DNA from: an uncultured Solirubrobacteraceae bacterium
GTDB taxonomy: Bacteria > Actinomycetota > Thermoleophilia > Solirubrobacterales > Solirubrobacteraceae
NCBI GenBank assembly: GCA_963755475.1
Contig: CAVWJK010000003.1
Coordinates: 1,759,386-1,823,385, forward strand
Reading direction: 5' to 3'
DNA length: 64,000 nucleotides
This document shows positions 1 through 64,000 of the stretch, piece by piece. The notes below the pieces were generated by a model. That model ran no database searches, was not told the origin of the DNA, and saw only the letters and a list, made by a program, of their open reading frames with translations. Both the position numbers and the translations under genes were made by a program. How positions within the stretch are numbered: position 1 is the first letter of the stretch; each line of letters begins with the position of its first letter.

Positions 1-397
1 GTGGCGCTGCGCCGGCACGTACACCAGCGATCGTGGCAACGCGCGCAGCTGGATTCTCACGATCGTCCACAACCGGGCGATCGACAACAGTCGTCGCCGC
101 GCACGCACAGAACGCGGCGAGACGGTGCTCGACGGCCTGGAGGATCTGCTCGCCGGTCCGCTGCTCACCGAGGTGGAGGCCGAACGCCGCGAGCGCAAGC
201 ACGCGGTCCATGGGGCTCTACTGCGGCTGCCGGCCGCCCAGCGCGAGGCTCTGGTCCTGTGCCACTTTCGGGGACTGACCAACCACGAGACCGCAGAGGT
301 CGTGGGGCGCTCGATCGGCACTGTCAAGGGCAGGATCCGGCTCGGGCACGCAAGGCTGCGCCGCGAGCTGGTGGGGGTCGCCGGTGCGACCTCGTGA
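1..397 (+). CDS. ECF sigma-70 factor, SigK-like (5'-truncated by window edge)
   Basis: The frame is open from nt 2: WRCAGTYTSDRGNARSWILTIVHNRAID (region 2) ... LPAAQREALVLCHFRGLTNHETAEVVGRSIGTVKGRIRLG (region 4). Confidence 0.85.
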   Translation, partial: WRCAGTYTSDRGNARSWILTIVHNRAIDNSRRRARTERGETVLDGLEDLLAGPLLTEVEAERRERKHAVHGALLRLPAAQREALVLCHFRGLTNHETAEVVGRSIGTVKGRIRLGHARLRRELVGVAGATS

Positions 398-454
398 GAC
401 CGGTGGCGCGCACACGCCGGCTGGCACACAGCGATGACGCTCTGTCTATGTGGG

Positions 455-1108
455 CTACTGGGCCAGATGACGAGCGGCGAACGCTGCCGCCTCCGCGCGG
501 TTACGCACGTGCAGCTTCTCGAGGATGTGTCGCACGTGGGTCTTGACCGTAGTCTCAGAGACGAACAGGCGCTGCGCGATCTCGCGGTTGCGCATACCGT
601 CGGCCAACAGCGCGAGGACCTCTCGCTCGCGTGGGCTGAGCTCCAGCAACGGGTCGCCGGCCGAACGCACGCCGCCCACGAACTCGCGCAGCATCCGCCC
701 GGCCATGCGCTGGGCGATGTGGGGATCGCCGCGTCCCGCGTCCAGCACCGCTTCGATGAGCTCGGACGGGGGCATGTCCTTGAGCAGGTAGCCAGCGGCG
801 CCCATGCGCAGCGCCGCCCACACGTCCGGCTCATTCTCTGACACGGTGAGGATGAGCACCTCGATGTCAGGATGTCTGCCGCGGATCGTCGCGCAGGCCT
901 CGATCCCACCGAGCAACGGCATCTCCAAGTCGAGCAACACCACGTTCGGAGCACGGCTGTCCGCGAGCGCGAGCGCCTCCTTGCCGTTGGAGGCCATGCC
1001 CACGACCTCGATGCGCGGGTCGGCGCGCAGCAGCGCCGCGGTGCCCTCGCGCATCAGGCGGTGGTCGTCTGCGACGAGCACCCTGACCTGGCGATCTGCT
1101 TGGGCCAT
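455..1108 (-). CDS. NarL/LuxR-family response regulator
   Basis: Receiver domain (VLVADDH, LLDLEMP, GYLLK) plus LuxR HTH (LSPREREVL...TVKTHVRHILEKL). Confidence 0.93.
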   Translation of the reverse strand: MAQADRQVRVLVADDHRLMREGTAALLRADPRIEVVGMASNGKEALALADSRAPNVVLLDLEMPLLGGIEACATIRGRHPDIEVLILTVSENEPDVWAALRMGAAGYLLKDMPPSELIEAVLDAGRGDPHIAQRMAGRMLREFVGGVRSAGDPLLELSPREREVLALLADGMRNREIAQRLFVSETTVKTHVRHILEKLHVRNRAEAAAFAARHLAQ

Positions 1109-1135
1109 GGTCGGGCAGTATGCTGGCAGGCGACC

Positions 1136-2306
1136 ATGAGCGCGGGCCCGCACGGCTCCATCCCGCCCGACGGCCTGAGCGGGCGCCTGGCGCCCGACGT
1201 GGCGGCGGGGCTCGGCGCAATCGGGCGCGTGGCCGCCGCGCTGGTGTCGGCATCATCGCTTCAAGATCTCGCCGAACAGGGCCTTGCGGAGATGCGCGAC
1301 GCGCTGCACATGGAGGTCGCCACCCTGTACCTGCCCGATGAGCACGGGCGTCCGCTGTTGCATCGGCACGTCATCGCCGCGGGCGGCGGCTCGGAGCTCC
1401 AGGCCGCCCCCGAGGTGGTGTTCGACGAGGAGTCCTGGCGCCTTGCCGTGGCCGGCGGCGCGCCGCTCGTCTTCCACGAGGAGGGCAGTTGGCTCGTCGC
1501 CAACCCCTTCCAGCCGACAGCCACCTCCTGGCTGGTGCTGCCGCTGCACTCCAATCGGCGCATCGTGGGCGTGGTCCTCGCCGCCTCGCGCCTGCGGATC
1601 TCGCTCGAACCAACCGAGGCGGCCGTCCTGGCGCTGATCGGCGACCTGCTCACGGCCGGCATCACCACCGCTGGCCTGCGCCAGGTGCTCGAGCAGACCG
1701 AGCTCGAGCGCGAGCGCGCCCGCCCTGGCGGCGCTCGTACACGACGGGCTCGCACAGGATCTTGCGCTTGCCGCGCGCGAAATCACGCTGCTAGAAGGCG
1801 CCCCCGAGCCCGACGTCGCTCAGGCCGCTTTCGCGCGGCTGCGCGACGCGGTCTCCTCGGCGCACACCACTGTGCGCGAACGGCTCAAGGAGCTCGTCGC
1901 GCCGGTCCCGCTGGGCGGCCTGGGCGAGGCCATCCGCGAGGTCTGCGACCAGTTCGAAAGTCGTGGCATGACCTTGAGGCTGCGCGAGGACGCCGATCAC
2001 GTCCAGGTCACTCCCGAGTCCTATGCAGCGCTGATGCGCGTTCTCACCGAGGCGCTGACCAACGTCGAAAAGCACGCTGGAGCATGCGCCGTGAACGTGG
2101 AGCTGACAGTCGAGGACGAGCGGCTGACGCTCGTCATCAACGACGACGGGCAGGGCTTTCTGGTGGAGGAGGCCGCCGGTCCCGAGTCCGGCCATCTCGG
2201 GCTCATGCTGATGCGCGAGCGCGCGCAGCAGGGCGGCGGCACGCTGTGCTTGACCGCACAACCAGCCCGGGGTACTGTTGTCCACCTTCAACTACCCTGC
2301 CAGTAG
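1136..2306 (+). CDS. GAF-domain sensor histidine kinase (HisKA_3 type), frameshifted near 1720-1790
   Basis: N-terminal GAF-like region, then EALTNVEKHA, DDGQGF and GLMLMRERA HATPase boxes; divergent from the response regulator. Confidence 0.85.
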
Positions 2307-2900
2307 CCCATAGAGCTCACACTCTCCCCATCGATCGAGGACGGCGCCTGTCCCCATCCCTCGCCGTCCTTCTGCGCAGCGAGTCCTGAGCTCTTCCCCG
2401 TACTCGCCTCCTTTTACGCACTGGGCGCCAAGCGTCAGGGCTTTCTCGTTCACAGGACTGTTCAGGGCGACGGCGCCAAAGAGCGCGAGCGCCTTGCAGG
2501 CGCCGGCCTGGACGTCGACGGACTGGAAGCCCGTGAGCAAATGGCGATCGTGGAGTTCGACCCCGACGAGCCCCCCGAGAGCTCGCCACAGCCCTGGCAG
2601 GAGGCGCTCGAGCGATCGCTGTCAAAAGGCTTCACCGCCCTGTGGTATTCGCGCTTCGCCGTCGGGCCGAATGACGAGGAATACAACAACGTGCTCCCGT
2701 TCGAGCGTGCATGGACCGACTGCTTCGCCGGCCAACCGGTGGTCACGCTGTGTCCTTACATCGTCGGCACCCTCAGCGGCGCACAGACGCTCGAGCGCAT
2801 GAGTGAGGTATCAAGCCTGCACGAAGGCATGCTGTTGGCAGGCGATGACGGGCTGACCATGCTGCGCCCAACTGCGAGCCGTTCGCAGCTGACGCCCTGA
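2300..2900 (+). CDS. MEDS-like sensory domain protein (start uncertain, probable frameshift)
   Basis: The frame extends upstream of 2541 (ELFPVLASFYALGAKR...LAGAGLDVDGLEAREQ). The C-terminal FERAW...VVTLCPY...H pattern resembles MEDS. Confidence 0.55.
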
Positions 2901-2923
2901 TCCGTCAGCGCGCCGACCGCGTA
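2898..2923 (+). promoter_or_regulatory. Putative ECF promoter TGATCC-N16-CGTA upstream of the ferritin-like gene
   Basis: Motif read directly; the same geometry recurs at 15855-15880. Confidence 0.6.
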
Positions 2924-2995
2924 AACGGGGGCAACGGTTCGATCGGAAATCAGTCCTTCCGACGGGCGCAATCTGGAAATCACAAGGAGCAGCAG

Positions 2996-3692
2996 ATGAG
3001 CTATGAGATCAATCTCGCCGACGTCGACGTCGACGGCGCGATCCGTGAAGCGGCGCACGAGGTGTCAGGTGACACGCGCCTGAGCTTCCTGAAGAAGGCG
3101 GGCCTTGCCGACGGGCGCCACGATGAGCGGCGGCGCGATCCTCTCGGCGCTCGCGCCCAGCGCGTTCGCCGCCGGCGGCGGGCGTCCTCCCGCGTCGTTT
3201 GGCAAGGGCGACATCGGCATCCTCAACTACGCCCTCACGCTGGAGTACCTCGAGGCGGCCTTCTACAACGGCGCCACTGCGGCCAACCTGCCCCTGAGCT
3301 CGCAGGCCGCGGCGTTCCTGAAGGTCGTCACCAAGGACGAGAACGCGCACGTCGCGTTTCTCAAGTCGGCGCTCGGCTCCAAGGCCGCCGCCGAACCGAA
3401 GTTCAACTTCCAAGGCACCAACACCAATGCGGAAATGTTCATGAAGACCGCACAGGTGCTCGAGAACACTGGCGTGCACGCCTACTCCGGCCAGGCGCTC
3501 AACATCACCAGCCCCAAGTACGTCAAGGCCGCCCTGTCGATCCTCACCATCGAGGCACGTCACGCGAGCGTGATCGGGCTGCTCAACGAACCGGCCGGCG
3601 AAGACATCGCACCCAACGGCCCGTTCGACACGCCGCTGCCCGCCAGCGCGGTCCTGAGCGCGGTCAAGGGCACCGGTTTCATCGTCGGCTGA
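2996..3692 (+). CDS. Ferritin-like domain protein, one frameshift near 3108
   Basis: RBS AAGGAG; DIGILNYALTLEYLEAAFY, DENAHV, LENTGVHAY and IEARHA di-iron motifs. Confidence 0.85.
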
Positions 3693-3905
3693 GCCCCGCC
3701 GCCCCGCCGCCCGGCGGGCCATGCCCGTCGGGCGGCGATGTTTCTGTCATGGGTGAGTACCCGGGCCAGGTTTGGGGGTTGCCCGACAACGCAGCTTGAC
3801 TCGCCCTCGCGCCTGCCTATACGTTTGGCCAGCCGGCCAAGGATGGCTGGAACGGTCGGTCGCTGACGGCTTCCAGCGATCAGGGAATTACAGAGAGGGG
3901 ATTCA

Positions 3906-4866
3906 ATGCTGACGGTCAAAGCGACGCTTGTCGCCGTGCTCGCCGCTGTTGCGATGGCGGTAGTGGCACCGGCGACGGCAAGCGCCAAATACTCCGTTCC
4001 CTATGGCAGCAGCGCACTCGGGGATGCCATCTGGAACGAGACGTGGGAACCGGAATCGGTGGTGGGGGCAAACAACAACTGCAAGCCGAGCTCTGCGCAT
4101 CCGTACCCGGTGGTGCTCGTCCACGCCACGCTCGCCGACGAGGGATCCAACTGGGTGACGCTCGCACCGCTGCTGGCCAACGAAGGCTATTGCGTGTATG
4201 CCTTCAACTACGGCGCCACGCTGGCCTCGCTGGAAGTGTGGCCCTTCATCGGGCCTCGCATCGACGGCCTCGGCCACATCGAAAAGTCAGCAGAAGAACT
4301 GTCGTCGTTCGTCAACACTGTGCTGTCCAAGACCAAAGCGTCGAAGGTCGATCTGGTGGGCCACTCCCAGGGCGGCATGATGCCCAACTACTACATCAAG
4401 TACCTGGGCGGCGCCGCCAAGGTCAACGAGCTGATCGGGCTCGCCCCGAGCAACCACGGCACGACGCTCGACGGGCTCGACCAAGTTCGTCGAAGTGTTC
4501 CCATTCGCGTCAGAAATCGTGTCGGGCCTCCTCGAATTCCTGGGGGCTCCGTCGCTTCCCGAACAGGAGGAAAACTCGGCGTTCATCAAGAAGCTGTTCG
4601 GCTCCGGGGAACCGCTCGCGGCAAGCGTCCGTTACGTCGTGGTCGAGACCGAACACGACGAGGTCGTTACGCCCTACAGCCACGCGTTCCTGAGCGGCTC
4701 AAACGTGACCGACATCACCATCCAGAGCCAGTGCCCGAGCGACCCAGTCGCTCACATCGGCATGTTCGACGACTCGCCCTCGCTGCAGAACGTGATCAAC
4801 CAGCTCAGCGCGAGCCCCAACCCGTCGTTCAAAGCGACCTGCAGCAACTACGGACAGGGGATCTAG
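3906..4866 (+). CDS. Secreted class-2 lipase/esterase, frameshift near 4480
   Basis: Signal peptide, PVVLVHAT, nucleophile elbow GHSQGG, DEVVTPY, C-terminal His. Confidence 0.88.
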
Positions 4867-5020
4867 CCGGCGCACGACCACAGGCAGGCGCTGAAGGCCT
4901 GCACCTGATCGTCGGGCGCCGGGGACCACATCGGCGCCCACCGCTTGATCGCTGCGGGAGCTGAGCTGCCCTCGGTGCGGTCGTCAGGCTCGGCGCTCTT
5001 CGCGAGCGTCGCTCACGCCG

Positions 5021-5440
5021 CTACTGCGTGGGCGTAAGGACGATCACCGGGATCGTGCGGTCGGTCTTCTGCTCGTATTCGGCGAACTGCGGCATGCGCT
5101 CGGCCTGCGTGCGAAACAGGCGCTCGCGCTCCTCGCCGGTCGCCTCGCTGGCGACCACGTCGATCATGTCCGTCCCCACCTCAATCGTCACGGTGGGATG
5201 GGCCTTAAGGTTGTGGTACCAGTCGGGATTTGTCGGCGCGCCACCCTTGGACGCGAAGATCACATAGCGCCCGTCGTCGTCCTGGTAGGCGAGCGGGTTG
5301 ACGCGCGCCGTGCCAGACCTCGCCCCGGTGTGATGCAGCAAAAGCAGCGGCATCCGCTCGAACATGCCGCTGACGCGGCCTTCGTTGGCACGGAACTCGT
5401 CGATGATCTGAGCGTTGAAATCGGCTGGCGAAGTGGACAT
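5021..5440 (-). CDS. Deazaflavin (F420)-dependent nitroreductase family protein
   Basis: FNAQIIDEFRANEG, LLLHHTGARSG, ASKGGAPTNPDWYHNLKAHP, RTIPV; RBS AGGAGG. Confidence 0.92.
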   Translation of the reverse strand: MSTSPADFNAQIIDEFRANEGRVSGMFERMPLLLLHHTGARSGTARVNPLAYQDDDGRYVIFASKGGAPTNPDWYHNLKAHPTVTIEVGTDMIDVVASEATGEERERLFRTQAERMPQFAEYEQKTDRTIPVIVLTPTQ

Positions 5441-5532
5441 CGCGCTCCTCCTTTGACGTACTGCAGGTCGGATGCTTGGGGCCTGTTCGAGTCTAGGAGC
5501 GCTAGATGCACGTAGAGGCGCACCGCCCCCGG

Positions 5533-6408
5533 TCAAACTGTCGGGTGAGCCGCGTCGATCCGCGCGACGATTGCCTGGACGTCCGTCGCTGCCTGGTGGA
5601 CGTCGGCCGGAGCGAAGTCGAGCTGCTCGGCGAGTGATCGGTAGCCGTCTGGCCACGCGGGGGGGACTGTGATGCTCGGCGGCCAGGCGTGCTTGGCTCG
5701 CAGCCGAAAGATCTCCATGCAAGCCTCTCGCACACCGACGCGCTCCTCGTCGCGCACGAGCCGATCAACAAGGATCAGGTCGATCAGGTCACGGGTAGCG
5801 ATCGTTCGGGCGTTCCAGGGTCAGTGTGGTCGGTGCAGGCGTGCAGCTTCTGTGCGATGAGGTAGGCAATCGTGACGAGAGGCAGCTCGCCAGGGGAGCA
5901 CAGGCCAAGGTGCTCGGGGTCGACGAACGTGTTGGCCGTCCAGTGGATCTGATGGCCGGAGACGCCCTCGGCGGGTGAGACCTCGAACTGGACAGTGCTC
6001 CACGGGTCACCCTGGTAGCTGACCTTGACATCGCCGCGTAGAGCGGCGGTGTCACGAACCTGCTCGAGCGCGGTCAGCCTGAAGGTGAATCCCTCCCATC
6101 CGTGAGCCAGCGCTGCACGCAGTCGCGGGCCGATCTTCCTCGCCAGCCAGACGTGCGGTGGCATCGAGGTCCTTCGTCGCGCGCGCCCGGAGTCCGAGAA
6201 GCAACTCGACCGCCACCCCGCCCTTGATCAGGAACAGGGGCTCGTCGCGCCAATCACGCGCGTGGTGCATTAGTGCGGCGGCGAGTGCTACATAGCCGAG
6301 CTGTCGGCGTGCGCGCTGCTGAAGCTGCGTGTCCGCGATGACGTTGCGTAGGCGTTGCTCCAACGCCCGCCGATTCCTCGGGGGACTCTCGTACCGTCTA
6401 TCGCTCAC
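5533..6408 (-). CDS. AbiEii-like nucleotidyltransferase (type IV TA toxin), frameshifted
   Basis: LIKGGVAVEL...ARATKDLD, IAQKLHAC and DLIDLILV across three frames; overlaps the end of the AbiEi gene. Confidence 0.8.
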
Positions 6409-6972
6409 GAGTGGCTCCCGCGAGATTTGCAGCATGCGCGTCTCGCGCGCGGGCGGCGGCTTTGGGGGAGATAAGGCTCTGTTGCGTGGCGGTCTGGATG
6501 GCCTGTTCGATCAGCTCGCCGCGCACATTGGAATAGATGCCGTCGAGAATCGCTCTAAGCGGTGTCACGATCGGCAGTCCCCGCAGCCGTCCGATCTGCT
6601 CGCTTGCCAGTTCGCGATGATGCATCCGGTAGAGCTCCGGCACCGGTCGGTGGGTGCGATAGCGTCGCGGCACCGTCACGTCGATGCATGCTGGGTTGAT
6701 GTCGCACAGCTCATACAGGTCGAGTGCTGTCTCGTGTGAGAGGACGCCGACGCCCATCGGCCAGAGCGCAGCGCGCATGTACTCCTCGAGCTCATCCACA
6801 GGGATCGCGTTCATCCGGTAGACCCCATAGGCCACACGCTCGGCTACGCCGCGTCGCTCGTAGTCCACCAGGCGCTTCGGGTCAAAACCCGCCTCGCGCA
6901 CGTCTCCAACCCGCAGATACCCATGCTGGTCCTGCGCTAGATCGAGCAGCTCACTTAGACTCGCCCTGGCAT
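6398..6972 (-). CDS. AbiEi-family antitoxin (type IV TA)
   Basis: LAQDQHGY, ERVAYGVYR, VLSHETALDLY, VTPLRAILD. The probable ATG at 6972 needs a 1-nt frameshift near 6957. Confidence 0.82.
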
Positions 6973-6986
6973 AGGTCTGTACAGAG

Positions 6987-7003
6987 TACCGCAAAAAGCG
7001 GTA
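6987..7003. promoter_or_regulatory. Inverted repeat TACCGC-N5-GCGGTA, candidate AbiEi operator
   Basis: Perfect inverted repeat overlapping a minus-strand TACTCT -10-like box just upstream of abiEi. Confidence 0.5.
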
Positions 7004-7066
7004 TCTCGTACACCACACCCATGTATATCGGGCCAGGCGCGACCAGCGACATGTACCTTCTCGAAG

Positions 7067-8169
7067 ATGCCGGCCGGCGATGCGGGGAGGCGAGATGGAC
7101 CTGGGCCGCCCGGGGGTCGGGCTGCCAGACGCGCTCGCATCGTGCGGCGACGGCGCCTGCTTGCGCTAGCGGCGCTCGCCGCGCTCCTCGCGCTGATCGT
7201 CATGGGTCAGCCTGCCCGGCTCGTCCGGGCCAACCGCGCCATCGCGCTCGTCCGGCAAGCGCGCCGCAGGCGCATCGTCAGGCGCCCGCCCGGGCTCGCC
7301 TCGGCGCTTGGCGGTCAGACGCCTGCCCTTCTCGCTGCCGGTCGCGTTGCAGGACGCCGCCGCCGCGCCCCTCGGATCTGACCGGGCGGTCCTGCTGGGC
7401 GGCCTGGACAGCGCCGACACATCCACCGCGTCCGTCAGCGTGCTCGACGCGAGCGGCGTCACGGCCGGCCCGCAGCTGGCGGAAGCCCAGCACGACGCGC
7501 AGGGCGCGCTGCTCGGCGGGCGCGTGTACGTGTTCGGCGGCGGGCAGGTCAGCTCCTACAGTCACATCCTCTCCTACGACCCCGCGACCAACAGCGTCGC
7601 GCCGGCCGGCAGCCTGCCGACCGCAACTTCCGACGCCGCCGTCGCGGCGATCGCGGGCACGGCTTACGTGGTCGGCGGCTACGACGGGCAGCAGGCTCTC
7701 GAACACGATCGTCGCATGGCGCCCCGGCACACCGAGCCGAGTCGTCGCCCGCCTGCCCCACGGCCTGCGCTACGCCGCTGTCGCGGCCAGCGGCGGGCGG
7801 CTGGTGATCGCCGGCGGCTCACAGGGCGAAGCCGCGAGCAGCGCGATCCTGAGCTTCGACCCCGCGACCGGCCAGCTGCGACACATCGGTGAGCTGCCGG
7901 CTGCGATCACGCACGCCTCAGCGGTCGCGCTCGGCTCGTATGTGTATGTCCTGGGAGGCCGAGGCGCGGCGGCGCAATCGCAGACCGCTGCAATCGTCGC
8001 GATCGACGCGGCCAGCGGCCGCTGCGTGCGCGTCGGGCGCCTGCCGCAGCCGCTCTCCGACGCTGGCGCAATCACACTCGGCCAACGGATATGGCTGGCC
8101 GGCGGGCTGAGCATGGGCGGTCCCGTGGCCTCGGTGCTCGAATTGACGCCCGCTCAAGGTGCGCGCTGA
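7067..8169 (+). CDS. Membrane-anchored Kelch-repeat protein, frameshifted
   Basis: Polybasic stretch plus TM N-terminus; repeats VYVFGGG, AYVVGGY, LVIAGG, VYVLGG, IWLAGG. Confidence 0.8.
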
Positions 8170-9321
8170 GCGGCCGCGAACCGATGTGCGAGCGAGTACG
8201 GGGGCGCGAGGTCTACGCCGTCGGGGTTGCTCAAGAACCCTTCGCCCGCGCCCGGCACGTGGGTGTGACCGTATTGCCATACGACCCTGTTGGTGTGCGG
8301 GTCGACGACGATCACGCGGTCGTTCTTGTCGTCGTTGGCCAGGATGTCCCCGTTGGGCAGCGGCAACGCCAGCGATGGCTGATCCAGCGCCTCGGCGCCC
8401 GTCGGTTCATAGCGCCAGCGCAGCTGGCCGTCGGGCGTGAACGTCTCCAGCGCGCCCGGTTGGGTGTAGTCGGCCGACAGGAACAGCCCGGGACGGACCT
8501 CGTTGGTGTCAGACGGATACGTGAACCCCGGCGGGTGCGTCGCCGACACCGGCCTTGCGCCCGGGGCGACCACGTCCAGCCAATCGCCGTTGATCTCGGT
8601 GATGGCCGTATCGCCGTTGGCCATCGGGAACGCGCCGTTGGGGCTGCCGAACGACACGCCCGGTTCGGTGTTCGCAGTCGCCCGTCACCCCGAGCTGACG
8701 CAGCGGCACGTGCGCCGGCGGGCGGATCACCAGCACGCGGCAGTTCTTGATGTCCGCCGAGAGCAGCTCGCCCGAGGGCATCAGCATGGCGTCGTCGGGG
8801 TTGTGCACGTAGTCCGGTTCTGAGCCGGGCACCCCGGGGTGGCCGTAGCGGTAGACGATGCGGTCGCTCGCGCGGTCGATCACGCTGATCGCGAAGTCGT
8901 CCTCCTGGGTTACCACCACCTGCCGTCCGTCCGGTGAGAAGAACGCGTCGTCGGGCAGTAGGAACGTCTGCCCCGGGGCGAGATCTCCAGGCGTGGGAAA
9001 GCGCCACAGCACCCGTCCTTGCGGGCTGACCTCCAACAGGCGGTTGTTGTCGCGATCGGCGATCAACACGGGACCCGGCAGGACCGCCGGGTCCGATCCT
9101 GGTCGCAGGTTTGCGCTGGGCGCTTGTCGAGCGCGCAGCGCAAGCACCCCCGCGCGTGCGCGAGCGGCGCTGCCCGTCGGGCTGGACTTGCCGCCCTGGC
9201 CGGTGGCAATCGCCACTGCGGCGACCAACGCGATCGGCACCGCCAGCGCCACTGCCCGCCTGCGCATGATCGTCCGCCGACGCGCAGCGCTTCGCCGGGG
9301 GCCCATTGCGCAAAGCATCAT
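8154..9321 (-). CDS. Membrane-anchored beta-propeller protein (PQQ/NHL-like), frameshift near 8655
   Basis: Repeats IADRDNNRLLEV..GRVLWRF, ILANDDKNDRVIVVD..VVWQYG and LxxPDD/PDG. Confidence 0.7.
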
Positions 9322-9363
9322 CGCAACCTCTAAAGATCGACCAAGACGTCGATGAGAACATCC

Positions 9364-9684
9364 TCATGTGCTGGCGAGGGGCAGGTCGAGCGCAAACGCG
9401 ATCGCATCGAGCGCCGGCTCGTCCTGCACCTGCGATACAGAGATCGTCAGTCGCCGGGCGGCGGGCCTCCAATCCAGCGCGAAGAACGGACAGCACTCCC
9501 GCTCGGTCGCGATCGCCTCCTCGACAAGCGCGAAATCCACCCGATCGTCGAGCTCGACCACCAGACACCGCCGAGTGCGATCGACCAGGCGCCCACCACG
9601 CCCGACCTGCCGGTAGCGCTCGAGCTGCCGGCGCAGCCCGGCCTCGTCCAGGGCACAGCTCGGCGCCATCGGGAGCGGGTCCAT
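9364..9684 (-). CDS. Small Cys-containing hypothetical protein
   Basis: SCALD...ERECCPFFAL motif; possibly metal-binding. Confidence 0.6.
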   Translation of the reverse strand: MDPLPMAPSCALDEAGLRRQLERYRQVGRGGRLVDRTRRCLVVELDDRVDFALVEEAIATERECCPFFALDWRPAARRLTISVSQVQDEPALDAIAFALDLPLAST

Positions 9685-9766
9685 CTGGTCCCAGCGTAGG
9701 ACACCCCGGCCGCGCGTCGCATGCTCGCAGTGGCGGCCCACGCCGCAACGGCGCCGCGGCGGCTGC

Positions 9767-11359
9767 TCAGGCCGCGGTCAACTCCGCGCTCGGCTGTGCC
9801 AGCGCCTGGCCGTGGCGGATCAGGTCGGCGGCGCGCTCGGCCACGGCGATCGTGGGGGCGTTGGTGTTGCCGCGCGGGACCACCGGCATCACGGACGCAT
9901 CTACGACGCGCAGTCCCTCGAGGCCGTTGACGCGCAGCTCGGCGTCGACAACGGCTCGGGTGTCTGTGCCCATGCGGCAGGTGCCCACGGGGTGATACAC
10001 GGAGTAGGTCGTGCGGGCGATCAGATCGCGCAGCGCGTCGTCGCTGTCGTCCGTGGCGCCGATGCACGGCTGCGCACAGTACGGCGCCAGGGCCGGCTGC
10101 GCGCAGATCTCCAGCGTCAGGCGCATTCCCTCGATCATGCGCTGCATGTCGTCGCCGGCGGTGTAGAAGGCGTGGTGGACGATCGGCTTGGCGCTGGGGT
10201 CCTTGGACCCAAGGCGCACGTTGCCGCGGCTGTGCGGCGTGAGCAGGCACGGCGAGACCAGCACGCCGTGGGCTTCGGGGTCGGTCATGCCCTCGTCGAT
10301 CAGCTGCAACGGCACGAAGTGGAACTGAATGTCGGGCGCCTGAGCATCCGTTCCAACGCGGGCGAAGCCGCCGGACTCGGCGAAGTTGGAGGCGAACGGA
10401 CCGGTCTGCGTGGCTTCGTACTCCTGCAGTGCGGCCGGCTCCAACGACAGCAGCAGGCTCTGCTCCTCGGGCGTCGTCCACACGGCGTACGCGCCCGCGT
10501 GGTCGGACAGGTTCTCCCCCACGGCGGGCTGGTCGAGCAGCACCTCGATTTCGCGCATCGTCAGGTGCTCGGCCGGGCCGACCCCCGAGAGCATCAACAG
10601 CTGGGGCGAGTTGTAGGCGCCACCGCACAGGATCACTTCGCGCTCGGCGCGCAGCTGCTGGGGCTGACCGAGCTGGCTGGCCTCCACGCCGACCGCGCGC
10701 GTGCCCTCAAACAGCACGCGCTGGACGAGCATGTAGGGCATCACTGTCAGGTTCGCCCGCTCGCTCACCGGGTGCAGGTAGGCCACCGCGCAGCTGGCGC
10801 GCATGCCGCCGCGCATCGTCACCTGGTAGAGACCCACCCCGTCCTGCTCGTCGCCGTTGAAGTCCTCGTTGCGGGCGAGCCCCGCCTGCACCCCGGCCTC
10901 GACGAATGCACTCGCCATAACGTTGCGCGAGCGTCCCTCGCTGACCGGCAGCGGGCCGCCCGCTCCGTGCCAGCGCGAGGCGCCGCGCTCGTTGTCCTCG
11001 GCCTTCAGGAAGTAGGGCATCAGGTCGGCAGCCGACCAGCCCGGCACGCCCCATTCGTCGTAGTCGCGGCGGTTGCCGCGGATGTAGACCATCGCGTTGA
11101 TCGAGGATGAGCCGCCCAGCACCCTGCCGCGCGGCAGCGGGATGCGCCTGCTGTTGCATTGCGGCTCGGGCGCCGTGTAGTAGTCCCAGTCGATCTCCGT
11201 GCGCGGAAGCTGCAGATAGCCGAGCGGCACGTGGATGTTCTGATTCGTGTCCGGCGGCCCCGCCTCGAGCAGCAGCACACTCACGTCGGGGTCCTCGCTG
11301 AGACGGTTGGCGAGCACGCATCCCGCCGAGCCTGCGCCCACGATCACGTAGTCATACAT
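9767..11359 (-). CDS. GMC-family oxidoreductase (choline dehydrogenase-like)
   Basis: YDYVIVGAGSAG, GRVLGGSSSINAM, YHPVGTCRMG, GNTNAPTI. Confidence 0.95.
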   Translation of the reverse strand: MYDYVIVGAGSAGCVLANRLSEDPDVSVLLLEAGPPDTNQNIHVPLGYLQLPRTEIDWDYYTAPEPQCNSRRIPLPRGRVLGGSSSINAMVYIRGNRRDYDEWGVPGWSAADLMPYFLKAEDNERGASRWHGAGGPLPVSEGRSRNVMASAFVEAGVQAGLARNEDFNGDEQDGVGLYQVTMRGGMRASCAVAYLHPVSERANLTVMPYMLVQRVLFEGTRAVGVEASQLGQPQQLRAEREVILCGGAYNSPQLLMLSGVGPAEHLTMREIEVLLDQPAVGENLSDHAGAYAVWTTPEEQSLLLSLEPAALQEYEATQTGPFASNFAESGGFARVGTDAQAPDIQFHFVPLQLIDEGMTDPEAHGVLVSPCLLTPHSRGNVRLGSKDPSAKPIVHHAFYTAGDDMQRMIEGMRLTLEICAQPALAPYCAQPCIGATDDSDDALRDLIARTTYSVYHPVGTCRMGTDTRAVVDAELRVNGLEGLRVVDASVMPVVPRGNTNAPTIAVAERAADLIRHGQALAQPSAELTAA

Positions 11360-11444
11360 CTGTTCTCTCCCCTCGTCGTTGAGGCCACGATACTCCTCGA
11401 ACTGAACAACGGCTTCATCTGAGCGCGGTGTCGAGCGAGGCCAC

Positions 11445-11625
11445 CTATATTGCGGGATTCAGATGCAGGCTGACATCGCCGCGCAGGCCGTCGCCGGCCG
11501 CGTATCGCGTGGCCCGTCCCCTTCCTTTCTGGATGATCAAGCCGGCGTCGACCAGGCGTCTGAGATCGCTGCTCGCGGTCGGCGCGGACACGTCATACTC
11601 AAATAGCGCATTCGTGTAGGACGCC
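11445..11625 (-). pseudogene. C-terminal wHTH remnant (Fic/DeoR-type)
   Basis: YTNALF..VSAPTASSDLRRLVDAGLIIQKGRGRATRY, with no credible N-terminal part. Confidence 0.5.
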
Positions 11626-11700
11626 TGCGTATGCTGGCGGTCGCGTCGGGGGGCGCGTCCGGTCGCAGGAACTGCTACGCGCAACCAGAGAAAGGGTCCG

Positions 11701-12774
11701 ATGATCCCCACAGACACACTCCCCGACAGCGTGGGCGCTAAGGCCTGCGGACCGCCGCACAGCAGCGCCGACTCGAAGATCGCGTCGGGCGGGTCCGATG
11801 GGGCATCCTTGCAGGCGACGCTGGCGCGATATGCCCAGCCACACACCGGCCGGGCGCTCCTGGACCTCGCAACATCGGTGGTGGCCTATCTGGCGCTGTC
11901 GGTCGCGATGTACCTGGCGCTGGACGTCTCTGCGCTGCTGGTGATCGCCCTCGCATTCCCGACGGCGGCGCTCTTGGTGCGGACCTTCATCGTCTTTCAC
12001 GACTGCTCGCACGGCTCGTTCCTGCGATCCCGGCGCGCGAACCGGTGGCTGGGGACGGTGCTCGGCCTGTTTCTCTATATGCCCTTCCTGCGCTGGCGCC
12101 ACGACCATGCCGTCCACCACGCCACCTCGGGGGACCTCGAGCGCCGCGGGGTGGGCGACGTACGCACGCTCACGATCGCCGAATATCACGCCCTGGACCG
12201 GCGGGGCCGGCTGGGCTATCGGCTGCTGCGCAATCCGCTCGTGATGTTCGGCCTCGGGCCGATCGCCGCGATGATCATCGGCCCGCGGATCGTCGCCAAG
12301 GGCGCGCGCCCGCGGATGCGAAACAGCGTGATCGCCACCAATGCCGCGCTCGCGGTGCTGGTGGGCGGGCTGTGCTGGCTGATCGGCTGGCGCGACTATC
12401 TGCTCGTGGCCGGGCCGCCGGCGCTGCTGGCGGGGTCGGTCGGGATCTGGCTGTTCTACGTCCAGCATCAGTTCGAGGACGCCTACTGGGAGAGCGCAGG
12501 CGAGTGGAGCTACGCCGATGCTGCGCTGCGCGGCAGCTCATATCTGAAGCTGCCCAAGCTACTCCAGTTCGCCACCGGCAACATCGGCTTTCACCACGTG
12601 CATCACCTCAGCGCCCGCATCCCCAACTACAACCTGCAGCGGGCGCACGACGAGAACGCGATCTTCCACGACGTGCCGACGCTGTCGCTGTGGGACGGCG
12701 TGCGCGCGGTGTCGCTCAAGCTGTGGGACGAGCAGGACAGGCGGCTGGTGACGTTCGCCCAGGCGCGCCGCTAG
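11701..12774 (+). CDS. Membrane fatty acid desaturase (Des-like)
   Basis: His boxes HDCSH, HDHAVHH and HHVHH; YVQHQFE. Confidence 0.93.
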   Translation: MIPTDTLPDSVGAKACGPPHSSADSKIASGGSDGASLQATLARYAQPHTGRALLDLATSVVAYLALSVAMYLALDVSALLVIALAFPTAALLVRTFIVFHDCSHGSFLRSRRANRWLGTVLGLFLYMPFLRWRHDHAVHHATSGDLERRGVGDVRTLTIAEYHALDRRGRLGYRLLRNPLVMFGLGPIAAMIIGPRIVAKGARPRMRNSVIATNAALAVLVGGLCWLIGWRDYLLVAGPPALLAGSVGIWLFYVQHQFEDAYWESAGEWSYADAALRGSSYLKLPKLLQFATGNIGFHHVHHLSARIPNYNLQRAHDENAIFHDVPTLSLWDGVRAVSLKLWDEQDRRLVTFAQARR

Positions 12775-12820
12775 GCCAGCGCGGCGACGGCGTCGGCGTA
12801 GGGGCCGCGCTTGATCGCGG

Positions 12821-13570
12821 TCATGCCGCGCTCCCCGCGTGCGTGGGCAACAACTGCGCGGTGGCCTCGCCGTCGGCGATCACGCTGCCGTCCTCGGAGA
12901 TCAGCTGCAGGCGGATGTGGCCTGTCCGCGCGAGCTCGCGCGGACGGCGCCGCGTGCTCGCGGGGGTGCCGCCGAGCGCCGCGCAGGCGGCGTCTGCGAG
13001 CTCGTCCTCGTATGCGCGCAGGGGGGAGCTCAGGTGCCCCGCCAGCGATCGTCGGGCAATCGCGTGAACCGGGCCGGACACGATCGCATTGAGCATCAGC
13101 ATCGAGATCGGGCGGATCTGCCCGCTCTGCAGCAGCGGGGCCATCCAGTCGCGGTAGGCCTGCGCGAGGGTGCGGTTGAGCTCCTGGATCTGGGCACCGG
13201 CGGGCGAGTCCCAGTCGAGGTGTCCGCGCATGTACAGAAATCGTGCGCGGTCCTCGTTGTCCTCGATCCAGCGCAGCTGGTGGGAGATCGTGCCGGCGAC
13301 CGCCGCGCGCAGCGAGCGCGGCCGGAGTTCCAGCAACTCCCACAAGCCCTGCTGGAAGGACGCGATCGCGTCGACGTGCAGCGCGTCGGCAATCGCCTCC
13401 TTGGTGGGGAAGTGGTGAAACAGAGCGCCGTTTGACACGCCGCTTCGCTGGCGGATCCGCGCGATCGTCGTCTGCTCGTAGCCCGACTCCAAAAAGCAGG
13501 CGAGCGCGGCTTCGAGGATGCGGCTGCGCGTGTCCATTGTCACCCCACTGACCATCTCGTTGGCTCCCAC
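12821..13570 (-). CDS. TetR-family regulator
   Basis: TRSRILEAA...GVSNGALFHHFPTKEA. Confidence 0.9.
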   Translation of the reverse strand: MGANEMVSGVTMDTRSRILEAALACFLESGYEQTTIARIRQRSGVSNGALFHHFPTKEAIADALHVDAIASFQQGLWELLELRPRSLRAAVAGTISHQLRWIEDNEDRARFLYMRGHLDWDSPAGAQIQELNRTLAQAYRDWMAPLLQSGQIRPISMLMLNAIVSGPVHAIARRSLAGHLSSPLRAYEDELADAACAALGGTPASTRRRPRELARTGHIRLQLISEDGSVIADGEATAQLLPTHAGSAA

Positions 13571-13574
13571 TGAC

Positions 13575-13605
13575 TTGACAGAGTAGCACTCTAGAGGAAT
13601 ACTCT
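13575..13605. promoter_or_regulatory. TTGACA box followed by tandem palindromes AGAGTAGCACTCT and AGAGGAATACTCT (candidate TetR operators)
   Basis: Read directly in the divergent gap between TetR and the acyl-CoA dehydrogenase. Confidence 0.6.
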
Positions 13606-13692
13606 ATAGCGTAACGGACGATCGCTCCATCCGCGGGGCGACGCGAGAACACGCCGACAACGAGAACACCGGCAAGAGCGACAGGAGCCAAC

Positions 13693-14892
13693 ATGCAAGC
13701 CAGCACACTCGCCACGCAGTCAGCGCCCTTTGACCTGCCGCCCGCTCTTGCCGAGATCCAGGCGCAGGCGCAGGAGCTCGCCGAGCGCTTTGCGCAGCGC
13801 CACCGAGAGGTGCGCCTGTACCCCTTCGAGCATGGCGAGCTGTATCCCGAGCTATGGAGCGAGATCTGCGAGCGTGGCTGGGCCGGCCTGCTCGTTCCGA
13901 GCGCACACGGCGGCCGCGAGGGCGGACTGCTCGCCTATGTGCTCATCATGGAGGCGCTCGCCGCGCGCAACCTGATCCTGTGGATGCCCGTCCTCACCGG
14001 CGCGATCGGCCACGCGATCGCAGAGGTCGGCCCCGAGCACACGCGCGAGCGCTGGCTCGAGCGAATCGCCTCGGGGGAGACCTTCCTGGCCCTGGCGGTG
14101 ACCGAGCCGCAGTGCGGCCACAACGTGTTTCGCAGCAAGACCACCGTGCGCCGCGAGGGCGACCGCTTTGTGGTCAATGGCCTGAAGGCCGTCACCTCGG
14201 GGACCGACCTCGCCGAGCGCGTGCTCGTGTTCGGGCGCGCACCCCACGAGGAGGGCACGCCCCCGCAGTTCACGACCGTGTTCGTCGACCCGGACTCGCC
14301 CGGCATCGAGCGCGAGGAGCTGCCCATGCGCTGGCGCGAGGGCGCGCGTCAGTTCCAGCTGACCTTCAATGACGTCGAGGTTCCGCTCGATGAGCTCGTC
14401 GGAGCCGAGGGGCAGGGACTGCTCGTGCTGTGGCCGTTCACCCACATCGAGCGTCTCCTGACCGCGGGACTGACGATCGGCAGCGCCCGCTACTGCGTCT
14501 CGCGCGCACTCGCGCGCGCCGGCGAGCGGACGATTTTCGGCAAGCTTCCGATCGGCGCCGAGCAGGCGATCGGGCATCCGCTCGCCTACCTGCACGCGCG
14601 CATCGAGGCGACCCAACTGCTCGTCTACCGGGCAGCCCACCAGTTCGACGCGGGCGCCGACACAATGGCGATCGCCGGCCAGGCCAACATGGCAAAGCTG
14701 CTTGGCGCCGACCTGCTGTTCGACGCCGCCGACCACGCGATGCAAACACTCGGCGCCCAGGCTTGGGACGAGCGCGAGGGCATGATCGACCTGTTCCTCG
14801 ACGCCAGGGCCGCTCGCTCAGCCCCCATCTCCCAGGAGCTCGCGCTCAACTTCATCGCCCAGCACGTGCTCGGCCTGCCCAGCCACCGCTGA
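13693..14892 (+). CDS. Acyl-CoA dehydrogenase family protein
   Basis: ALAVTEPQCG, VVNGLK, RTIFGKLPIGAEQAI, AMQTLGA. Confidence 0.9.
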   Translation: MQASTLATQSAPFDLPPALAEIQAQAQELAERFAQRHREVRLYPFEHGELYPELWSEICERGWAGLLVPSAHGGREGGLLAYVLIMEALAARNLILWMPVLTGAIGHAIAEVGPEHTRERWLERIASGETFLALAVTEPQCGHNVFRSKTTVRREGDRFVVNGLKAVTSGTDLAERVLVFGRAPHEEGTPPQFTTVFVDPDSPGIEREELPMRWREGARQFQLTFNDVEVPLDELVGAEGQGLLVLWPFTHIERLLTAGLTIGSARYCVSRALARAGERTIFGKLPIGAEQAIGHPLAYLHARIEATQLLVYRAAHQFDAGADTMAIAGQANMAKLLGADLLFDAADHAMQTLGAQAWDEREGMIDLFLDARAARSAPISQELALNFIAQHVLGLPSHR

Positions 14893-14927
14893 GCGTGCCA
14901 GCCGCGCGCTGTTAGGATCGCGCGGCC

Positions 14928-15785
14928 ATGCCGGACAACCCGAACCGAGGCGCGGTCTTGATCACCGGCGCGTCAACGGGCATAGGGCGGGCCTGTGCCG
15001 AGCATCTGGACAGCCTGGGCTTCACGGTGTTCGCGGGCGTGCGCAAGCAGTCAGACGCAGACTCGCTGCGCGAAACTGGATCGGGGCGCACGCAGGCGCT
15101 GATGCTCGACGTCACCGACAGCCAGTCGATCGCCGCCGCGATGGGCAGCGTCGAGCAGGCCGCACCGGCCGGTCTTGCCGGACTCGTCAACAACGCCGGC
15201 ATCGCGGTTGCCGGACCGCTCGAGTTCGTGACGCTCGACGATTGGCGCCGCCAGCTCGAGGTCAACTTCATCGGCCAGGTCGCCGTCACCCAGGCGGCGC
15301 TGCCCACGCTGCGCAGGGCACGGGGGCGAATCGTCAACATGACCTCGATCGGGGGTCGCCTCGCCAGCCCGTTCCTTGGGCCTTACAGCGCGTCGAAGTA
15401 CGCGCTCGAGGCGATCACCGACTCGCTGCGACTGGAGTTGCGCCCGTTCGGCATCGAGGTCGCGGCCGTCGAGCCGGGAGCGGTGGCCACACCGATCTGG
15501 GGCAAGGGCCGCGCCGAAGCCGAGCAGGCGACGGCGAACATGCCAGCGCAGGCCATGCAGCTGTATCGCGCGGGGATCGAGGCCCTACCCAAGATCATCG
15601 CCCAGGCCGAGCGCTCAGGGGTGGCGCCCCTGGAGGTCGCTCGGGCAGTGGCGCACGCGCTAACGGCGAGCCGACCCAAGACCCGCTACGTGGTGGGACG
15701 CGACGCCAAGGGACGCCTTTTTCTCACGCGACTTCTACCCACCCGTGTGATGGACAGGATCGTCGCGCGCGCAATGGGGATCTGA
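14928..15785 (+). CDS. Short-chain dehydrogenase/reductase
   Basis: TGASTGIG, NNAG, YSASK. Confidence 0.93.
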   Translation: MPDNPNRGAVLITGASTGIGRACAEHLDSLGFTVFAGVRKQSDADSLRETGSGRTQALMLDVTDSQSIAAAMGSVEQAAPAGLAGLVNNAGIAVAGPLEFVTLDDWRRQLEVNFIGQVAVTQAALPTLRRARGRIVNMTSIGGRLASPFLGPYSASKYALEAITDSLRLELRPFGIEVAAVEPGAVATPIWGKGRAEAEQATANMPAQAMQLYRAGIEALPKIIAQAERSGVAPLEVARAVAHALTASRPKTRYVVGRDAKGRLFLTRLLPTRVMDRIVARAMGI

Positions 15786-15854
15786 CGGCCTGCCTCTTTA
15801 GCGCGAGGTCTCTGCCAGACCCTGGCAACATCCCGATCCGATCCGTGGGGGCGT

Positions 15855-15880
15855 TGATCCGCAGCGTGATGTGATGCGAA
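15855..15880 (+). promoter_or_regulatory. Putative ECF promoter TGATCC-N16-CGAA
   Basis: Lies 8 nt before the ATG at 15889; same geometry as 2898-2923. Confidence 0.6.
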
Positions 15881-15888
15881 GCACAAGT

Positions 15889-17168
15889 ATGAGGATCGCG
15901 ATCATCGGCGCAGGAGTGTCCGGGCTCGTATGCGCCCACCAGCTGCACGCAGATCACGAGATGGTGCTGTTCGAGGCGGGCGATCGCGTCGGCGGGCACG
16001 CCAACACGGTGCGTGTCGAGACCGACGCGGGGGACCACGACATCGACACGGGCTTCATCGTCTTCAACGACCGCAACTACCCGAACTTCGAAGCGCCTGC
16101 TCGGCCGAGCTCGGCGTCGCCACGCAGCCATCGCACGATGAGCTTCGGCGTCAGCGACGGGGCCGGCGACTTCGAGTACAACGGCGCCTCGCCGAACGGC
16201 CTGTTCGCCACGGCGCAGCACACCTGATCACGCCGTCGTTCCACCGGATGATCGCCGACCTCGTGCGCTTCAACCGCGACGCCCGCGAGCTGCTCGCGCT
16301 CGAGACGAGGAGCCCGTCGCTGCGGCGAGTGGCTTGAGCAGCAGGCGCTATCTCGCGCGCGTTCGTCGAGCGGCTGATCGTGCCGCAGGCCGTCGGCCGT
16401 GTGGTCGGCCGACCCGGCGCAGATGTGGTCGCTTCCCGGCGCGCTTCCTGGTCGAGTTCTTCGACAACCACGGCATGCTCGGGTTCCGCGGACCGGCCGC
16501 GCTGGCGGACGATCAGCGGCGGCTCGCGCGCTACGTCGAGGCGCTCACGCGCCCTGGCGCGAGCGGCTGCGGCTCGGCAGCGCCGGTCACCGAGCGTCGC
16601 GCGCCACGCCGATCACGTCGATCGATCAGCCGCGCGGCGGCGAGCCCGAGCGCTTCGACGCAGGTCGTGATCGCCACCCACTCCGACCAGGCGCTCGCGC
16701 TGCTCGCCGACCCCAGCGAGCGCGAGCGCGAGCTGCTCGGCGCGATCCCCTACCAGCGCAACGAGGCGGTGCTGCACACCGACCGCTCGCTGCTCCCGCG
16801 GCGCCGGCGCGCGTGGGCGAGCTGGAACTACCATCTCGCCGACGCGCCGCACGGGACGCTGCACGGTGACCTACCACATGAACCGGCTGCAGTCGCTGCA
16901 GCGCCGACCGCGAGTTCTGCGTCACGCTCAACCGCACCGACGCGATCGACCCGGCAGCGGATCATCCGCACGATCCGCTACGCCCACCCGGTCTACACGC
17001 CGGCGGGCGTCGCGCGCGCAGGCGCGCCACGCACGAGATCAGCGGACACAACCGCACGCACTACTGCGGCGCCTACTGGGGCTGGGGGTTTCACGAGGAC
17101 GGCGTGCGCAGCGCGCTGCGGGTGGTGGGCGAGCTCGGCGCGCGCGAGCGCTGGCGGCAGGCGCATGA
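15889..17168 (+). CDS. FAD-dependent oxidoreductase (COG2907, UfaD/Rv0449c-like), multiple frameshifts
   Basis: RIAIIGAGVSG, GGHANT, DTGFIVFNDRNYPNF, RRAWASWNY, GFHEDG. Confidence 0.87.
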
Positions 17169-17921
17169 CCGCGAGCGCGATCTACGAGGGCACGATCCGC
17201 CACCGCCGCTTCGCCGTGCGCGCGCACGAGTTCCGCCACCGCCTCGCGCTCGCGTACCTCGACCTCGACGAGCTCGACGGCGCTGCTCGGCGGCCGGCTC
17301 GTCGCCGCGGCGTCCGGGCCTGGTGCGCTTTCGCCGCGCGCGACTACCTCGGCGACCCCGCGTCGCCGCTCGCCGACGCCGTGCGCGACGCTGGTCGGCG
17401 CGCCGCACCGGCGAGCGCCCGACGGGCCCGATCCGCCTGCTGACGCAGCTGCGCACGTTCGGCCACTGCTTCAACCCGGTCAGCTTCTACTACTGCTTCA
17501 CGTGCGACGAGCGGCTGGAGGCGGTCGTGGCGGAGGTGACGAACACGCCCTGGGGCGAGCGCCACGCCTACGTGCTCGGGCGCACCAGCGAGCGGAGCCG
17601 GTGCTCGCGCGCCAGCTTGCGCCAAGGCAGCTGCACGTGTCGCCGTTCATGGGCATGCGACCAGCGCTACGAGTGGCGCGTGGCCGCGCCCGGCCCGACG
17701 CTCTCGGTCCACATCGAGAGCCACGAGCGACGGGCGAGCTCGCCTTCGACGCCACGCTCGCGCTGCGCCGCGCGCCGCTGACGCGCGCGGCACGCTGGCC
17801 CGCGTGACGGCGCGCTATCCAGCCGCGACGCTGCGCGTGCTCGCGCTGATCTACGGCCACGCGCTCGCGCTGAAGCTCAAGGGCGTGCCGGTCCACCCCC
17901 ACCCGGAGGTCGCCGGCGTGA
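17165..17921 (+). CDS. DUF1365 family protein (UfaO/Rv0448c-like), frameshifted
   Basis: SAIYEGTIRHRR, FNPVSFYYC, EVTNTPWGERHAY, HVSPFM; ATGA overlap with the upstream gene. Confidence 0.87.
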
Positions 17922-19152
17922 CGCGCTCACAGCGCGTCAGCGCGGCGGATCGCGCTGGGGCTGCTCGGGCGCCTGCGCTCGGGCCAGCTGACGATCGTCG
18001 AGGACGACCAGCGGCTCGTGCTCGGGTCGCGGCAGCCCGCAGGCGACGGTCGAGGTGCGCTCGCCCGCGGCTGTGGCCGATGCTGCTGCACGGCAGCCGC
18101 GGGCTGGCCGAGGCCTACATGGACGGGCCTGTGGGACTCGCCCGACCTGACCGCCGTCGTGCGGCGTGGCCGCGCGCAACGCCGCGGTCCTCGACGAGCT
18201 GGCGGCGCGCGGCTCGCGCCGCTGCGGGTGCCGCTGCAGACCGCGCGCGGCGTCGCGTGCGCGCAACACACGCGGCGCGCAGCCGCCGCGACATCGCCGC
18301 CCACTACGACCTCGGCAACGAGTTCTTCGCGCTGATGCTCGACGAGACGATGATGTACTCCTCGCGCCTACTTCCCGCGGCCGCGGGATGACGCTCGCGC
18401 GAGGCGTCGATCGGCCAAGCTCGAGCTGATCTGCCAGCAAGCTCGAGCTCGCGCCCGGGCGACCACGTGCTGGAGATCGGCACCGGCTGGGGCGGGTTCG
18501 CCATCCACGCCGCGCGAGACGCGCGGCTGCCACGTCACGACCACGACGATCTCGCGCGAGCAGCACGCGCTATGCCCGCGCGCGCGTGCGCGAGGCGGGC
18601 GCTCGAGGACCGCGTGACGGTGCTGTGCGAGGACTACCGCGATCTGCGCGGGCGCTACGACAAGCTCGTCTCGATCGAGATGATCGAGGCGGTCGGCTGG
18701 CGCGATTTCGGCGACGTTCTTCGCGCGCTGCTCGGATCTGCTCGCGCGACGACGGCTGCATGCTGCTGCAGGCGATCGTCGATCGACGACCGCGCCTACG
18801 ACGTCGAGAAGGCCTCGCGCAGCTTCATCCGCACCCACATCTTCCCCGGCGGCTGCCTGCCCTCGCTCGAGGTGATCGCGCGCAGCGTCGCCCGGCGCAC
18901 CGACATGCGAACGGTCGGGCTCGAGGACCTCACCCCCCACTACGCCGAGACGCTGCGGCGCTGGCGCGCGAACTTCGAGGCCGCCGGCGACGCGCCTGGC
19001 GGCGCTCGGCTACGACGAGCGCTTCCGCCGGCTGTGGCGCATGTACCTCGCCTACTGCGAGGCCGGCTTCGCCGAGCGGCGCATCGGCGTCGTGCAGATG
19101 CATCTGGCCAAGCCGGGATGGCGCGCGGGCGCCGCAGCGCTCCCAGACGTAG
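17918..19152 (+). CDS. Cfa-like SAM-dependent fatty acid methyltransferase, frameshifted
   Basis: DIAAHYDLGNEFF..LDETMMYS, LEIGTGWGG, SIEMIEAVG, IFPGGCLP, YLAYCEAGF. Confidence 0.87.
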
Positions 19153-19177
19153 ACAGCGTTGCTAGCGTCGTCGGGAC

Positions 19178-19932
19178 GTGCTGGGGATTGGACGCGGAAT
19201 ACGAGCCTGCCTGTTCGACCTCGACGGGGTGCTGACGCAGACCGCGAAGGTCCACGCGGCCGCCTGGAAGTAGACGTTCGACGAGTTCCTGCGCCGGCGC
19301 GCGCAGGAGCGAGGCGAGGATTTCGTGCCGTTCGACGCGGTCGGCGACTACAACGAATACGTCGACGGCAAGCCGCGATACGACGGCGTGCGCTCGTTTC
19401 TCGCGTCGCGGGAAATCGAGCTGCCGCGAGGGCGAGGCCGACGACCCGCCCGCCGCGCGAAACCGTGCACGGGCTCGGCAACCGCAAGAACGAGCTCGTG
19501 CTCGCGATGATCCACAAGGACGGCGTGGAGGCCTATCACGGGCTCGGTCGCGCTACGTACGCGCGGCCCGCGAGCGCGGGACTGCGCCGGGCGGTCGTCT
19601 CCTCGAGCAGCCAACTGCCGCGACGTGCTCGAGGCGGCCGGCATCGAGGATCTCTTCGAGGCGCGATCGTCGACGGGGTCAGCGCCGAGCGCGAGCACCT
19701 GAAGGGCAAGCCCGCGCCCGACACCTATCTCGCCGGCGCGCGGGCGCTCGGCGGTCGAGCCCGCAGGCGCGGCCGTCTTCGAGGACGCCCTCGCCGGGGT
19801 CGAGGCTGGGCGCGCGGGCGGCTTCGGCTTCGTCGTCGGGGTAGACCGGCTCGGCCAGGCCGATGCGCTGCGCGCACACGGCGCCGACGTCGTCGTCGGC
19901 GACCTCGCAGAGCTTCTGGACGCGAGCGATGA
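19178..19932 (+). CDS. Beta-phosphoglucomutase-family HAD hydrolase, frameshifted
   Basis: [41 protein letters not shown]. Confidence 0.85.
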
Positions 19933-22293
19933 TCCAGCATCCCGCCTTCCCGGTCGAGCCATGGACGGTGCGCGAGACCGCGCTGCACCTGGACCACCTC
20001 GCCCAGACGGAGTCGGTGTTCGCGCTTTCCAACGGGCACATCGGCCTGCGCGGCAACCTCGACGAGGGCGAGCCTTTCGGCATACCCGGCACCTACCTGG
20101 CCGGCCTCTACGAGGAGCGCCCCTGCCTTACGCCGAGGCCGGCTACGGCTACCCCGAGGCGGGCGAGACGGTGGTCAACGTCACCAATGGCAAGATCGTT
20201 CGCCTGCTCGTCGAGGACGAGCCGTTCGACATCCGCTACGGGGAGCTGCGCAAGCACGAGCGGGTGCTCGACTTGCGCGCGGCGTCCTGCGCCGCAGCGC
20301 CGAGTGGGCGTCGCCGACCGGGCGTATGGTGCGCGTCACCTCGACACGGCTGGTGTCCTTCTCGCAGCCGGGCGATCGCCGCGATCATGCTACGAGGTCG
20401 AGCCGCTGGCCGAGCGCATGCCCGTCGTCGTCCAGTCGGAGCTGGTCGCAAACGAGCCGTGCCCGGCGCGGCAGACGATCCGCGCGCGGCCGCGGCGCCG
20501 AACGCGCCGCTGCGCTCGGAGAGCAACCTGGTGAAGGGCGCCCGCGCGGTCGCTGGTGCACTGCACCCACTCCAGCGACCTGCGCATCGGCGCGGCGATG
20601 GACCACGCGATCGACGGCCCTGTGGGCACCGATGTCGACCAGGAGAGCATCGACGATCTCGCGCGCGTCACGATCACGGCCGACGTCGCGCCCGGAACGC
20701 CGCTGCGGGTCGTCAAGTTCCTCAGCTACGGCTGGTCGGGCGAGCGATCTCGTCGCGGCCATCCACGACCAGGTGAGCGCGGCGCTCGCCGAGCGCGGTG
20801 CGACGGCGGCTGGGAGGAGCTGCTGGCCGAGCAGCGCAGCTATCTCGACAGCTTCTGGGATCGTGCCGACGTCGAGCTGGACGGCGACGCGGAGCTGCAG
20901 CAGGCGGCCCGCTTTGCGCTCTTTCACATCCTGCAGGCGGGCGCCCGCGGCGAGAAGCGGCCGATCGCCGCCAAGGGGCTGACCGGGCCCGGCTACGACG
21001 GGCACACCTTCTGGGACACCGAGAGCTTCGTGCTGCCTGTCCTCACCTACACGTCGCCGCGCGCCGCCGCGCGATGCGCTGCGCTGGCGACACCGCACGC
21101 TCGACCTCGCGCGCGAGCGCGCGAGCCAGCTGGGGCTCGAGGGCGCCGCCTTCCCCTGGCGCACGATCGCGGGAAGGGAGTGCTCGAGCTACTGGCCGGC
21201 CGGCACCGCCGCGTTTCACATCAACGCCGACATCGCCGATGCCGTCGCGCGCTACTCAGGCGGCCACCGGCGACGACGAGCTTCGAGCACGAGGCGGGCA
21301 CCGACGCTGCTGGTCGAGACCGCGCGGTTGTGGCGCTCACTGGGCCATCACGACGCGGTCGGCGCTTCCGCATCGACGGGGTGACGGGACCCGACGAGTA
21401 CAGCGCCATCGCCGACAACAACGTCTACACAAACCTGATGGCGCAGCGCAACCTGCGCGCTGCGGCCGATGCCGCCGAGCGCCACCCGGCAACGGGCGAC
21501 CGAGCTGGGCGTCGATCCTGAGGAGCCGGCCCTGTGGCGTGACGCTGCGCAGAAGCGGTGGTGATCCCCTACGACGAGGCGCTCGCAGGTCCATCCTCAG
21601 GCGGAGGGCTTCACCGAGCACCAGGTCTGGGACTTCGAGGCGACGCAAGCCGAGCAGTACCCGCTGTTGCTGCACTTCCCCTACTTCGACCTGTACCGCA
21701 AGCAGGTCGTCAAGCAGGCCGACCTGGTGCTCGCGATGCACCTGCGCGGAGACGCTTTCAGCGATGAGCAGAAGGCCCGCAACTTCGCCTACTACGAGCC
21801 GCTGACCGTGCGCGACTCCTCGCTGTCGGCGTGCCCGCAGGCGGTCCTCGCGGCGAGCTCGGCCACCTCGAGCTCGCCTACGACTACCTGCGCGAGGCGG
21901 CGCTGATGGACCTGGAGGACCTCGAGCACAACACGCCGCGACGGGCTGCACATCGCGTCGCTGGCCGGGACGTGGATGGCGACGGTGGCGGGCTTCGGCG
22001 GCATGCGCGACCACGACGGACGGCTCACGTTCAAGCCGCGCCTGCCGCGTCCGCTCGAGCGCGTGGCCTTCCGCCTGGGCTTTCGCGGCCGGCGACTGTG
22101 TGTCGAGGTCAAACGCGAGCAGGCCACCTACACGCTGCTGGCAGGCGACCCGCTCGCGATCGCCCACCACGACGAAGATGTGACGGTCACCTCGGCCAGC
22201 CCGCTCGTTCGGCCGATCCCTGCGGCGCCCGAGCGCGAAGCTCCAAGTCAGCCATCCGGCCGAGATCCCAGGATGGGATCAGTCAAGCGGTGA
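19929..22293 (+). CDS. Glycoside hydrolase family 65 (trehalose/maltose phosphorylase-like), frameshifted
   Basis: [50 protein letters not shown]. Confidence 0.9.
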
Positions 22294-22394
22294 GCAGCGG
22301 GGGCTCGCCGTCGGATTCGGGCGGTCCGGCGCGATAGCGGCACGACAACATCCCGCTGTAGACTGATCTAGCGCCTATAAAGTAGACTTCGAGT

Positions 22395-22634
22395 ATGAGC
22401 ACGACCATCAGAGTGAGCGAGCCGACCAGGGATCGCTTTGCCAGGTTGGCGCAGGCGACTGGCCGTCCTATGAGCCAGCTGGTAGATGAGGCCGCCGACG
22501 CGCTCGAGCGGCGCGTGTTCTTCGATCAGCTCTCTGCTCGCTATGAGACCCTGCGCGCCGACCCAGACGCATGGAGCGAGATCGAGGCCGAGCGCGCTGT
22601 TGAGAGCGGCACGCTGCGTGACAGCTCGTCGTGA
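22395..22634 (+). CDS. Antitoxin, ribbon-helix-helix-like
   Basis: MSTTIRVSEPTRDR; GTGA overlap with the toxin; TAGACT -10-like box just before the ATG. Confidence 0.75.
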   Translation: MSTTIRVSEPTRDRFARLAQATGRPMSQLVDEAADALERRVFFDQLSARYETLRADPDAWSEIEAERAVESGTLRDSSS

Positions 22635-22969
22635 ACCCCCATCGCGGTGAGGTGTGGCTGGTCGACTTCGGCGACCCTGTCGGCCGCGAGCAGTCGGGCC
22701 GGCGACCCGCGCTCGTCGTCTCGGCCGATTCGCTGAACGAAAGCCGCGCAGGCGTCGTCGTGGTGGTTCCGATCACAAAGACCTATCGCGGCCTGCCGTC
22801 TCATGTGGAGATCGACCGAGGCGGATCAGGGCTCGACGAGGTCAGCTACGCAAAGTGCGAGGACGTCAAGTCCATCTCCGAGCAGCGGCTGATCGGCCGA
22901 CTCGGCGCCGTGGGTGAGGAAGTCATGTTCCAAGCCGCTCGCGCACTGCGCTTCCTGCTCGACCTATGA
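22631..22969 (+). CDS. mazF: PemK/MazF-family toxin
   Basis: RGEVWLVDFGDPVGREQSGRRPALVVS, VVPIT, CEDVKSIS..RL. Confidence 0.9.
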   Translation: MNPHRGEVWLVDFGDPVGREQSGRRPALVVSADSLNESRAGVVVVVPITKTYRGLPSHVEIDRGGSGLDEVSYAKCEDVKSISEQRLIGRLGAVGEEVMFQAARALRFLLDL

Positions 22970-23556
22970 GCACCGACGAGCATGATTGGCATCCCCGACA
23001 CGGCAACGCTGACGCGGCCCGGTGGGAGAATCCCGCGATCGGCACACAGCTCAAGTACGTCGACCCGAACCGCCCACGCAGCCTGTTCAGCCGCGCCTAT
23101 GCCGCGTTTTCCAGCACCCGCCTGGGAAGGCTCATCTCGGCCAACGTCGTTTGGAAGGTCGATCCCTATCTGTTGCGGGCAACCCGGGGCCGCGTGGGGA
23201 TGGGCCTCGTCCTCCCCACCGCCCTGCTCGAAACCCGCGGCGCCAAGAGCGGCGCAGCACGGCGCAACGCGGTCATCTACTTCCACGACCAGCAACGGGT
23301 CACGATCATCGCCTCAAAGGCCGGCGCCGACAAACACCCGGCGTGGTTTCACAATCTTCGCGCCCACCCACACGTGACGTTCGGCGGCATTCCCATGCGA
23401 GCGACCGTGGTCAGCGATGAAGACGAGCGCGCCAGGATCTGGACGCTCGCCGACCGTGTCTTTGCGCCTTACGCAACCTACCGTCGAGAAGCGGCCAGGG
23501 CGAACCGCACGATCCCGATTGTGCAGCTCACCGCGCGCGAGTCAGACGCCGTCTAG
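22966..23556 (+). CDS. Deazaflavin-dependent nitroreductase family protein
   Basis: LLETRGAKSG, ASKAGADKHPAWFHNLRAHP, RTIPIV. Confidence 0.88.
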   Translation: MSTDEHDWHPRHGNADAARWENPAIGTQLKYVDPNRPRSLFSRAYAAFSSTRLGRLISANVVWKVDPYLLRATRGRVGMGLVLPTALLETRGAKSGAARRNAVIYFHDQQRVTIIASKAGADKHPAWFHNLRAHPHVTFGGIPMRATVVSDEDERARIWTLADRVFAPYATYRREAARANRTIPIVQLTARESDAV

Positions 23557-24153
23557 CGCTTTCGCCGGCAGCGCACCTCGGTCGACCGCCGGAGCGCACA
23601 CGCCGTTGAGGATGATCTCGACGTGGCGCCGCCAGTCCGCGCTGCCCGGTTTGAAGTACATCGTCGATGTGACCCCACACATCATCATCCCGAAGTCCTC
23701 GAAGGTGAAGTCGTCGCGGACGACGCCGGCAGCGGCCGCGCGGGAGATGATCCGGGAGACGACCTCGGCGAGCGCGGCCTTGTCCTCCTCGATGCCCTCC
23801 CACTCCAGCTCGTTGGAGCCCATCATCGCGAGCTGAAATCCAGAGTCGCCCTCGACTGCTTCGGCCGAGGTGCAGATGACACTCTCGAGCGCGGTCCGTG
23901 GATCTTGGATCTCCTCGGCGACCCTTGCGATCTCGGCGAACTCCTGGAAGCGTTCGCGGACCATCGCAGTCAGCAGCGCCTCCTTGGTGGGGAAGTGGCG
24001 ATAGACGGTGCCGATGCCGACGCCGGCGTGGGCGGCGATCTCGTCCATCTGAGCCTGTGGGCCCTCACGGGCGAACAGCTCGCGCCCGGCAGACATGATC
24101 CGCTCGCGGTTGCGGCGGGCGTCGGCGCGGAGTGTTCGCTGGTCAGGGGCCAT
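23542..24153 (-). CDS. TetR-family regulator
   Basis: LRADARRNRERI...AGVGIGTVYRHFPTKEAL. Confidence 0.92.
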   Translation of the reverse strand: MAPDQRTLRADARRNRERIMSAGRELFAREGPQAQMDEIAAHAGVGIGTVYRHFPTKEALLTAMVRERFQEFAEIARVAEEIQDPRTALESVICTSAEAVEGDSGFQLAMMGSNELEWEGIEEDKAALAEVVSRIISRAAAAGVVRDDFTFEDFGMMMCGVTSTMYFKPGSADWRRHVEIILNGVCAPAVDRGALPAKALDGV

Positions 24154-24257
24154 CAGATCCACAAGCGGAATCTTAGCTCCGTATCGTGCTATAAACAAGT
24201 GGAACCGTACTTCCGCTTCCGGATCATCCCGGCCGCTCGACTCATGAGAGGACCAGC

Positions 24258-25784
24258 ATGACGACCACCGAGACCGCAGCGCGCAATGCAGCGACAATGA
24301 CGTCGCGCGCCCCCAGGAAAGCCGCCGACCTCAGCTCTCAGCGCGGCAAGGACCTCGCGCTGGTGCTGCTGGCGATGACGCAGTTCGTGATCGTGATCGA
24401 CGCGTCGATCGTGAACGTCGCGCTGCCCTCGATCGGCGCGCACCTGCACTTCTCCCGCGACGACCTCTCGTGGGTGGTGAACGCCTACACGCTCACGTTC
24501 GGCGGGTTCCTGCTGCTGGGCGGCCGGCTGGCGGACCTGCTCGGGCGCAGGCGCATGTTCATGATCGGCCTGGTCGTCTTCTCGCTGGCCTCGCTCGGCG
24601 GCGGGCTGGCGCAGTCGGAGGCGTGGCTGATCACCGCGCGTGCGATCCAGGGCCTCGGCGCGGCGATCGTCTCCCCGGCGGCGCTGTCGATCATCACGAC
24701 GACGTTCGCCGAAGGCTCTGAGCGCAACCGCGCACTCGGGATCTGGGGTGCGGTCGCCGGCGCGGGCGGCGCCGCCGGCGTCCTGTTGGGAGGCATCCTC
24801 ACGAGCGGGCTGAGCTGGCGCTGGGTGCTGTTCGTGAACGTCCCGATCGGTATCGCCGCGGCAACGATGGCTCCCCGGCTGCTGCTGGAGAGCCACGCTG
24901 AAGACGGCACGGAAGGCTTTGACATCCCGGGCGCGGTGACGGTCACGGCGGGTCTCGCGCTGCTCGTCTACACGGTGGTCGACGCCGTCAACGTCGGCTG
25001 GGGCTCGACGGGCACACTGCTGAGATTGGCCGGTTCGGCGATCCTGCTCGCGGCGTTCGTCGCGATCGAGCGCCGCCAGCGCCATCCGCTGCTGCCGGCT
25101 TCGATCTTCCGCCTGCGCACTCTGCGCGGAGCGAACGTCGTCGGCCTGTTGATCGGCATGTCGCTGTTCTCGATGTTCTTCTTCATCTCGCTGTACCTGC
25201 AGGACGTGCTGCACTTCTCAGCGATCAAAGCCGGGCTCTCCTACCTGCCGCTCGCGGTGGGCATCATCATCTCCGCCGGGGTCGGCTCCCAGCTCGTGAC
25301 GCGCATCGGCTTCAAGCCGGTCCTGACCGCTGGCCTCGTGCTGATCGCGGCCGGCCTCGTGTGGTTCTCACGCGTACCCGCGCCCGGCGGATCGTTCAGT
25401 GCGGACGTGCTCGGCCCGTCGCTGTTGGCCGCGTTCGGTCTCGGGTTCTCGTTCGTGTCGGTGACCATCGGCGCGGTGACCGGGACCCAGCCGCACGAGG
25501 CCGGCCTCGCGTCGGGGCTGATCAACACCGCTCAACAGGTCGGCGGAGCGCTCGGCCTCGCGATCCTCGCGACCGTCGCGAACAGCCGCACGCAGAGCCT
25601 GCTGAGCTCGGGAGGGCACAGTTCCTCGGTCGCGCTCACGAAAGGCTTCGACCGCGCGTTTCTCGTCGGCGCGGGCTTTGCGGTCGCCGGGGCAATCCTC
25701 GCCACCGTCCTGATCTCATCGCGTGACAGCCGCGAGCAGGCCGCGGCTGCCCGCGGTGGAGAGCTCGAGACAGTCGCGGTCTGA
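24258..25784 (+). CDS. DHA2-family MFS efflux transporter
   Basis: DASIVNVALPSI, GRLADLLGRRR, many TM segments; divergent from TetR. Confidence 0.93.
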   Translation: MTTTETAARNAATMTSRAPRKAADLSSQRGKDLALVLLAMTQFVIVIDASIVNVALPSIGAHLHFSRDDLSWVVNAYTLTFGGFLLLGGRLADLLGRRRMFMIGLVVFSLASLGGGLAQSEAWLITARAIQGLGAAIVSPAALSIITTTFAEGSERNRALGIWGAVAGAGGAAGVLLGGILTSGLSWRWVLFVNVPIGIAAATMAPRLLLESHAEDGTEGFDIPGAVTVTAGLALLVYTVVDAVNVGWGSTGTLLRLAGSAILLAAFVAIERRQRHPLLPASIFRLRTLRGANVVGLLIGMSLFSMFFFISLYLQDVLHFSAIKAGLSYLPLAVGIIISAGVGSQLVTRIGFKPVLTAGLVLIAAGLVWFSRVPAPGGSFSADVLGPSLLAAFGLGFSFVSVTIGAVTGTQPHEAGLASGLINTAQQVGGALGLAILATVANSRTQSLLSSGGHSSSVALTKGFDRAFLVGAGFAVAGAILATVLISSRDSREQAAAARGGELETVAV

Positions 25785-25843
25785 CGGGTCGCCTCTTTCG
25801 CCCGAATAGAGGTCAATACAACGTACCGTATACTAGGTCTATT

Positions 25844-25866
25844 ATTGTACCTATTATGCGGTACAA
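25844..25866. repeat. Palindrome TGTACC-N8-GGTACA, copy 1 (just past the ATPase stop)
   Basis: ATTGTACC-tattatgc-GGTACAA within an AT-rich patch. Confidence 0.75.
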
Positions 25867-25870
25867 ATTG

Positions 25871-27076
25871 CTACGCCTCGTTCGCAGTATCCATCGCCGG
25901 CCGGTCCGCGAGCGGCGATGCTCGCCGCAGCCACTCCCCGAACAGCGGATCGACGATGTACCAGCTGCCGTCCCGTTGATCGACGAGTCCACGCCCCTGC
26001 AGCCGCACTAGCGCTGGACGCACACGCGAGTGACTGGAGAACCCGTAGCGCTTGGCGACTGGGCGGCTGGTGACATTGTTGCCGCCGCGGTCGGCCAGCA
26101 GCTGCAGCGCGCGGACCTCGTTTGCCTCCGCGTCGTCCCCGCTCATCAGCACGTTGAGGACCGATGCGAACTCGGATCGCTCGATCGTCTGCACGAGCCG
26201 GTCGTGGGCGTCTATCACCGTCTCGAGCGTCACGCGCTTACCAGCCCCCGTAGCGGCCCAACACTCCCAGGCCAGCTGCTGTGTGCTGCGGGGGTGTACG
26301 CGGGTGGCGCTGAGCAGATAGTTGAGCGCGTCGTCGTCAGCGGGCCTGCCAGTCGCCTCGAACTGGAAGTCCAGGTACTCGAGAAAGTCGATGCGGCTGA
26401 TGGCCGGCAGCTGCATCTGCGCGGCCTCGCCGAAGATCGGCTGGTGGGAGTCCTCGAGCATCATCTTCAGCGCGTTGCGGATCGATCCGGTGAACAGCAG
26501 CGACACGTGATTGGAGCCGGAGCTCATGAGCGCCGAGCGGATGATCGCCAGAGGATCCCCTGGACAGTGGCGCAGCCGCTGGAACTCGTCGAATACCACG
26601 ACGAGGCGCTCGGACAGGGAACGCAGGGCGATCAGCTGCGCGTGCAGCGTCTCGCCATCCTGCGCCGGGTTGACAGCGGTGCTCTTGACCGAGCCCTTGA
26701 TCACCTTGATGTCGAAGCCGATTTCCTTCTCCAGCGCACCGATCTGCCGCTGGGCCGCACGTCGCAGATGCTTGACCGGGTGACCGATCATGGCGTCGTG
26801 CACGCACCCGATGAACCCCGGGATGCTGACGACGCGCTGGAGGTTGACCTTGACCACGTCAAACGGCGGCGCATCTTCGCCGTGGCTCTTTGCCAGTTCG
26901 AGCGCCAGCTGGTTGGTGAACGTGGTCTTGCCCGTGTCGCGCGGGCCGAACAGCGCGACGTTGGTCTGACCCTTGAGCGTCAGCGCAATCTGGTTAGCGA
27001 ACGCCTCCATGCCGACGATCTTCGACGGGTCGTCCAGCGGGCGGTCCCAGACGAACGGGTTGAGCACGGTCGACAT
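25871..27076 (-). CDS. P-loop ATPase (archaeal-ATPase/STAND-like) with C-terminal winged helix
   Basis: LNPF start, Walker A GPRDTGKT, Walker B VVFDEFQ, FTGS, HPR..Q, C-terminal IVDPLFGEWLRR. Confidence 0.85.
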   Translation of the reverse strand: MSTVLNPFVWDRPLDDPSKIVGMEAFANQIALTLKGQTNVALFGPRDTGKTTFTNQLALELAKSHGEDAPPFDVVKVNLQRVVSIPGFIGCVHDAMIGHPVKHLRRAAQRQIGALEKEIGFDIKVIKGSVKSTAVNPAQDGETLHAQLIALRSLSERLVVVFDEFQRLRHCPGDPLAIIRSALMSSGSNHVSLLFTGSIRNALKMMLEDSHQPIFGEAAQMQLPAISRIDFLEYLDFQFEATGRPADDDALNYLLSATRVHPRSTQQLAWECWAATGAGKRVTLETVIDAHDRLVQTIERSEFASVLNVLMSGDDAEANEVRALQLLADRGGNNVTSRPVAKRYGFSSHSRVRPALVRLQGRGLVDQRDGSWYIVDPLFGEWLRRASPLADRPAMDTANEA

Positions 27077-27083
27077 CTGGCTA

Positions 27084-27106
27084 ATTGTACCAGGTTCCCG
27101 GTACAG
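27084..27106. repeat. Palindrome TGTACC-N8-GGTACA, copy 2 (overlaps the minus-strand TACAAT -10 of the ATPase)
   Basis: ATTGTACC-aggttccc-GGTACAG, 7 nt upstream of the ATG. Confidence 0.75.
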
Positions 27107-27169
27107 CTTTGGACCGTCGGACGGTACGCGATGCGCAAACCTGGAGGGTGTTACTACGCTCACCGAGGT

Positions 27170-27375
27170 GGATCGACACCGAGCTCGGCGATGAGCATCG
27201 TTGCGGAGCGCCATTCTGTCCCACTCGCTCGGGAACGGTCGCGCCAGCGGCGAGAAGGAACCTAACGATCTCTGCGTAGGGCTCTGTTGGGATCTCATCG
27301 ATCGTGCGCATCGACGGGCCGCCCTCGGGCTCGTGACAGTGGCGCGAGCCGTGCAGCGCGGCCCCGATCGCGCTC
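27170..27375 (-). pseudogene. C-terminal remnant of an ankyrin-repeat-like protein
   Basis: AIGAALHGSRHC...YAEIVRFLLAAGATVP. Confidence 0.5.
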
Positions 27376-27584
27376 CCGCCATCCTCGTCGTGCGCCTCGC
27401 GAAGAACCACCCGCTCCCCGACGGCAACAAGCGAGCCGCCTGGGTAGCGCTCCGCCTGTTTATCGAGATCAACGACTGGACATGGAGCACCACACCAACT
27501 ATCGATGACGCTGAGCAAGCAGCACTCGCTATCGCCGCAGTAAACCAGCGCGCCGCGAAAGTGTGGCCTCGCCAGCCTGGCTAA
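27375..27584 (+). pseudogene. Doc/Fic toxin C-terminal remnant
   Basis: Fic/Doc motif LAKNHPLPDGNKRAAW; N-terminus missing. Confidence 0.75.
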
Positions 27585-28531
27585 ATGGCCCCCGCCGGCA
27601 CATACAGGAGCCGGCCGTCAGCGTCGACACGCCTGCTGTACGGCGAACGCTGCCAGATGACGTCCAGATAGCCCGCCTCGCGCCCATCGAGCGTCGCCCG
27701 CACCACGCGCCATGCCTCGGGATCGTGATATCGGGCGAAGCACATCAGGTTGGCGTAGCGGTTCGTGACATGCGGCTCGGCAGACAGCAGCTGCGCCAGA
27801 CGCGACAGGATCCGTCGCTTGACGAGGAGCGCCTGAGGCAGCACCGCCCCGTCAGCCAGCTTTGAAGCCATCTCACCACCGACCAGCAGGCGCTTGGTCG
27901 CCTCCAAGCTCGACGCAAAGTCCCCACAGCAGACCATCCCGATCTGGTCCCCCGAGTACGCCGTCGCCCGGTAGTAGGGCAGGATAAAGGGAGTGACGTA
28001 TCTGAGCACGTCGGCCCACTGCATGATCAGAACGATCAAGTCCAAACGTGTGAGTTTCGCGCGCAGCGCGCCCACGTGGCGACCAATCAGGAAGTTCAGC
28101 TGTCCGTGCTTGCCCGGCTGCAGGAGATCGGCCAGCAGGCTGCCCTCGATCAGGATGATGCGCGTTCCCAGCAGACTCGTCATACTGATACTGGGCCTTG
28201 CACTCTCTGTCACATAAACCTCGATGGGGCGATCGTAGTGCAGGGTCACGCAGACTTCGTCCACCACCCGCTGCAGTTCGGGGAAGGTGTACTCGTCGAC
28301 CCGCACTGAGCGCCCCAGCAACCGTGCGCGCCCCATCTGGATGCCAAGCCAGATCGTTACGAGGAAGAACGCAAGAACGATCGCCAGGTACAAGAGCAGC
28401 CTGACGCCGCCAACGCTGATGAGGCCATAGAGCGGAAGACCCAATGCCAGCACCGATGCCGCGAGTGCGAGCACCAATCGCGACTGCTCGGTGGGGTGAA
28501 GCAGGGGACGTACGGAAGGGCCTTGGTTCAT
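27581..28531 (-). CDS. M48 (HtpX-like) family membrane protein with degenerate active site
   Basis: VRVDEYTFPEL, FLIGRHVGAL (HExxH position), AYSGDQIG, EPHVTNR. Confidence 0.7.
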   Translation of the reverse strand: MNQGPSVRPLLHPTEQSRLVLALAASVLALGLPLYGLISVGGVRLLLYLAIVLAFFLVTIWLGIQMGRARLLGRSVRVDEYTFPELQRVVDEVCVTLHYDRPIEVYVTESARPSISMTSLLGTRIILIEGSLLADLLQPGKHGQLNFLIGRHVGALRAKLTRLDLIVLIMQWADVLRYVTPFILPYYRATAYSGDQIGMVCCGDFASSLEATKRLLVGGEMASKLADGAVLPQALLVKRRILSRLAQLLSAEPHVTNRYANLMCFARYHDPEAWRVVRATLDGREAGYLDVIWQRSPYSRRVDADGRLLYVPAGAI

Positions 28532-29307
28532 TTCGAGGGCGTAATCGTCAGCTTGTCGATCAGCAGCTTTTCGTTTTCCTCAACCATATGGAAGGTGATG
28601 GACCCGGTAACAGTACCGTTCTGATCGGTGATGGTGAACTGCCCGCTCGCCGTCGCTTCGCCTTCCCCAGGTTGGATGCTCATTCCGGAGAGGCTGTAGC
28701 TTGGGTTTTTGAGTTCATTGAACTGGTGCTGGTAGGTTTCCAGCGCCTGCGACAGGCCTTCAGGCGCGTGACTGCCGTCCTGGCGGACCAGGTTTGAGGA
28801 GAGAACGCTCTTCAGACCTTCGACGTTCTCACCGGAATAGTCGGATTCATATTCGTTCAGCACCTGCTGGACCGCGGACGATTCGACCGTCGAGTCGCCC
28901 GCAGTGGATGTCGATTCCGGCGTGGTGGGAGTTGATTCGGTCGATTCCGGCGTGGTCGGGGTCGATTCCCCCGATTCGCGCGTCGATACTGGTGGCACAA
29001 ACGACGGCGGGGTCGGCGAGCTGCCACCACTCGCAGCCGCCGCGAAGGCGCCGATCACGACGGCGACCGCAACGAGGGTGACGACCCCCGCTTTCAAAGC
29101 GGGATTGGGACGACCCGGGACGCTGTCCCAGAGAAGACCGGGCATCGGCGGTGGCACGCCGGGTTGGAGCGGAAGCTGCGCTGCCGGCTCGGTCGGCGTG
29201 CGCCGGCGCAGATTAAGAGCGCAGCGCGGACACCACGCCGCTTGGCGCGAGTGAGTCCTGCATCGTGAGCAGGTCTGGTCCCCCGATGTCGCGGACACAT
29301 CACTCAT
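28528..29307 (-). CDS. Membrane protein: zinc ribbon, TM, Thr/Pro/Ser linker, NTF2-like C-terminal domain
   Basis: CSRC..CPRC, hydrophobic helix, ESTPTTPEST repeated; 4-bp overlap with the M48-like gene. Confidence 0.65.
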   Translation of the reverse strand: MSDVSATSGDQTCSRCRTHSRQAAWCPRCALNLRRRTPTEPAAQLPLQPGVPPPMPGLLWDSVPGRPNPALKAGVVTLVAVAVVIGAFAAAASGGSSPTPPSFVPPVSTRESGESTPTTPESTESTPTTPESTSTAGDSTVESSAVQQVLNEYESDYSGENVEGLKSVLSSNLVRQDGSHAPEGLSQALETYQHQFNELKNPSYSLSGMSIQPGEGEATASGQFTITDQNGTVTGSITFHMVEENEKLLIDKLTITPSK

Positions 29308-29394
29308 CCGGTGCAACCCCCCTCACGGGCTCCATATACGCGGACTATACCGATTGAGCGTCAGGCGAGGCCTTGAACGGTTGGCGCGTCGTTC

Positions 29395-29500
29395 CGGTGT
29401 TTTCGGGGGTTTGCCCGTGTTGCTCGACTTCGCCAAACACTGATCGGGGCGAACGGTTCAAGTCGGCTTCCTATCTATGGGTTTTCTGCATGTCTGCGGT
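29395..29500. repeat. att-like junction 1 (core ATCGGGGCGAACGGTT at 29443)
   Basis: Core matches the tRNA-Pro 3' end; left arm GTTTTCGGGGGTTTGCCCGTGTTGCT; degenerate right arm. Confidence 0.75.
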
Positions 29501-29556
29501 TTATTCGTCCGAGATGTCGGGTCGGCTGGCATGATTTCGTCGATACCATTAGGTCC

Positions 29557-29638
29557 GTGGCGAATCAGCAGAAGCAGGCCGACGGAGGGACTGCGAGTCA
29601 AGGTTCGCGTCACCCGCGACATGTACCGCCAGCGGTAG
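29557..29638 (+). pseudogene. Internally deleted copy of the small gene at 30728-30904
   Basis: TEGLRVKVRVTRDMYRQR* versus TEGLRVNVRVTRDMYRPR*; same TACCAT-N7-GTG start context. Confidence 0.7.
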
Positions 29639-29714
29639 GGTCAGCAGCGCTGCACCGCCCTCGATGGCTTGGTCGAGCCTGCTCGATTCCTCGTCGGTCA
29701 TCCGGCGAGACCAC

Positions 29715-30132
29715 ATGCTCCCGCCCGACGACGAGCCGTAGGCGCGTGGGCGAGACTGGACGTCGCGCCAGAGCGCACTTCGACGCCGACGCCTGGGAAG
29801 AAGACCTCGCCCGCACCACCCCCGCGGGTCGTCAGGCCGCCGAGGCAGCGCGCAAGGACTACGAATAGCACGGCGGACCGATCGCCAAGCTACGTCGTGT
29901 CGCCGAACACGCACATGGTCGCGACCGCACCATCCTTCCAACTGCACGAAGATCTACGTGCCGCCGCCCAACGGTCGCTTCGGGATGATCTTCATGCTCA
30001 AGGTCCAGCCCGACAGGCGGCCCGTGCTGATGTTCCTCGCCTTCGGCGTGCGCCACGACCCCGGAGACTACGGCGCCCAACCGTCTATCAACTCGCCCAC
30101 GAGCGGCTGCGCGGCCAGCCGCCAAGGCTCTG
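29715..30132 (+). pseudogene. Degenerate copy of the 37114-37716 gene pair
   Basis: HMLPPDDEP*, FDADAWEEDLAR and FGMIFMLK..PVLMFLAFGVRH, with an in-frame stop and frameshifts. Confidence 0.8.
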
Positions 30133-30319
30133 AGCATGGCGACGGGGCACAGCTCGCCGCTACCAGCGCAACTAGGCTTCGTGTGATGGCGACCTCGCAA
30201 GTGTTCAGCGAGCAGAACTGGCGGCTCGCAGAACTGTCCGCTACGCCATCGACGTCATAGCAAAGCACCGCGAGCGCTCCAACGCTCCTTCCGCGCAGAC
30301 TCCGCTAGGGATCGTCGGA

Positions 30320-30610
30320 GGGTCTACGGATTTCCTACGGGTTCGGCGTCCCGCGTCTACGAATATGCCAGCGAAAGCCCGCAAACATGGGTGAAACGGC
30401 CAACGCCGATTCCCCGTGTTTTCGTGTTTTCGGGGGTTTTCGCCCGTGTTTGCTGGGATTTAGCAAAACACTGACCAATCGGGGCGAACGGTTAAGTTCG
30501 GCTTTCCTATGCAGTTTCCGGCGGTCTGCTACGAATTTACGACGGCCATACCGGCTTCATGCCGGGCTTTGCGCTGGTCCAGGCCGGCTGTATGCCATGC
30601 CTAACATACG
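30320..30610. repeat. att-like junction 2 (core at 30478)
   Basis: CTACG repeats at 30324, 30335 and 30357; left arm GTTTTCGGGGGTTTTCGCCCGTGTTTGCT; right arm ending GTATGCCATGCCTAAC. Confidence 0.85.
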
Positions 30611-30727
30611 TACGTCGTGCCTAACATACGTCTGCCGTGTTGCCGAGGCATTCGACGGCTCAGACAATGGGCCGAGCGCGAGATGTCCGGACCCATTGGC
30701 AACACTCAGGCGGATACCATGAGATCT

Positions 30728-30904
30728 GTGACGAAGGCGAAGACCAACGGAAAGATCCAGCGGCTCAGCCCCGAGAGGCTGGCCGAGCTTAGGGTGCCCG
30801 CGACCGCTAAGACCCCCGAGGAAAAGCAGGCAGCACTGAAGCGTGCCACCGAGGGCCTCCGGGTCAACGTCCGCGTCACGCGCGACATGTACCGCCCCCG
30901 GTAG
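30728..30904 (+). CDS. Small basic protein, putative antitoxin of the PIN toxin
   Basis: 58 aa, ends 6 nt before the PIN gene; a paralog remnant lies at 29557. Confidence 0.6.
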   Translation: MTKAKTNGKIQRLSPERLAELRVPATAKTPEEKQAALKRATEGLRVNVRVTRDMYRPR

Positions 30905-30910
30905 GCGCCG

Positions 30911-31501
30911 ATGAGCCCGGCAGGCGGGCGCAGACGCCTCACCCGCGGCGTGTTCTCGATCGAGGACCAGCAGCTGACCCTGCCCGACCCGATCGCCCTG
31001 GACACCAGCTTCGTTGTCGAGGCCCTGCTCGCAACCCAGCCGCTACACGGCGTGTGCGATGCCTTCCTCAAACGCATCTTCGACAGCGGCGTATCGGTCG
31101 TCACCAGCGAGCTGCTTCGTATCGAGCTCGCCGAGACCGCTTTCGCGATCGCCATGAAGGAACGCTGGGGCAGGCGCTGGCGAGCACACCGCACCGACGG
31201 ACGCTCCCGCCGCCGCGCCGCACGGCTGCTGCACGACACCATCTTGCGCGATGGCGCGCTCCTCACACCCGTCGATCACTTCCCGATACCGCTCGGCGAC
31301 ATAACGGCCACCGCCATCACCTTCATGACCGACTATGGCATGGCGTCCTACGACGCTGCCCACGCGGCAACGGCCATCTCCGCCGGTGCCGAAACGATCG
31401 TCACGCTCGACACCGGCTTCGCGCTCCTGCCTTCGACCCAGCTCACGATGTACACCGACCGCTCGCGACTGGGCTCGTGTCGCACCAAGCGATCACGTTG
31501 A
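30911..31501 (+). CDS. PIN-domain (VapC-like) ribonuclease
   Basis: IALDTSFVV, SELLRIEL, SYDAAHAATA, IVTLDTGF. Confidence 0.88.
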   Translation: MSPAGGRRRLTRGVFSIEDQQLTLPDPIALDTSFVVEALLATQPLHGVCDAFLKRIFDSGVSVVTSELLRIELAETAFAIAMKERWGRRWRAHRTDGRSRRRAARLLHDTILRDGALLTPVDHFPIPLGDITATAITFMTDYGMASYDAAHAATAISAGAETIVTLDTGFALLPSTQLTMYTDRSRLGSCRTKRSR

Positions 31502-31695
31502 GGCAGGGACATCTGCTCGCGTTGCTCGCCTTGGTCGTGGTGACCGGAGCCGGCCTCGCGGTCCGTTTGCTTCCAGGAGAGACGAACCTCTCCCATCTTG
31601 GTTGGCTTTCTGGAGACCGCGCCGCGCCGGCGTCTGGTCAACCGCCCTTGTAGCCCACCGGAGGACCTTCCTGGGGCCGAGCGCTCGGCCGTCGG

Positions 31696-32529
31696 TTAGT
31701 GAGCGGCAAAGAACTCGGCGAGCAGCTCGCCGACCTGCTCGGGCTTGTCCTCTTGGAGGAAGTGTCCGGCGTCCGGGAGCGAGGTGATCTCGGCCTGCGG
31801 GATGTCTCGCTGGATCCGCTCGACGAAGGCTCCAACGCCTTCCAGGAAGTGATCCTGTTCGCCGTAGATGACGCGCACTGGCATGCGTACCGACGGCAGC
31901 TCGGCGGCGAGGGCAGCTAGTCCCGCGTTCTCGAGTTCCGCGCCTGCCTTCGCGAGCGCGAGACGGTCCTCGTCGGTGACGAACGGGTCGGTCATCCCCT
32001 CGATCGCCTCCCGGGTCACGCTCGCCTTCTTCGCGGTGCCGAGCCGGAGCGTCGCCTCGAGGCCGGCAGCGCTGGTGTAGTGCTCGCGTGCGCCCGGCGT
32101 CTGCAGCGCGCTGATGAGCTTCACGAGCGTCTCGGTCATGTCCTCGGGGTAGAGCACGGTGTTGAGTAGCGCGATCGCCCGCACCCGCTCGAGGTTGTCT
32201 AGCGCGAAGCGCGCGCCGATCGGCCCGCCGAGGTCGTGCACGCCGATCGCCACGTCCTCGACCCCAAGCGCGTCGAGGAAGCCGCGCACGGCCCCCGTGA
32301 AGAAGTCGAAGTCGTAGGTGACGTCGGTCGGCTTGTCTGACCAGCCGAAACCGGGCAGGTCGAGCGCCAGCACGCGCGTGCGGCGTGCGATCGGCGCCAT
32401 CACGTTGCGCCACAGAAACGACGACGTCGGCCAGCCGTGCAGCAGCAGGACCGCCGGGCCGGCGCCGGCCTCGCGGTAGGCGAGTGTACGCCCGCCGACC
32501 TCGATCGTGTCCATCGCCGTCACTGTCAC
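31696..32529 (-). CDS. Alpha/beta hydrolase (haloalkane dehalogenase/epoxide hydrolase-like)
   Basis: LLHGWPTSSFLWR, DLPGFG, nucleophile elbow VHDLGG, AGHFLQED. Confidence 0.9.
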   Translation of the reverse strand: MTVTAMDTIEVGGRTLAYREAGAGPAVLLLHGWPTSSFLWRNVMAPIARRTRVLALDLPGFGWSDKPTDVTYDFDFFTGAVRGFLDALGVEDVAIGVHDLGGPIGARFALDNLERVRAIALLNTVLYPEDMTETLVKLISALQTPGAREHYTSAAGLEATLRLGTAKKASVTREAIEGMTDPFVTDEDRLALAKAGAELENAGLAALAAELPSVRMPVRVIYGEQDHFLEGVGAFVERIQRDIPQAEITSLPDAGHFLQEDKPEQVGELLAEFFAAH

Positions 32530-32564
32530 CGCGTCCTCCTCGTGTCGACTGAGCGTATATGAAA

Positions 32565-32606
32565 CCCGACTGTCGGTCTGTAACTTAGCAGACCGACAGT
32601 CGGTCT
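32565..32606. promoter_or_regulatory. Paired TetR operator palindromes
   Basis: CCGACTGTCGG and AGACCGACAGTCGGTCT in the divergent gap. Confidence 0.75.
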
Positions 32607-32617
32607 ATGATCAGTGG

Positions 32618-33220
32618 GTGATCGACGGCCGTCGCGAGCGCGGGCAGGCAACCCGCGAGCGCCTGATTGAGGCCGCGCGCGCGCAGTTCGGCGCGTATGG
32701 CTACGAGAGCGCGTCACTCGACGCGATCCTTGGCGCGGCTGGCGTCAAGCGCGGCGCCCTCTACCACCACTTCGAGAGCAAGCAGGCACTGTTCGATTCC
32801 GTCCTCGACCGCGTCGTCGAGGAGATCGCAGCGCGGGTCGCCCGCGCTGCCCGCGCCGCCCGTGATCCCGTCGAGAGCCTGCGGATCGGCTGCAGGACCT
32901 GGCTGCGGATGGCACTCGATCCCGCAGTCCAACAGATCGTCCTCATCGACCCGCCATCGGTCGTCGGCTGGACGCGCTGGCGCGAGATCGACGAGCGCCA
33001 CACGCTCGGCGGGCTCCAACGCAACCTCGAACAGCTTGCCGAGCATGGCCGACTCGCCAACGGCGACGTTGCCCTGCTCGCACACATGGTGCTCGCTTCC
33101 GTCAACGAGGCAGCGCTGCTCATCGCACACGCTGACAAACCACGCGCCGCCCTCAGGGTTGGCGAAGCAACAGTCGACACGCTCCTCACGGGGCTCGTGC
33201 CCGACGCCACGGCGCACTGA
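32618..33220 (+). CDS. TetR-family regulator
   Basis: RGQATRERLIEAA...AGVKRGALYHHFESKQALF. Confidence 0.9.
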   Translation: MIDGRRERGQATRERLIEAARAQFGAYGYESASLDAILGAAGVKRGALYHHFESKQALFDSVLDRVVEEIAARVARAARAARDPVESLRIGCRTWLRMALDPAVQQIVLIDPPSVVGWTRWREIDERHTLGGLQRNLEQLAEHGRLANGDVALLAHMVLASVNEAALLIAHADKPRAALRVGEATVDTLLTGLVPDATAH

Positions 33221-33339
33221 CCGAAGCGCTCCCTCCCGCTATCACGAGGGGACGATCTCAAGCGGCTCCGTCGTTCGCCAGGCGCGGACCAGGATCAAGG
33301 CGCCCTGGTGGTGGCGGGCGACAGCGACGCCTGCTGGAG

Positions 33340-33650
33340 GCTAGGTACCGACGAACCAGCCCCCCGCCACACGGCGGCTGAATCACACCGTCATGCGTTA
33401 CGAGGCGCTGCTCTCGCCCGTCAACCACCTGCCGATCCCCGTTCGTCGCGTAACCGCCGACGCCAGGGTCTTGATGACCGACTTCGGCATCGCTTCCTAC
33501 GACGCCGTACACGCCGCCAGCGCCATCGCCGCAGGCGCCGAGGCGATCGTCACGCTCGACACCGGCTTCGCGCTGCTCCCCTCCGCTCAGCTCGCGATCT
33601 ACACCGACCGCTCGCGGCTCGCGTCGTGCCGCGACAAGCGACCGCGCTAA
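33340..33650 (+). pseudogene. 5'-truncated paralog of the PIN gene at 30911
   Basis: ASYDAVHAASAIAAGAEAIVTLDTGFALLPS..YTDRSRL; N-terminal catalytic Asp missing. Confidence 0.8.
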
Positions 33651-33664
33651 GCGAGCGCGGATCA

Positions 33665-34297
33665 CTACTCGAGCTCCCGAAGCAGTTTCGATTTCCAGGC
33701 CCCGGCACTGTCGATCGGTATGTAGGCGATCCCGTCGGTGTCGGACGGAAGCTCGACGCCATCCTCATACAGCACAGCGACGTGCTCCCGCCCGAGACGC
33801 CCATAGAAGAATCCCATCTCAAGGACGACGTTCTGGCGGGCGCGCGGATGAAGTTCGTGCTCGGAAACTCCGCCTACATCGTCCGCCGTGAGCAAGATTA
33901 CGGCCCAGCCCGCCTCGGACGCATGCCGTTCAAACTTCTCGATCAGCGTCTGGCCCCTGTTCGCCTGTTCGTGGAGAATGACCGCCTTACGTCCGCCCTC
34001 CTCGTTGATCGTGCGAGCGACCTGTTCGCGGATTAGTTCGTTGTGACCATGGACTACAAAGACGCCTGCAGGCACCGGCTCCTCCTCGGGCTCGGGATCG
34101 GTCGCCAAACCGGACGGCTCCTCGGCGAACTCAAGACGTTCGACTAGCGACTGCATTACATTCAGGCAGGACGCGTGCCGTTCGAGAGCACGTTCCGCAT
34201 CGACCTGCCGTGGCGTACCGGCGATAGCAACGAAGATGCGGCCTGACTGATCGAACTCCTTCCACTCCGGGGAGCCCCCGCCGTAGATGACGCGCAA
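33665..34297 (-). CDS. TIR-like nucleotide-binding protein (CAP12/Pycsar-effector TIR family); the frame stays open to about 34429 without a canonical start
   Basis: VFVVHGHN, ILHEQANRGQTLIEKFE, AVILLTADD, RARQNVVLEMGFF, LPSD. Confidence 0.88.
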   Translation of the reverse strand: MRVIYGGGSPEWKEFDQSGRIFVAIAGTPRQVDAERALERHASCLNVMQSLVERLEFAEEPSGLATDPEPEEEPVPAGVFVVHGHNELIREQVARTINEEGGRKAVILHEQANRGQTLIEKFERHASEAGWAVILLTADDVGGVSEHELHPRARQNVVLEMGFFYGRLGREHVAVLYEDGVELPSDTDGIAYIPIDSAGAWKSKLLRELE

Positions 34298-34539
34298 TGC
34301 CTCGAGACTCAGACTCTTCCAGCGTTCTTTGTCGTGTATCCATCCGCGATAACCAGCGTCGGAGCTGACCTGTTGCGCGAGAGTATCCCCGAGAGCCCGA
34401 TCCTCGGCTCGAGCTCGGGCTACCAGAATCTACTCGGAAAACAGATCGAAAGCGGTAAACGTAGGCCGTCGCAGCCGCTTGGCCCGGTAGGCTGGCGCGC
34501 CATGGTCGCGATTTCTTCTGTCATCTCGTGCTCGATACA

Positions 34540-34910
34540 CCGCCCCCGGAGACTGTCTACCAACTCGCCCATCAGCGGCTGCACGGTCAGCTGCTAAGGC
34601 GCCGAACCCTGAATACGGCCCCTCATTTGCGTCCTCTGGCAGCAGGGCTTGAGACCCCAGCGGCGATCTGATCTCATCGCGCAGCCCATGAAGCGTGATC
34701 GCGAGCACGAGCGCCGGCCGCCCGAGCCCTGCGTGACCAAGCGACAGCCGAGCACCTGAGCGTCACGCCACGCTGGATCGAGCTCCAGCAGCCGCTCGGT
34801 CTTCCGCGCCTGTCCACCGGCGGCATGAGCCGCTATCGAATCTCAGAGGTCGAGGCTTGGCTGCGCGAGCGTTACGGCTGCCCCTCGGAGCCACCCACGT
34901 AGTCGCTGAC
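34540..34910 (+). pseudogene. Remnant RelE-like 3' end plus frameshifted excisionase-like HTH (copy of about 37660-38027)
   Basis: VYQLAHQRLHGQL, then MKRDREHE..PPEP.VTKRQ and GGMSRYRISEVEAWLRERYG. Confidence 0.8.
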
Positions 34911-34984
34911 CGAGGCCCATGGCCGTCGCTGCTTTCGCACCGATTCGCCTCCGTACGCCCTCGTTCGCTTCTACCCGACCCGAC

Positions 34985-35185
34985 TGAAAGTTTTTGTCCC
35001 GTAACGGCCCCCGAGACGACCTTTCTATGTCGGGAGACCCATCAAAAAATATCGGGGCGCCCGGTTAGAGTTGGCTTGCCTATGCGGTTTTTGGGCCGTC
35101 TGCGGGGGATTTACGACGGCCATGCCGCGCCGAAGCCGGGGGTTCCGCGAAATCATACCCGCCGTATGCCATCGTGAACGGATGT
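34985..35185. repeat. att-like junction 3 (core ATCGGGGCGCCCGG at 35051, 14/14 identical to the tRNA end)
   Basis: Left arm TTGTCCCGTA.CGGCCC.CGAGACGACCTTTCTA is shared with junction 4; right arm GGTTAGAGTTGGCTTGCCTATGCGGTTTT...CGTATGCCATCGTGAAC. Confidence 0.88.
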
Positions 35186-35228
35186 ACTGGCGTGAGCTTC
35201 GCTAGCTCGTTGCGTATCTTTTCCGGCG

Positions 35229-36071
35229 ATGGCATGCCCACGGTGTGGACAAGCTGGACCACGTAGACATATCGCGCCTGGATTCTGGGAATGTCAGGCT
35301 CAGGTAGAGCATATCGGTACGGCCATGAGGCCGATGCCCGGTCGTCCCTGGATGAGTCAACCGTCGCCGATCGTGGACGTCGAGGCGTGCGGTACCCGCT
35401 ATCAGGAGGAGACCACAGCGGGCGAACGCACCGCCCTTTGCTCATGCGGCACGTTTGCGATCGGCATCTGCTCGGACTGCCATCGGCCGGTTTGCGGCGA
35501 ATGCAGCAGGATGCACGCTAGCCAGCGCACGTGCACGGCGTGCCTCGAAGCGATCAGGCAGGCGGAGGCGGAGGAGCAGAGGCGCGCTAAAGAGCGAGCG
35601 ATAGCCGAGCGGGACACGTGGGAGAACGAGCCGTTGACTCTCAGCCGGCCACAAGCGTTTGACATCCTTTTCATCCGGGAGGCCGACCAGCGCGAGATCA
35701 ATTCCGCGGTCGGTTGCCTAGAGTCAATTGAGGAGCCAGAGTTTCGCGAGCTAGCGATTGCCTGCCTGGAAGCTGCTGGCCGCCCGCTTAAGGAGGAAAC
35801 GCTCCACGACAGATCACGCGGCTTCCTAGCCCGCCTTCGCTCATACCGCGTCTGGTGGTTCTTCGCTCCACGGACCCGTGGCATCCAGTATGTCGGCATT
35901 ACGCCCGAGGGACGCTGGATGGAGTGGACAGAATCAAGCGGCGATAGGAATTGGGGTGTTCGTCGCTACACCGATCTCACGACATCTGCGGTGCGCGATT
36001 TGATTAGCGACGCGTCTCGCGGTGGCGGCGGGAGGTCGGCTGGCAACTCGTTCTTCCAGCGGCCTTTCTAG
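35229..36071 (+). CDS. Hypothetical Cys-rich (zinc-finger/B-box-like) protein
   Basis: CPRC, CSCGTFAIGICSDCHRPVCGEC, CTAC, then a coiled segment. Confidence 0.65.
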   Translation: MACPRCGQAGPRRHIAPGFWECQAQVEHIGTAMRPMPGRPWMSQPSPIVDVEACGTRYQEETTAGERTALCSCGTFAIGICSDCHRPVCGECSRMHASQRTCTACLEAIRQAEAEEQRRAKERAIAERDTWENEPLTLSRPQAFDILFIREADQREINSAVGCLESIEEPEFRELAIACLEAAGRPLKEETLHDRSRGFLARLRSYRVWWFFAPRTRGIQYVGITPEGRWMEWTESSGDRNWGVRRYTDLTTSAVRDLISDASRGGGGRSAGNSFFQRPF

Positions 36072-36204
36072 TCGCCAGAGCCAGCAGTTGGAAAGCTAAC
36101 CCGGACGCGACTTTGGGGTTTCCTCGTCGGGACACCCGACCAAGACGCATCCAACACCCGGCGGCCCTGGCACACGGCTCCAGATACGCGCGAGAATACC
36201 GTCG

Positions 36205-36897
36205 ATGATCGAACTGCGTGGTCCATCGAGCGAGGTCTTTCTTGTTGATGAGGGGAAGCTAGACGAGAGAGCGTGGTTGGCATTCATCTACGGCCAATGT
36301 CACGGCCTCGCACTCGCCCTCCACAACAGAACTGGTTGGCCACTGGTGGCGGTGGTCGATGACAACGGGGCGTGTGGACATGTCTGTGTCCGTCGCCCCG
36401 ACGGCCAGATCGTCGATGTCACTGGGGCGCACACTAGCGAGGAGATGGCCTCCGCATTAGGACAAATACTGCATATCGATACTCACTACATCCGTGACCT
36501 CGAATCTCAACACGGCTGGGCATCTGCAGAACCGGACTCCGCCGGCGCATGGGTAGACGCGGTCATAGCACGCGCCGAAGCACCCACACGAATTTCAGCG
36601 ATGGCAAAGCCCGCACTTCAAATAACCATGCAGATCGACCGCGATCTGGAACTCAAGATCGAATGGCCCGGTGCCATGCACCTGAACGTGTATGTGCGCC
36701 GCATACCGAGCGCAGTCGAGCGATGGACGCTGTACGGCGAGGTCGGGCTTCGTCCCGACGCAAACGGTGTCTACGTCATCGACTACACGCTTGCTCGACT
36801 ACAGCGACTCGGCACAGCATGGCTCAACTCCAACTTCGACCGTGCGAAGGCCGATGGCACGCTCGCTGCAACGCCACCCACCGACCAGGCGTCGTGA
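36205..36897 (+). CDS. Hypothetical protein with a possible Cys-His-Asp triad
   Basis: GQCHGLALALH..TGWP...GHVCVRRPDGQIVDVTG. Confidence 0.6.
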   Translation: MIELRGPSSEVFLVDEGKLDERAWLAFIYGQCHGLALALHNRTGWPLVAVVDDNGACGHVCVRRPDGQIVDVTGAHTSEEMASALGQILHIDTHYIRDLESQHGWASAEPDSAGAWVDAVIARAEAPTRISAMAKPALQITMQIDRDLELKIEWPGAMHLNVYVRRIPSAVERWTLYGEVGLRPDANGVYVIDYTLARLQRLGTAWLNSNFDRAKADGTLAATPPTDQAS

Positions 36898-37113
36898 CGC
36901 AGGTCGCCTTCAGGGACGTAACCATGACCGCGCATCGTTGGGACACTGCGGCAGTAGCGCGGCGCCCGCGAGGTAGCTCGGCGGGCGATGGGGCCATCCC
37001 GTCTCGGCTCGACCGTATCACCCGGCCGACGAGATCGGATCGCCTGGCGTACGTAGATAGGTTCCCCGCCGTCGCTTGCCGACGGGCCAGAGGCACCTGC
37101 CATTATGGAGAGC

Positions 37114-37329
37114 ATGGCCGAGCAGGCGCATGTCAAGCTCAGCGGCGATATCAACGGCCGCTACGTCGTGACCGACCGTCGGGCCGGCGGGGAGCTTACG
37201 CTCGTGCCGGACACCTCCGCTGAGGCTATACGCGAGCGCGCCGGCTTGCTCGATCCGACGCCAGAGCAAGCGGAGGCATTCTGGCGCGAGAACGAGCCGC
37301 ACATGCTCCCGCCCGACGACGAGCCGTAG
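37114..37329 (+). CDS. Small acidic-tailed protein, putative antitoxin
   Basis: Directly precedes the RelE-like gene; its tail is conserved at 29715. Confidence 0.6.
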   Translation: MAEQAHVKLSGDINGRYVVTDRRAGGELTLVPDTSAEAIRERAGLLDPTPEQAEAFWRENEPHMLPPDDEP

Positions 37330-37332
37330 CCC

Positions 37333-37716
37333 GTGGGCGACACTGAGCGCCGCGCCAGAGCACAGTTCGACGCCGACGCCTGGGAGGAAGACCTCGCTCG
37401 CAGCACCCCCGCCGGCCACCAGGCCGCAGAGGCAGCACGCAAGGACTACGAGCAGCGCGGCGTCCCGATCGCGCAGCTGCGCCGCGTCGCCGAGCACGGC
37501 CACGACCGCACCATCCTTCCGGACTGCATGAAGGTCTACGTGCCGGCGCCCGATGGTCGGTTCGGGATGATCTTCATGCTCAAGTTCCAACCCGATGGTC
37601 GGCCCGTGCTGATGTTCCTCGCCTTCGGCGTGCACCACCACCCCCAAGGCTCGCAGCGCCCGACCGTCTACCAACTCGCCCACCAGCGCCTGCACGGACA
37701 GCTACCAAGACGCTGA
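37333..37716 (+). CDS. Putative RelE/ParE-like toxin
   Basis: 127 aa; LPDCMKVY..RFGMIF..LMFLAFGVH..VYQLAHQRL resembles the RelE C-terminal half; three copies in the array. Confidence 0.55.
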   Translation: MGDTERRARAQFDADAWEEDLARSTPAGHQAAEAARKDYEQRGVPIAQLRRVAEHGHDRTILPDCMKVYVPAPDGRFGMIFMLKFQPDGRPVLMFLAFGVHHHPQGSQRPTVYQLAHQRLHGQLPRR

Positions 37717-37796
37717 GCCTGAACACGGCCATCATCTGCGTCCGCTGACGGTAGAGCTTGAGACCCCAGCGGCGATCTGATCTCATCGCGCAGCCC

Positions 37797-38027
37797 ATGA
37801 ATCGTGATCTTGAGCACGAGCACCTGCCGCCCGAGCCCTGGGTGACCAAGCGACAGCTCGCCGACCATCTGAGCGTGACGCCACGCTGGATCGAGCTCCA
37901 ACAGCCGCTCGCCCTTCCGCGTTGGTCCACTGGCGGCATGAGCCGCTATCGGATCTCAGAGGTCGAGGCCTGGCTGCGCGAGCGCTACGGCTCGCCCCCG
38001 GAGGCGTCTCAGCAACGCAATCGCTGA
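37797..38027 (+). CDS. Excisionase-like (MerR/AlpA-type) HTH protein
   Basis: WVTKRQLADHLSVTPRWI...RYRISEVEAWL; adjacent to junction 4. Confidence 0.75.
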   Translation: MNRDLEHEHLPPEPWVTKRQLADHLSVTPRWIELQQPLALPRWSTGGMSRYRISEVEAWLRERYGSPPEASQQRNR

Positions 38028-38089
38028 CCGAGGGCGTCGCTGGTTTCGCGTCGATTCGCCTTCGTTCGCCTCGCGGCGACTCGACGCGA

Positions 38090-38285
38090 CGTATTTGTCC
38101 CGTATCGGCCCACGAGACGACCTTTCTAGGCCGAGAGACACCCAAAAAATCGGGGCGAACGGTTAGAGAACCAGCAAACACGGGGGCTTTCGGCCGCCTG
38201 CGGTCCGATTTGCGGTCCTCATATCGCGTCCGTACCGGGCTTCGAGCCCATCGGAACCCAACGTATGCCATGCTAAACGAGCGTA
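38090..38285. repeat. att-like junction 4 (core at 38149)
   Basis: Left arm shared with junction 3; TGCGGTCC at 38199 and 38211; CGTATGCCATGCTAAAC. Confidence 0.88.
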
Positions 38286-38429
38286 TAGCTTCTTTCCCGC
38301 GCGTATAGCTTTCTTTCGGCGCCTCCCGATCTCGTCGCCGATGCTGCGACCGGAGCGCTCGTGGCCTCCGTGCTCGCGCCACTCGCGTGATTCTGCCAAC
38401 GCCGCGCGAGGCGATGAGAATATCTCTAG

Positions 38430-39005
38430 CTAGCTGGCGGAGACGTTCGCGAGGGCCCTGGTGGCCTCGGTCACTATGTCGCCGAGACCGAGTTCGTTCA
38501 AACGATAAAGGGCCTCGCCGAGCTGCCCACCAATCTCCAGCAGGTCGGTTTCCTGCGGAGCGACTGCCTCCACGACCGCCGGCCGATCAGTAGGTCGCCT
38601 AACTGCGCCCAGTCGGCCGCCCTGGATCGGACCAAGCTCGGCCGCCGCGTAGCAGGCCTGCTTGACCGCGTCAACCAGCAGCGCCGGACGATCATGACGC
38701 CCTTGCAACTGGCTCAACTCAAATAGCTGGCCGCCCAAATGCTGACCCCGAGCGAACGCCCCCTCCGAGTCCCCGATCGGCGTCGTGTCCGTCCCACGCA
38801 CGCCCACTGTGTCCAGCGCTCGAGCGGCCCACTCGACTCCCACACTGAGCGCTGTCCACGCCTCTTCGCGCTGGGCGAAGACATCCTCATCCTCACGACT
38901 CAGAAGAGCATCCAGACGCGCGGTGGCGGTCATATCATCCCGCGCCGCGACCGCAATCAGGCGGCCACTCAGGGTGCCACCGTAGAAGATGGGCTCAACC
39001 GCCAT
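38430..39005 (-). CDS. Hypothetical helical protein (start may be 38933)
   Basis: 191-aa ORF with protein-like composition; no family recognised. Confidence 0.5.
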   Translation of the reverse strand: MAVEPIFYGGTLSGRLIAVAARDDMTATARLDALLSREDEDVFAQREEAWTALSVGVEWAARALDTVGVRGTDTTPIGDSEGAFARGQHLGGQLFELSQLQGRHDRPALLVDAVKQACYAAAELGPIQGGRLGAVRRPTDRPAVVEAVAPQETDLLEIGGQLGEALYRLNELGLGDIVTEATRALANVSAS

Positions 39006-39762
39006 GACCGAATTGTACTCTGGCCAGGTGCTGCTGCTAGCTACAAAACCGTTGTGGACCGATTACGTCAGCGCGTTCGGGGCCGCCGTCGGCATCTTGG
39101 TCGCCGCTGGCGCCTTCGTCGTGGCGCTTCGCAGCGCGCGTGATTCCCGCCGCAGTGCCGACGCCGCGGAGACGACCGCAGCCAGCGCACACGAGCAACT
39201 CGTGCTTGCCCGCGCGGAGCACGAGCAACTGGAAGCCGACCGCCGACGCCGCCCCATAATTGAGCGTATCCATGTCAGCGCAATCGCTTCCGGCCCCGGC
39301 GAGGAAGACCCGCCCGCTGGCGTGTTCAGCATCGGCTTGACCAACATCGGCGATCGCGACCTACAAGACGCCGTCCTGACGATCCTGTTCGATCGTGCAT
39401 CCGCTGCCCAGCTCACGAACCGCTGGGGTCAACCCGACCTCGATCAATCCCGCGACGCGACACAGGAGGGCTGGCCCGGAGTCGAAGGCCCCCCAGAGAG
39501 CTTCTACTTCTTCGCGCGGCCCATCACCGTGCAGGCCGGCGTGTCATTCGTCCAGTACGTGCGTATCCCGCGTGCGGGCCGCTTCCCAATCCGCGTAAAG
39601 TTGTTCCACGCGACACTGGACCGACGCGGCGCTTGGACGGACCGATGGATTGAGGTCGTCGACCCCACCGGCAAGACCACAGTGATCGATATCGGCCAAG
39701 GCCACCGAGACGGACCATACGACGGTCGCGACGCCGACTTCGATCGGCCCGAAGACCGTTGA
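39004..39762 (+). CDS. Hypothetical protein with N-terminal TM helix and coiled coil
   Basis: WTDYVSAFGAAVGILVAAGAFVVAL, SADAAETTA, beta-rich C-terminal domain; ends at the arm repeats of junction 5. Confidence 0.65.
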   Translation: MTELYSGQVLLLATKPLWTDYVSAFGAAVGILVAAGAFVVALRSARDSRRSADAAETTAASAHEQLVLARAEHEQLEADRRRRPIIERIHVSAIASGPGEEDPPAGVFSIGLTNIGDRDLQDAVLTILFDRASAAQLTNRWGQPDLDQSRDATQEGWPGVEGPPESFYFFARPITVQAGVSFVQYVRIPRAGRFPIRVKLFHATLDRRGAWTDRWIEVVDPTGKTTVIDIGQGHRDGPYDGRDADFDRPEDR

Positions 39763-39763
39763 T

Positions 39764-40045
39764 GCTGCGGTCTTTTTGCGGTCCCTTTTCGCGCCCGCTG
39801 CGGTCTCCAGACCACCGAACAGCCGCGAACACAAGCGAACACGCTCCCGCGATGCCCAGCGTTTTCGGGGATATTCGCCCGTGTTCGCTGCTGTTCGTGG
39901 TTCTCTAACCAATCGGGGCGAACGGTTAGAGTTGGCTTACCTATGCGGTTTTCGGGGCGTCTGCGGTCCCAATTGCGGTCCTCATACCGCGTGCGTACCA
40001 GCCGTCTCGCCGGTGGAGACCCGGCGTATGCCATCGTGAACGACC
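39764..40045. repeat. att-like junction 5 (core at 39912)
   Basis: CTCTAACC-aatcggggcgaac-GGTTAGAG inverted repeat around the core; TGCGGTC at 39766, 39777, 39799, 39962 and 39974. Confidence 0.9.
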
Positions 40046-40316
40046 GTACGGATAACTATCCACATCAGGCGCCCCAAGGTCGCGTGAGCCCCATCCTGGA
40101 GATCGCACGAAGCAGTCGCAAGCCACTGCGGCTAAAGGATCCTAGCCTTGCGGATGAGCCCGTTTGCGGTCCGAATCGTCGGCCGTCTTCCCGTCGAGGA
40201 TATGTGCCGTATAGGCCAGTAGTTTCGTGCTCGAAGGAGTTTAAGGCTTCTCACTGTCGCTCGTGCGGTATCGTGAGTCCAATACTTTCGTCCTCTAAGA
40301 GGCTACCGGTGTGCTG

Positions 40317-41123
40317 ATGTCTAGTCATGGGATCTCTGGTGCTGGTCGTGCCGAGCTCGCTGCGGTGGCCGGCCGGCGGCGGTTCATAGCGCCCGCAGAT
40401 GTGGCCGCTGAGCTGGGGGTCGACCGGCAGGTAGCTGCCCGAAGACTCGCGCACTGGGCCGAGAGGGGGTGGCTGCGCCGAGTGCGTCGCGGTCTCTACA
40501 TCCCCGTCCCCGTGGATGCCGAGCACCCTGAGAGCTGGTCCCAGGATGCGCTTGTGGTCGCTGCCGCCGCGTGGTCGCCGTGCTACTTCACGGGCTGGAC
40601 GGCTGCCAGTCACTGGGGATTGACGGAGCAGATGTTCCGGACCACCGTCGTAAAGACGACGCAGCGTGTCCGACATTCAGATGTCCGCCTGCTGGATTCA
40701 GACTACCTCCTCATGCACGTCGCGGAGGACAGGCTGTCCTGGGGGATGCGTTCGAGCTGGCACGAAGAGGTGCGTCTGCAGATCGCTGACCCGGCCCGAA
40801 CCGTCGTCGACATCCTCGACAGGCCGGGAATCGGCGGCGGCATTCGTCACGGCGCGGAGATCCTCGATGCGTATCTCGATGCCGAGGATTCGGCACGTCT
40901 GATCGAGTACGCGGAGCGACTCGATAATCGCGCCGTCTTCAAGCGTCTGGGTTACTTGATTGAGGCTTTGGGCCGTGATGACCCTGAGTTGATTGCCGCG
41001 TGTCGAGCTCGGCTTTCGGCCGGGATTGTGCTACTTGACCCCGATGCGTCGCTGGGCGGTCCGCGTATCCCGACGTGGGGGCTTCGCGCGAACGTGCAAG
41101 TCGCTCCCCACGGCCCATCGTGA
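40317..41123 (+). CDS. AbiEi-family antitoxin / transcriptional regulator
   Basis: GWLRRVRRGLY, YFTGWTAASHWGLTEQ, DPARTVVDILD, AVFKRLGYL. Confidence 0.88.
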   Translation: MSSHGISGAGRAELAAVAGRRRFIAPADVAAELGVDRQVAARRLAHWAERGWLRRVRRGLYIPVPVDAEHPESWSQDALVVAAAAWSPCYFTGWTAASHWGLTEQMFRTTVVKTTQRVRHSDVRLLDSDYLLMHVAEDRLSWGMRSSWHEEVRLQIADPARTVVDILDRPGIGGGIRHGAEILDAYLDAEDSARLIEYAERLDNRAVFKRLGYLIEALGRDDPELIAACRARLSAGIVLLDPDASLGGPRIPTWGLRANVQVAPHGPS

Positions 41124-42298
41124 TCTCAAAGCAGGAACTGCTCCAACTGCGTGCCGAGTGGCAGCTCGACGTCGGCGTGATCGAAAAGGACTACGTGCTC
41201 GGGTGGCTGCTCGCCGCGATTTCCGTTGAGCCCGAGCTCTCACGGACCTGGATCTTTAAGGGTGGGACCTGTCTGCGTAAGTGCTACTACGAGACCTACC
41301 GGTTTTCCGAGGACCTTGACTTCACTGTGATCGACGGCGGTCCGACGGAGGCCGCACAGCTGACCGAGATCTTCCGCCGTGTCTCGGCATGGTTGTCTCA
41401 GGAGTCCGGGATCGATCTGATCGTCGAGGATGGCTGCTTCGCCGAGCGGCGCAATCTGCGGGACAACCCGACGGCTCAAGCGCGTATCTCCTACCGCGGG
41501 CCCAACCCGCAGCCGACGCTGCCCAAGATCAAGCTCGATATTACCGGCGATGAGGCGCTCGTGGAGACGCCCGTGCTGCGTGAGATCGTCCATCCTTACG
41601 GAGACGCGCCACTCCCAACGGATGGCGTGCTCTGCTACTCGATCACTGAGCTTGCGGCAGAGAAGACGCGAGCGCTGGCCGAGCGCTGTCGCCCTCGTGA
41701 TCTCTACGACGTCATCCACATGCACCGTCATCCCGATTTGCTCGGCGCGGCGGCGCGGGTGCGCGAGTCGTTGGTGCGCAAGTGTGAGTACGTCGGGATC
41801 GGAGTGCCGGACGCCGACGCGATTCGTGGCTCACAGTTCGCGCGCGAGATCGAGCAGGAGTGGGAGAACATGCTCGGCCATCAGCTTCCGCGGCCGCTGC
41901 CGCCGTTTGCTGAGTTCTGGAATGCACTTGGCCCGTTCTTCGGGTGGTTGGCCGGCGACCGGCCCGACATTCGGCTCGCACGCGCCGAGTTCGGCAAGGT
42001 CGATCCTGACTGGACTCCGCCGCGCGCGATCACCTCTTGGCGCCAGGGCATACCCCTGGAGACCATCCGTTATGCGGGCGCAAATCGCCTAATGGTCGAG
42101 ATCGACTATCGCGCAGAACGGGGACGTCAGGGACCACGCGTCGTCGAGCCCTATTCGCTACGCCTCACCCAGGACGGCAACCTTGTCCTGTTTGTCGTAA
42201 ACGACCACGGCGAGCTGCGTAGCTACAGGATCGACCGGATAGCGGGCGTACGGCCCACCTCGATCCCGTTCACGCCCCGGTTTGTCGTTGAGTTCTAG
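41120..42298 (+). CDS. AbiEii nucleotidyltransferase fused to a C-terminal WYL domain
   Basis: IEKDYVL, FKGGTCLRKCY, RFSEDLDF, AEKTRAL, RPRDLYD; then VEIDY..RVVEPYSL..LRSYRIDRI. Confidence 0.88.
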   Translation: MISKQELLQLRAEWQLDVGVIEKDYVLGWLLAAISVEPELSRTWIFKGGTCLRKCYYETYRFSEDLDFTVIDGGPTEAAQLTEIFRRVSAWLSQESGIDLIVEDGCFAERRNLRDNPTAQARISYRGPNPQPTLPKIKLDITGDEALVETPVLREIVHPYGDAPLPTDGVLCYSITELAAEKTRALAERCRPRDLYDVIHMHRHPDLLGAAARVRESLVRKCEYVGIGVPDADAIRGSQFAREIEQEWENMLGHQLPRPLPPFAEFWNALGPFFGWLAGDRPDIRLARAEFGKVDPDWTPPRAITSWRQGIPLETIRYAGANRLMVEIDYRAERGRQGPRVVEPYSLRLTQDGNLVLFVVNDHGELRSYRIDRIAGVRPTSIPFTPRFVVEF

Positions 42299-42504
42299 GC
42301 GCCCGCGTGCTGCTGCGATCACGGCCGAGACTCGATCACGCCCTCGCGAGGTTCGACTTGCCCGCCGTCTCGGAGATATTCGCTACCTCCGAGTAGCGCG
42401 AACTACCGCTCGGGCACCCGCCCGTTTGCGCCGGCAGGTCGCTCGGGCCGCGCACGCAAGTCCCGGCCTCGAGGCGCTTCGCGCGCTGCTCTGGCTGAAC
42501 GGAG

Positions 42505-44378
42505 CTAAGCAAGCTCGCCCTCCGACACCTCGTCCTCGTCGAAGAGCGGTGCTATGCCGGCCCGGACGTCGGCCGCCAAGTCGTCTGGCTCAGAATCGTC
42601 CGAGGATGCCTCCGCGGCCGGCGCGGAGATGCCGCAGGCGCGGCGGATCTCATCGATTAGAGCCGCCTGGCGCGCGTAAAGGAAGCGCTCAAAGAGGTCA
42701 GCCGCTTGCTCCTCGGTCAGGTTCTCACTGGCGCGCCCCATCAATGGCATGGTCGCTGCGTTTAGGAAATGCGGCTCGAGTAGCTCCGGCTGCGGACCAG
42801 TCGGTAAGATGTCGGCGTCGTTGATGTATTCGGCCGGGGCTTTGTCCTTGATCTTTCCGTTGGTCTCGTTCGAGATCAGTGTCCGGTTGGCGATCGTGTT
42901 GACGTCGACTTTCTTGGTGATTCCGTGGCGTTTGAGATAGGCCCGGGGGAAGATGTGGTGGTCCTGAAGCTCCTGCAACCGGATGTCCTCGCCGCGGCGC
43001 CAGTCGCGGGCGTTGCGCAGGGCAAGCAGGCAGAAGATGCCGCTATAGACGGCACTTGCATAGCTCGCTGAGTCGCGGACGCGAAAGCCGGGCGCGCCAA
43101 CGTAGTTCTGCGCTTCGCGGAACACCTCGGGCTCTGCTCCGCCCTCGAACCAGTGACGCGTCATCTCCTGGTAGTCCTTGCGCGACTTGCTCTCGACGGC
43201 GCTTGAGTACCGCTCCAGAAAGACGTTGCACCAGTACCAGCGGCGCAGCTCGTCGCGCTCGGCGTGTCCTAGCTTGTGGTCCTCGATCTCCGCGCGGAGC
43301 GCAGCGAGTATCGGGACGAGGCCATACCCGGGAAGCCACTTCTCGGCGAAGACCCCGAAGCCATCCGGCCCGACGAGCTCGATCATTCCGAGGGCTTTCT
43401 CGATGGCGGCGGCCGCGCGGCGCCAGTCCACCTCAAATCCATCAGGTTGAAGGTCGATGAGGATCCGCGGCTTTGGATCAAGCCCGCGCATCAGGGCGAG
43501 GGTGCGCAGGACGAGCACGCCGAACTTGTGCTCGTCGGCCTTGCCTTTGGACCACGCCTTGAGCCGGGGGTGGGCGGTGACAGCCTCTTTCCAAAGATCA
43601 TGCAGGCGGATGTCGGAGCGATATAGACGGGCCGTCAACAGGTCGTACACCGAGAGGTCCACGCCGGTGGAGTTGAGCTTCTCGAAGATGGCGCATACGC
43701 GCCCTATCGAGTCGTCCTCCTCGACGGGCGGAAGTTCAACAAGCGGGGCCTCAAAGGTCTGGAAGTCGATGACGGCAGTCGTCCAAGCGGTCTCGCCACT
43801 CAGCCCGGTAACGCTCAAGGTCCCCAGGAGTGGCCTCGCGCAACCAGTCCTCGAACCCGTGTAGCCAGTGCATGTAGCTGTGCTGGTCGAGCAGCACAGT
43901 GCAGGGCAGGATGCGCTGCTTGTACTGAACCTCAGCCATGTCGAGCCCCTGAAGGTCGCGTTTGGATCGCTCGAAGACGACCTCATCGCTGTCGGGCTCC
44001 TCAAGGAGGACGTCTAGGTTGACGAAAAACCAGCGGCGCTGGTTGGAGTGCTTCAGAGACAGGTCGGGCGCCGTGAGCGCGTACATCAGCGAGGACAGCC
44101 TTTGCTGACCGTCGAGGACCAAATAGCTCGGGGCGCGGGTCTTTGTACTGCGGCTGTGCGCCGCGTAGGAACTCCGGGGCGAACGGCGGGTCGTTGGGGT
44201 CGGACCGCAACAGCAGCAGGGAGCCAATGAAGTAGCCGCGGATGATCGAGCGCACGAGGTCGGCCACCTCCTCGCGCGTCCAGACGAAGTCGCGCTGGAA
44301 GTTTGGCAGGCAGATGGTGCCGTCGTACGCGTGCGCCACGAGCCCGACCACCTTGCGCTTGTCGGGAATGATCTCCAC
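42505..44378 (-). CDS. GmrSD-type restriction endonuclease (DUF262 plus DUF1524/HNH), two frameshifts
   Basis: LPNFQRDFVW, LDGQQRL, IFEKLNSTG, DHHIFP...ANRTLIS..TN. Confidence 0.87.
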
Positions 44379-44602
44379 GTCGGAACATCATATGGAGCGG
44401 ACTGGCCGGGCACCCGCGGCTCCGGTGGCGCCCACGCTTACCTACTTTGGGACGTCAATAACTCGCTTCAGAGCAGGACTGTTGCCCGCCGCAGGGGCTC
44501 GTTGGACATGAGCCAGATGCGGCGAGACCACCAAGATAAGGAAGGGCGTGTGCTCGATAAGCGCCCGTATGCCGACCGTCGGGCCCTCCCGAGGCGGCCA
44601 AA

Positions 44603-44777
44603 GCTGCGATCCCTCTGCGGTCCGTTTCGGCACCCGCTGCGGTCCGCGTGCGGTCCCGAGTCCCACAAACCAGCGAAACCTGTCATGCGAGGCTCAGCGT
44701 TTTCGGGGAGTTTCGCCCCTGTTCGCGAGTTTTCGCAGACAAAAAATATCGGGGCGCCGAGATTCGAACTCGGGTAC
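44603..44777. repeat. att-like junction 6 with a tRNA-Pro 3' fragment (T-arm plus acceptor strand, 44748-44774)
   Basis: Minus strand reads CCGAG-TTCGAAT-CTCGG-CGCCCCGAT; TGCG(G/A)TCC at 44605, 44616, 44638 and 44649. Confidence 0.9.
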
Positions 44778-44801
44778 TAACCCTCCCGCTCCCGTCTCCA
44801 T

Positions 44802-45051
44802 AGACGGGGCTGGTAGCGCCTGGGCATCAGGGACGTGGGCCCGGTTCCTTTACGGGCCGCAAAAGCCCCTACGGTTTCGAAATAGAGACGGAGCTGGTAG
44901 CGCTGGGGCAGTAGGAGGGCGGGCTAGGCATTGCACGAACGGTAGGGGCGAGCGCGCGGCTGACCGCCCGCTTTTTCCACCGCACACCACGGTCCGCTGC
45001 CTCTTAAGAGACAGGTTCCGGTACGGGCCGAAAACGCCCCTACGGTATCGA
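44802..45051. repeat. Two pairs of imperfect direct repeats upstream of the integrase
   Basis: AGACGG.GCTGGTAGCGC at 44802 and 44886; GGTTCC..TACGGGCCG.AAA.GCCCCTACGGT.TCGA at 44843 and 45014. Confidence 0.75.
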
Positions 45052-45103
45052 CATGTCCCTTCCCAGATGGCTCATACCAACCGCTACTACGGAGGTATGA
45101 GCA

Positions 45104-46207
45104 ATGTCCGTCACCGAAGTCAAACGCGAAATTCCCACCGTCGCACGAGCGGTCGAGCTGTTCATCCAGGCTCGCCAGAACCAATACACCAACGGGTTTG
45201 TGTCTGTCCTATCCGGCCCGCGCTCAGGTCGCGTCGTGGGAAGGCGCGCCGCCGGCGTAACACTTGCACGCTCAGAGCTTGGCGGACTACGCTTCAATCG
45301 GGTGAAGGGTCATGACTTCGTGGCGTGGCTGCACCAACGGCACGACGGTCTCGCGCCTAGCAGTTTCAAGAATGGCCGTGCTGCCCTCTCTGGCTTGTTG
45401 CAGTTTGCAATCGAAAACGAATGGGCCGACGACACGGTGTTTGCCGGCTGGCCGCAGGCGAAACCGAGTCCTGAACGCCGCGACTGGCTCCGTCCCGAGC
45501 AGGTTACGGCGCTGGGCGCGTTCGTCACGGAGCGTCACTTCTCGCCGCAACAGTGCTTTACATGGTGGGCCGCTCTAAACTCGGGGGCGCGCACAGAGGA
45601 GCTGATAACTTTTCAGCCTCGCGCCCTCAACTCCCTGGACGGGAGCCTGAAGATTATCGGCAAGGGCAAAAAGCTCCGCTACGTGCCCGTGAGTCCTGAG
45701 TTCCAGGCCGAATGGCGGACCTATGAGCGCGCACACTCATTGCGTCCGTCAGCGTGGATGTTCCCTTCGACGGCGGTGCGGTTCGTTGATGGCAAGCACA
45801 ACGAGCGCATAACCGATGCGAGCAAACATTGCTCCGCAAAGGCCGCTCTCACCGTGACTGGCAAGGTAAGGAAGCTTGCCCACCAGGCCGTGGAAAGAGG
45901 ACAATTGGACGACACCCTCCTACCGCCATTTGACCTCACCCTCCAGGTGTTGCGCCGAACCTTCGCCTGTACCAACCTCATCGCCCATGCGCTACTTGGC
46001 CCCGGTCACGGCATGGACCTACGCACCCTTCAGCGTGCGATGGGTCACTCGTCGTTGGAGACGACCGCAATCTATCTAAACGACGTTGACGACTACATCA
46101 ACCGCCACCGCAGGCCACAGAGCGTGTCCGAAAGTGCGCGCGAATTGGCAGCGCTGGTCAGCGCCAACGGCACGGCACCCGTCGCCCCGGCGCCGCAGCA
46201 CCCGTAA
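45104..46207 (+). CDS. Tyrosine recombinase/integrase
   Basis: SGARTEEL (R), GKGKK (K), QVLRRTFA (HxxR variant), MGHSSLETTAIY (H, Y). Confidence 0.92.
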   Translation: MSVTEVKREIPTVARAVELFIQARQNQYTNGFVSVLSGPRSGRVVGRRAAGVTLARSELGGLRFNRVKGHDFVAWLHQRHDGLAPSSFKNGRAALSGLLQFAIENEWADDTVFAGWPQAKPSPERRDWLRPEQVTALGAFVTERHFSPQQCFTWWAALNSGARTEELITFQPRALNSLDGSLKIIGKGKKLRYVPVSPEFQAEWRTYERAHSLRPSAWMFPSTAVRFVDGKHNERITDASKHCSAKAALTVTGKVRKLAHQAVERGQLDDTLLPPFDLTLQVLRRTFACTNLIAHALLGPGHGMDLRTLQRAMGHSSLETTAIYLNDVDDYINRHRRPQSVSESARELAALVSANGTAPVAPAPQHP

Positions 46208-46267
46208 AAGTGCCCCGGAATGCCGTGCGCTCCTGCACTCTCGTAGAAATACGAACAAGGAGTTGCA

Positions 46268-46548
46268 TGATGTTGATATTGAAAGCGAAGTTTCTGAGTA
46301 CCCGCGAACTACCGAGCAACGGCGACTATCCGCCGTCCGTACTCGCCACAGTTCTCGATGACGGCGAGACCTTGAATCTCGTCGTCCTGGACGCCGAGAC
46401 CGGCACTCGCCTAGCCGCTGTCAAAGAGCTAGAGCCGGTCATTCTTCGCCTCCGATGGAGGCGGGTCGCGCTCTCGCCTCCGACGGGGCGCGGCAATGCC
46501 TATCGCCTCCAAGTGGTCGGCATTGCCGACGTGAAGGAGGTGTTCTAG
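46268..46548 (+). CDS. Small beta-rich protein, possible ssDNA-binding (OB-fold) protein
   Basis: RBS AAGGAG; about 92 aa with alternating hydrophobic strands; lies upstream of rep. Confidence 0.5.
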
Positions 46549-46908
46549 ATGGCGCCCAAGCGCAGCAGACACAGATGGCCGTTCCCAGACCAACCCACAT
46601 CGCCGTATCGCGACGTGCAGCTCGCTGCGCACCGGGCCTGCATTACTGACCCCAAAATCGCGCCGCGGGGATTTAATGATGTTCTACGCGCGGTTTGGCG
46701 CAGCCTCCGCGCGCCCCGGACGACTCCGACGCCCGATGAGTTCAGCGAGGCTATGGAAGGACTCTACGACCTGCTACGCGAGGCGGCGATGCCCGACGGC
46801 GTAGCCGTAGTCGAAGACGACGAGCGGCAGGCTGTATATCGAACCGCGATGAGTCATCTTGACGAGCTGTACGAAGTAGCTCGCACGTCGGGCCTGCTTG
46901 TGGAATGA
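46549..46908 (+). CDS. Hypothetical protein
   Basis: RBS AAGGAGG; abuts the previous stop codon. Confidence 0.6.
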   Translation: MAPKRSRHRWPFPDQPTSPYRDVQLAAHRACITDPKIAPRGFNDVLRAVWRSLRAPRTTPTPDEFSEAMEGLYDLLREAAMPDGVAVVEDDERQAVYRTAMSHLDELYEVARTSGLLVE

Positions 46909-46909
46909 C

Positions 46910-47126
46910 CGTCGGCTACGGCCCAACCTGACCGATAAACAACCGCGCCGTCACGGAGGCTGTCACCCGTAGGGCGGCCAAGCCGAGGGCGAAGCCCTTG
47001 ATGGCACCGTGAGGCGTGGTATGCCCGCCGCAGGCGAGGCCGCGAGGCCGAGCCGAGGCGGGACCGCCCCGAAGGGGCGGCCACCAAAGAGAGCTGAAAC
47101 GCCCGTGCGCGTGGCAGGCTTGACCT
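46910..47126. other. Hairpin-rich intergenic region, candidate replication origin
   Basis: AGGGC-GAA-GCCCT near 46986 and CCGCCCC-GAA-GGGGCGG at 47064-47080, directly before rep. Confidence 0.55.
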
Positions 47127-47831
47127 ATGCCGGATGACCTCTTCAACATTTCCTTGAATGCGACCGTAGGGAGCATTACGAATAAGTGTGAAAACAAGTC
47201 ACCGTTCGAGTGCTCAAACCTTTTTTGGCTCACTTGCCTCAACCACGGCGAAGACATCACCGTGCGGTGCAAAAGATGGCGGGTTTGTCCTGGGTGCGCA
47301 CTTTGGAAGCAGATGACGCTCACACAGCGGCTCATCGCAGGCGTTGAGAACGTACCGGCTGACAAGGTGCCGATGTTCTTTACGCTCACGTTCCCGCTCG
47401 CCCTCGCTCCCAACGAATCCGAAGCGCACCGCGCTTGGCGCTCGCTCGTCGCACGCCTCCGCTACCGGGGCTATCTCAGCGCATACGGGTGGGTGCTGCA
47501 ACGCCAGCGGAACGGAACGCTGCACTTCCACGGCATCGCGCACCTACCGTGGTTCGCCGACGGCCTGGCCGAGTGGCGCAAGCTGCTGGTCAAGAGCGGG
47601 TTCGGCATTCAGAACAAGCTCGTTGTCGCCAAGCGTCAGCACGCGGGCTACTGCGCCAAGTACATCTCCACACGTCTAGCCGAGCTTGCGCCGTTGCACC
47701 GAGCCTACGGATTCTCTGCTGACTTCCCTCAGCCGAAGGCCGTAACGGACCGAGCAGAGTTGGCCGAGCGCTACGGCATCGTACTGGATAGCGACTGCAC
47801 CTGGGTGCCGTCGTATGAGCTGTATAGCTGA
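47127..47831 (+). CDS. HUH rolling-circle replication initiator (Rep)
   Basis: Cys cluster CKRWRVCPGC; motif I FFTLT; motif II QRNGTLHFHGI; motif III YCAKY. Confidence 0.87.
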   Translation: MPDDLFNISLNATVGSITNKCENKSPFECSNLFWLTCLNHGEDITVRCKRWRVCPGCALWKQMTLTQRLIAGVENVPADKVPMFFTLTFPLALAPNESEAHRAWRSLVARLRYRGYLSAYGWVLQRQRNGTLHFHGIAHLPWFADGLAEWRKLLVKSGFGIQNKLVVAKRQHAGYCAKYISTRLAELAPLHRAYGFSADFPQPKAVTDRAELAERYGIVLDSDCTWVPSYELYS

Positions 47832-47870
47832 CCCGCACACTCCTGGTCTTGGCGTAGTCCGAGCGCGTTC

Positions 47871-48431
47871 TCACTTCAGCCTATAGGCGCCATGCTCTCC
47901 GGCGATGGTCCAAATTTCGTCAACGCCTTCATTCCATTTCGTCTTCGCTGCTTCTAGCTGGGTCGTAAAGTGCGCTAGCGTCGCGGGGTTTGGATTTCCC
48001 GTGTAGGCAACCAGACCGCCCATCGCGTTCTTGAGTTCGTTAGCGCCTTCCGAAAGCGTCACCGTAGCGTCAGAGAGCTTTTCGTTGCCTCCCGACGTCA
48101 CTAGTTCGCTGCGAAAGCCTTCGATTTCGTTGTGGGCTCCTTGCGCAACTTTGGCGAGTTCGTCAATCACCGTGCTGCTTTCATTTCCCGATTTGGTGAG
48201 CAACCCGACAAGCAGCGCGACGTGTTCGTAATCGACCCTGCCGATGTTGATGACGTGGCTTTTCTGCGAGATGTATTCCTGCGCTTCCTTCTGCGGCGAC
48301 GTACTTTTCCCGCCGCTGCCAGCAGCGACCGCAATGATGATGACGACCACAACAACGATGAACGCGAGGCAGCCGCATCCCGTCCGTGTGTTGCCTTTGG
48401 CTTTCGCCGGTGCTCCCCCTTGTGCGGCCAT
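47871..48431 (-). CDS. Membrane-anchored helical hypothetical protein
   Basis: GCGCLAFIVVVVVIIIAVAAG TM helix followed by a helical domain. Confidence 0.75.
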   Translation of the reverse strand: MAAQGGAPAKAKGNTRTGCGCLAFIVVVVVIIIAVAAGSGGKSTSPQKEAQEYISQKSHVINIGRVDYEHVALLVGLLTKSGNESSTVIDELAKVAQGAHNEIEGFRSELVTSGGNEKLSDATVTLSEGANELKNAMGGLVAYTGNPNPATLAHFTTQLEAAKTKWNEGVDEIWTIAGEHGAYRLK

Positions 48432-48435
48432 CGCG

Positions 48436-49041
48436 CTAACAGTTTGTTCCGGGGGAAGATGGAGCGAGGCTCATGATGGCGGTAGTGACGTTGCTTGCGC
48501 TGTAGGCCGATTCGCCATTTGTGCCTTCGCTGAAAAGGTCGATGCCCATGACGCCTCGCCCATCCCCAACCTTTGGATTGGCGAACCATCGACCCAGCGT
48601 GGCGCTCTGCACGTTCCATAGCCCGCATGAGCCTGTCGAAGTGTGCGCCACCGTGAAGGAGGTCGTTCGGGTATCGCTGGGCAGCAGCTGTTGGACAGCC
48701 TTCTTTGCAGCCGCCGCAGAAGTGCCGTCCGGGAAGGACTGTTCGTAGCCGTCGATGCGCCCTTCTGGCGTCGTCGTTACAAGCCTGAATTCGTGGGTGC
48801 CTTCCGAGTTGATGGTTGGGCCGTAGCAGGTGCCAGCGCTGCAACCGCTCGTCTCCTTCGGATGCGCTGATTCCCAGTTGGCTTTCGGCGCCCCGAGGCC
48901 GGTCCATGTTTCCGAGAGTCCCTTTGCGGCGGTCGTGCTATCGGTGCCGCTGCTAGAGCTTCCGCAACCGGCTACGCCCCCAACCAGCGCGACGAACCCG
49001 GCGACGAGAGTCAGCGGCAGCAATATTTGATTGTGACTCAT
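48436..49041 (-). CDS. Putative lipoprotein
   Basis: Lipobox VAGC followed by a Ser-rich linker. Confidence 0.75.
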   Translation of the reverse strand: MSHNQILLPLTLVAGFVALVGGVAGCGSSSSGTDSTTAAKGLSETWTGLGAPKANWESAHPKETSGCSAGTCYGPTINSEGTHEFRLVTTTPEGRIDGYEQSFPDGTSAAAAKKAVQQLLPSDTRTTSFTVAHTSTGSCGLWNVQSATLGRWFANPKVGDGRGVMGIDLFSEGTNGESAYSASNVTTAIMSLAPSSPGTNC

Positions 49042-49248
49042 CGCACGGACTCTATACCGAGCCCGCGACGCACTGCTGCCCGCGTCTGCGCAGGCGCCGA
49101 GTCCCGCGCGCACTCTCCGCGATGCCGAGTGCTACCCCATCCACCGCGCCCGCGCGCCAGCCTGCGAGCCAGACCACCAAGCAGCCTGGTTCAACTACCC
49201 CCGCTATGTACCTTTCCGCACAAGTATAATATGGCTGTGAGCCATCAA

Positions 49249-49322
49249 TCGGGGCGCCCGGATTCGAACCGGGGACCTCGCCGACCCGAACGGCGCGCGC
49301 TACCAGGCTGCGCCACGCCCCG
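49249..49322 (-). tRNA. tRNA-Pro (anticodon CGG), CCA not encoded
   Basis: CGGGGCG acceptor stem, anticodon arm CGCCG-TTCGGGT-CGGCG, T-arm CCCGG-TTCGAAT-CCGGG. Confidence 0.97.
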
Positions 49323-49454
49323 ACGCACCGCCAGTATCCCATACCGGGCTTCGCCAGCCGGACCTGGCCCTGCCCGCCTGCGCGCAGGACTCCTCCCACC
49401 GACTACTGACGCCTACCCGCACACGCAGCCCGCTGCGCCGGATATCGTCGCAAG

Positions 49455-50221
49455 GTGCCCGCACTCACGTCCGACATCCTCGCCGAGCTCGACCGCCTGC
49501 TTGAGCCCGCTCGCTTCAGCGACTACTGCGTCAACGGCCTGCAGGTACCCGGGCCCGACCAGGTCGGACACCTCGCCACCGGCGTGTCCGCCGGCGCGCA
49601 GTTGTTCGAGCTCGCCGCCGCCGAGCACGCCGGCCTGCTGCTCGTCCACCACGGCCTCTTCTGGGGCCCAGGCGTCCAGGCGATCGACGCCGTGCTCGCA
49701 CGCCGGCTGCAGACTCCTGTTCGACGCGCGACATCGCGCTGGCCGCCTACCACCTGCCGCTCGACGCCCACCCCGAACTCGGCAACAACGCGCTGCTGGC
49801 CCACGCGCTCGGCGCCGAGCAGCTCGAGCCGTTCGCGCTGCACCACGGCCAGCCGATCGGCTGCCTCGCCACGCTGCCCGGCCACGGCATGCCCGCCGAG
49901 GATCTGTTCGCGCGCGTGCGCGACATCACCGCCCGCGAGCCGCTCGTGTTCGGCGCCGGCCCCGCCCACGTGCGTCGCCTCGCGATCGTGTCAGGCGCCG
50001 GCGGCGACTACCTCGCCGATGCCGCCGCTGCCGGCGCAGACGCCCTGCTCACCGGCGAAGTGCCCGAGCGCGCGATGGCCCACGCGCGCGAGCTTGGTTT
50101 GCATCTGATCGCCGCCGGGCACTATGCAACCGAGACGTTCGGGGTGCGGCGGCTCGGCGACCTGCTCGCCCAGCGTTTTGGTTTGCGCCACGTCTTTCTT
50201 GATGTCCCAAACCCTGTCTAA
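49455..50221 (+). CDS. Nif3-like dinuclear metal protein, frameshifted
   Basis: DYCVNGLQV, LVHHGLFW, YHLPLDAHPELGNN, AAGHYATETFG. Confidence 0.9.
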
Positions 50222-50379
50222 GCTGGACGCCCGCAACATCGATGTCTCTCATTGTCAATCCAATAATCGATCCGTCATGCTGCCCGAAATCCGGCGCTCG
50301 CGCGCACGTTCGAGCGCATCAGGTCACCAGCCACTACCATTGACATGTCCGCTTGACTGATCAAGGAGGAGAGTCTCTG

Positions 50380-52270
50380 ATGGAGGTACCACCGCCTCCG
50401 CTTCGTCCACGGGGTCGCGCACGATCGCCGACCTGATCCCCCGCGCCGCCGCCGCGCACGCCGAGCAGGTCGCCGTGCGCTACAAGCGCGACGGCGCCTG
50501 GCATGACGTCACCTACGCGCAGCTCGCCGACATCGTCCAGGAGATCGGCGCTCGGCCTGATCGACCTGGGCATCCAGCCGGGCGAGCGGGTCTGCATCCT
50601 CGCCAACACGCGCCCCGAGTGGTCCTACGTCGACATGGCCGCGACCTCCGCCGGCGCCGTCGTCGTGCCGATCTACCAGACCAACTCGCCCGAGGAGTGC
50701 CTGTGGGTGATCTCCGACTCCGACGCCTGCGCGATCATCTGCGAGGACGAGGAGCAGCTCGCGAAGATCGCCGCGATCCGCGAGCAGCTGCCGAACCTGC
50801 GCACGATCATCGTGATCGACCCGCCCGCCGGTGCCGACAACGGCTCGCCAGCGGCACCAGCAACGGGGCCGTCGCCAACGGATCAGCGCAGCTCCTCGCG
50901 CTCGGCGCCATCCCGCTGGAGCGGAGGTGCGCGAGCGCGGGCGCGCGCGGCCGCGCCAACGGCCGAGGAGCTCGAAGCGCGCCGCGCCGCCGTCGCGCCC
51001 GAGGATCCGTTCACGTTCATCTACACGTCCGGCACCACCGGGCCGCCCAAGGGCTGCGTGCTCACCCACGGCAACTACCGCGCGATCATCGACATGGTCG
51101 CCGAGGCTCGGCGAGATCACCGAGCGACGAGGTCACCTACCTCTACCTGCCGCTCGCGCACTCCTACGCGCTGCTCGTCCAGCTCGCCGCGTTCGACCTC
51201 GGCAGCACGCTCGCCTACTTCGGCGGCGACACCAAGCAGATCATGCCCGAGCTGATGGAGGTCAAACCGACCTACCTGCCGTCGGTGCCGCGCGTCTTCG
51301 AGAAGATCTACACGCGTCGCCCAGGGCGCGATCGAGGCGCAGTCGCCCGAGGAGCAGAGAGCGCGCGCAGCGAGGCGATCAGCCTGGGCGTGAAGGTCCG
51401 CGACATGATGAACCGCGGCGAAGCGGTGCCCGAGGAGCATGCAGAAGCCGTTCGACGAGGCCGACGAGCAGCTGTTCAAGAACGTGCGCGCGCTCTTCGG
51501 CGGGCGCGTGCGCCACGCGACCAGCGGCGCCGCGCCCGATCGCCCACGAGATCCTCGAGTTCTTCTACGCCTGCGGCGTGCCGGTGTTCGAGGGCTACGG
51601 CATGACCGAGACCGCCACCGCGGCGACGATCTCGACGCTCGAGAACCACCGCTTCGGCACCGTCGGGCGCGCGCTGCCCGGCGTCGAGCTGAAGATCGCC
51701 GACGACGGCGAGATCCTGATCAAGGGCCCGAACATCTTCGCCGGCTACCACAACCAGCGCGCCGACGCAGCTTCGGCGCGGTCGAGGACGGCTGGCTGCA
51801 CACCGGCGACCTCGGCTCGATCGACGAGGACGGCTACCTCTCGATCACCGGGCGCAAGAAGGACATCATCATCACCGCCGGCGGCAAGAACCTGACGCCG
51901 GCCAACATCGAGAACGACCTCAAGCAGTGCCGCTGGATCTCCCAGGCGGTGATGCACGGCGACCAGCGCCCCTACCCGGTCGTGCTGATCACGCTCGACG
52001 AGGAAGAGATCCCGATCTACGCGCGCGAACACGGCCTGCCCGAGGACATCCCCTCGCTCGCCCGCGAGCCCGCCGTGCGGGAGCTGATCCAGGCAGGAGA
52101 TCGACCGCGCCAACGCCAAATACGCGCAGGTCGAGCAGGTCAAGAAGTTCGCGATCCTCGACCACGACCTCTCCCAGGCCACCGGCGAGCTGACGCCCAC
52201 GCTGAAGGTCAAGCGCAACGTCGTCAACGAGAAGTACGCCGACATGTTCGACGCGCTCTACGCCGGCTGA
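50380..52270 (+). CDS. Long-chain fatty acid-CoA ligase, frameshifted
   Basis: [34 protein letters not shown]. Confidence 0.92.
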
Positions 52271-52309
52271 GCGCGCAGCTCGGCGCCATAGCTGCGAACA
52301 TAGGGACAG

Positions 52310-52791
52310 ATGCGCAGCGACCCATCCGACAACGGCGGGCTGTTCGTCGGGCGCCGGCCCGGCACCGCGCCGGTCCACTTCCGCACGCTGCCCGAGCGCG
52401 GCAGCGAGCTGCGCCAGCGCATCGACGGCTCGCTCGCCGGCATCCTGCTCGCGGCGATGATGTTCCTCAGCCTGCTCTGCTGGGGGCCGATCCCGCTCGC
52501 CTGCCTGTGGATCGGCTCGCAGGCGAACTACCTCTCGGGCAGCGTCAGCGTCGGCATCCTCGTCTCGTTCGTCGCGCTGTTCGCGCTGCTGTTCGGCGCG
52601 CTCGCGCTGATGCGCCGCCTCGACAACGCGTGGATCCTCGTGCGCCGCGCCGCCGGCCACGACCAGCGCACGGGCGTGCTCGGGCGCGATCTTCGCGATC
52701 ACCGCCGCGTCTGCGCGCTGGCGTTCGCGTTCTGGTTCCTCGTCATCCACGGACCCGGCACCAGCCTCGTCTCCGGCGGCGGCGGCGGTGA
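52310..52791 (+). CDS. Membrane protein (about 3 TM), frameshifted near the end
   Basis: Hydrophobic helices; [15 protein letters not shown]. Confidence 0.65.
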
Positions 52792-52860
52792 GCGCCGCGC
52801 ACGGCGCCCGCGCGCCCGCGCGGCAGCCGCGCCGCGATCGCTGCTAGAACGAGCCATAGC

Positions 52861-53974
52861 GTGGGCCTGCTCGACTACTACCGCCAGTTCGAAGGGATGT
52901 CCGAGGAGGAGGTCAACGCCGGGCCTGCGCGAGGAGGCGGCCGAGCGCAGGCGCAAAGCGCTCACGCGCGTGGAGACGCTCGACCTCTCCCAGACGACCT
53001 GGCCCGAGCTGCCCCACCCGCGCATCGTCAACGCGATCACCTTCGTCGCCCGGCGCGGCCTGCACCGCTACCCGCACCTGCAGCGGCTCCGACGCTGCGC
53101 AACGAGCTGGCCGAGCGCCACGGCGTCGAGCCCGACCGCCTGATCCTCGGCAACGGCGCCGCCGAGCTGCTCAGCGCGGCCACCCGCGCGCTGATCGAGC
53201 CCGGCCAGCAGCTGCTGACCCCCTGGCCCTCCTACCCGCTGTATCCGATCATGGCCCGCCGCGCCCACGGCCGCGCGGTGCGCGTCACGCGGCGGCGTGG
53301 ACGCGCTGCTCGAGGCCGCCGCAGCGAGCCGACGTGCGCGTGATCGCGCTGGCCAGCCCCAACGACCCCACCGGCGAGCTGCTGCGCCGCCGAGCGAGCT
53401 GCGAGCGCCTGCTCGAGGGGCTGCCCGACGGCGTCGCGGTGCTGCTCGACGAGTCGCTCGTCGAGTTCGCCGACGCCCAGCCCAGCAACGCCTCGCTGGA
53501 GCTGCTCGAGGATCACCCGCGCCTGCTCGTCTTCCGCAGCTTCTCCAAGGCCTGGGGGCTGGCCGGCCTGCGCATCGGCTACGCGATCGGCGGTCCCGGC
53601 TCGGGCGAGCTGCTCGCCGAGCTCGAGCCCGACCTCGGCGTCTCCGAGGTCTCCCAGGCGGGCGCGCTGGAGGCGCTGCGCAGCTGCTCGGAGCTGATCG
53701 AGCAGCGCGTGCGCGACGATCTGCGCAGGAGCGCCCGCGCCTGACCGCCGCGCTGCGCGAGCGCGGCTTCGAGGTCAGCCGACAGCCAGGCCAACTTCCT
53801 GTGGGCCGCCCACCCCACGCTCGCCGGCGCCGAGCTGGCCGCGCGCCTGGCGCGGGCGGGCGTGCTCGTGGCCGCCGGCGACGCGCTCGGCGAGCCGCGC
53901 CACGTGCGCATCGCGCTGCACTCGCGCCAGCGCCTCCGAACGGCTGCTCGGCGCGATCGACAAGATCGCTGTAA
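52861..53974 (+). CDS. Class I/II aminotransferase (HisC-like), frameshifted
   Basis: GNGAAELL, SPNDPTG, RSFSKAWGLAGLRIGY. Confidence 0.85.
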
Positions 53975-53995
53975 GTCAGCTATAGGGCGTCAGCC

Positions 53996-55327
53996 CTAGC
54001 GCCGCTCGAGCCCGGCCTGGCGCAGCAGCGCGCCGGTGGTGCCCTCGAGGATCTTGCGCCAGGCGCTCACCGCCTCGTGCTGCTCCTCGTCGAAGTGCTC
54101 GACCACCTGGCGCACCCGCTTGGCCGAGATCTCGATGCCGTGGCGCTCGGCGACCTCGCGGTAGCGGTCGTATTCGCCGGCCAGCTGCTTGGTCACCGAC
54201 TCGAAGCCGTGGCGGGCGATCTCGACGCGCGAGGTGAAGCTCATCATCGAGGTCTGGAACATCAGCTCGTCGGTCGGCTCGGGCTCGATCAGCACGATGT
54301 CCACGCCCGGGTAGCGCTCCTCCCAGCCCTTGGCCAGTTCGTGCAGGCGCTGGTGGGCGACCAGCTTGAACACCTGGTAGCCGATCTGCGCGAAGCCCAT
54401 GTCCGAGACGCGCCGCGGCGCGCGTGCCGCGCAGCGTCTTGACGCGTGCCCGAGAAGTCGTTGATGAACGGCACGATCGGGTTGATCACCACGACGAGCT
54501 TCGCGCCCGCCTCGACCGCGAGGTCGAGGTTGGTCGTCGACACGATCCCGCCGTCGATCAGCTCGCGGTCGTTGACGCGCACGGGCGCGTAGACCATCGG
54601 CAGCGCGCCCGACGCGCGCACGGCGGTCGAGATCGGCACGTCGTCTGCGCCCTCGACGCCGAACACCACCCGCTCGCAGCGTGTCGAGGTCGGTCGCCGT
54701 CAGGTACAGCTCGCAGGCGAGCTCGCGGAAGTCGTCGGTGCGACCCGGCTCGCTGAGCACTTCGTGCAGGTAGCGTCTCGATGCCGGCGCCCGTGTACAT
54801 GCCCGACGGCAGGCCCTCGGCGAGCCCCAGCACCACGTCCATCAGCGACACGCCGCCCGGCTGGGCAGATCACCTGGCGGGCGAGCGACAGCGCGCGCAG
54901 CGGCATCAGCGCGCCCTTGCGCGCGAACTCCACCAGGTTCGGGCGCAGCAGGTCGCCGATGTCGATGTCTTTGAACGGCGGCTGTGCCCTGGCGCGTGAC
55001 GACCCGCATCATCTCCTCGGGCGTCACGCCGTTGGCGCACAGCGCCGCGATGAACGACCCCGCCGAGGTGCCCACGTAGACGTCGAAGTTGTTGACCGTG
55101 CTGTTGACCGCCAGCAGGTCGAGCGCGCGCAGCGCGCCGATCTCATACACGCCGCCGGTGAAGCCGCCGCCGCCCGAGCACCAGCGCGGTCTTGTCGCGC
55201 CGCGGCCGGCGCCGGCGGTCGACCGATGCCGGCCGCCCGACCCCGCGCGGCAGCCAACCGGCCGGCGCGTCCTTGCCTTGGCCGCCTTGGCCTTGCGTGC
55301 CGGTTCCAGCTTGACAACCTTGCCCAT
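53996..55327 (-). CDS. Patatin-like phospholipase, frameshifted
   Basis: GGGFTGG, GTSAG, DGG. Confidence 0.88.
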
Positions 55328-55348
55328 GCACGAAACATTCTAGGCCGC

Positions 55349-56624
55349 GTGCGTCCGGCACCTGCCCTGCAAAGCTGCTGATTCTGCTCTGCGGACTCTC
55401 GTTGCTTGCGGCGTGCTGGCGCCGCCGGCGGCCAGCGCGCAGCGACGGCGCTGGCCGCTCTGCAGGGCGACCTCAGCCACCAGCTGGCGCTGGCCGGACC
55501 GGCCGACGGCGCCTACGTCTACGACCTGACCGCCAAACAGGCGCTGTTCTCCGAGCGCGCCAGCGCACTGCGCCCGCCGGCGTCGGTGGAGAAGCTCTAC
55601 ACGGCCACCACCGCGCTCGAGCGCATGGGCGCTGACCGCGCGCCTGTCCACGACCGTCTTCGGCGTCGGGCACCTGGCGCCCGGCGGCGTGTGGGAAGGC
55701 AGCCTGTACCTGCGCGGCGGCGGCGACCCCACGTTCGGCTCGCAGCGCGTTCATCCACAGCCACTACGGCGGCAGTCGGCGCGAGCGTCTCCACGCTCGT
55801 CGCCCAGCTGGTGCACAGCCGACGGCATCCACCGCATCACCGGGTCGATCTACGGCGACGAGTCCTACTTCGACTCGCTGCGCGGCGAGCCCTCCAGCGA
55901 CTACGCGCCCGACCCGTTCCTGGAAGGCACGCTCAGCGCGCTCGCCTTCAACCGCGGCGAAGACGGCACGGAACGAGGTCCCCACGCGCCCGCCGCCTAC
56001 GCCGCGCACGAGCTGTGGGCCGCGCTCAAGAACGACGGCGTGCAGCATCGACGGCTCCCAGCGGCGCCGCCACCACGCCGCGCCGGCGCCGTGCAGCTCG
56101 CGCAGGTGCACTCGCCCACCATCGCGCAGCTGCTCGGCCTGATGCTGCCGCCGTCTGACAACTTCTTCGCCGAGACGCTCGTCAAGGACCTGGGCGCGCG
56201 CTTCGGCGGCGCCGGCACGACCGCCGCCGGGCGCAGCCGTGGTCGCCAGACGATCTCCGCGCTGCTCGGCATCCACCCGCACGTGGTCGACGGCTCGGGC
56301 CTGTCGGAAGCCGACCAGACCTCTCCCTACCAGGTCGCCGACCTGCTCGTCGAGCTCGCGCCCACGCCGATCGGCGCGGTGCTGCGCGAACACCTCGCCG
56401 TCGCCGGACGCACCGGCACGCTGCGAATGCGCATGCGCCACACCGGCGCCGCCGGGCGCTGCCAGGGCAAGACCGGCACGCTCACCGGCGTCTCCAACCT
56501 CGTCGGCTACTGCCAGGCCGCCAACGGGCACCTGCTCGCGTTCGCGATCTTCACCGACGGCATCGCCACCGAAACCGCGCACATCTTCCAGGACCACATG
56601 GCGATCACGGTCGCCGACTACTGA
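55349..56624 (+). CDS. dacB: D-Ala-D-Ala carboxypeptidase/endopeptidase (PBP4, family S13), frameshifted
   Basis: PASVEKL (SxxK), GGGDPT, SDN, DGSGLS, KTGTL. Confidence 0.88.
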
Positions 56625-56686
56625 ACGGGGCGCCGGGGGCCGCCCGACTCGGCGCGCCGCTGCGCCCTGTTGGCGGCCGGGCGGCT

Positions 56687-58330
56687 CTATTTGCGCTTGA
56701 CGCGCGCCTGCGCCAGCAGGACCGGCTGCCGGAGCTGACTGCCGCCCTGCACCGACACCACCAGCGCGACCGACAGCTCGTGATGCCTGGTCGCGTCGAG
56801 CCTGTGCTTGCCCGATTTGCTCAGGTGGACCAGCAGCAGCCGTGTCTGTCCGGCGGCCAGCGTGTAGGAGGCCTGACCGAGCACGATCGTCAGCTTGCGC
56901 GTGATCGTCCTGTGGCCCCTGTGGTGCTTGGTCACGATCTGCAGGACCAGCTCGATCGTGCCCGTGCAAGTGGCCGTGTTGCAGTGAATCGGCACCCGCG
57001 CCACGTCGCCCGTGACGATCACCTTCGCCGATGCCAGCGCCACCGAGGGCACCGGCGGGGGTGGCGGCGGCGGCGGGAGAGGGACGCTCAACGTGTTGCT
57101 CTTGGCAGACGAGTGGCCCTTGGAGTTGGTCGCCGTGACTTCGCACGCCACGCCGTGGCCCTGATCGGCCGACTGGACCGTGTAGCTGCTCCCCGTCGCC
57201 CCTTCGATCGTGCTGCCGTCGCGCAGCCACTTGTAGGCGTAGCTGATTGGCAAAGCGCCTGACCAGGAGCCGTTGGAGCAGGACAACGTCTGACCAACCG
57301 CGGGGGTGCCCGAGGCCGACGGCGCGCTCGTGTCGTTGGGCGCTTCCGGCACCAGCGAGACGTCTATGCCCGACGTCGTCGCGCCCTGCACCACAGACAC
57401 GCCGTTGTCGGGCTGTTCGATGTAGGAGGTGCCGAACGGACCGGAGAACGTGAGGTTGTAGGAGCCCGTCGCCAGGCCCTCGATCGTAAATTCGCCGTTG
57501 CTGTTCGTTTCGGCGAATCCTTCGAACAGAGCGAAGCCTTCGGCGTCCGCCGCCACCACCGCCGCGCCTGCGATCGGGTTGTGCGTCACAGAGTCCGTCA
57601 CCCGGCCGCTGATCTCACCACCAGCCTGCAGCGTGACGTTTTCGGTCTTGGTTTCTTCGACATTGATCGAGATGGGCGTGGCCTGCACGAACGAACGCTT
57701 GTTCGCGTAATACTGCGACACGAGGTCCGATTCGGCGGGGGCGATGATCAGGAGCTTGTAGGAACCCGTCGCCAGCCGGTTGATGATGTATTCGCCGCTG
57801 GCGCCGGTTTCCGCGCTACCAACGAAGCCTTCGAATTCACCCGGCCCGCTGTATGCGAAGACCGTTGCTCCCTTCACCGGCTGCCCGTCTGGATTCGTGA
57901 CTTCGCCCCTGATCGTGCCACCTATGCGTAGCGCGGCGTCGACGTTTTTCTTGGCTTCCCCTTCGCTTGCGATCACAAGTTCCTCGGCTGCCGTGAACGA
58001 CGACTGGCCTTCCCAGTACTGGAAGGCGAAGTTCACGCTGCCGTCGGGCTCTGAGAACTTGACCTTGTACGTGCCCGGCGCTAGGCCGGAGACGGTGTAT
58101 TCGCCGTTGGCGAGTGTTGCCGAGAAACCGGCCTCGTCGAGTTCGCTCCCGGCTTCAAGCACTGTCACTTCGATGTTGTCCACCGGGTTTTTCGCGCCCG
58201 ACGCTTCCGTCACCTTGCCCGAGATCGAGCTCGTCCCACCGAAAGCCCCGGCGACCGGCGCGAGCGCAAGTGAGGCCGCGCACGCGATCAGCGCGGCGAT
58301 CCCCAGCAGGGCTCCACCTCCAGCTCTCAT
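56687..58330 (-). CDS. Secreted protein with three carboxypeptidase-regulatory-like repeats and an Ig-like domain
   Basis: Signal peptide; ISGxVT...GEYTxxGLxxGxY three times; GTPAVGQTLSCSNGSW; poly-Pro linker. Confidence 0.82.
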   Translation of the reverse strand: MRAGGGALLGIAALIACAASLALAPVAGAFGGTSSISGKVTEASGAKNPVDNIEVTVLEAGSELDEAGFSATLANGEYTVSGLAPGTYKVKFSEPDGSVNFAFQYWEGQSSFTAAEELVIASEGEAKKNVDAALRIGGTIRGEVTNPDGQPVKGATVFAYSGPGEFEGFVGSAETGASGEYIINRLATGSYKLLIIAPAESDLVSQYYANKRSFVQATPISINVEETKTENVTLQAGGEISGRVTDSVTHNPIAGAAVVAADAEGFALFEGFAETNSNGEFTIEGLATGSYNLTFSGPFGTSYIEQPDNGVSVVQGATTSGIDVSLVPEAPNDTSAPSASGTPAVGQTLSCSNGSWSGALPISYAYKWLRDGSTIEGATGSSYTVQSADQGHGVACEVTATNSKGHSSAKSNTLSVPLPPPPPPPPVPSVALASAKVIVTGDVARVPIHCNTATCTGTIELVLQIVTKHHRGHRTITRKLTIVLGQASYTLAAGQTRLLLVHLSKSGKHRLDATRHHELSVALVVSVQGGSQLRQPVLLAQARVKRK

Positions 58331-58342
58331 CCGCCGCGCATG

Positions 58343-60420
<2,078 letters not shown>

Positions 60421-60424
<4 letters not shown>

Positions 60425-61249
60425 GGCGCTCGCGTCGTGCGCGAGCGGCGTCCAGCAGGCCGCTCCAGGTCGAAGCGCCGCAGCGCCTCCAGGCTCGGGC
60501 GGTCGGTGAGGTCGAAGTGGATCGGCGTGACCGCGATCCGCCCGGCGGCCACCGCCGCCAGGTCGGTGCCCGGCTCGTCGTGGAAGCCCGGGTCGGAGCC
60601 GTAGATCCAGTAGCGCCGCCGGTGCTCCTCCTCGCGCTCGAGCTTGAGCTCGTCGCGGTAGATGCGCTTGCCGAGGCTCGTCACCTCCACCCCGCTCGGG
60701 CTCGCCGCGGGCACGTTGACGTTCAGCAGCGTCCGCGCCGGCAGCGGCACGTCCTCGATCCGCTCCACCAGCCGCGCCACGAAGCGCGGCCGCCACCTCG
60801 AAGCCGAAGCCGCCGTCGAAGCGGTAGTCGAGCGCGCCCGCGCGCGACTGCTGGGAGACCGCGATCGCCGGCAGCCCCAGCACGACGCCCTCCAGCGCCG
60901 CCGCGACGGTGCCCGAGTAGGTGATGTCGTCGCCGAGGTTGGCGCCGTGGTTGATGCCCGCCACGACCAGGTCGGCCGCGAAGCCCTCGATCAGCCCGAG
61001 GCTCGCCAGGCGCACGCAGTCGACCGGCGTGCCGTCGGTCGCATAGCCGATCGTGCCGTCGGAGAACGGCGACCTCCTGCGACCCACAGCGGCCTGCGCG
61101 TGGTGATCGAGCGCGCCATCGCCGAGCGGTTGCCGTCGGGCGCGATCACCGCCAGGCGCACGCCGTCGATCTGCCAGCAGCGCGCGGCGCATCGCCTGCA
61201 GGCCCTCGGCCTCGATCCCGTCGTCGTTTGTGAGCAGCACGTTGAGCAT
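60421..61249 (-). CDS. surE: 5'/3'-nucleotidase SurE, frameshifted
   Basis: LLTNDDGI, DGTPVDCV, GINHGANLGDDITYSGTVAAA, VTPIHFDLT. Confidence 0.93.
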
Positions 61250-61351
61250 GGCTTCGCTGGTCCAGCATAGGGGCCTGCGCGGGTGCCTCCGGTCATCAAG
61301 GCGTGATTCCAGTGGCCGGGATTCCGTCGCTGCAGATATTCTCCCGCGGCG

Positions 61352-63235
61352 ATGGAAGCGCGCCTGCAAAGTAGGTGGGGTCATTGGTGCCTGCGCGCGT
61401 GCGCAGCCGCGGTGCTTGCGCTCTCTCTGAGCATGGGTTACGCGCTGCCCGTTACCGCTGACGCCGCCCTCCCTGTGCCGACCCCCGCGAACCTCGCTGC
61501 TACCCATGCCTATTTCCTCGCCATGAGCACCTTCGAGGAAGCGCAGCTGGCCACCCTGGCCCAGGACACCGTGGCCATGGAAGCCGCTGCCGCGCAAGTC
61601 TCCGGTGAATGCCCCGGCATCCTCACCGACGCACCGCCCCATGAACGCGTGTTTGGCTTCGGGCTCGTTGGGCCGGCGTCGCAGGCCGCGCCGAACGCAA
61701 GAGCGGAAGGCGAAAGGAGCAGGCAGTCTCGGCAGCTTGGCGACCTCAAGCTCGAGCTGTTCCTCGCGCTGGCCGGTTCCCGTACGCAAGGAGACCGCGA
61801 AGCGACGATCGCGCTGATCCACGCGCTCACGCCGTTGAGGTGGAGCAGTCCCCAGATCACGTTCCTCGTGCATCTGACCCTCGAAAGTCTCCAGGAAGAA
61901 CTCGACCTCCCCATGCCGCCCGCGTGCGCTGACATGAGGGCGTGGGTGGCGAGCGGCTACAAGACGCTGTCCCCCGCATCCAAGGAACTCGCGAACCGCA
62001 CCGAAGCGCTTCTAAGGCGATCATTCGAGCTCGTGGCGGTGGCCACGCAGACCCCCATCCAGCCCCTCCCCAAGGCTCTTGCTCCGTACGAGAATGCTGC
62101 CGACAAGAAGCTCGCCCGCCACACGGAAGTGCTGGCCGCACAGCTGCGCAAGGAGAATGCGCAGGCTGAGATCCTGAAGCGCCTGGAAAGCACGATCGGC
62201 CTGCCCGCCGAAAAACCTTCGAAGATCAAACGACCAGCGAGGAAGCCTGTCGTGGTCGCCCGCCGCAGGACCGCTGCCGGCGGGAGCTTCGTGGCAAAGG
62301 CCGAACGGTCCTCGCACGCTCCTCACGGGGTCTGCAGTGCCTTCGTCACGATCGAAGAACCCTCCCGCCCGCACGCAGGCCTGCCGGAAACCCTTTCCGG
62401 CGAAGGCACCGACAGATGCCTCTCGCGGTCCCACGTCCAACCGAACCTGGCAGTGCACTGCAATGCTGGACTGCTCACCATCGAGGCCAACCTGCTGCCA
62501 ACCACGCGCAGTGTACGCCTGCTGCTGAGCGACGGTCACGCGATCACCTCGCCGGCCATCCGCGTATCAGCTCGGCTGGGCGGACCGGCCGGCCTCTACT
62601 ACCAAGTTGTGCGCGGGCCCTCGCCGATACCGGTGTCGCTGACCGAGCTCGACGCTCAGGACCGCACGTTGACCGTGCTCAAGCTCCCAGCTGTGGTCGA
62701 ATGCACACAGCATCCCGTCAAATACTTGCCCGGAGGCCTCGTAACCCTGGCCCACGAAAGCCTTCCGCAGGGACCGTCGTTCACCATCCAAGGGGAACGC
62801 TACCGCAAGCTCGGTGCCGTCCATTTCGAACTCAAGCTCAAAGTCGGCGACGAAGAAGAGCTGTACGGCAACGGCGGCGGGGGGCTCGTCGAACTCAGAG
62901 TCGAAGAAGGCGCCAGCGCACGCAGCAGACGCGTATTCGAACCGAAGACATCCAGCGGCTGTCAGCCCCAGCCCTACGTGATCATCTACGGCCTGCTGAA
63001 GGCGCCGCGCGACACGGTGTTTGTCCGGGTCTCCGGCACGCTGGTCCCGCTGCGCACGGTGACCATCCCCGCGCGCCTACATGCGGACGGTACGCTCACC
63101 TACGGAGCCTTCTCGCCCATCCCGACCGAACTGCTGATCCGCGACGAGGACGGCAAGACCGTTTCCCGGCAGGATCTCGGCGAAGCGGCGAAGTCCAACA
63201 CCGAAACCTGTGAAGGGGAAGCCGAAGGCTCGTGA
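61352..63235 (+). CDS. Secreted hypothetical protein (627 aa)
   Basis: Signal peptide; helical N-terminal domain; beta-rich C-terminal half. Confidence 0.75.
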   Translation: MEARLQSRWGHWCLRACAAAVLALSLSMGYALPVTADAALPVPTPANLAATHAYFLAMSTFEEAQLATLAQDTVAMEAAAAQVSGECPGILTDAPPHERVFGFGLVGPASQAAPNARAEGERSRQSRQLGDLKLELFLALAGSRTQGDREATIALIHALTPLRWSSPQITFLVHLTLESLQEELDLPMPPACADMRAWVASGYKTLSPASKELANRTEALLRRSFELVAVATQTPIQPLPKALAPYENAADKKLARHTEVLAAQLRKENAQAEILKRLESTIGLPAEKPSKIKRPARKPVVVARRRTAAGGSFVAKAERSSHAPHGVCSAFVTIEEPSRPHAGLPETLSGEGTDRCLSRSHVQPNLAVHCNAGLLTIEANLLPTTRSVRLLLSDGHAITSPAIRVSARLGGPAGLYYQVVRGPSPIPVSLTELDAQDRTLTVLKLPAVVECTQHPVKYLPGGLVTLAHESLPQGPSFTIQGERYRKLGAVHFELKLKVGDEEELYGNGGGGLVELRVEEGASARSRRVFEPKTSSGCQPQPYVIIYGLLKAPRDTVFVRVSGTLVPLRTVTIPARLHADGTLTYGAFSPIPTELLIRDEDGKTVSRQDLGEAAKSNTETCEGEAEGS

Positions 63236-64000
63236 CGACGCAAACGCGACCCAGCCATGCTCTCTCAGGGCGGAGACGGAGAGCCTGCGCTGCACTCGCG
63301 GCGCTGGCTTTGCTTGTGCGATCCCCCCGGCGGCAATCTCGGCAACACCCAAGGACGCCGCCGCCACACACGCCTATGTAACGGCCGTCTACCAGTACGA
63401 CCAGACCTTGTTGAACAACGTGCCCGCGTCGCTCGCCGCGGCCAAGGGCCTCGCGTCGAGCCTCGCCCATGAATGCAGCGGCGTGCTGAGCAATGTACCC
63501 ACAATCGCCAATTCGGCCTCCCCTACAGGCGAAGGCCTCTTTAGAGAGACCTCTCAGGCAAGCAAGCTCGTGAGCGAGGCCACCTACGCGATCACCGCCG
63601 CCACAGCTCAACCTGACCGCGAAGCTTTCGCGGGGTTCGCCAACGCCGTATCGCCCCTGCAGTGGAGCAATGCGACCGTCACCGAAGCGGTTCGGCGGCG
63701 CATCGTCGCTGTGCAGGAATTCTTCGACGCGGCCCCTCCGAATGCCTGTGCCGACATGCACGCATGGGTGGGCGACGGGTCGCGCACCCTCCCGAGCGGC
63801 ACCCAGGAATTCCTCAGCAGGCGTGCCGCAATGCGCGAGCGTCCCACGGAGCAGGCCGAAGGCCGAACGATCGAACTGCTCCTCGCCCCCTACGAGAGCG
63901 CGAGCGACACCACGCTTGTCAAGCGCGCCCACGCGCTTGTCGAAAAGACGCAGGCTGAGCTGACGGCGTCGTTGCAGGGAATAGTCGAACGCCTGCGCGT
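63232..64000 (+). CDS. Secreted paralog of the 61352 N-terminal domain (frameshift near 63320; runs off the window)
   Basis: AATHAY, ECSGVL, PLQWS, CADMHAWV and LAPYE match the upstream protein in order. Confidence 0.75.

What the first reader, a model, noticed from the sequence alone, without database searches (positions are those of the whole stretch)
29395..49322. tRNA-Pro-anchored array of att-bounded, mostly integrase-less cassettes carrying defence cargo
Seen: the tRNA 3' end ATCGGGGCG recurs in one orientation at 29443, 30478, 35051, 38149, 39912 and 44748, always between genes. The first five continue (A/C)(A/C)CGGTT into a related right arm, in four cases ending GTATGCCAT about 112 bp out. 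Left arms fall into two classes. The five distal modules (1.0, 4.6, 3.1, 1.8 and 4.8 kb) have no recognisable recombinase. They carry PIN and RelE-like TA, a TIR-like protein, AbiE-WYL, GmrSD or unknown genes. The two most distal modules are the most decayed. Known: tyrosine integrases regenerate tRNA 3' ends and can stack islands in tandem. Inference: a family of minimal non-autonomous cassettes mobilised in trans and added at the tRNA end, functionally like an integron but built on tRNA att sites. I cannot establish novelty without a search.
Basis: partly seen in the sequence, partly recalled or inferred. Interest (0 to 1): 0.92.

Follow-up and report, generated by a model that had tools for sequence, protein, structure and literature searches.

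The report
Stacked ICE-derived cassettes at tRNA-Pro
Behind a proline tRNA gene of a soil actinobacterium lie five small gene packets with no recombinase of their own, bounded by the same docking arms as a conjugative element found in relatives; they likely arose from that element by deletion and likely hitch-hike with it between species, a known process seen here in an unusually regular form, with matched end codes and packets that keep only the predicted excisionase.

Summary
The array is real: six 9-bp cores with conserved arms delimit five integrase-less modules (1.0-4.8 kb) and one unrelated Int+Rep element beside tRNA-Pro(CGG). The arms belong to an undescribed ICE family of this Solirubrobacteraceae genus (xis-int, Replic_Relax, VirD4, VirB4), which sits at all three tRNA-Pro genes in relatives; its integrase was not found in this 64%-complete genome. 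Of 101 modules rebuilt from relatives, 87 lack integrase. A deletion series links one ICE to such modules, and whole modules move between species (95.5% identical against 76.8% for host DNA). They therefore fit CIMEs, stacked by site-specific accretion and most likely carried in cis; no circle and no oriT were found, so mobilisation in trans is not shown. New features: short arm repeats match between a module's two ends (50 of 59) and track the integrase N-terminus, and 21 modules keep only an excisionase-like gene, one clade under purifying selection (dN/dS about 0.23). The scan has reported similar integrase-less tRNA arrays on other DNA. Verdict: new variant of a known kind.

The parts
49248..49323 (-). 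tRNA-Pro(CGG), the target; its last 9 nt give the core
29289..29451 (+). Decayed LA arm + core: proximal end of a further, older module (M0) whose far end was not found
29443..30486 (+). Module M1 (1044 bp): truncated R arm, antitoxin fragment, broken toxin-like gene, LA arm with CTACGG words
30478..35059 (+). Module M2 (4582 bp): R arm (ACGG class), cargo, broken xis-like gene, LB arm; an expanded form of a 1.6-kb R-antitoxin-PIN-xis-LB module of G073
30728..31501 (+). Small antitoxin-like ORF (30728-30904) + PIN gene (30911-31501)
31696..33220 (.). alpha/beta hydrolase (-) and TetR (+), divergent
33347..33650 (+). Second, partial PIN copy (76% to the first)
33665..34297 (-). TIR protein (CAP12/Pycsar TIR; PADLOC PDC-S35)
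34688..34890 (+). Frameshifted xis-like gene of M2 (an IS-like insertion lies at 34676-34681 in runs X1, X2)
34893..35059 (+). LB arm + core: TTYGC repeats 10 bp apart, TGTCCCGT-N17-GACCTTTCT motif (34996-35026), no Int arm words
35051..38157 (+). Module M3 (3107 bp): R arm (ACGG class), two unknown ORFs, antitoxin-toxin-like pair, intact xis-like gene, LB arm
37105..37716 (+). Antitoxin-like (37105-37329) + toxin-like (37333-37716) pair, homologous to the pair beside the transfer genes of ICE G017a
37797..38027 (+). Excisionase-like MerR/wHTH gene, 61-75% identical to the gene directly upstream of int in the cognate ICEs
38007..38157 (+). LB arm + core of M3 (motif at 38097-38127)
38149..39920 (+). 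Module M4 (1772 bp): matched TGCGGTC words on R (38199-38217) and LA arms; two unknown ORFs (38430-39005 -, 38989-39762 +)
39912..44756 (+). Module M5 (4845 bp): matched TGCGGTC words; AbiEi (40311-41123), AbiEii-WYL (41120-42298), GmrSD-like gene (42505-44378, minus; intact in reads)
44748..49256 (+). M6 (4509 bp): unrelated element with Tyr integrase (45104-46207) and rolling-circle Rep ORF2/G2P (47127-47831); its left end carries a T-arm copy of another tRNA-Pro allele; precisely absent in run X1

Best explanation
The five modules are integrase-less elements bounded by the att arms of a tRNA-Pro-specific ICE family, likely derived from such ICEs by internal deletion, likely stacked by successive site-specific integration at the tRNA 3' end, and likely moved between cells by being excised together with a visiting ICE (cis-mobilisation, as for CIMEs). 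Steps: (1, shown) ICEs with the layout R arm-cargo-transfer genes-xis-int-cargo-LA arm sit at tRNA-Pro in relatives. (2, shown for one series, inferred in general) deletion of the middle leaves R-cargo-LA, or R-cargo-xis-short arm. (3, shown as a pattern) each newcomer enters at the 9-bp core of the intact tRNA, pushing older modules outward. (4, inferred) an ICE landing next to a module can excise with the module's R arm, carry it to a new host, and later leave alone; the module then sits directly on the tRNA. (5, inferred) the 7-nt arm words are Int arm-type sites and decide which ICE can pick up which module; the 10-bp-phased TTYGC repeats are Xis sites. Modules with both arms intact (M4, M5) could also be excised singly by a matching Int+Xis inside a cell; this is untested.
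For: Cognate xis-int in arm-bounded elements; integrase identity (phrog_1 in 14 of 14; Tn1549/XerA/lambda Int folds from a low-confidence model, pTM 0.33); transfer genes PF13814, TrwB/TraG-D_C, P-loop_TraG, NlpC/SLT, ArdC. Deletion series G011a 41 kb -> G019b 6.8 kb (3' part of int kept) -> G009a 6.3 kb, ends 90-97% identical, IS3-family gene at the breaks. M3's toxin-antitoxin-like pair and xis are adjacent, but 10 kb apart around the transfer genes in ICE G017a. Whole-module transfer: G093 vs G148 95.5% over 2.9 kb, host flank 76.8%; G172 vs L131 91.7%, host 81.2%. R words better kept than LA words in 34 integrase-less GGTC modules (2 of 2 words in 32; 4 of 4 in 15), and 21 modules are xis-only, none with a full LA arm: cis-mobilisation needs only the R arm. 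No ICE relaxase-flanking DNA in modules beyond one 39-bp hit at E 0.001. Variable proximal slot in near strains.
Against: No matched module+ICE composite was caught: in the four cases where a full-Int element has a distal neighbour (G017, G093, G079, G029) the arm words differ (read by eye). 0 of 87 integrase-less modules keep any trace of the transfer genes and only 5 of 101 keep part of int, fewer intermediates than fresh in-place decay suggests (probes came from two ICEs and the sample leans to modules under 5 kb). 51 of 66 modules without int and xis keep a full LA arm and 42 of 49 keep matched words at both ends, which cis-mobilisation does not require. The R-word count is partly circular, since the class was picked by one R word. 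No recombination was observed directly.
Confidence: 0.68

Rival explanations
1. A helper-dependent cassette system: modules with both arms are excised singly as circles by the Int+Xis of a visiting ICE, move on their own or by re-integrating into the ICE's att junction, and are the working unit rather than by-products.
For: Matched words at both ends in 42 of 49 integrase-less R-LA modules (shuffle mean 25, max 34); full LA arm in 51 of 66; no backbone traces in 87; arrays of at least 5-6 closed modules with no cognate Int in the genome (G172, G073, G110); 26 of 33 modules lying directly on a tRNA-Pro have no integrase; integrase-less modules proximal to an Int-bearing one in G028.
Against: No joint linking a module's two ends in 8 runs (contigs drop rare forms); no oriT candidate; LA words decay faster than R words; matched ends are also kept under cis-mobilisation; no resident integrase at the array.
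Confidence: 0.22
2. Dead relics: each module is an ICE that decayed where it landed and has since been inherited vertically.
For: Deletion series with IS at the breaks; M0 and M1 are decayed; no cognate Int found in this genome.
Against: Near-identical whole modules in hosts far more diverged than the modules; one xis+LB clade in many species at different array positions; purifying selection on its xis.
Confidence: 0.07
3. The small wHTH protein of the xis-only modules redirects phage packaging (like PICI Rpp) and the LB motif is a packaging site, so these modules travel in phage particles.
For: Best fold matches are terminase-small-subunit DNA-binding domains and include Rpp (7lw0, 1j9i, 6hn7; E 0.004-0.04); phrog_57 hits 15 of 15.
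Against: The same fold list holds RdfS, Pukovnik Xis and BldC; the gene directly precedes int in ICEs; the R-arm pattern has 0 hits in viral contigs; no replication genes in the modules.
Confidence: 0.03

Closest known systems
CIMEs and site-specific accretion (ICESt1/ICESt3 family; PMC5704250 and PMC7563491, passages read; Pavlovic 2004 and Bellanger 2011 seen only as cited there)
   Same: Elements that lost integration and transfer genes but keep attL/attR, 1.2-13 kb with cargo, in tandem at one target gene, most decayed ones most distal, outnumbering ICEs.
   Different: Here stacks of five or more cargo modules with no cognate ICE in the genome (S. salivarius: 33 pairs and 4 triples, detectable there only beside an ICE/IME); a variable arm-word code tied to the Int N-terminus; recurrent xis-only modules; new host group and integrase clade.
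Dehalococcoides ssrA genomic islands (PMC3146451, passages read)
   Same: Tandem islands behind a structural RNA gene; 15 lack an integration module and were proposed to be cis-mobilizable.
   Different: Serine recombinase, 20-bp repeat, no conjugation genes; no arm code reported in the passages read.
Additive flexible genomic islands of Alteromonas (PMC4898812) and tycheposons (bioRxiv 10.1101/2020.12.28.424599); passages read
   Same: Cassettes added at tRNA genes, marked by partial tRNA repeats; near-identical cassettes in different species; newcomers push older ones outward.
   Different: Tycheposons encode their own integrase; in the Alteromonas passages no cognate recombinase or arms are defined.
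Integrons
   Same: Polar array of recombinase-less units with toxin-antitoxin and defence cargo (works like one in outcome).
   Different: No resident integrase at the array, no attI/attC hairpin; long double-stranded lambda-type arms with direct repeats; multi-gene units derived from ICE ends (integron features recalled).
IMEs, MGIs and oriT-only islands (PMC5704250; bioRxiv 10.64898/2026.01.13.699239; passages read)
   Same: Depend on a conjugative helper.
   Different: Those encode their own integrase and carry an oriT; neither was found in these modules.

Membership tests
CIME | Retains att sites at both ends | tested here: met
   Cores at all junctions; R and LA arms complete in M4, M5; R complete but LA replaced by LB in M2, M3; R truncated in M1
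CIME | No integrase, relaxase, coupling protein or VirB4 of its own | tested here: met
   0 of 87 with transfer genes. M2, M3 keep an xis-like gene, so they have not lost every recombination gene
CIME | Derived by deletion from a related ICE/IME | tested here: met
   Shared arms with full ICEs; G011a/G019b/G009a series; TA-xis junction of M3. Direct parent not identified for M4, M5
CIME | Transfers only in cis, as a composite with an ICE | not testable with these tools
   Transfer between species is shown, the route is not; no matched composite seen
ICE (parent elements in relatives) | Integrase + relaxase + coupling protein + VirB4 between att sites | tested here: met
   G011a, G017a complete; G093, G001, G034, G102 partly seen
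ICE (parent elements in relatives) | Excision and conjugation demonstrated | not testable with these tools
   no experiment
IME/MGI | Encodes own integrase | tested here: not met
   M1-M5 have none
IME/MGI | Carries oriT or relaxase | tested here: inconclusive
   No relaxase; no match to ICE relaxase-flanking DNA, but the oriT of this family is not known
Integron | Resident IntI next to attI | tested here: not met
   The only adjacent recombinase belongs to M6, which is absent in a near strain; integron-integrase model far below cut-off
Integron | attC-type single-strand hairpin sites | tested here: inconclusive
   No consensus structure in the distal R arm of 66 modules; LB folds differ between M2 and M3; LA and whole junctions were not folded
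Tycheposon | Own integrase, often replication genes | tested here: not met
   M1-M5 none; M6 has Int+Rep but was not compared with tycheposon profiles

The most novel reading that the evidence does not exclude
A helper-dependent, address-coded cassette system: integrase-less cassettes at tRNA-Pro carry short arm words that name the ICE integrase allowed to cut them out, so visiting ICEs sort, excise and spread a host-kept library of defence and toxin-antitoxin cassettes; and xis-only cassettes (LB clade, arisen more than once) are specialised hitch-hikers that supply their own excisionase and Xis sites to bias or trigger excision of ICEs landing next to them, or to expel them.
Probability: 0.22. 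Interest if true: 0.8.

Novelty: new variant of a known kind. Interest (0 to 1): 0.52.

Why it matters
Integrase-less tandem arrays at tRNA genes keep turning up, usually without a known recombinase. Here the parent ICE, its integrase, the deletion intermediates and about 100 modules are in hand, so the open question (cis hitch-hiking, single-module excision in trans, or both) can be tested with a few plasmids. The covariation of 7-nt arm words with a few N-terminal residues of integrases that are otherwise up to 93% identical is a natural series for arm-site specificity and for orthogonal recombinases. Excisionase-only modules kept under selection have, in the searches made, no description, and would be a new way for a passive element to manipulate an ICE.

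Tried and rejected
M6 integrase as the mobiliser: rejected; no hit to it in the arm-bounded elements of relatives, different ends, absent in run X1. The T-arm copy at 44748 as the displaced host tRNA end: rejected; the X1 contig without M6 has the window's tRNA. Cognate Int in the own genome: none by tblastn or profile (positive control), genome 63.7% complete. Circles: none in X1-X8; contigs only, so no evidence of absence. The X3 joint 34646->37756 lies in a 46-nt shared stretch and may be an assembly artefact; joints with short sides were not used. oriT in modules: not found. Hairpin in distal R arm: none. LB motif as a general ICE repeat: found three times in one ICE only (G017a) and weakly in G034; function unknown. 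Far end of M0: not found in 89 kb upstream. Viral contigs: 0 hits. Close Int homologues (E<=1e-60) in a 150-genome draw from the order, 147 of other genera: none. PDB sequence searches for Int and Xis: nothing useful. Decay judged from frameshifts alone: unsafe, host genes in the window look frameshifted too. Scan look-ups by place and by sequence: nothing. Tree labels G020_48082_INT and L136_5260_INT are regex errors: neither is followed by int.
Full report
Observation. The window has one tRNA gene, tRNA-Pro(CGG) at 49248-49323 on the minus strand. The reverse complement of its last nine bases, ATCGGGGCG, recurs on the plus strand at 29443, 30478, 35051, 38149, 39912 and 44748. Seven copies in 29395-49322 compare with a mean of 0.17 (max 3) in 500 resamples, and core plus [AC][AC]CGGTT occurs 5 times against a maximum of 0. 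A right arm (R, about 135 bp, GTATGCCAT at +112 to +114 in four of five) and two left-arm classes (LA, LB) align well. Read from left to right each module is R-cargo-LA or R-cargo-LB. M1-M5 hold no recombinase. Cargo: PIN pair, hydrolase-TetR and a TIR protein in M2; a toxin-antitoxin-like pair in M3 and its broken copy in M1; unknown ORFs in M3 and M4; AbiEi, AbiEii-WYL and a GmrSD-like gene in M5. M6, next to the tRNA, has a tyrosine integrase and a rolling-circle Rep and other ends.

Near strains. Logan contigs of four soil runs of one study (possibly the window's source study) were laid on 29351-49350. X1 joins 44747 to 49248 with 11 shared letters: M1-M5 are there and M6 is precisely absent. 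In X3 the core at 44756 is followed by other DNA that begins like an R arm, and an X2 contig also runs on into other DNA there, so the proximal slot has at least three states. The GmrSD frameshifts are window errors; M1's decay is real. In four runs of three other studies one X5 contig joins M2's LB arm to an M5-like R arm (90% alike), and one X6 contig puts an M4-like LA arm on a tRNA end (29-nt side, weak). No contig in the 8 runs joins a module's two ends.

Relatives. The M4/M5 junction matched 24 of 36 same-genus genomes at E<=0.01, 18 of them at E<=1.3e-9; 9 of 24 genomes of other families gave only weak hits. An R-arm pattern gave 124 loci in genome contigs; of the 80 titles shown 79 are Solirubrobacterales/Solirubrobacteraceae and one Actinomycetota; viral contigs gave 0. 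The arms abut tRNA-Pro(CGG), (TGG) and (GGG). From G-handle regions and the 82 of 124 pattern loci longer than 1.5 kb I rebuilt 101 distinct closed modules from 53 sources, which are not all different genomes: 9 with a full cognate integrase (median 23 kb), 5 with part of it, 21 with only the xis-like gene, 66 with neither (median 3.0 kb). Loci with 5-kb flanks bias this towards small modules. Content and number vary freely; G172 shows six R-bounded modules in a row behind the tRNA and a further LA arm, without integrase.

The parent. In relatives the wHTH gene directly precedes, often overlapping, a divergent 400-aa tyrosine integrase inside the same arms. All 14 aligned integrases hit phrog_1; a weak model (pTM 0.33) matches Tn1549 Int, XerA and lambda Int and shows an N-terminal strands-plus-helix domain. 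The wHTH hits phrog_66 excisionase in 13 of 15 and phrog_57 in 15 of 15; its fold resembles TerS DNA-binding domains, BldC, RdfS and Pukovnik Xis, none at E<=0.001. 'Xis' thus rests on position plus fold. Complete elements (G011a 41 kb, G017a 25 kb) run R-cargo-VirB4-SLT-VirD4-Replic_Relax-methylase-xis-int-cargo-LA-tRNA, G017a with the TA-like pair before VirB4 and ArdC after the relaxase: they are ICEs. Near-full-length homologues of the integrase (at least 350 aa, 57% or more) are in 24 of 150 genus genomes by my count; none in the window's genome (63.7% complete), none close in G073, G172, G110, G148, which carry integrase-less modules (with positive control), none at E<=1e-60 in a 150-genome draw of the order.

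Origin by deletion. G019b (6.8 kb) and G009a (6.3 kb) share both ends with ICE G011a at 90-97%; G019b keeps the 3' 323 codons of int, G009a 93 bp at that place; an IS3-family gene lies at the breaks. M3's TA-like pair and xis are adjacent, whereas in G017a they flank 10 kb of transfer genes. Against simple in-place decay: 0 of 87 integrase-less modules keep any of five transfer-gene probes and 5 of 87 hit six local IS probes.

Movement. An xis-only module of G093 (distal to an ICE) and one of G148 (directly on the tRNA) are 95.5% identical over 2.9 kb while 2.3 kb of host DNA beside the tRNA is 76.8% identical; G172 and L131 share an LB module at 91.7% with hosts at 81.2%. Cargo also moves between modules: M4's cargo lies in an LB module of L098 at 87%. 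ICE DNA around the relaxase, where an oriT is expected (general knowledge), is not in the modules apart from one 39-bp hit.

Arm code. R arms carry two, LA arms four, direct repeats of a 7-nt word 11-12 bp apart. The word class agrees between a module's two ends in 50 of 59 R-LA modules (10,000 shuffles: mean 24, max 35), in 42 of 49 without integrase (mean 25, max 34), and in 17 of 22 outside the commonest class; across a junction it agrees in 12 of 21, and in 1 of 7 outside the commonest class (classes were defined by me after seeing the data, and modules are not independent). The word follows the integrase N-terminus: GCGGTC with FNRG..HVKY (G001, G036), GCGGGG with SNRG..HVEY (G011, G028), GCAACG with HNRG..YADY (G017), GCATCC with VNRG..FAKY (G034), GCAAAC with HNRG..VVSY (G093), GCAGCC with HNRG..YASY (G011 C3), although G017 and G028 Int are 93% identical; G079 and G102 (LNRG..YCGY) go with a partly inverted GCGGTC arm. 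These are few pairs and untested. M4 and M5 are GCGGTC at both ends; M2 and M3 have ACGG-class R arms, so the array reflects at least two specificities. TTYGC repeats lie exactly 10 bp apart in LA (95 spacings) and LB (18), as expected of Xis sites (inference).

Xis-only modules. LB ends were found 13 times in the pattern loci and in 9 of 150 genus genomes (6 full, 3 partial; only 4 candidates scored per genome). Eleven of 12 closed LB modules have ACGG-class R arms and 4 sit directly on the tRNA. LB keeps the TTYGC repeats but not the Int words, and holds a TGTCCCGT-N17-GACCTTTCT motif also found before three genes of G017a. LB xis genes form one clade (17 rows, 99/95), none followed by int; other xis-only modules with short arms fall outside it with weak support. 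Pairwise dN/dS over 48 codons of 11 LB genes is 0.23 (pairs not independent, one gene frameshifted near its end); several copies, including M2's, are broken or truncated.

Mechanism. Shown: ICE family and arms, polar variable stacking, deletion derivatives, transfer of whole integrase-less modules. Inferred: cis-mobilisation, because modules lack an oriT candidate, R words are better kept than LA words (2 of 2 in 32 of 34; 4 of 4 in 15 of 34, partly circular) and modules without LA words still spread. Against it: no matched composite was caught, and most modules keep both arms. I give cis-accretion 0.68, single-module excision in trans as the main route 0.22, dead relics 0.07, phage packaging 0.03.

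What is known. PMC5704250 and PMC7563491 (passages) define CIMEs, accretion and the rule that the most decayed lie farthest from the target; S. salivarius had 33 pairs and 4 triples. PMC3146451 (passages), PMC4898812 (passages), the tycheposon preprint (passages) and bioRxiv 10.64898/2026.01.13.699239 (passages) describe related tandem islands; PMC11963761 was seen only as a listing. Five searches showed no paper on this ICE family, on an arm-word code between tandem elements or on xis-only modules; the library lacks most subscription papers, including Pavlovic 2004 and Bellanger 2011, and no supplements were read. The scan's own notes list eight similar integrase-less tRNA arrays in other lineages (unchecked AI notes); none by place or sequence.

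Verdict. A real array, best filed as CIMEs of a new tRNA-Pro ICE family, with two features beyond the textbook case. New variant of a known kind; interest 0.52.

Noticed in passing
window 44748-49256: M6: 4.5-kb element with Tyr integrase, ORF2/G2P-type rolling-circle Rep, small ORFs and two predicted exported proteins; imperfect direct repeats at 44843-44883/45014-45054; Rep region 87% identical in L092; absent in runs X1-X4 but partly covered in X5, X6, X8
   Followed up: partly
G000:C3:29293-30925 (L001): A second tRNA-Pro(CGG)-Nif3 locus in the same assembly (host flank 79% identical to the window's) with one 1.57-kb module (R arm, PD40/WD40-repeat gene, no recognisable LA); two tmRNAs as well, so the assembly may be chimeric or hold an old duplication
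   Followed up: partly
G000:C3:1002521-1002730 (L002): An LA arm + core + tRNA-Pro T-arm-like fragment 130 bp from a tRNA(CAT) gene, with an unrelated Tyr recombinase 3 kb away; G019:C7 also has an LA arm 3 kb from a tRNA(CAT)
   Followed up: no
A1 alignment (e.g. L024:11883-13085): The cognate integrases read YELKH or YELRH where Tyr recombinases usually have HxLRH (motif recalled); R, K, GH and Y positions are invariant
   Followed up: no
L223, L222, L064, L212 (G113, G011, G022, G146): A second ICE subfamily (about 60% Int identity), at tRNA-Pro(TGG/GGG), several with xis-int pointing away from the tRNA, sometimes in tandem copies
   Followed up: partly
G017:C44:37047, 38381, 40157: A ~65-bp repeat with TGTCCCGT-N17-GACCTTTCT precedes three genes between relaxase and int, possibly a regulon or leading-region promoter; the same core motif is in LB arms
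   Followed up: partly
window 25871-29316: Lower-GC genes (AAA ATPase, M48-like protein, exported protein) left of the decayed LA arm; probably cargo of the older module M0; no homologue in fetched loci
   Followed up: partly
window 34676-34681: Runs X1 and X2 carry an IS-like insertion with TGTC...GACA ends just before M2's xis-like gene
   Followed up: no
G029:C8:2297454-2299931 and G031:C5:414247-417429: Triplets of Tyr recombinases (RIT-like, name recalled) inserted inside integrase-less modules
   Followed up: no
modules of G011/G019/G009, G020, G022, G028, G032: Further defence-type cargo: SMODS nucleotidyltransferase, SAVED, Mrr, McrBC, Bpu10I-type restriction enzyme, HEPN-MNT, Fic; but also much non-defence cargo (metal transport, cytochrome oxidase, methyltransferases, a 3181-aa RHS protein)
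   Followed up: no
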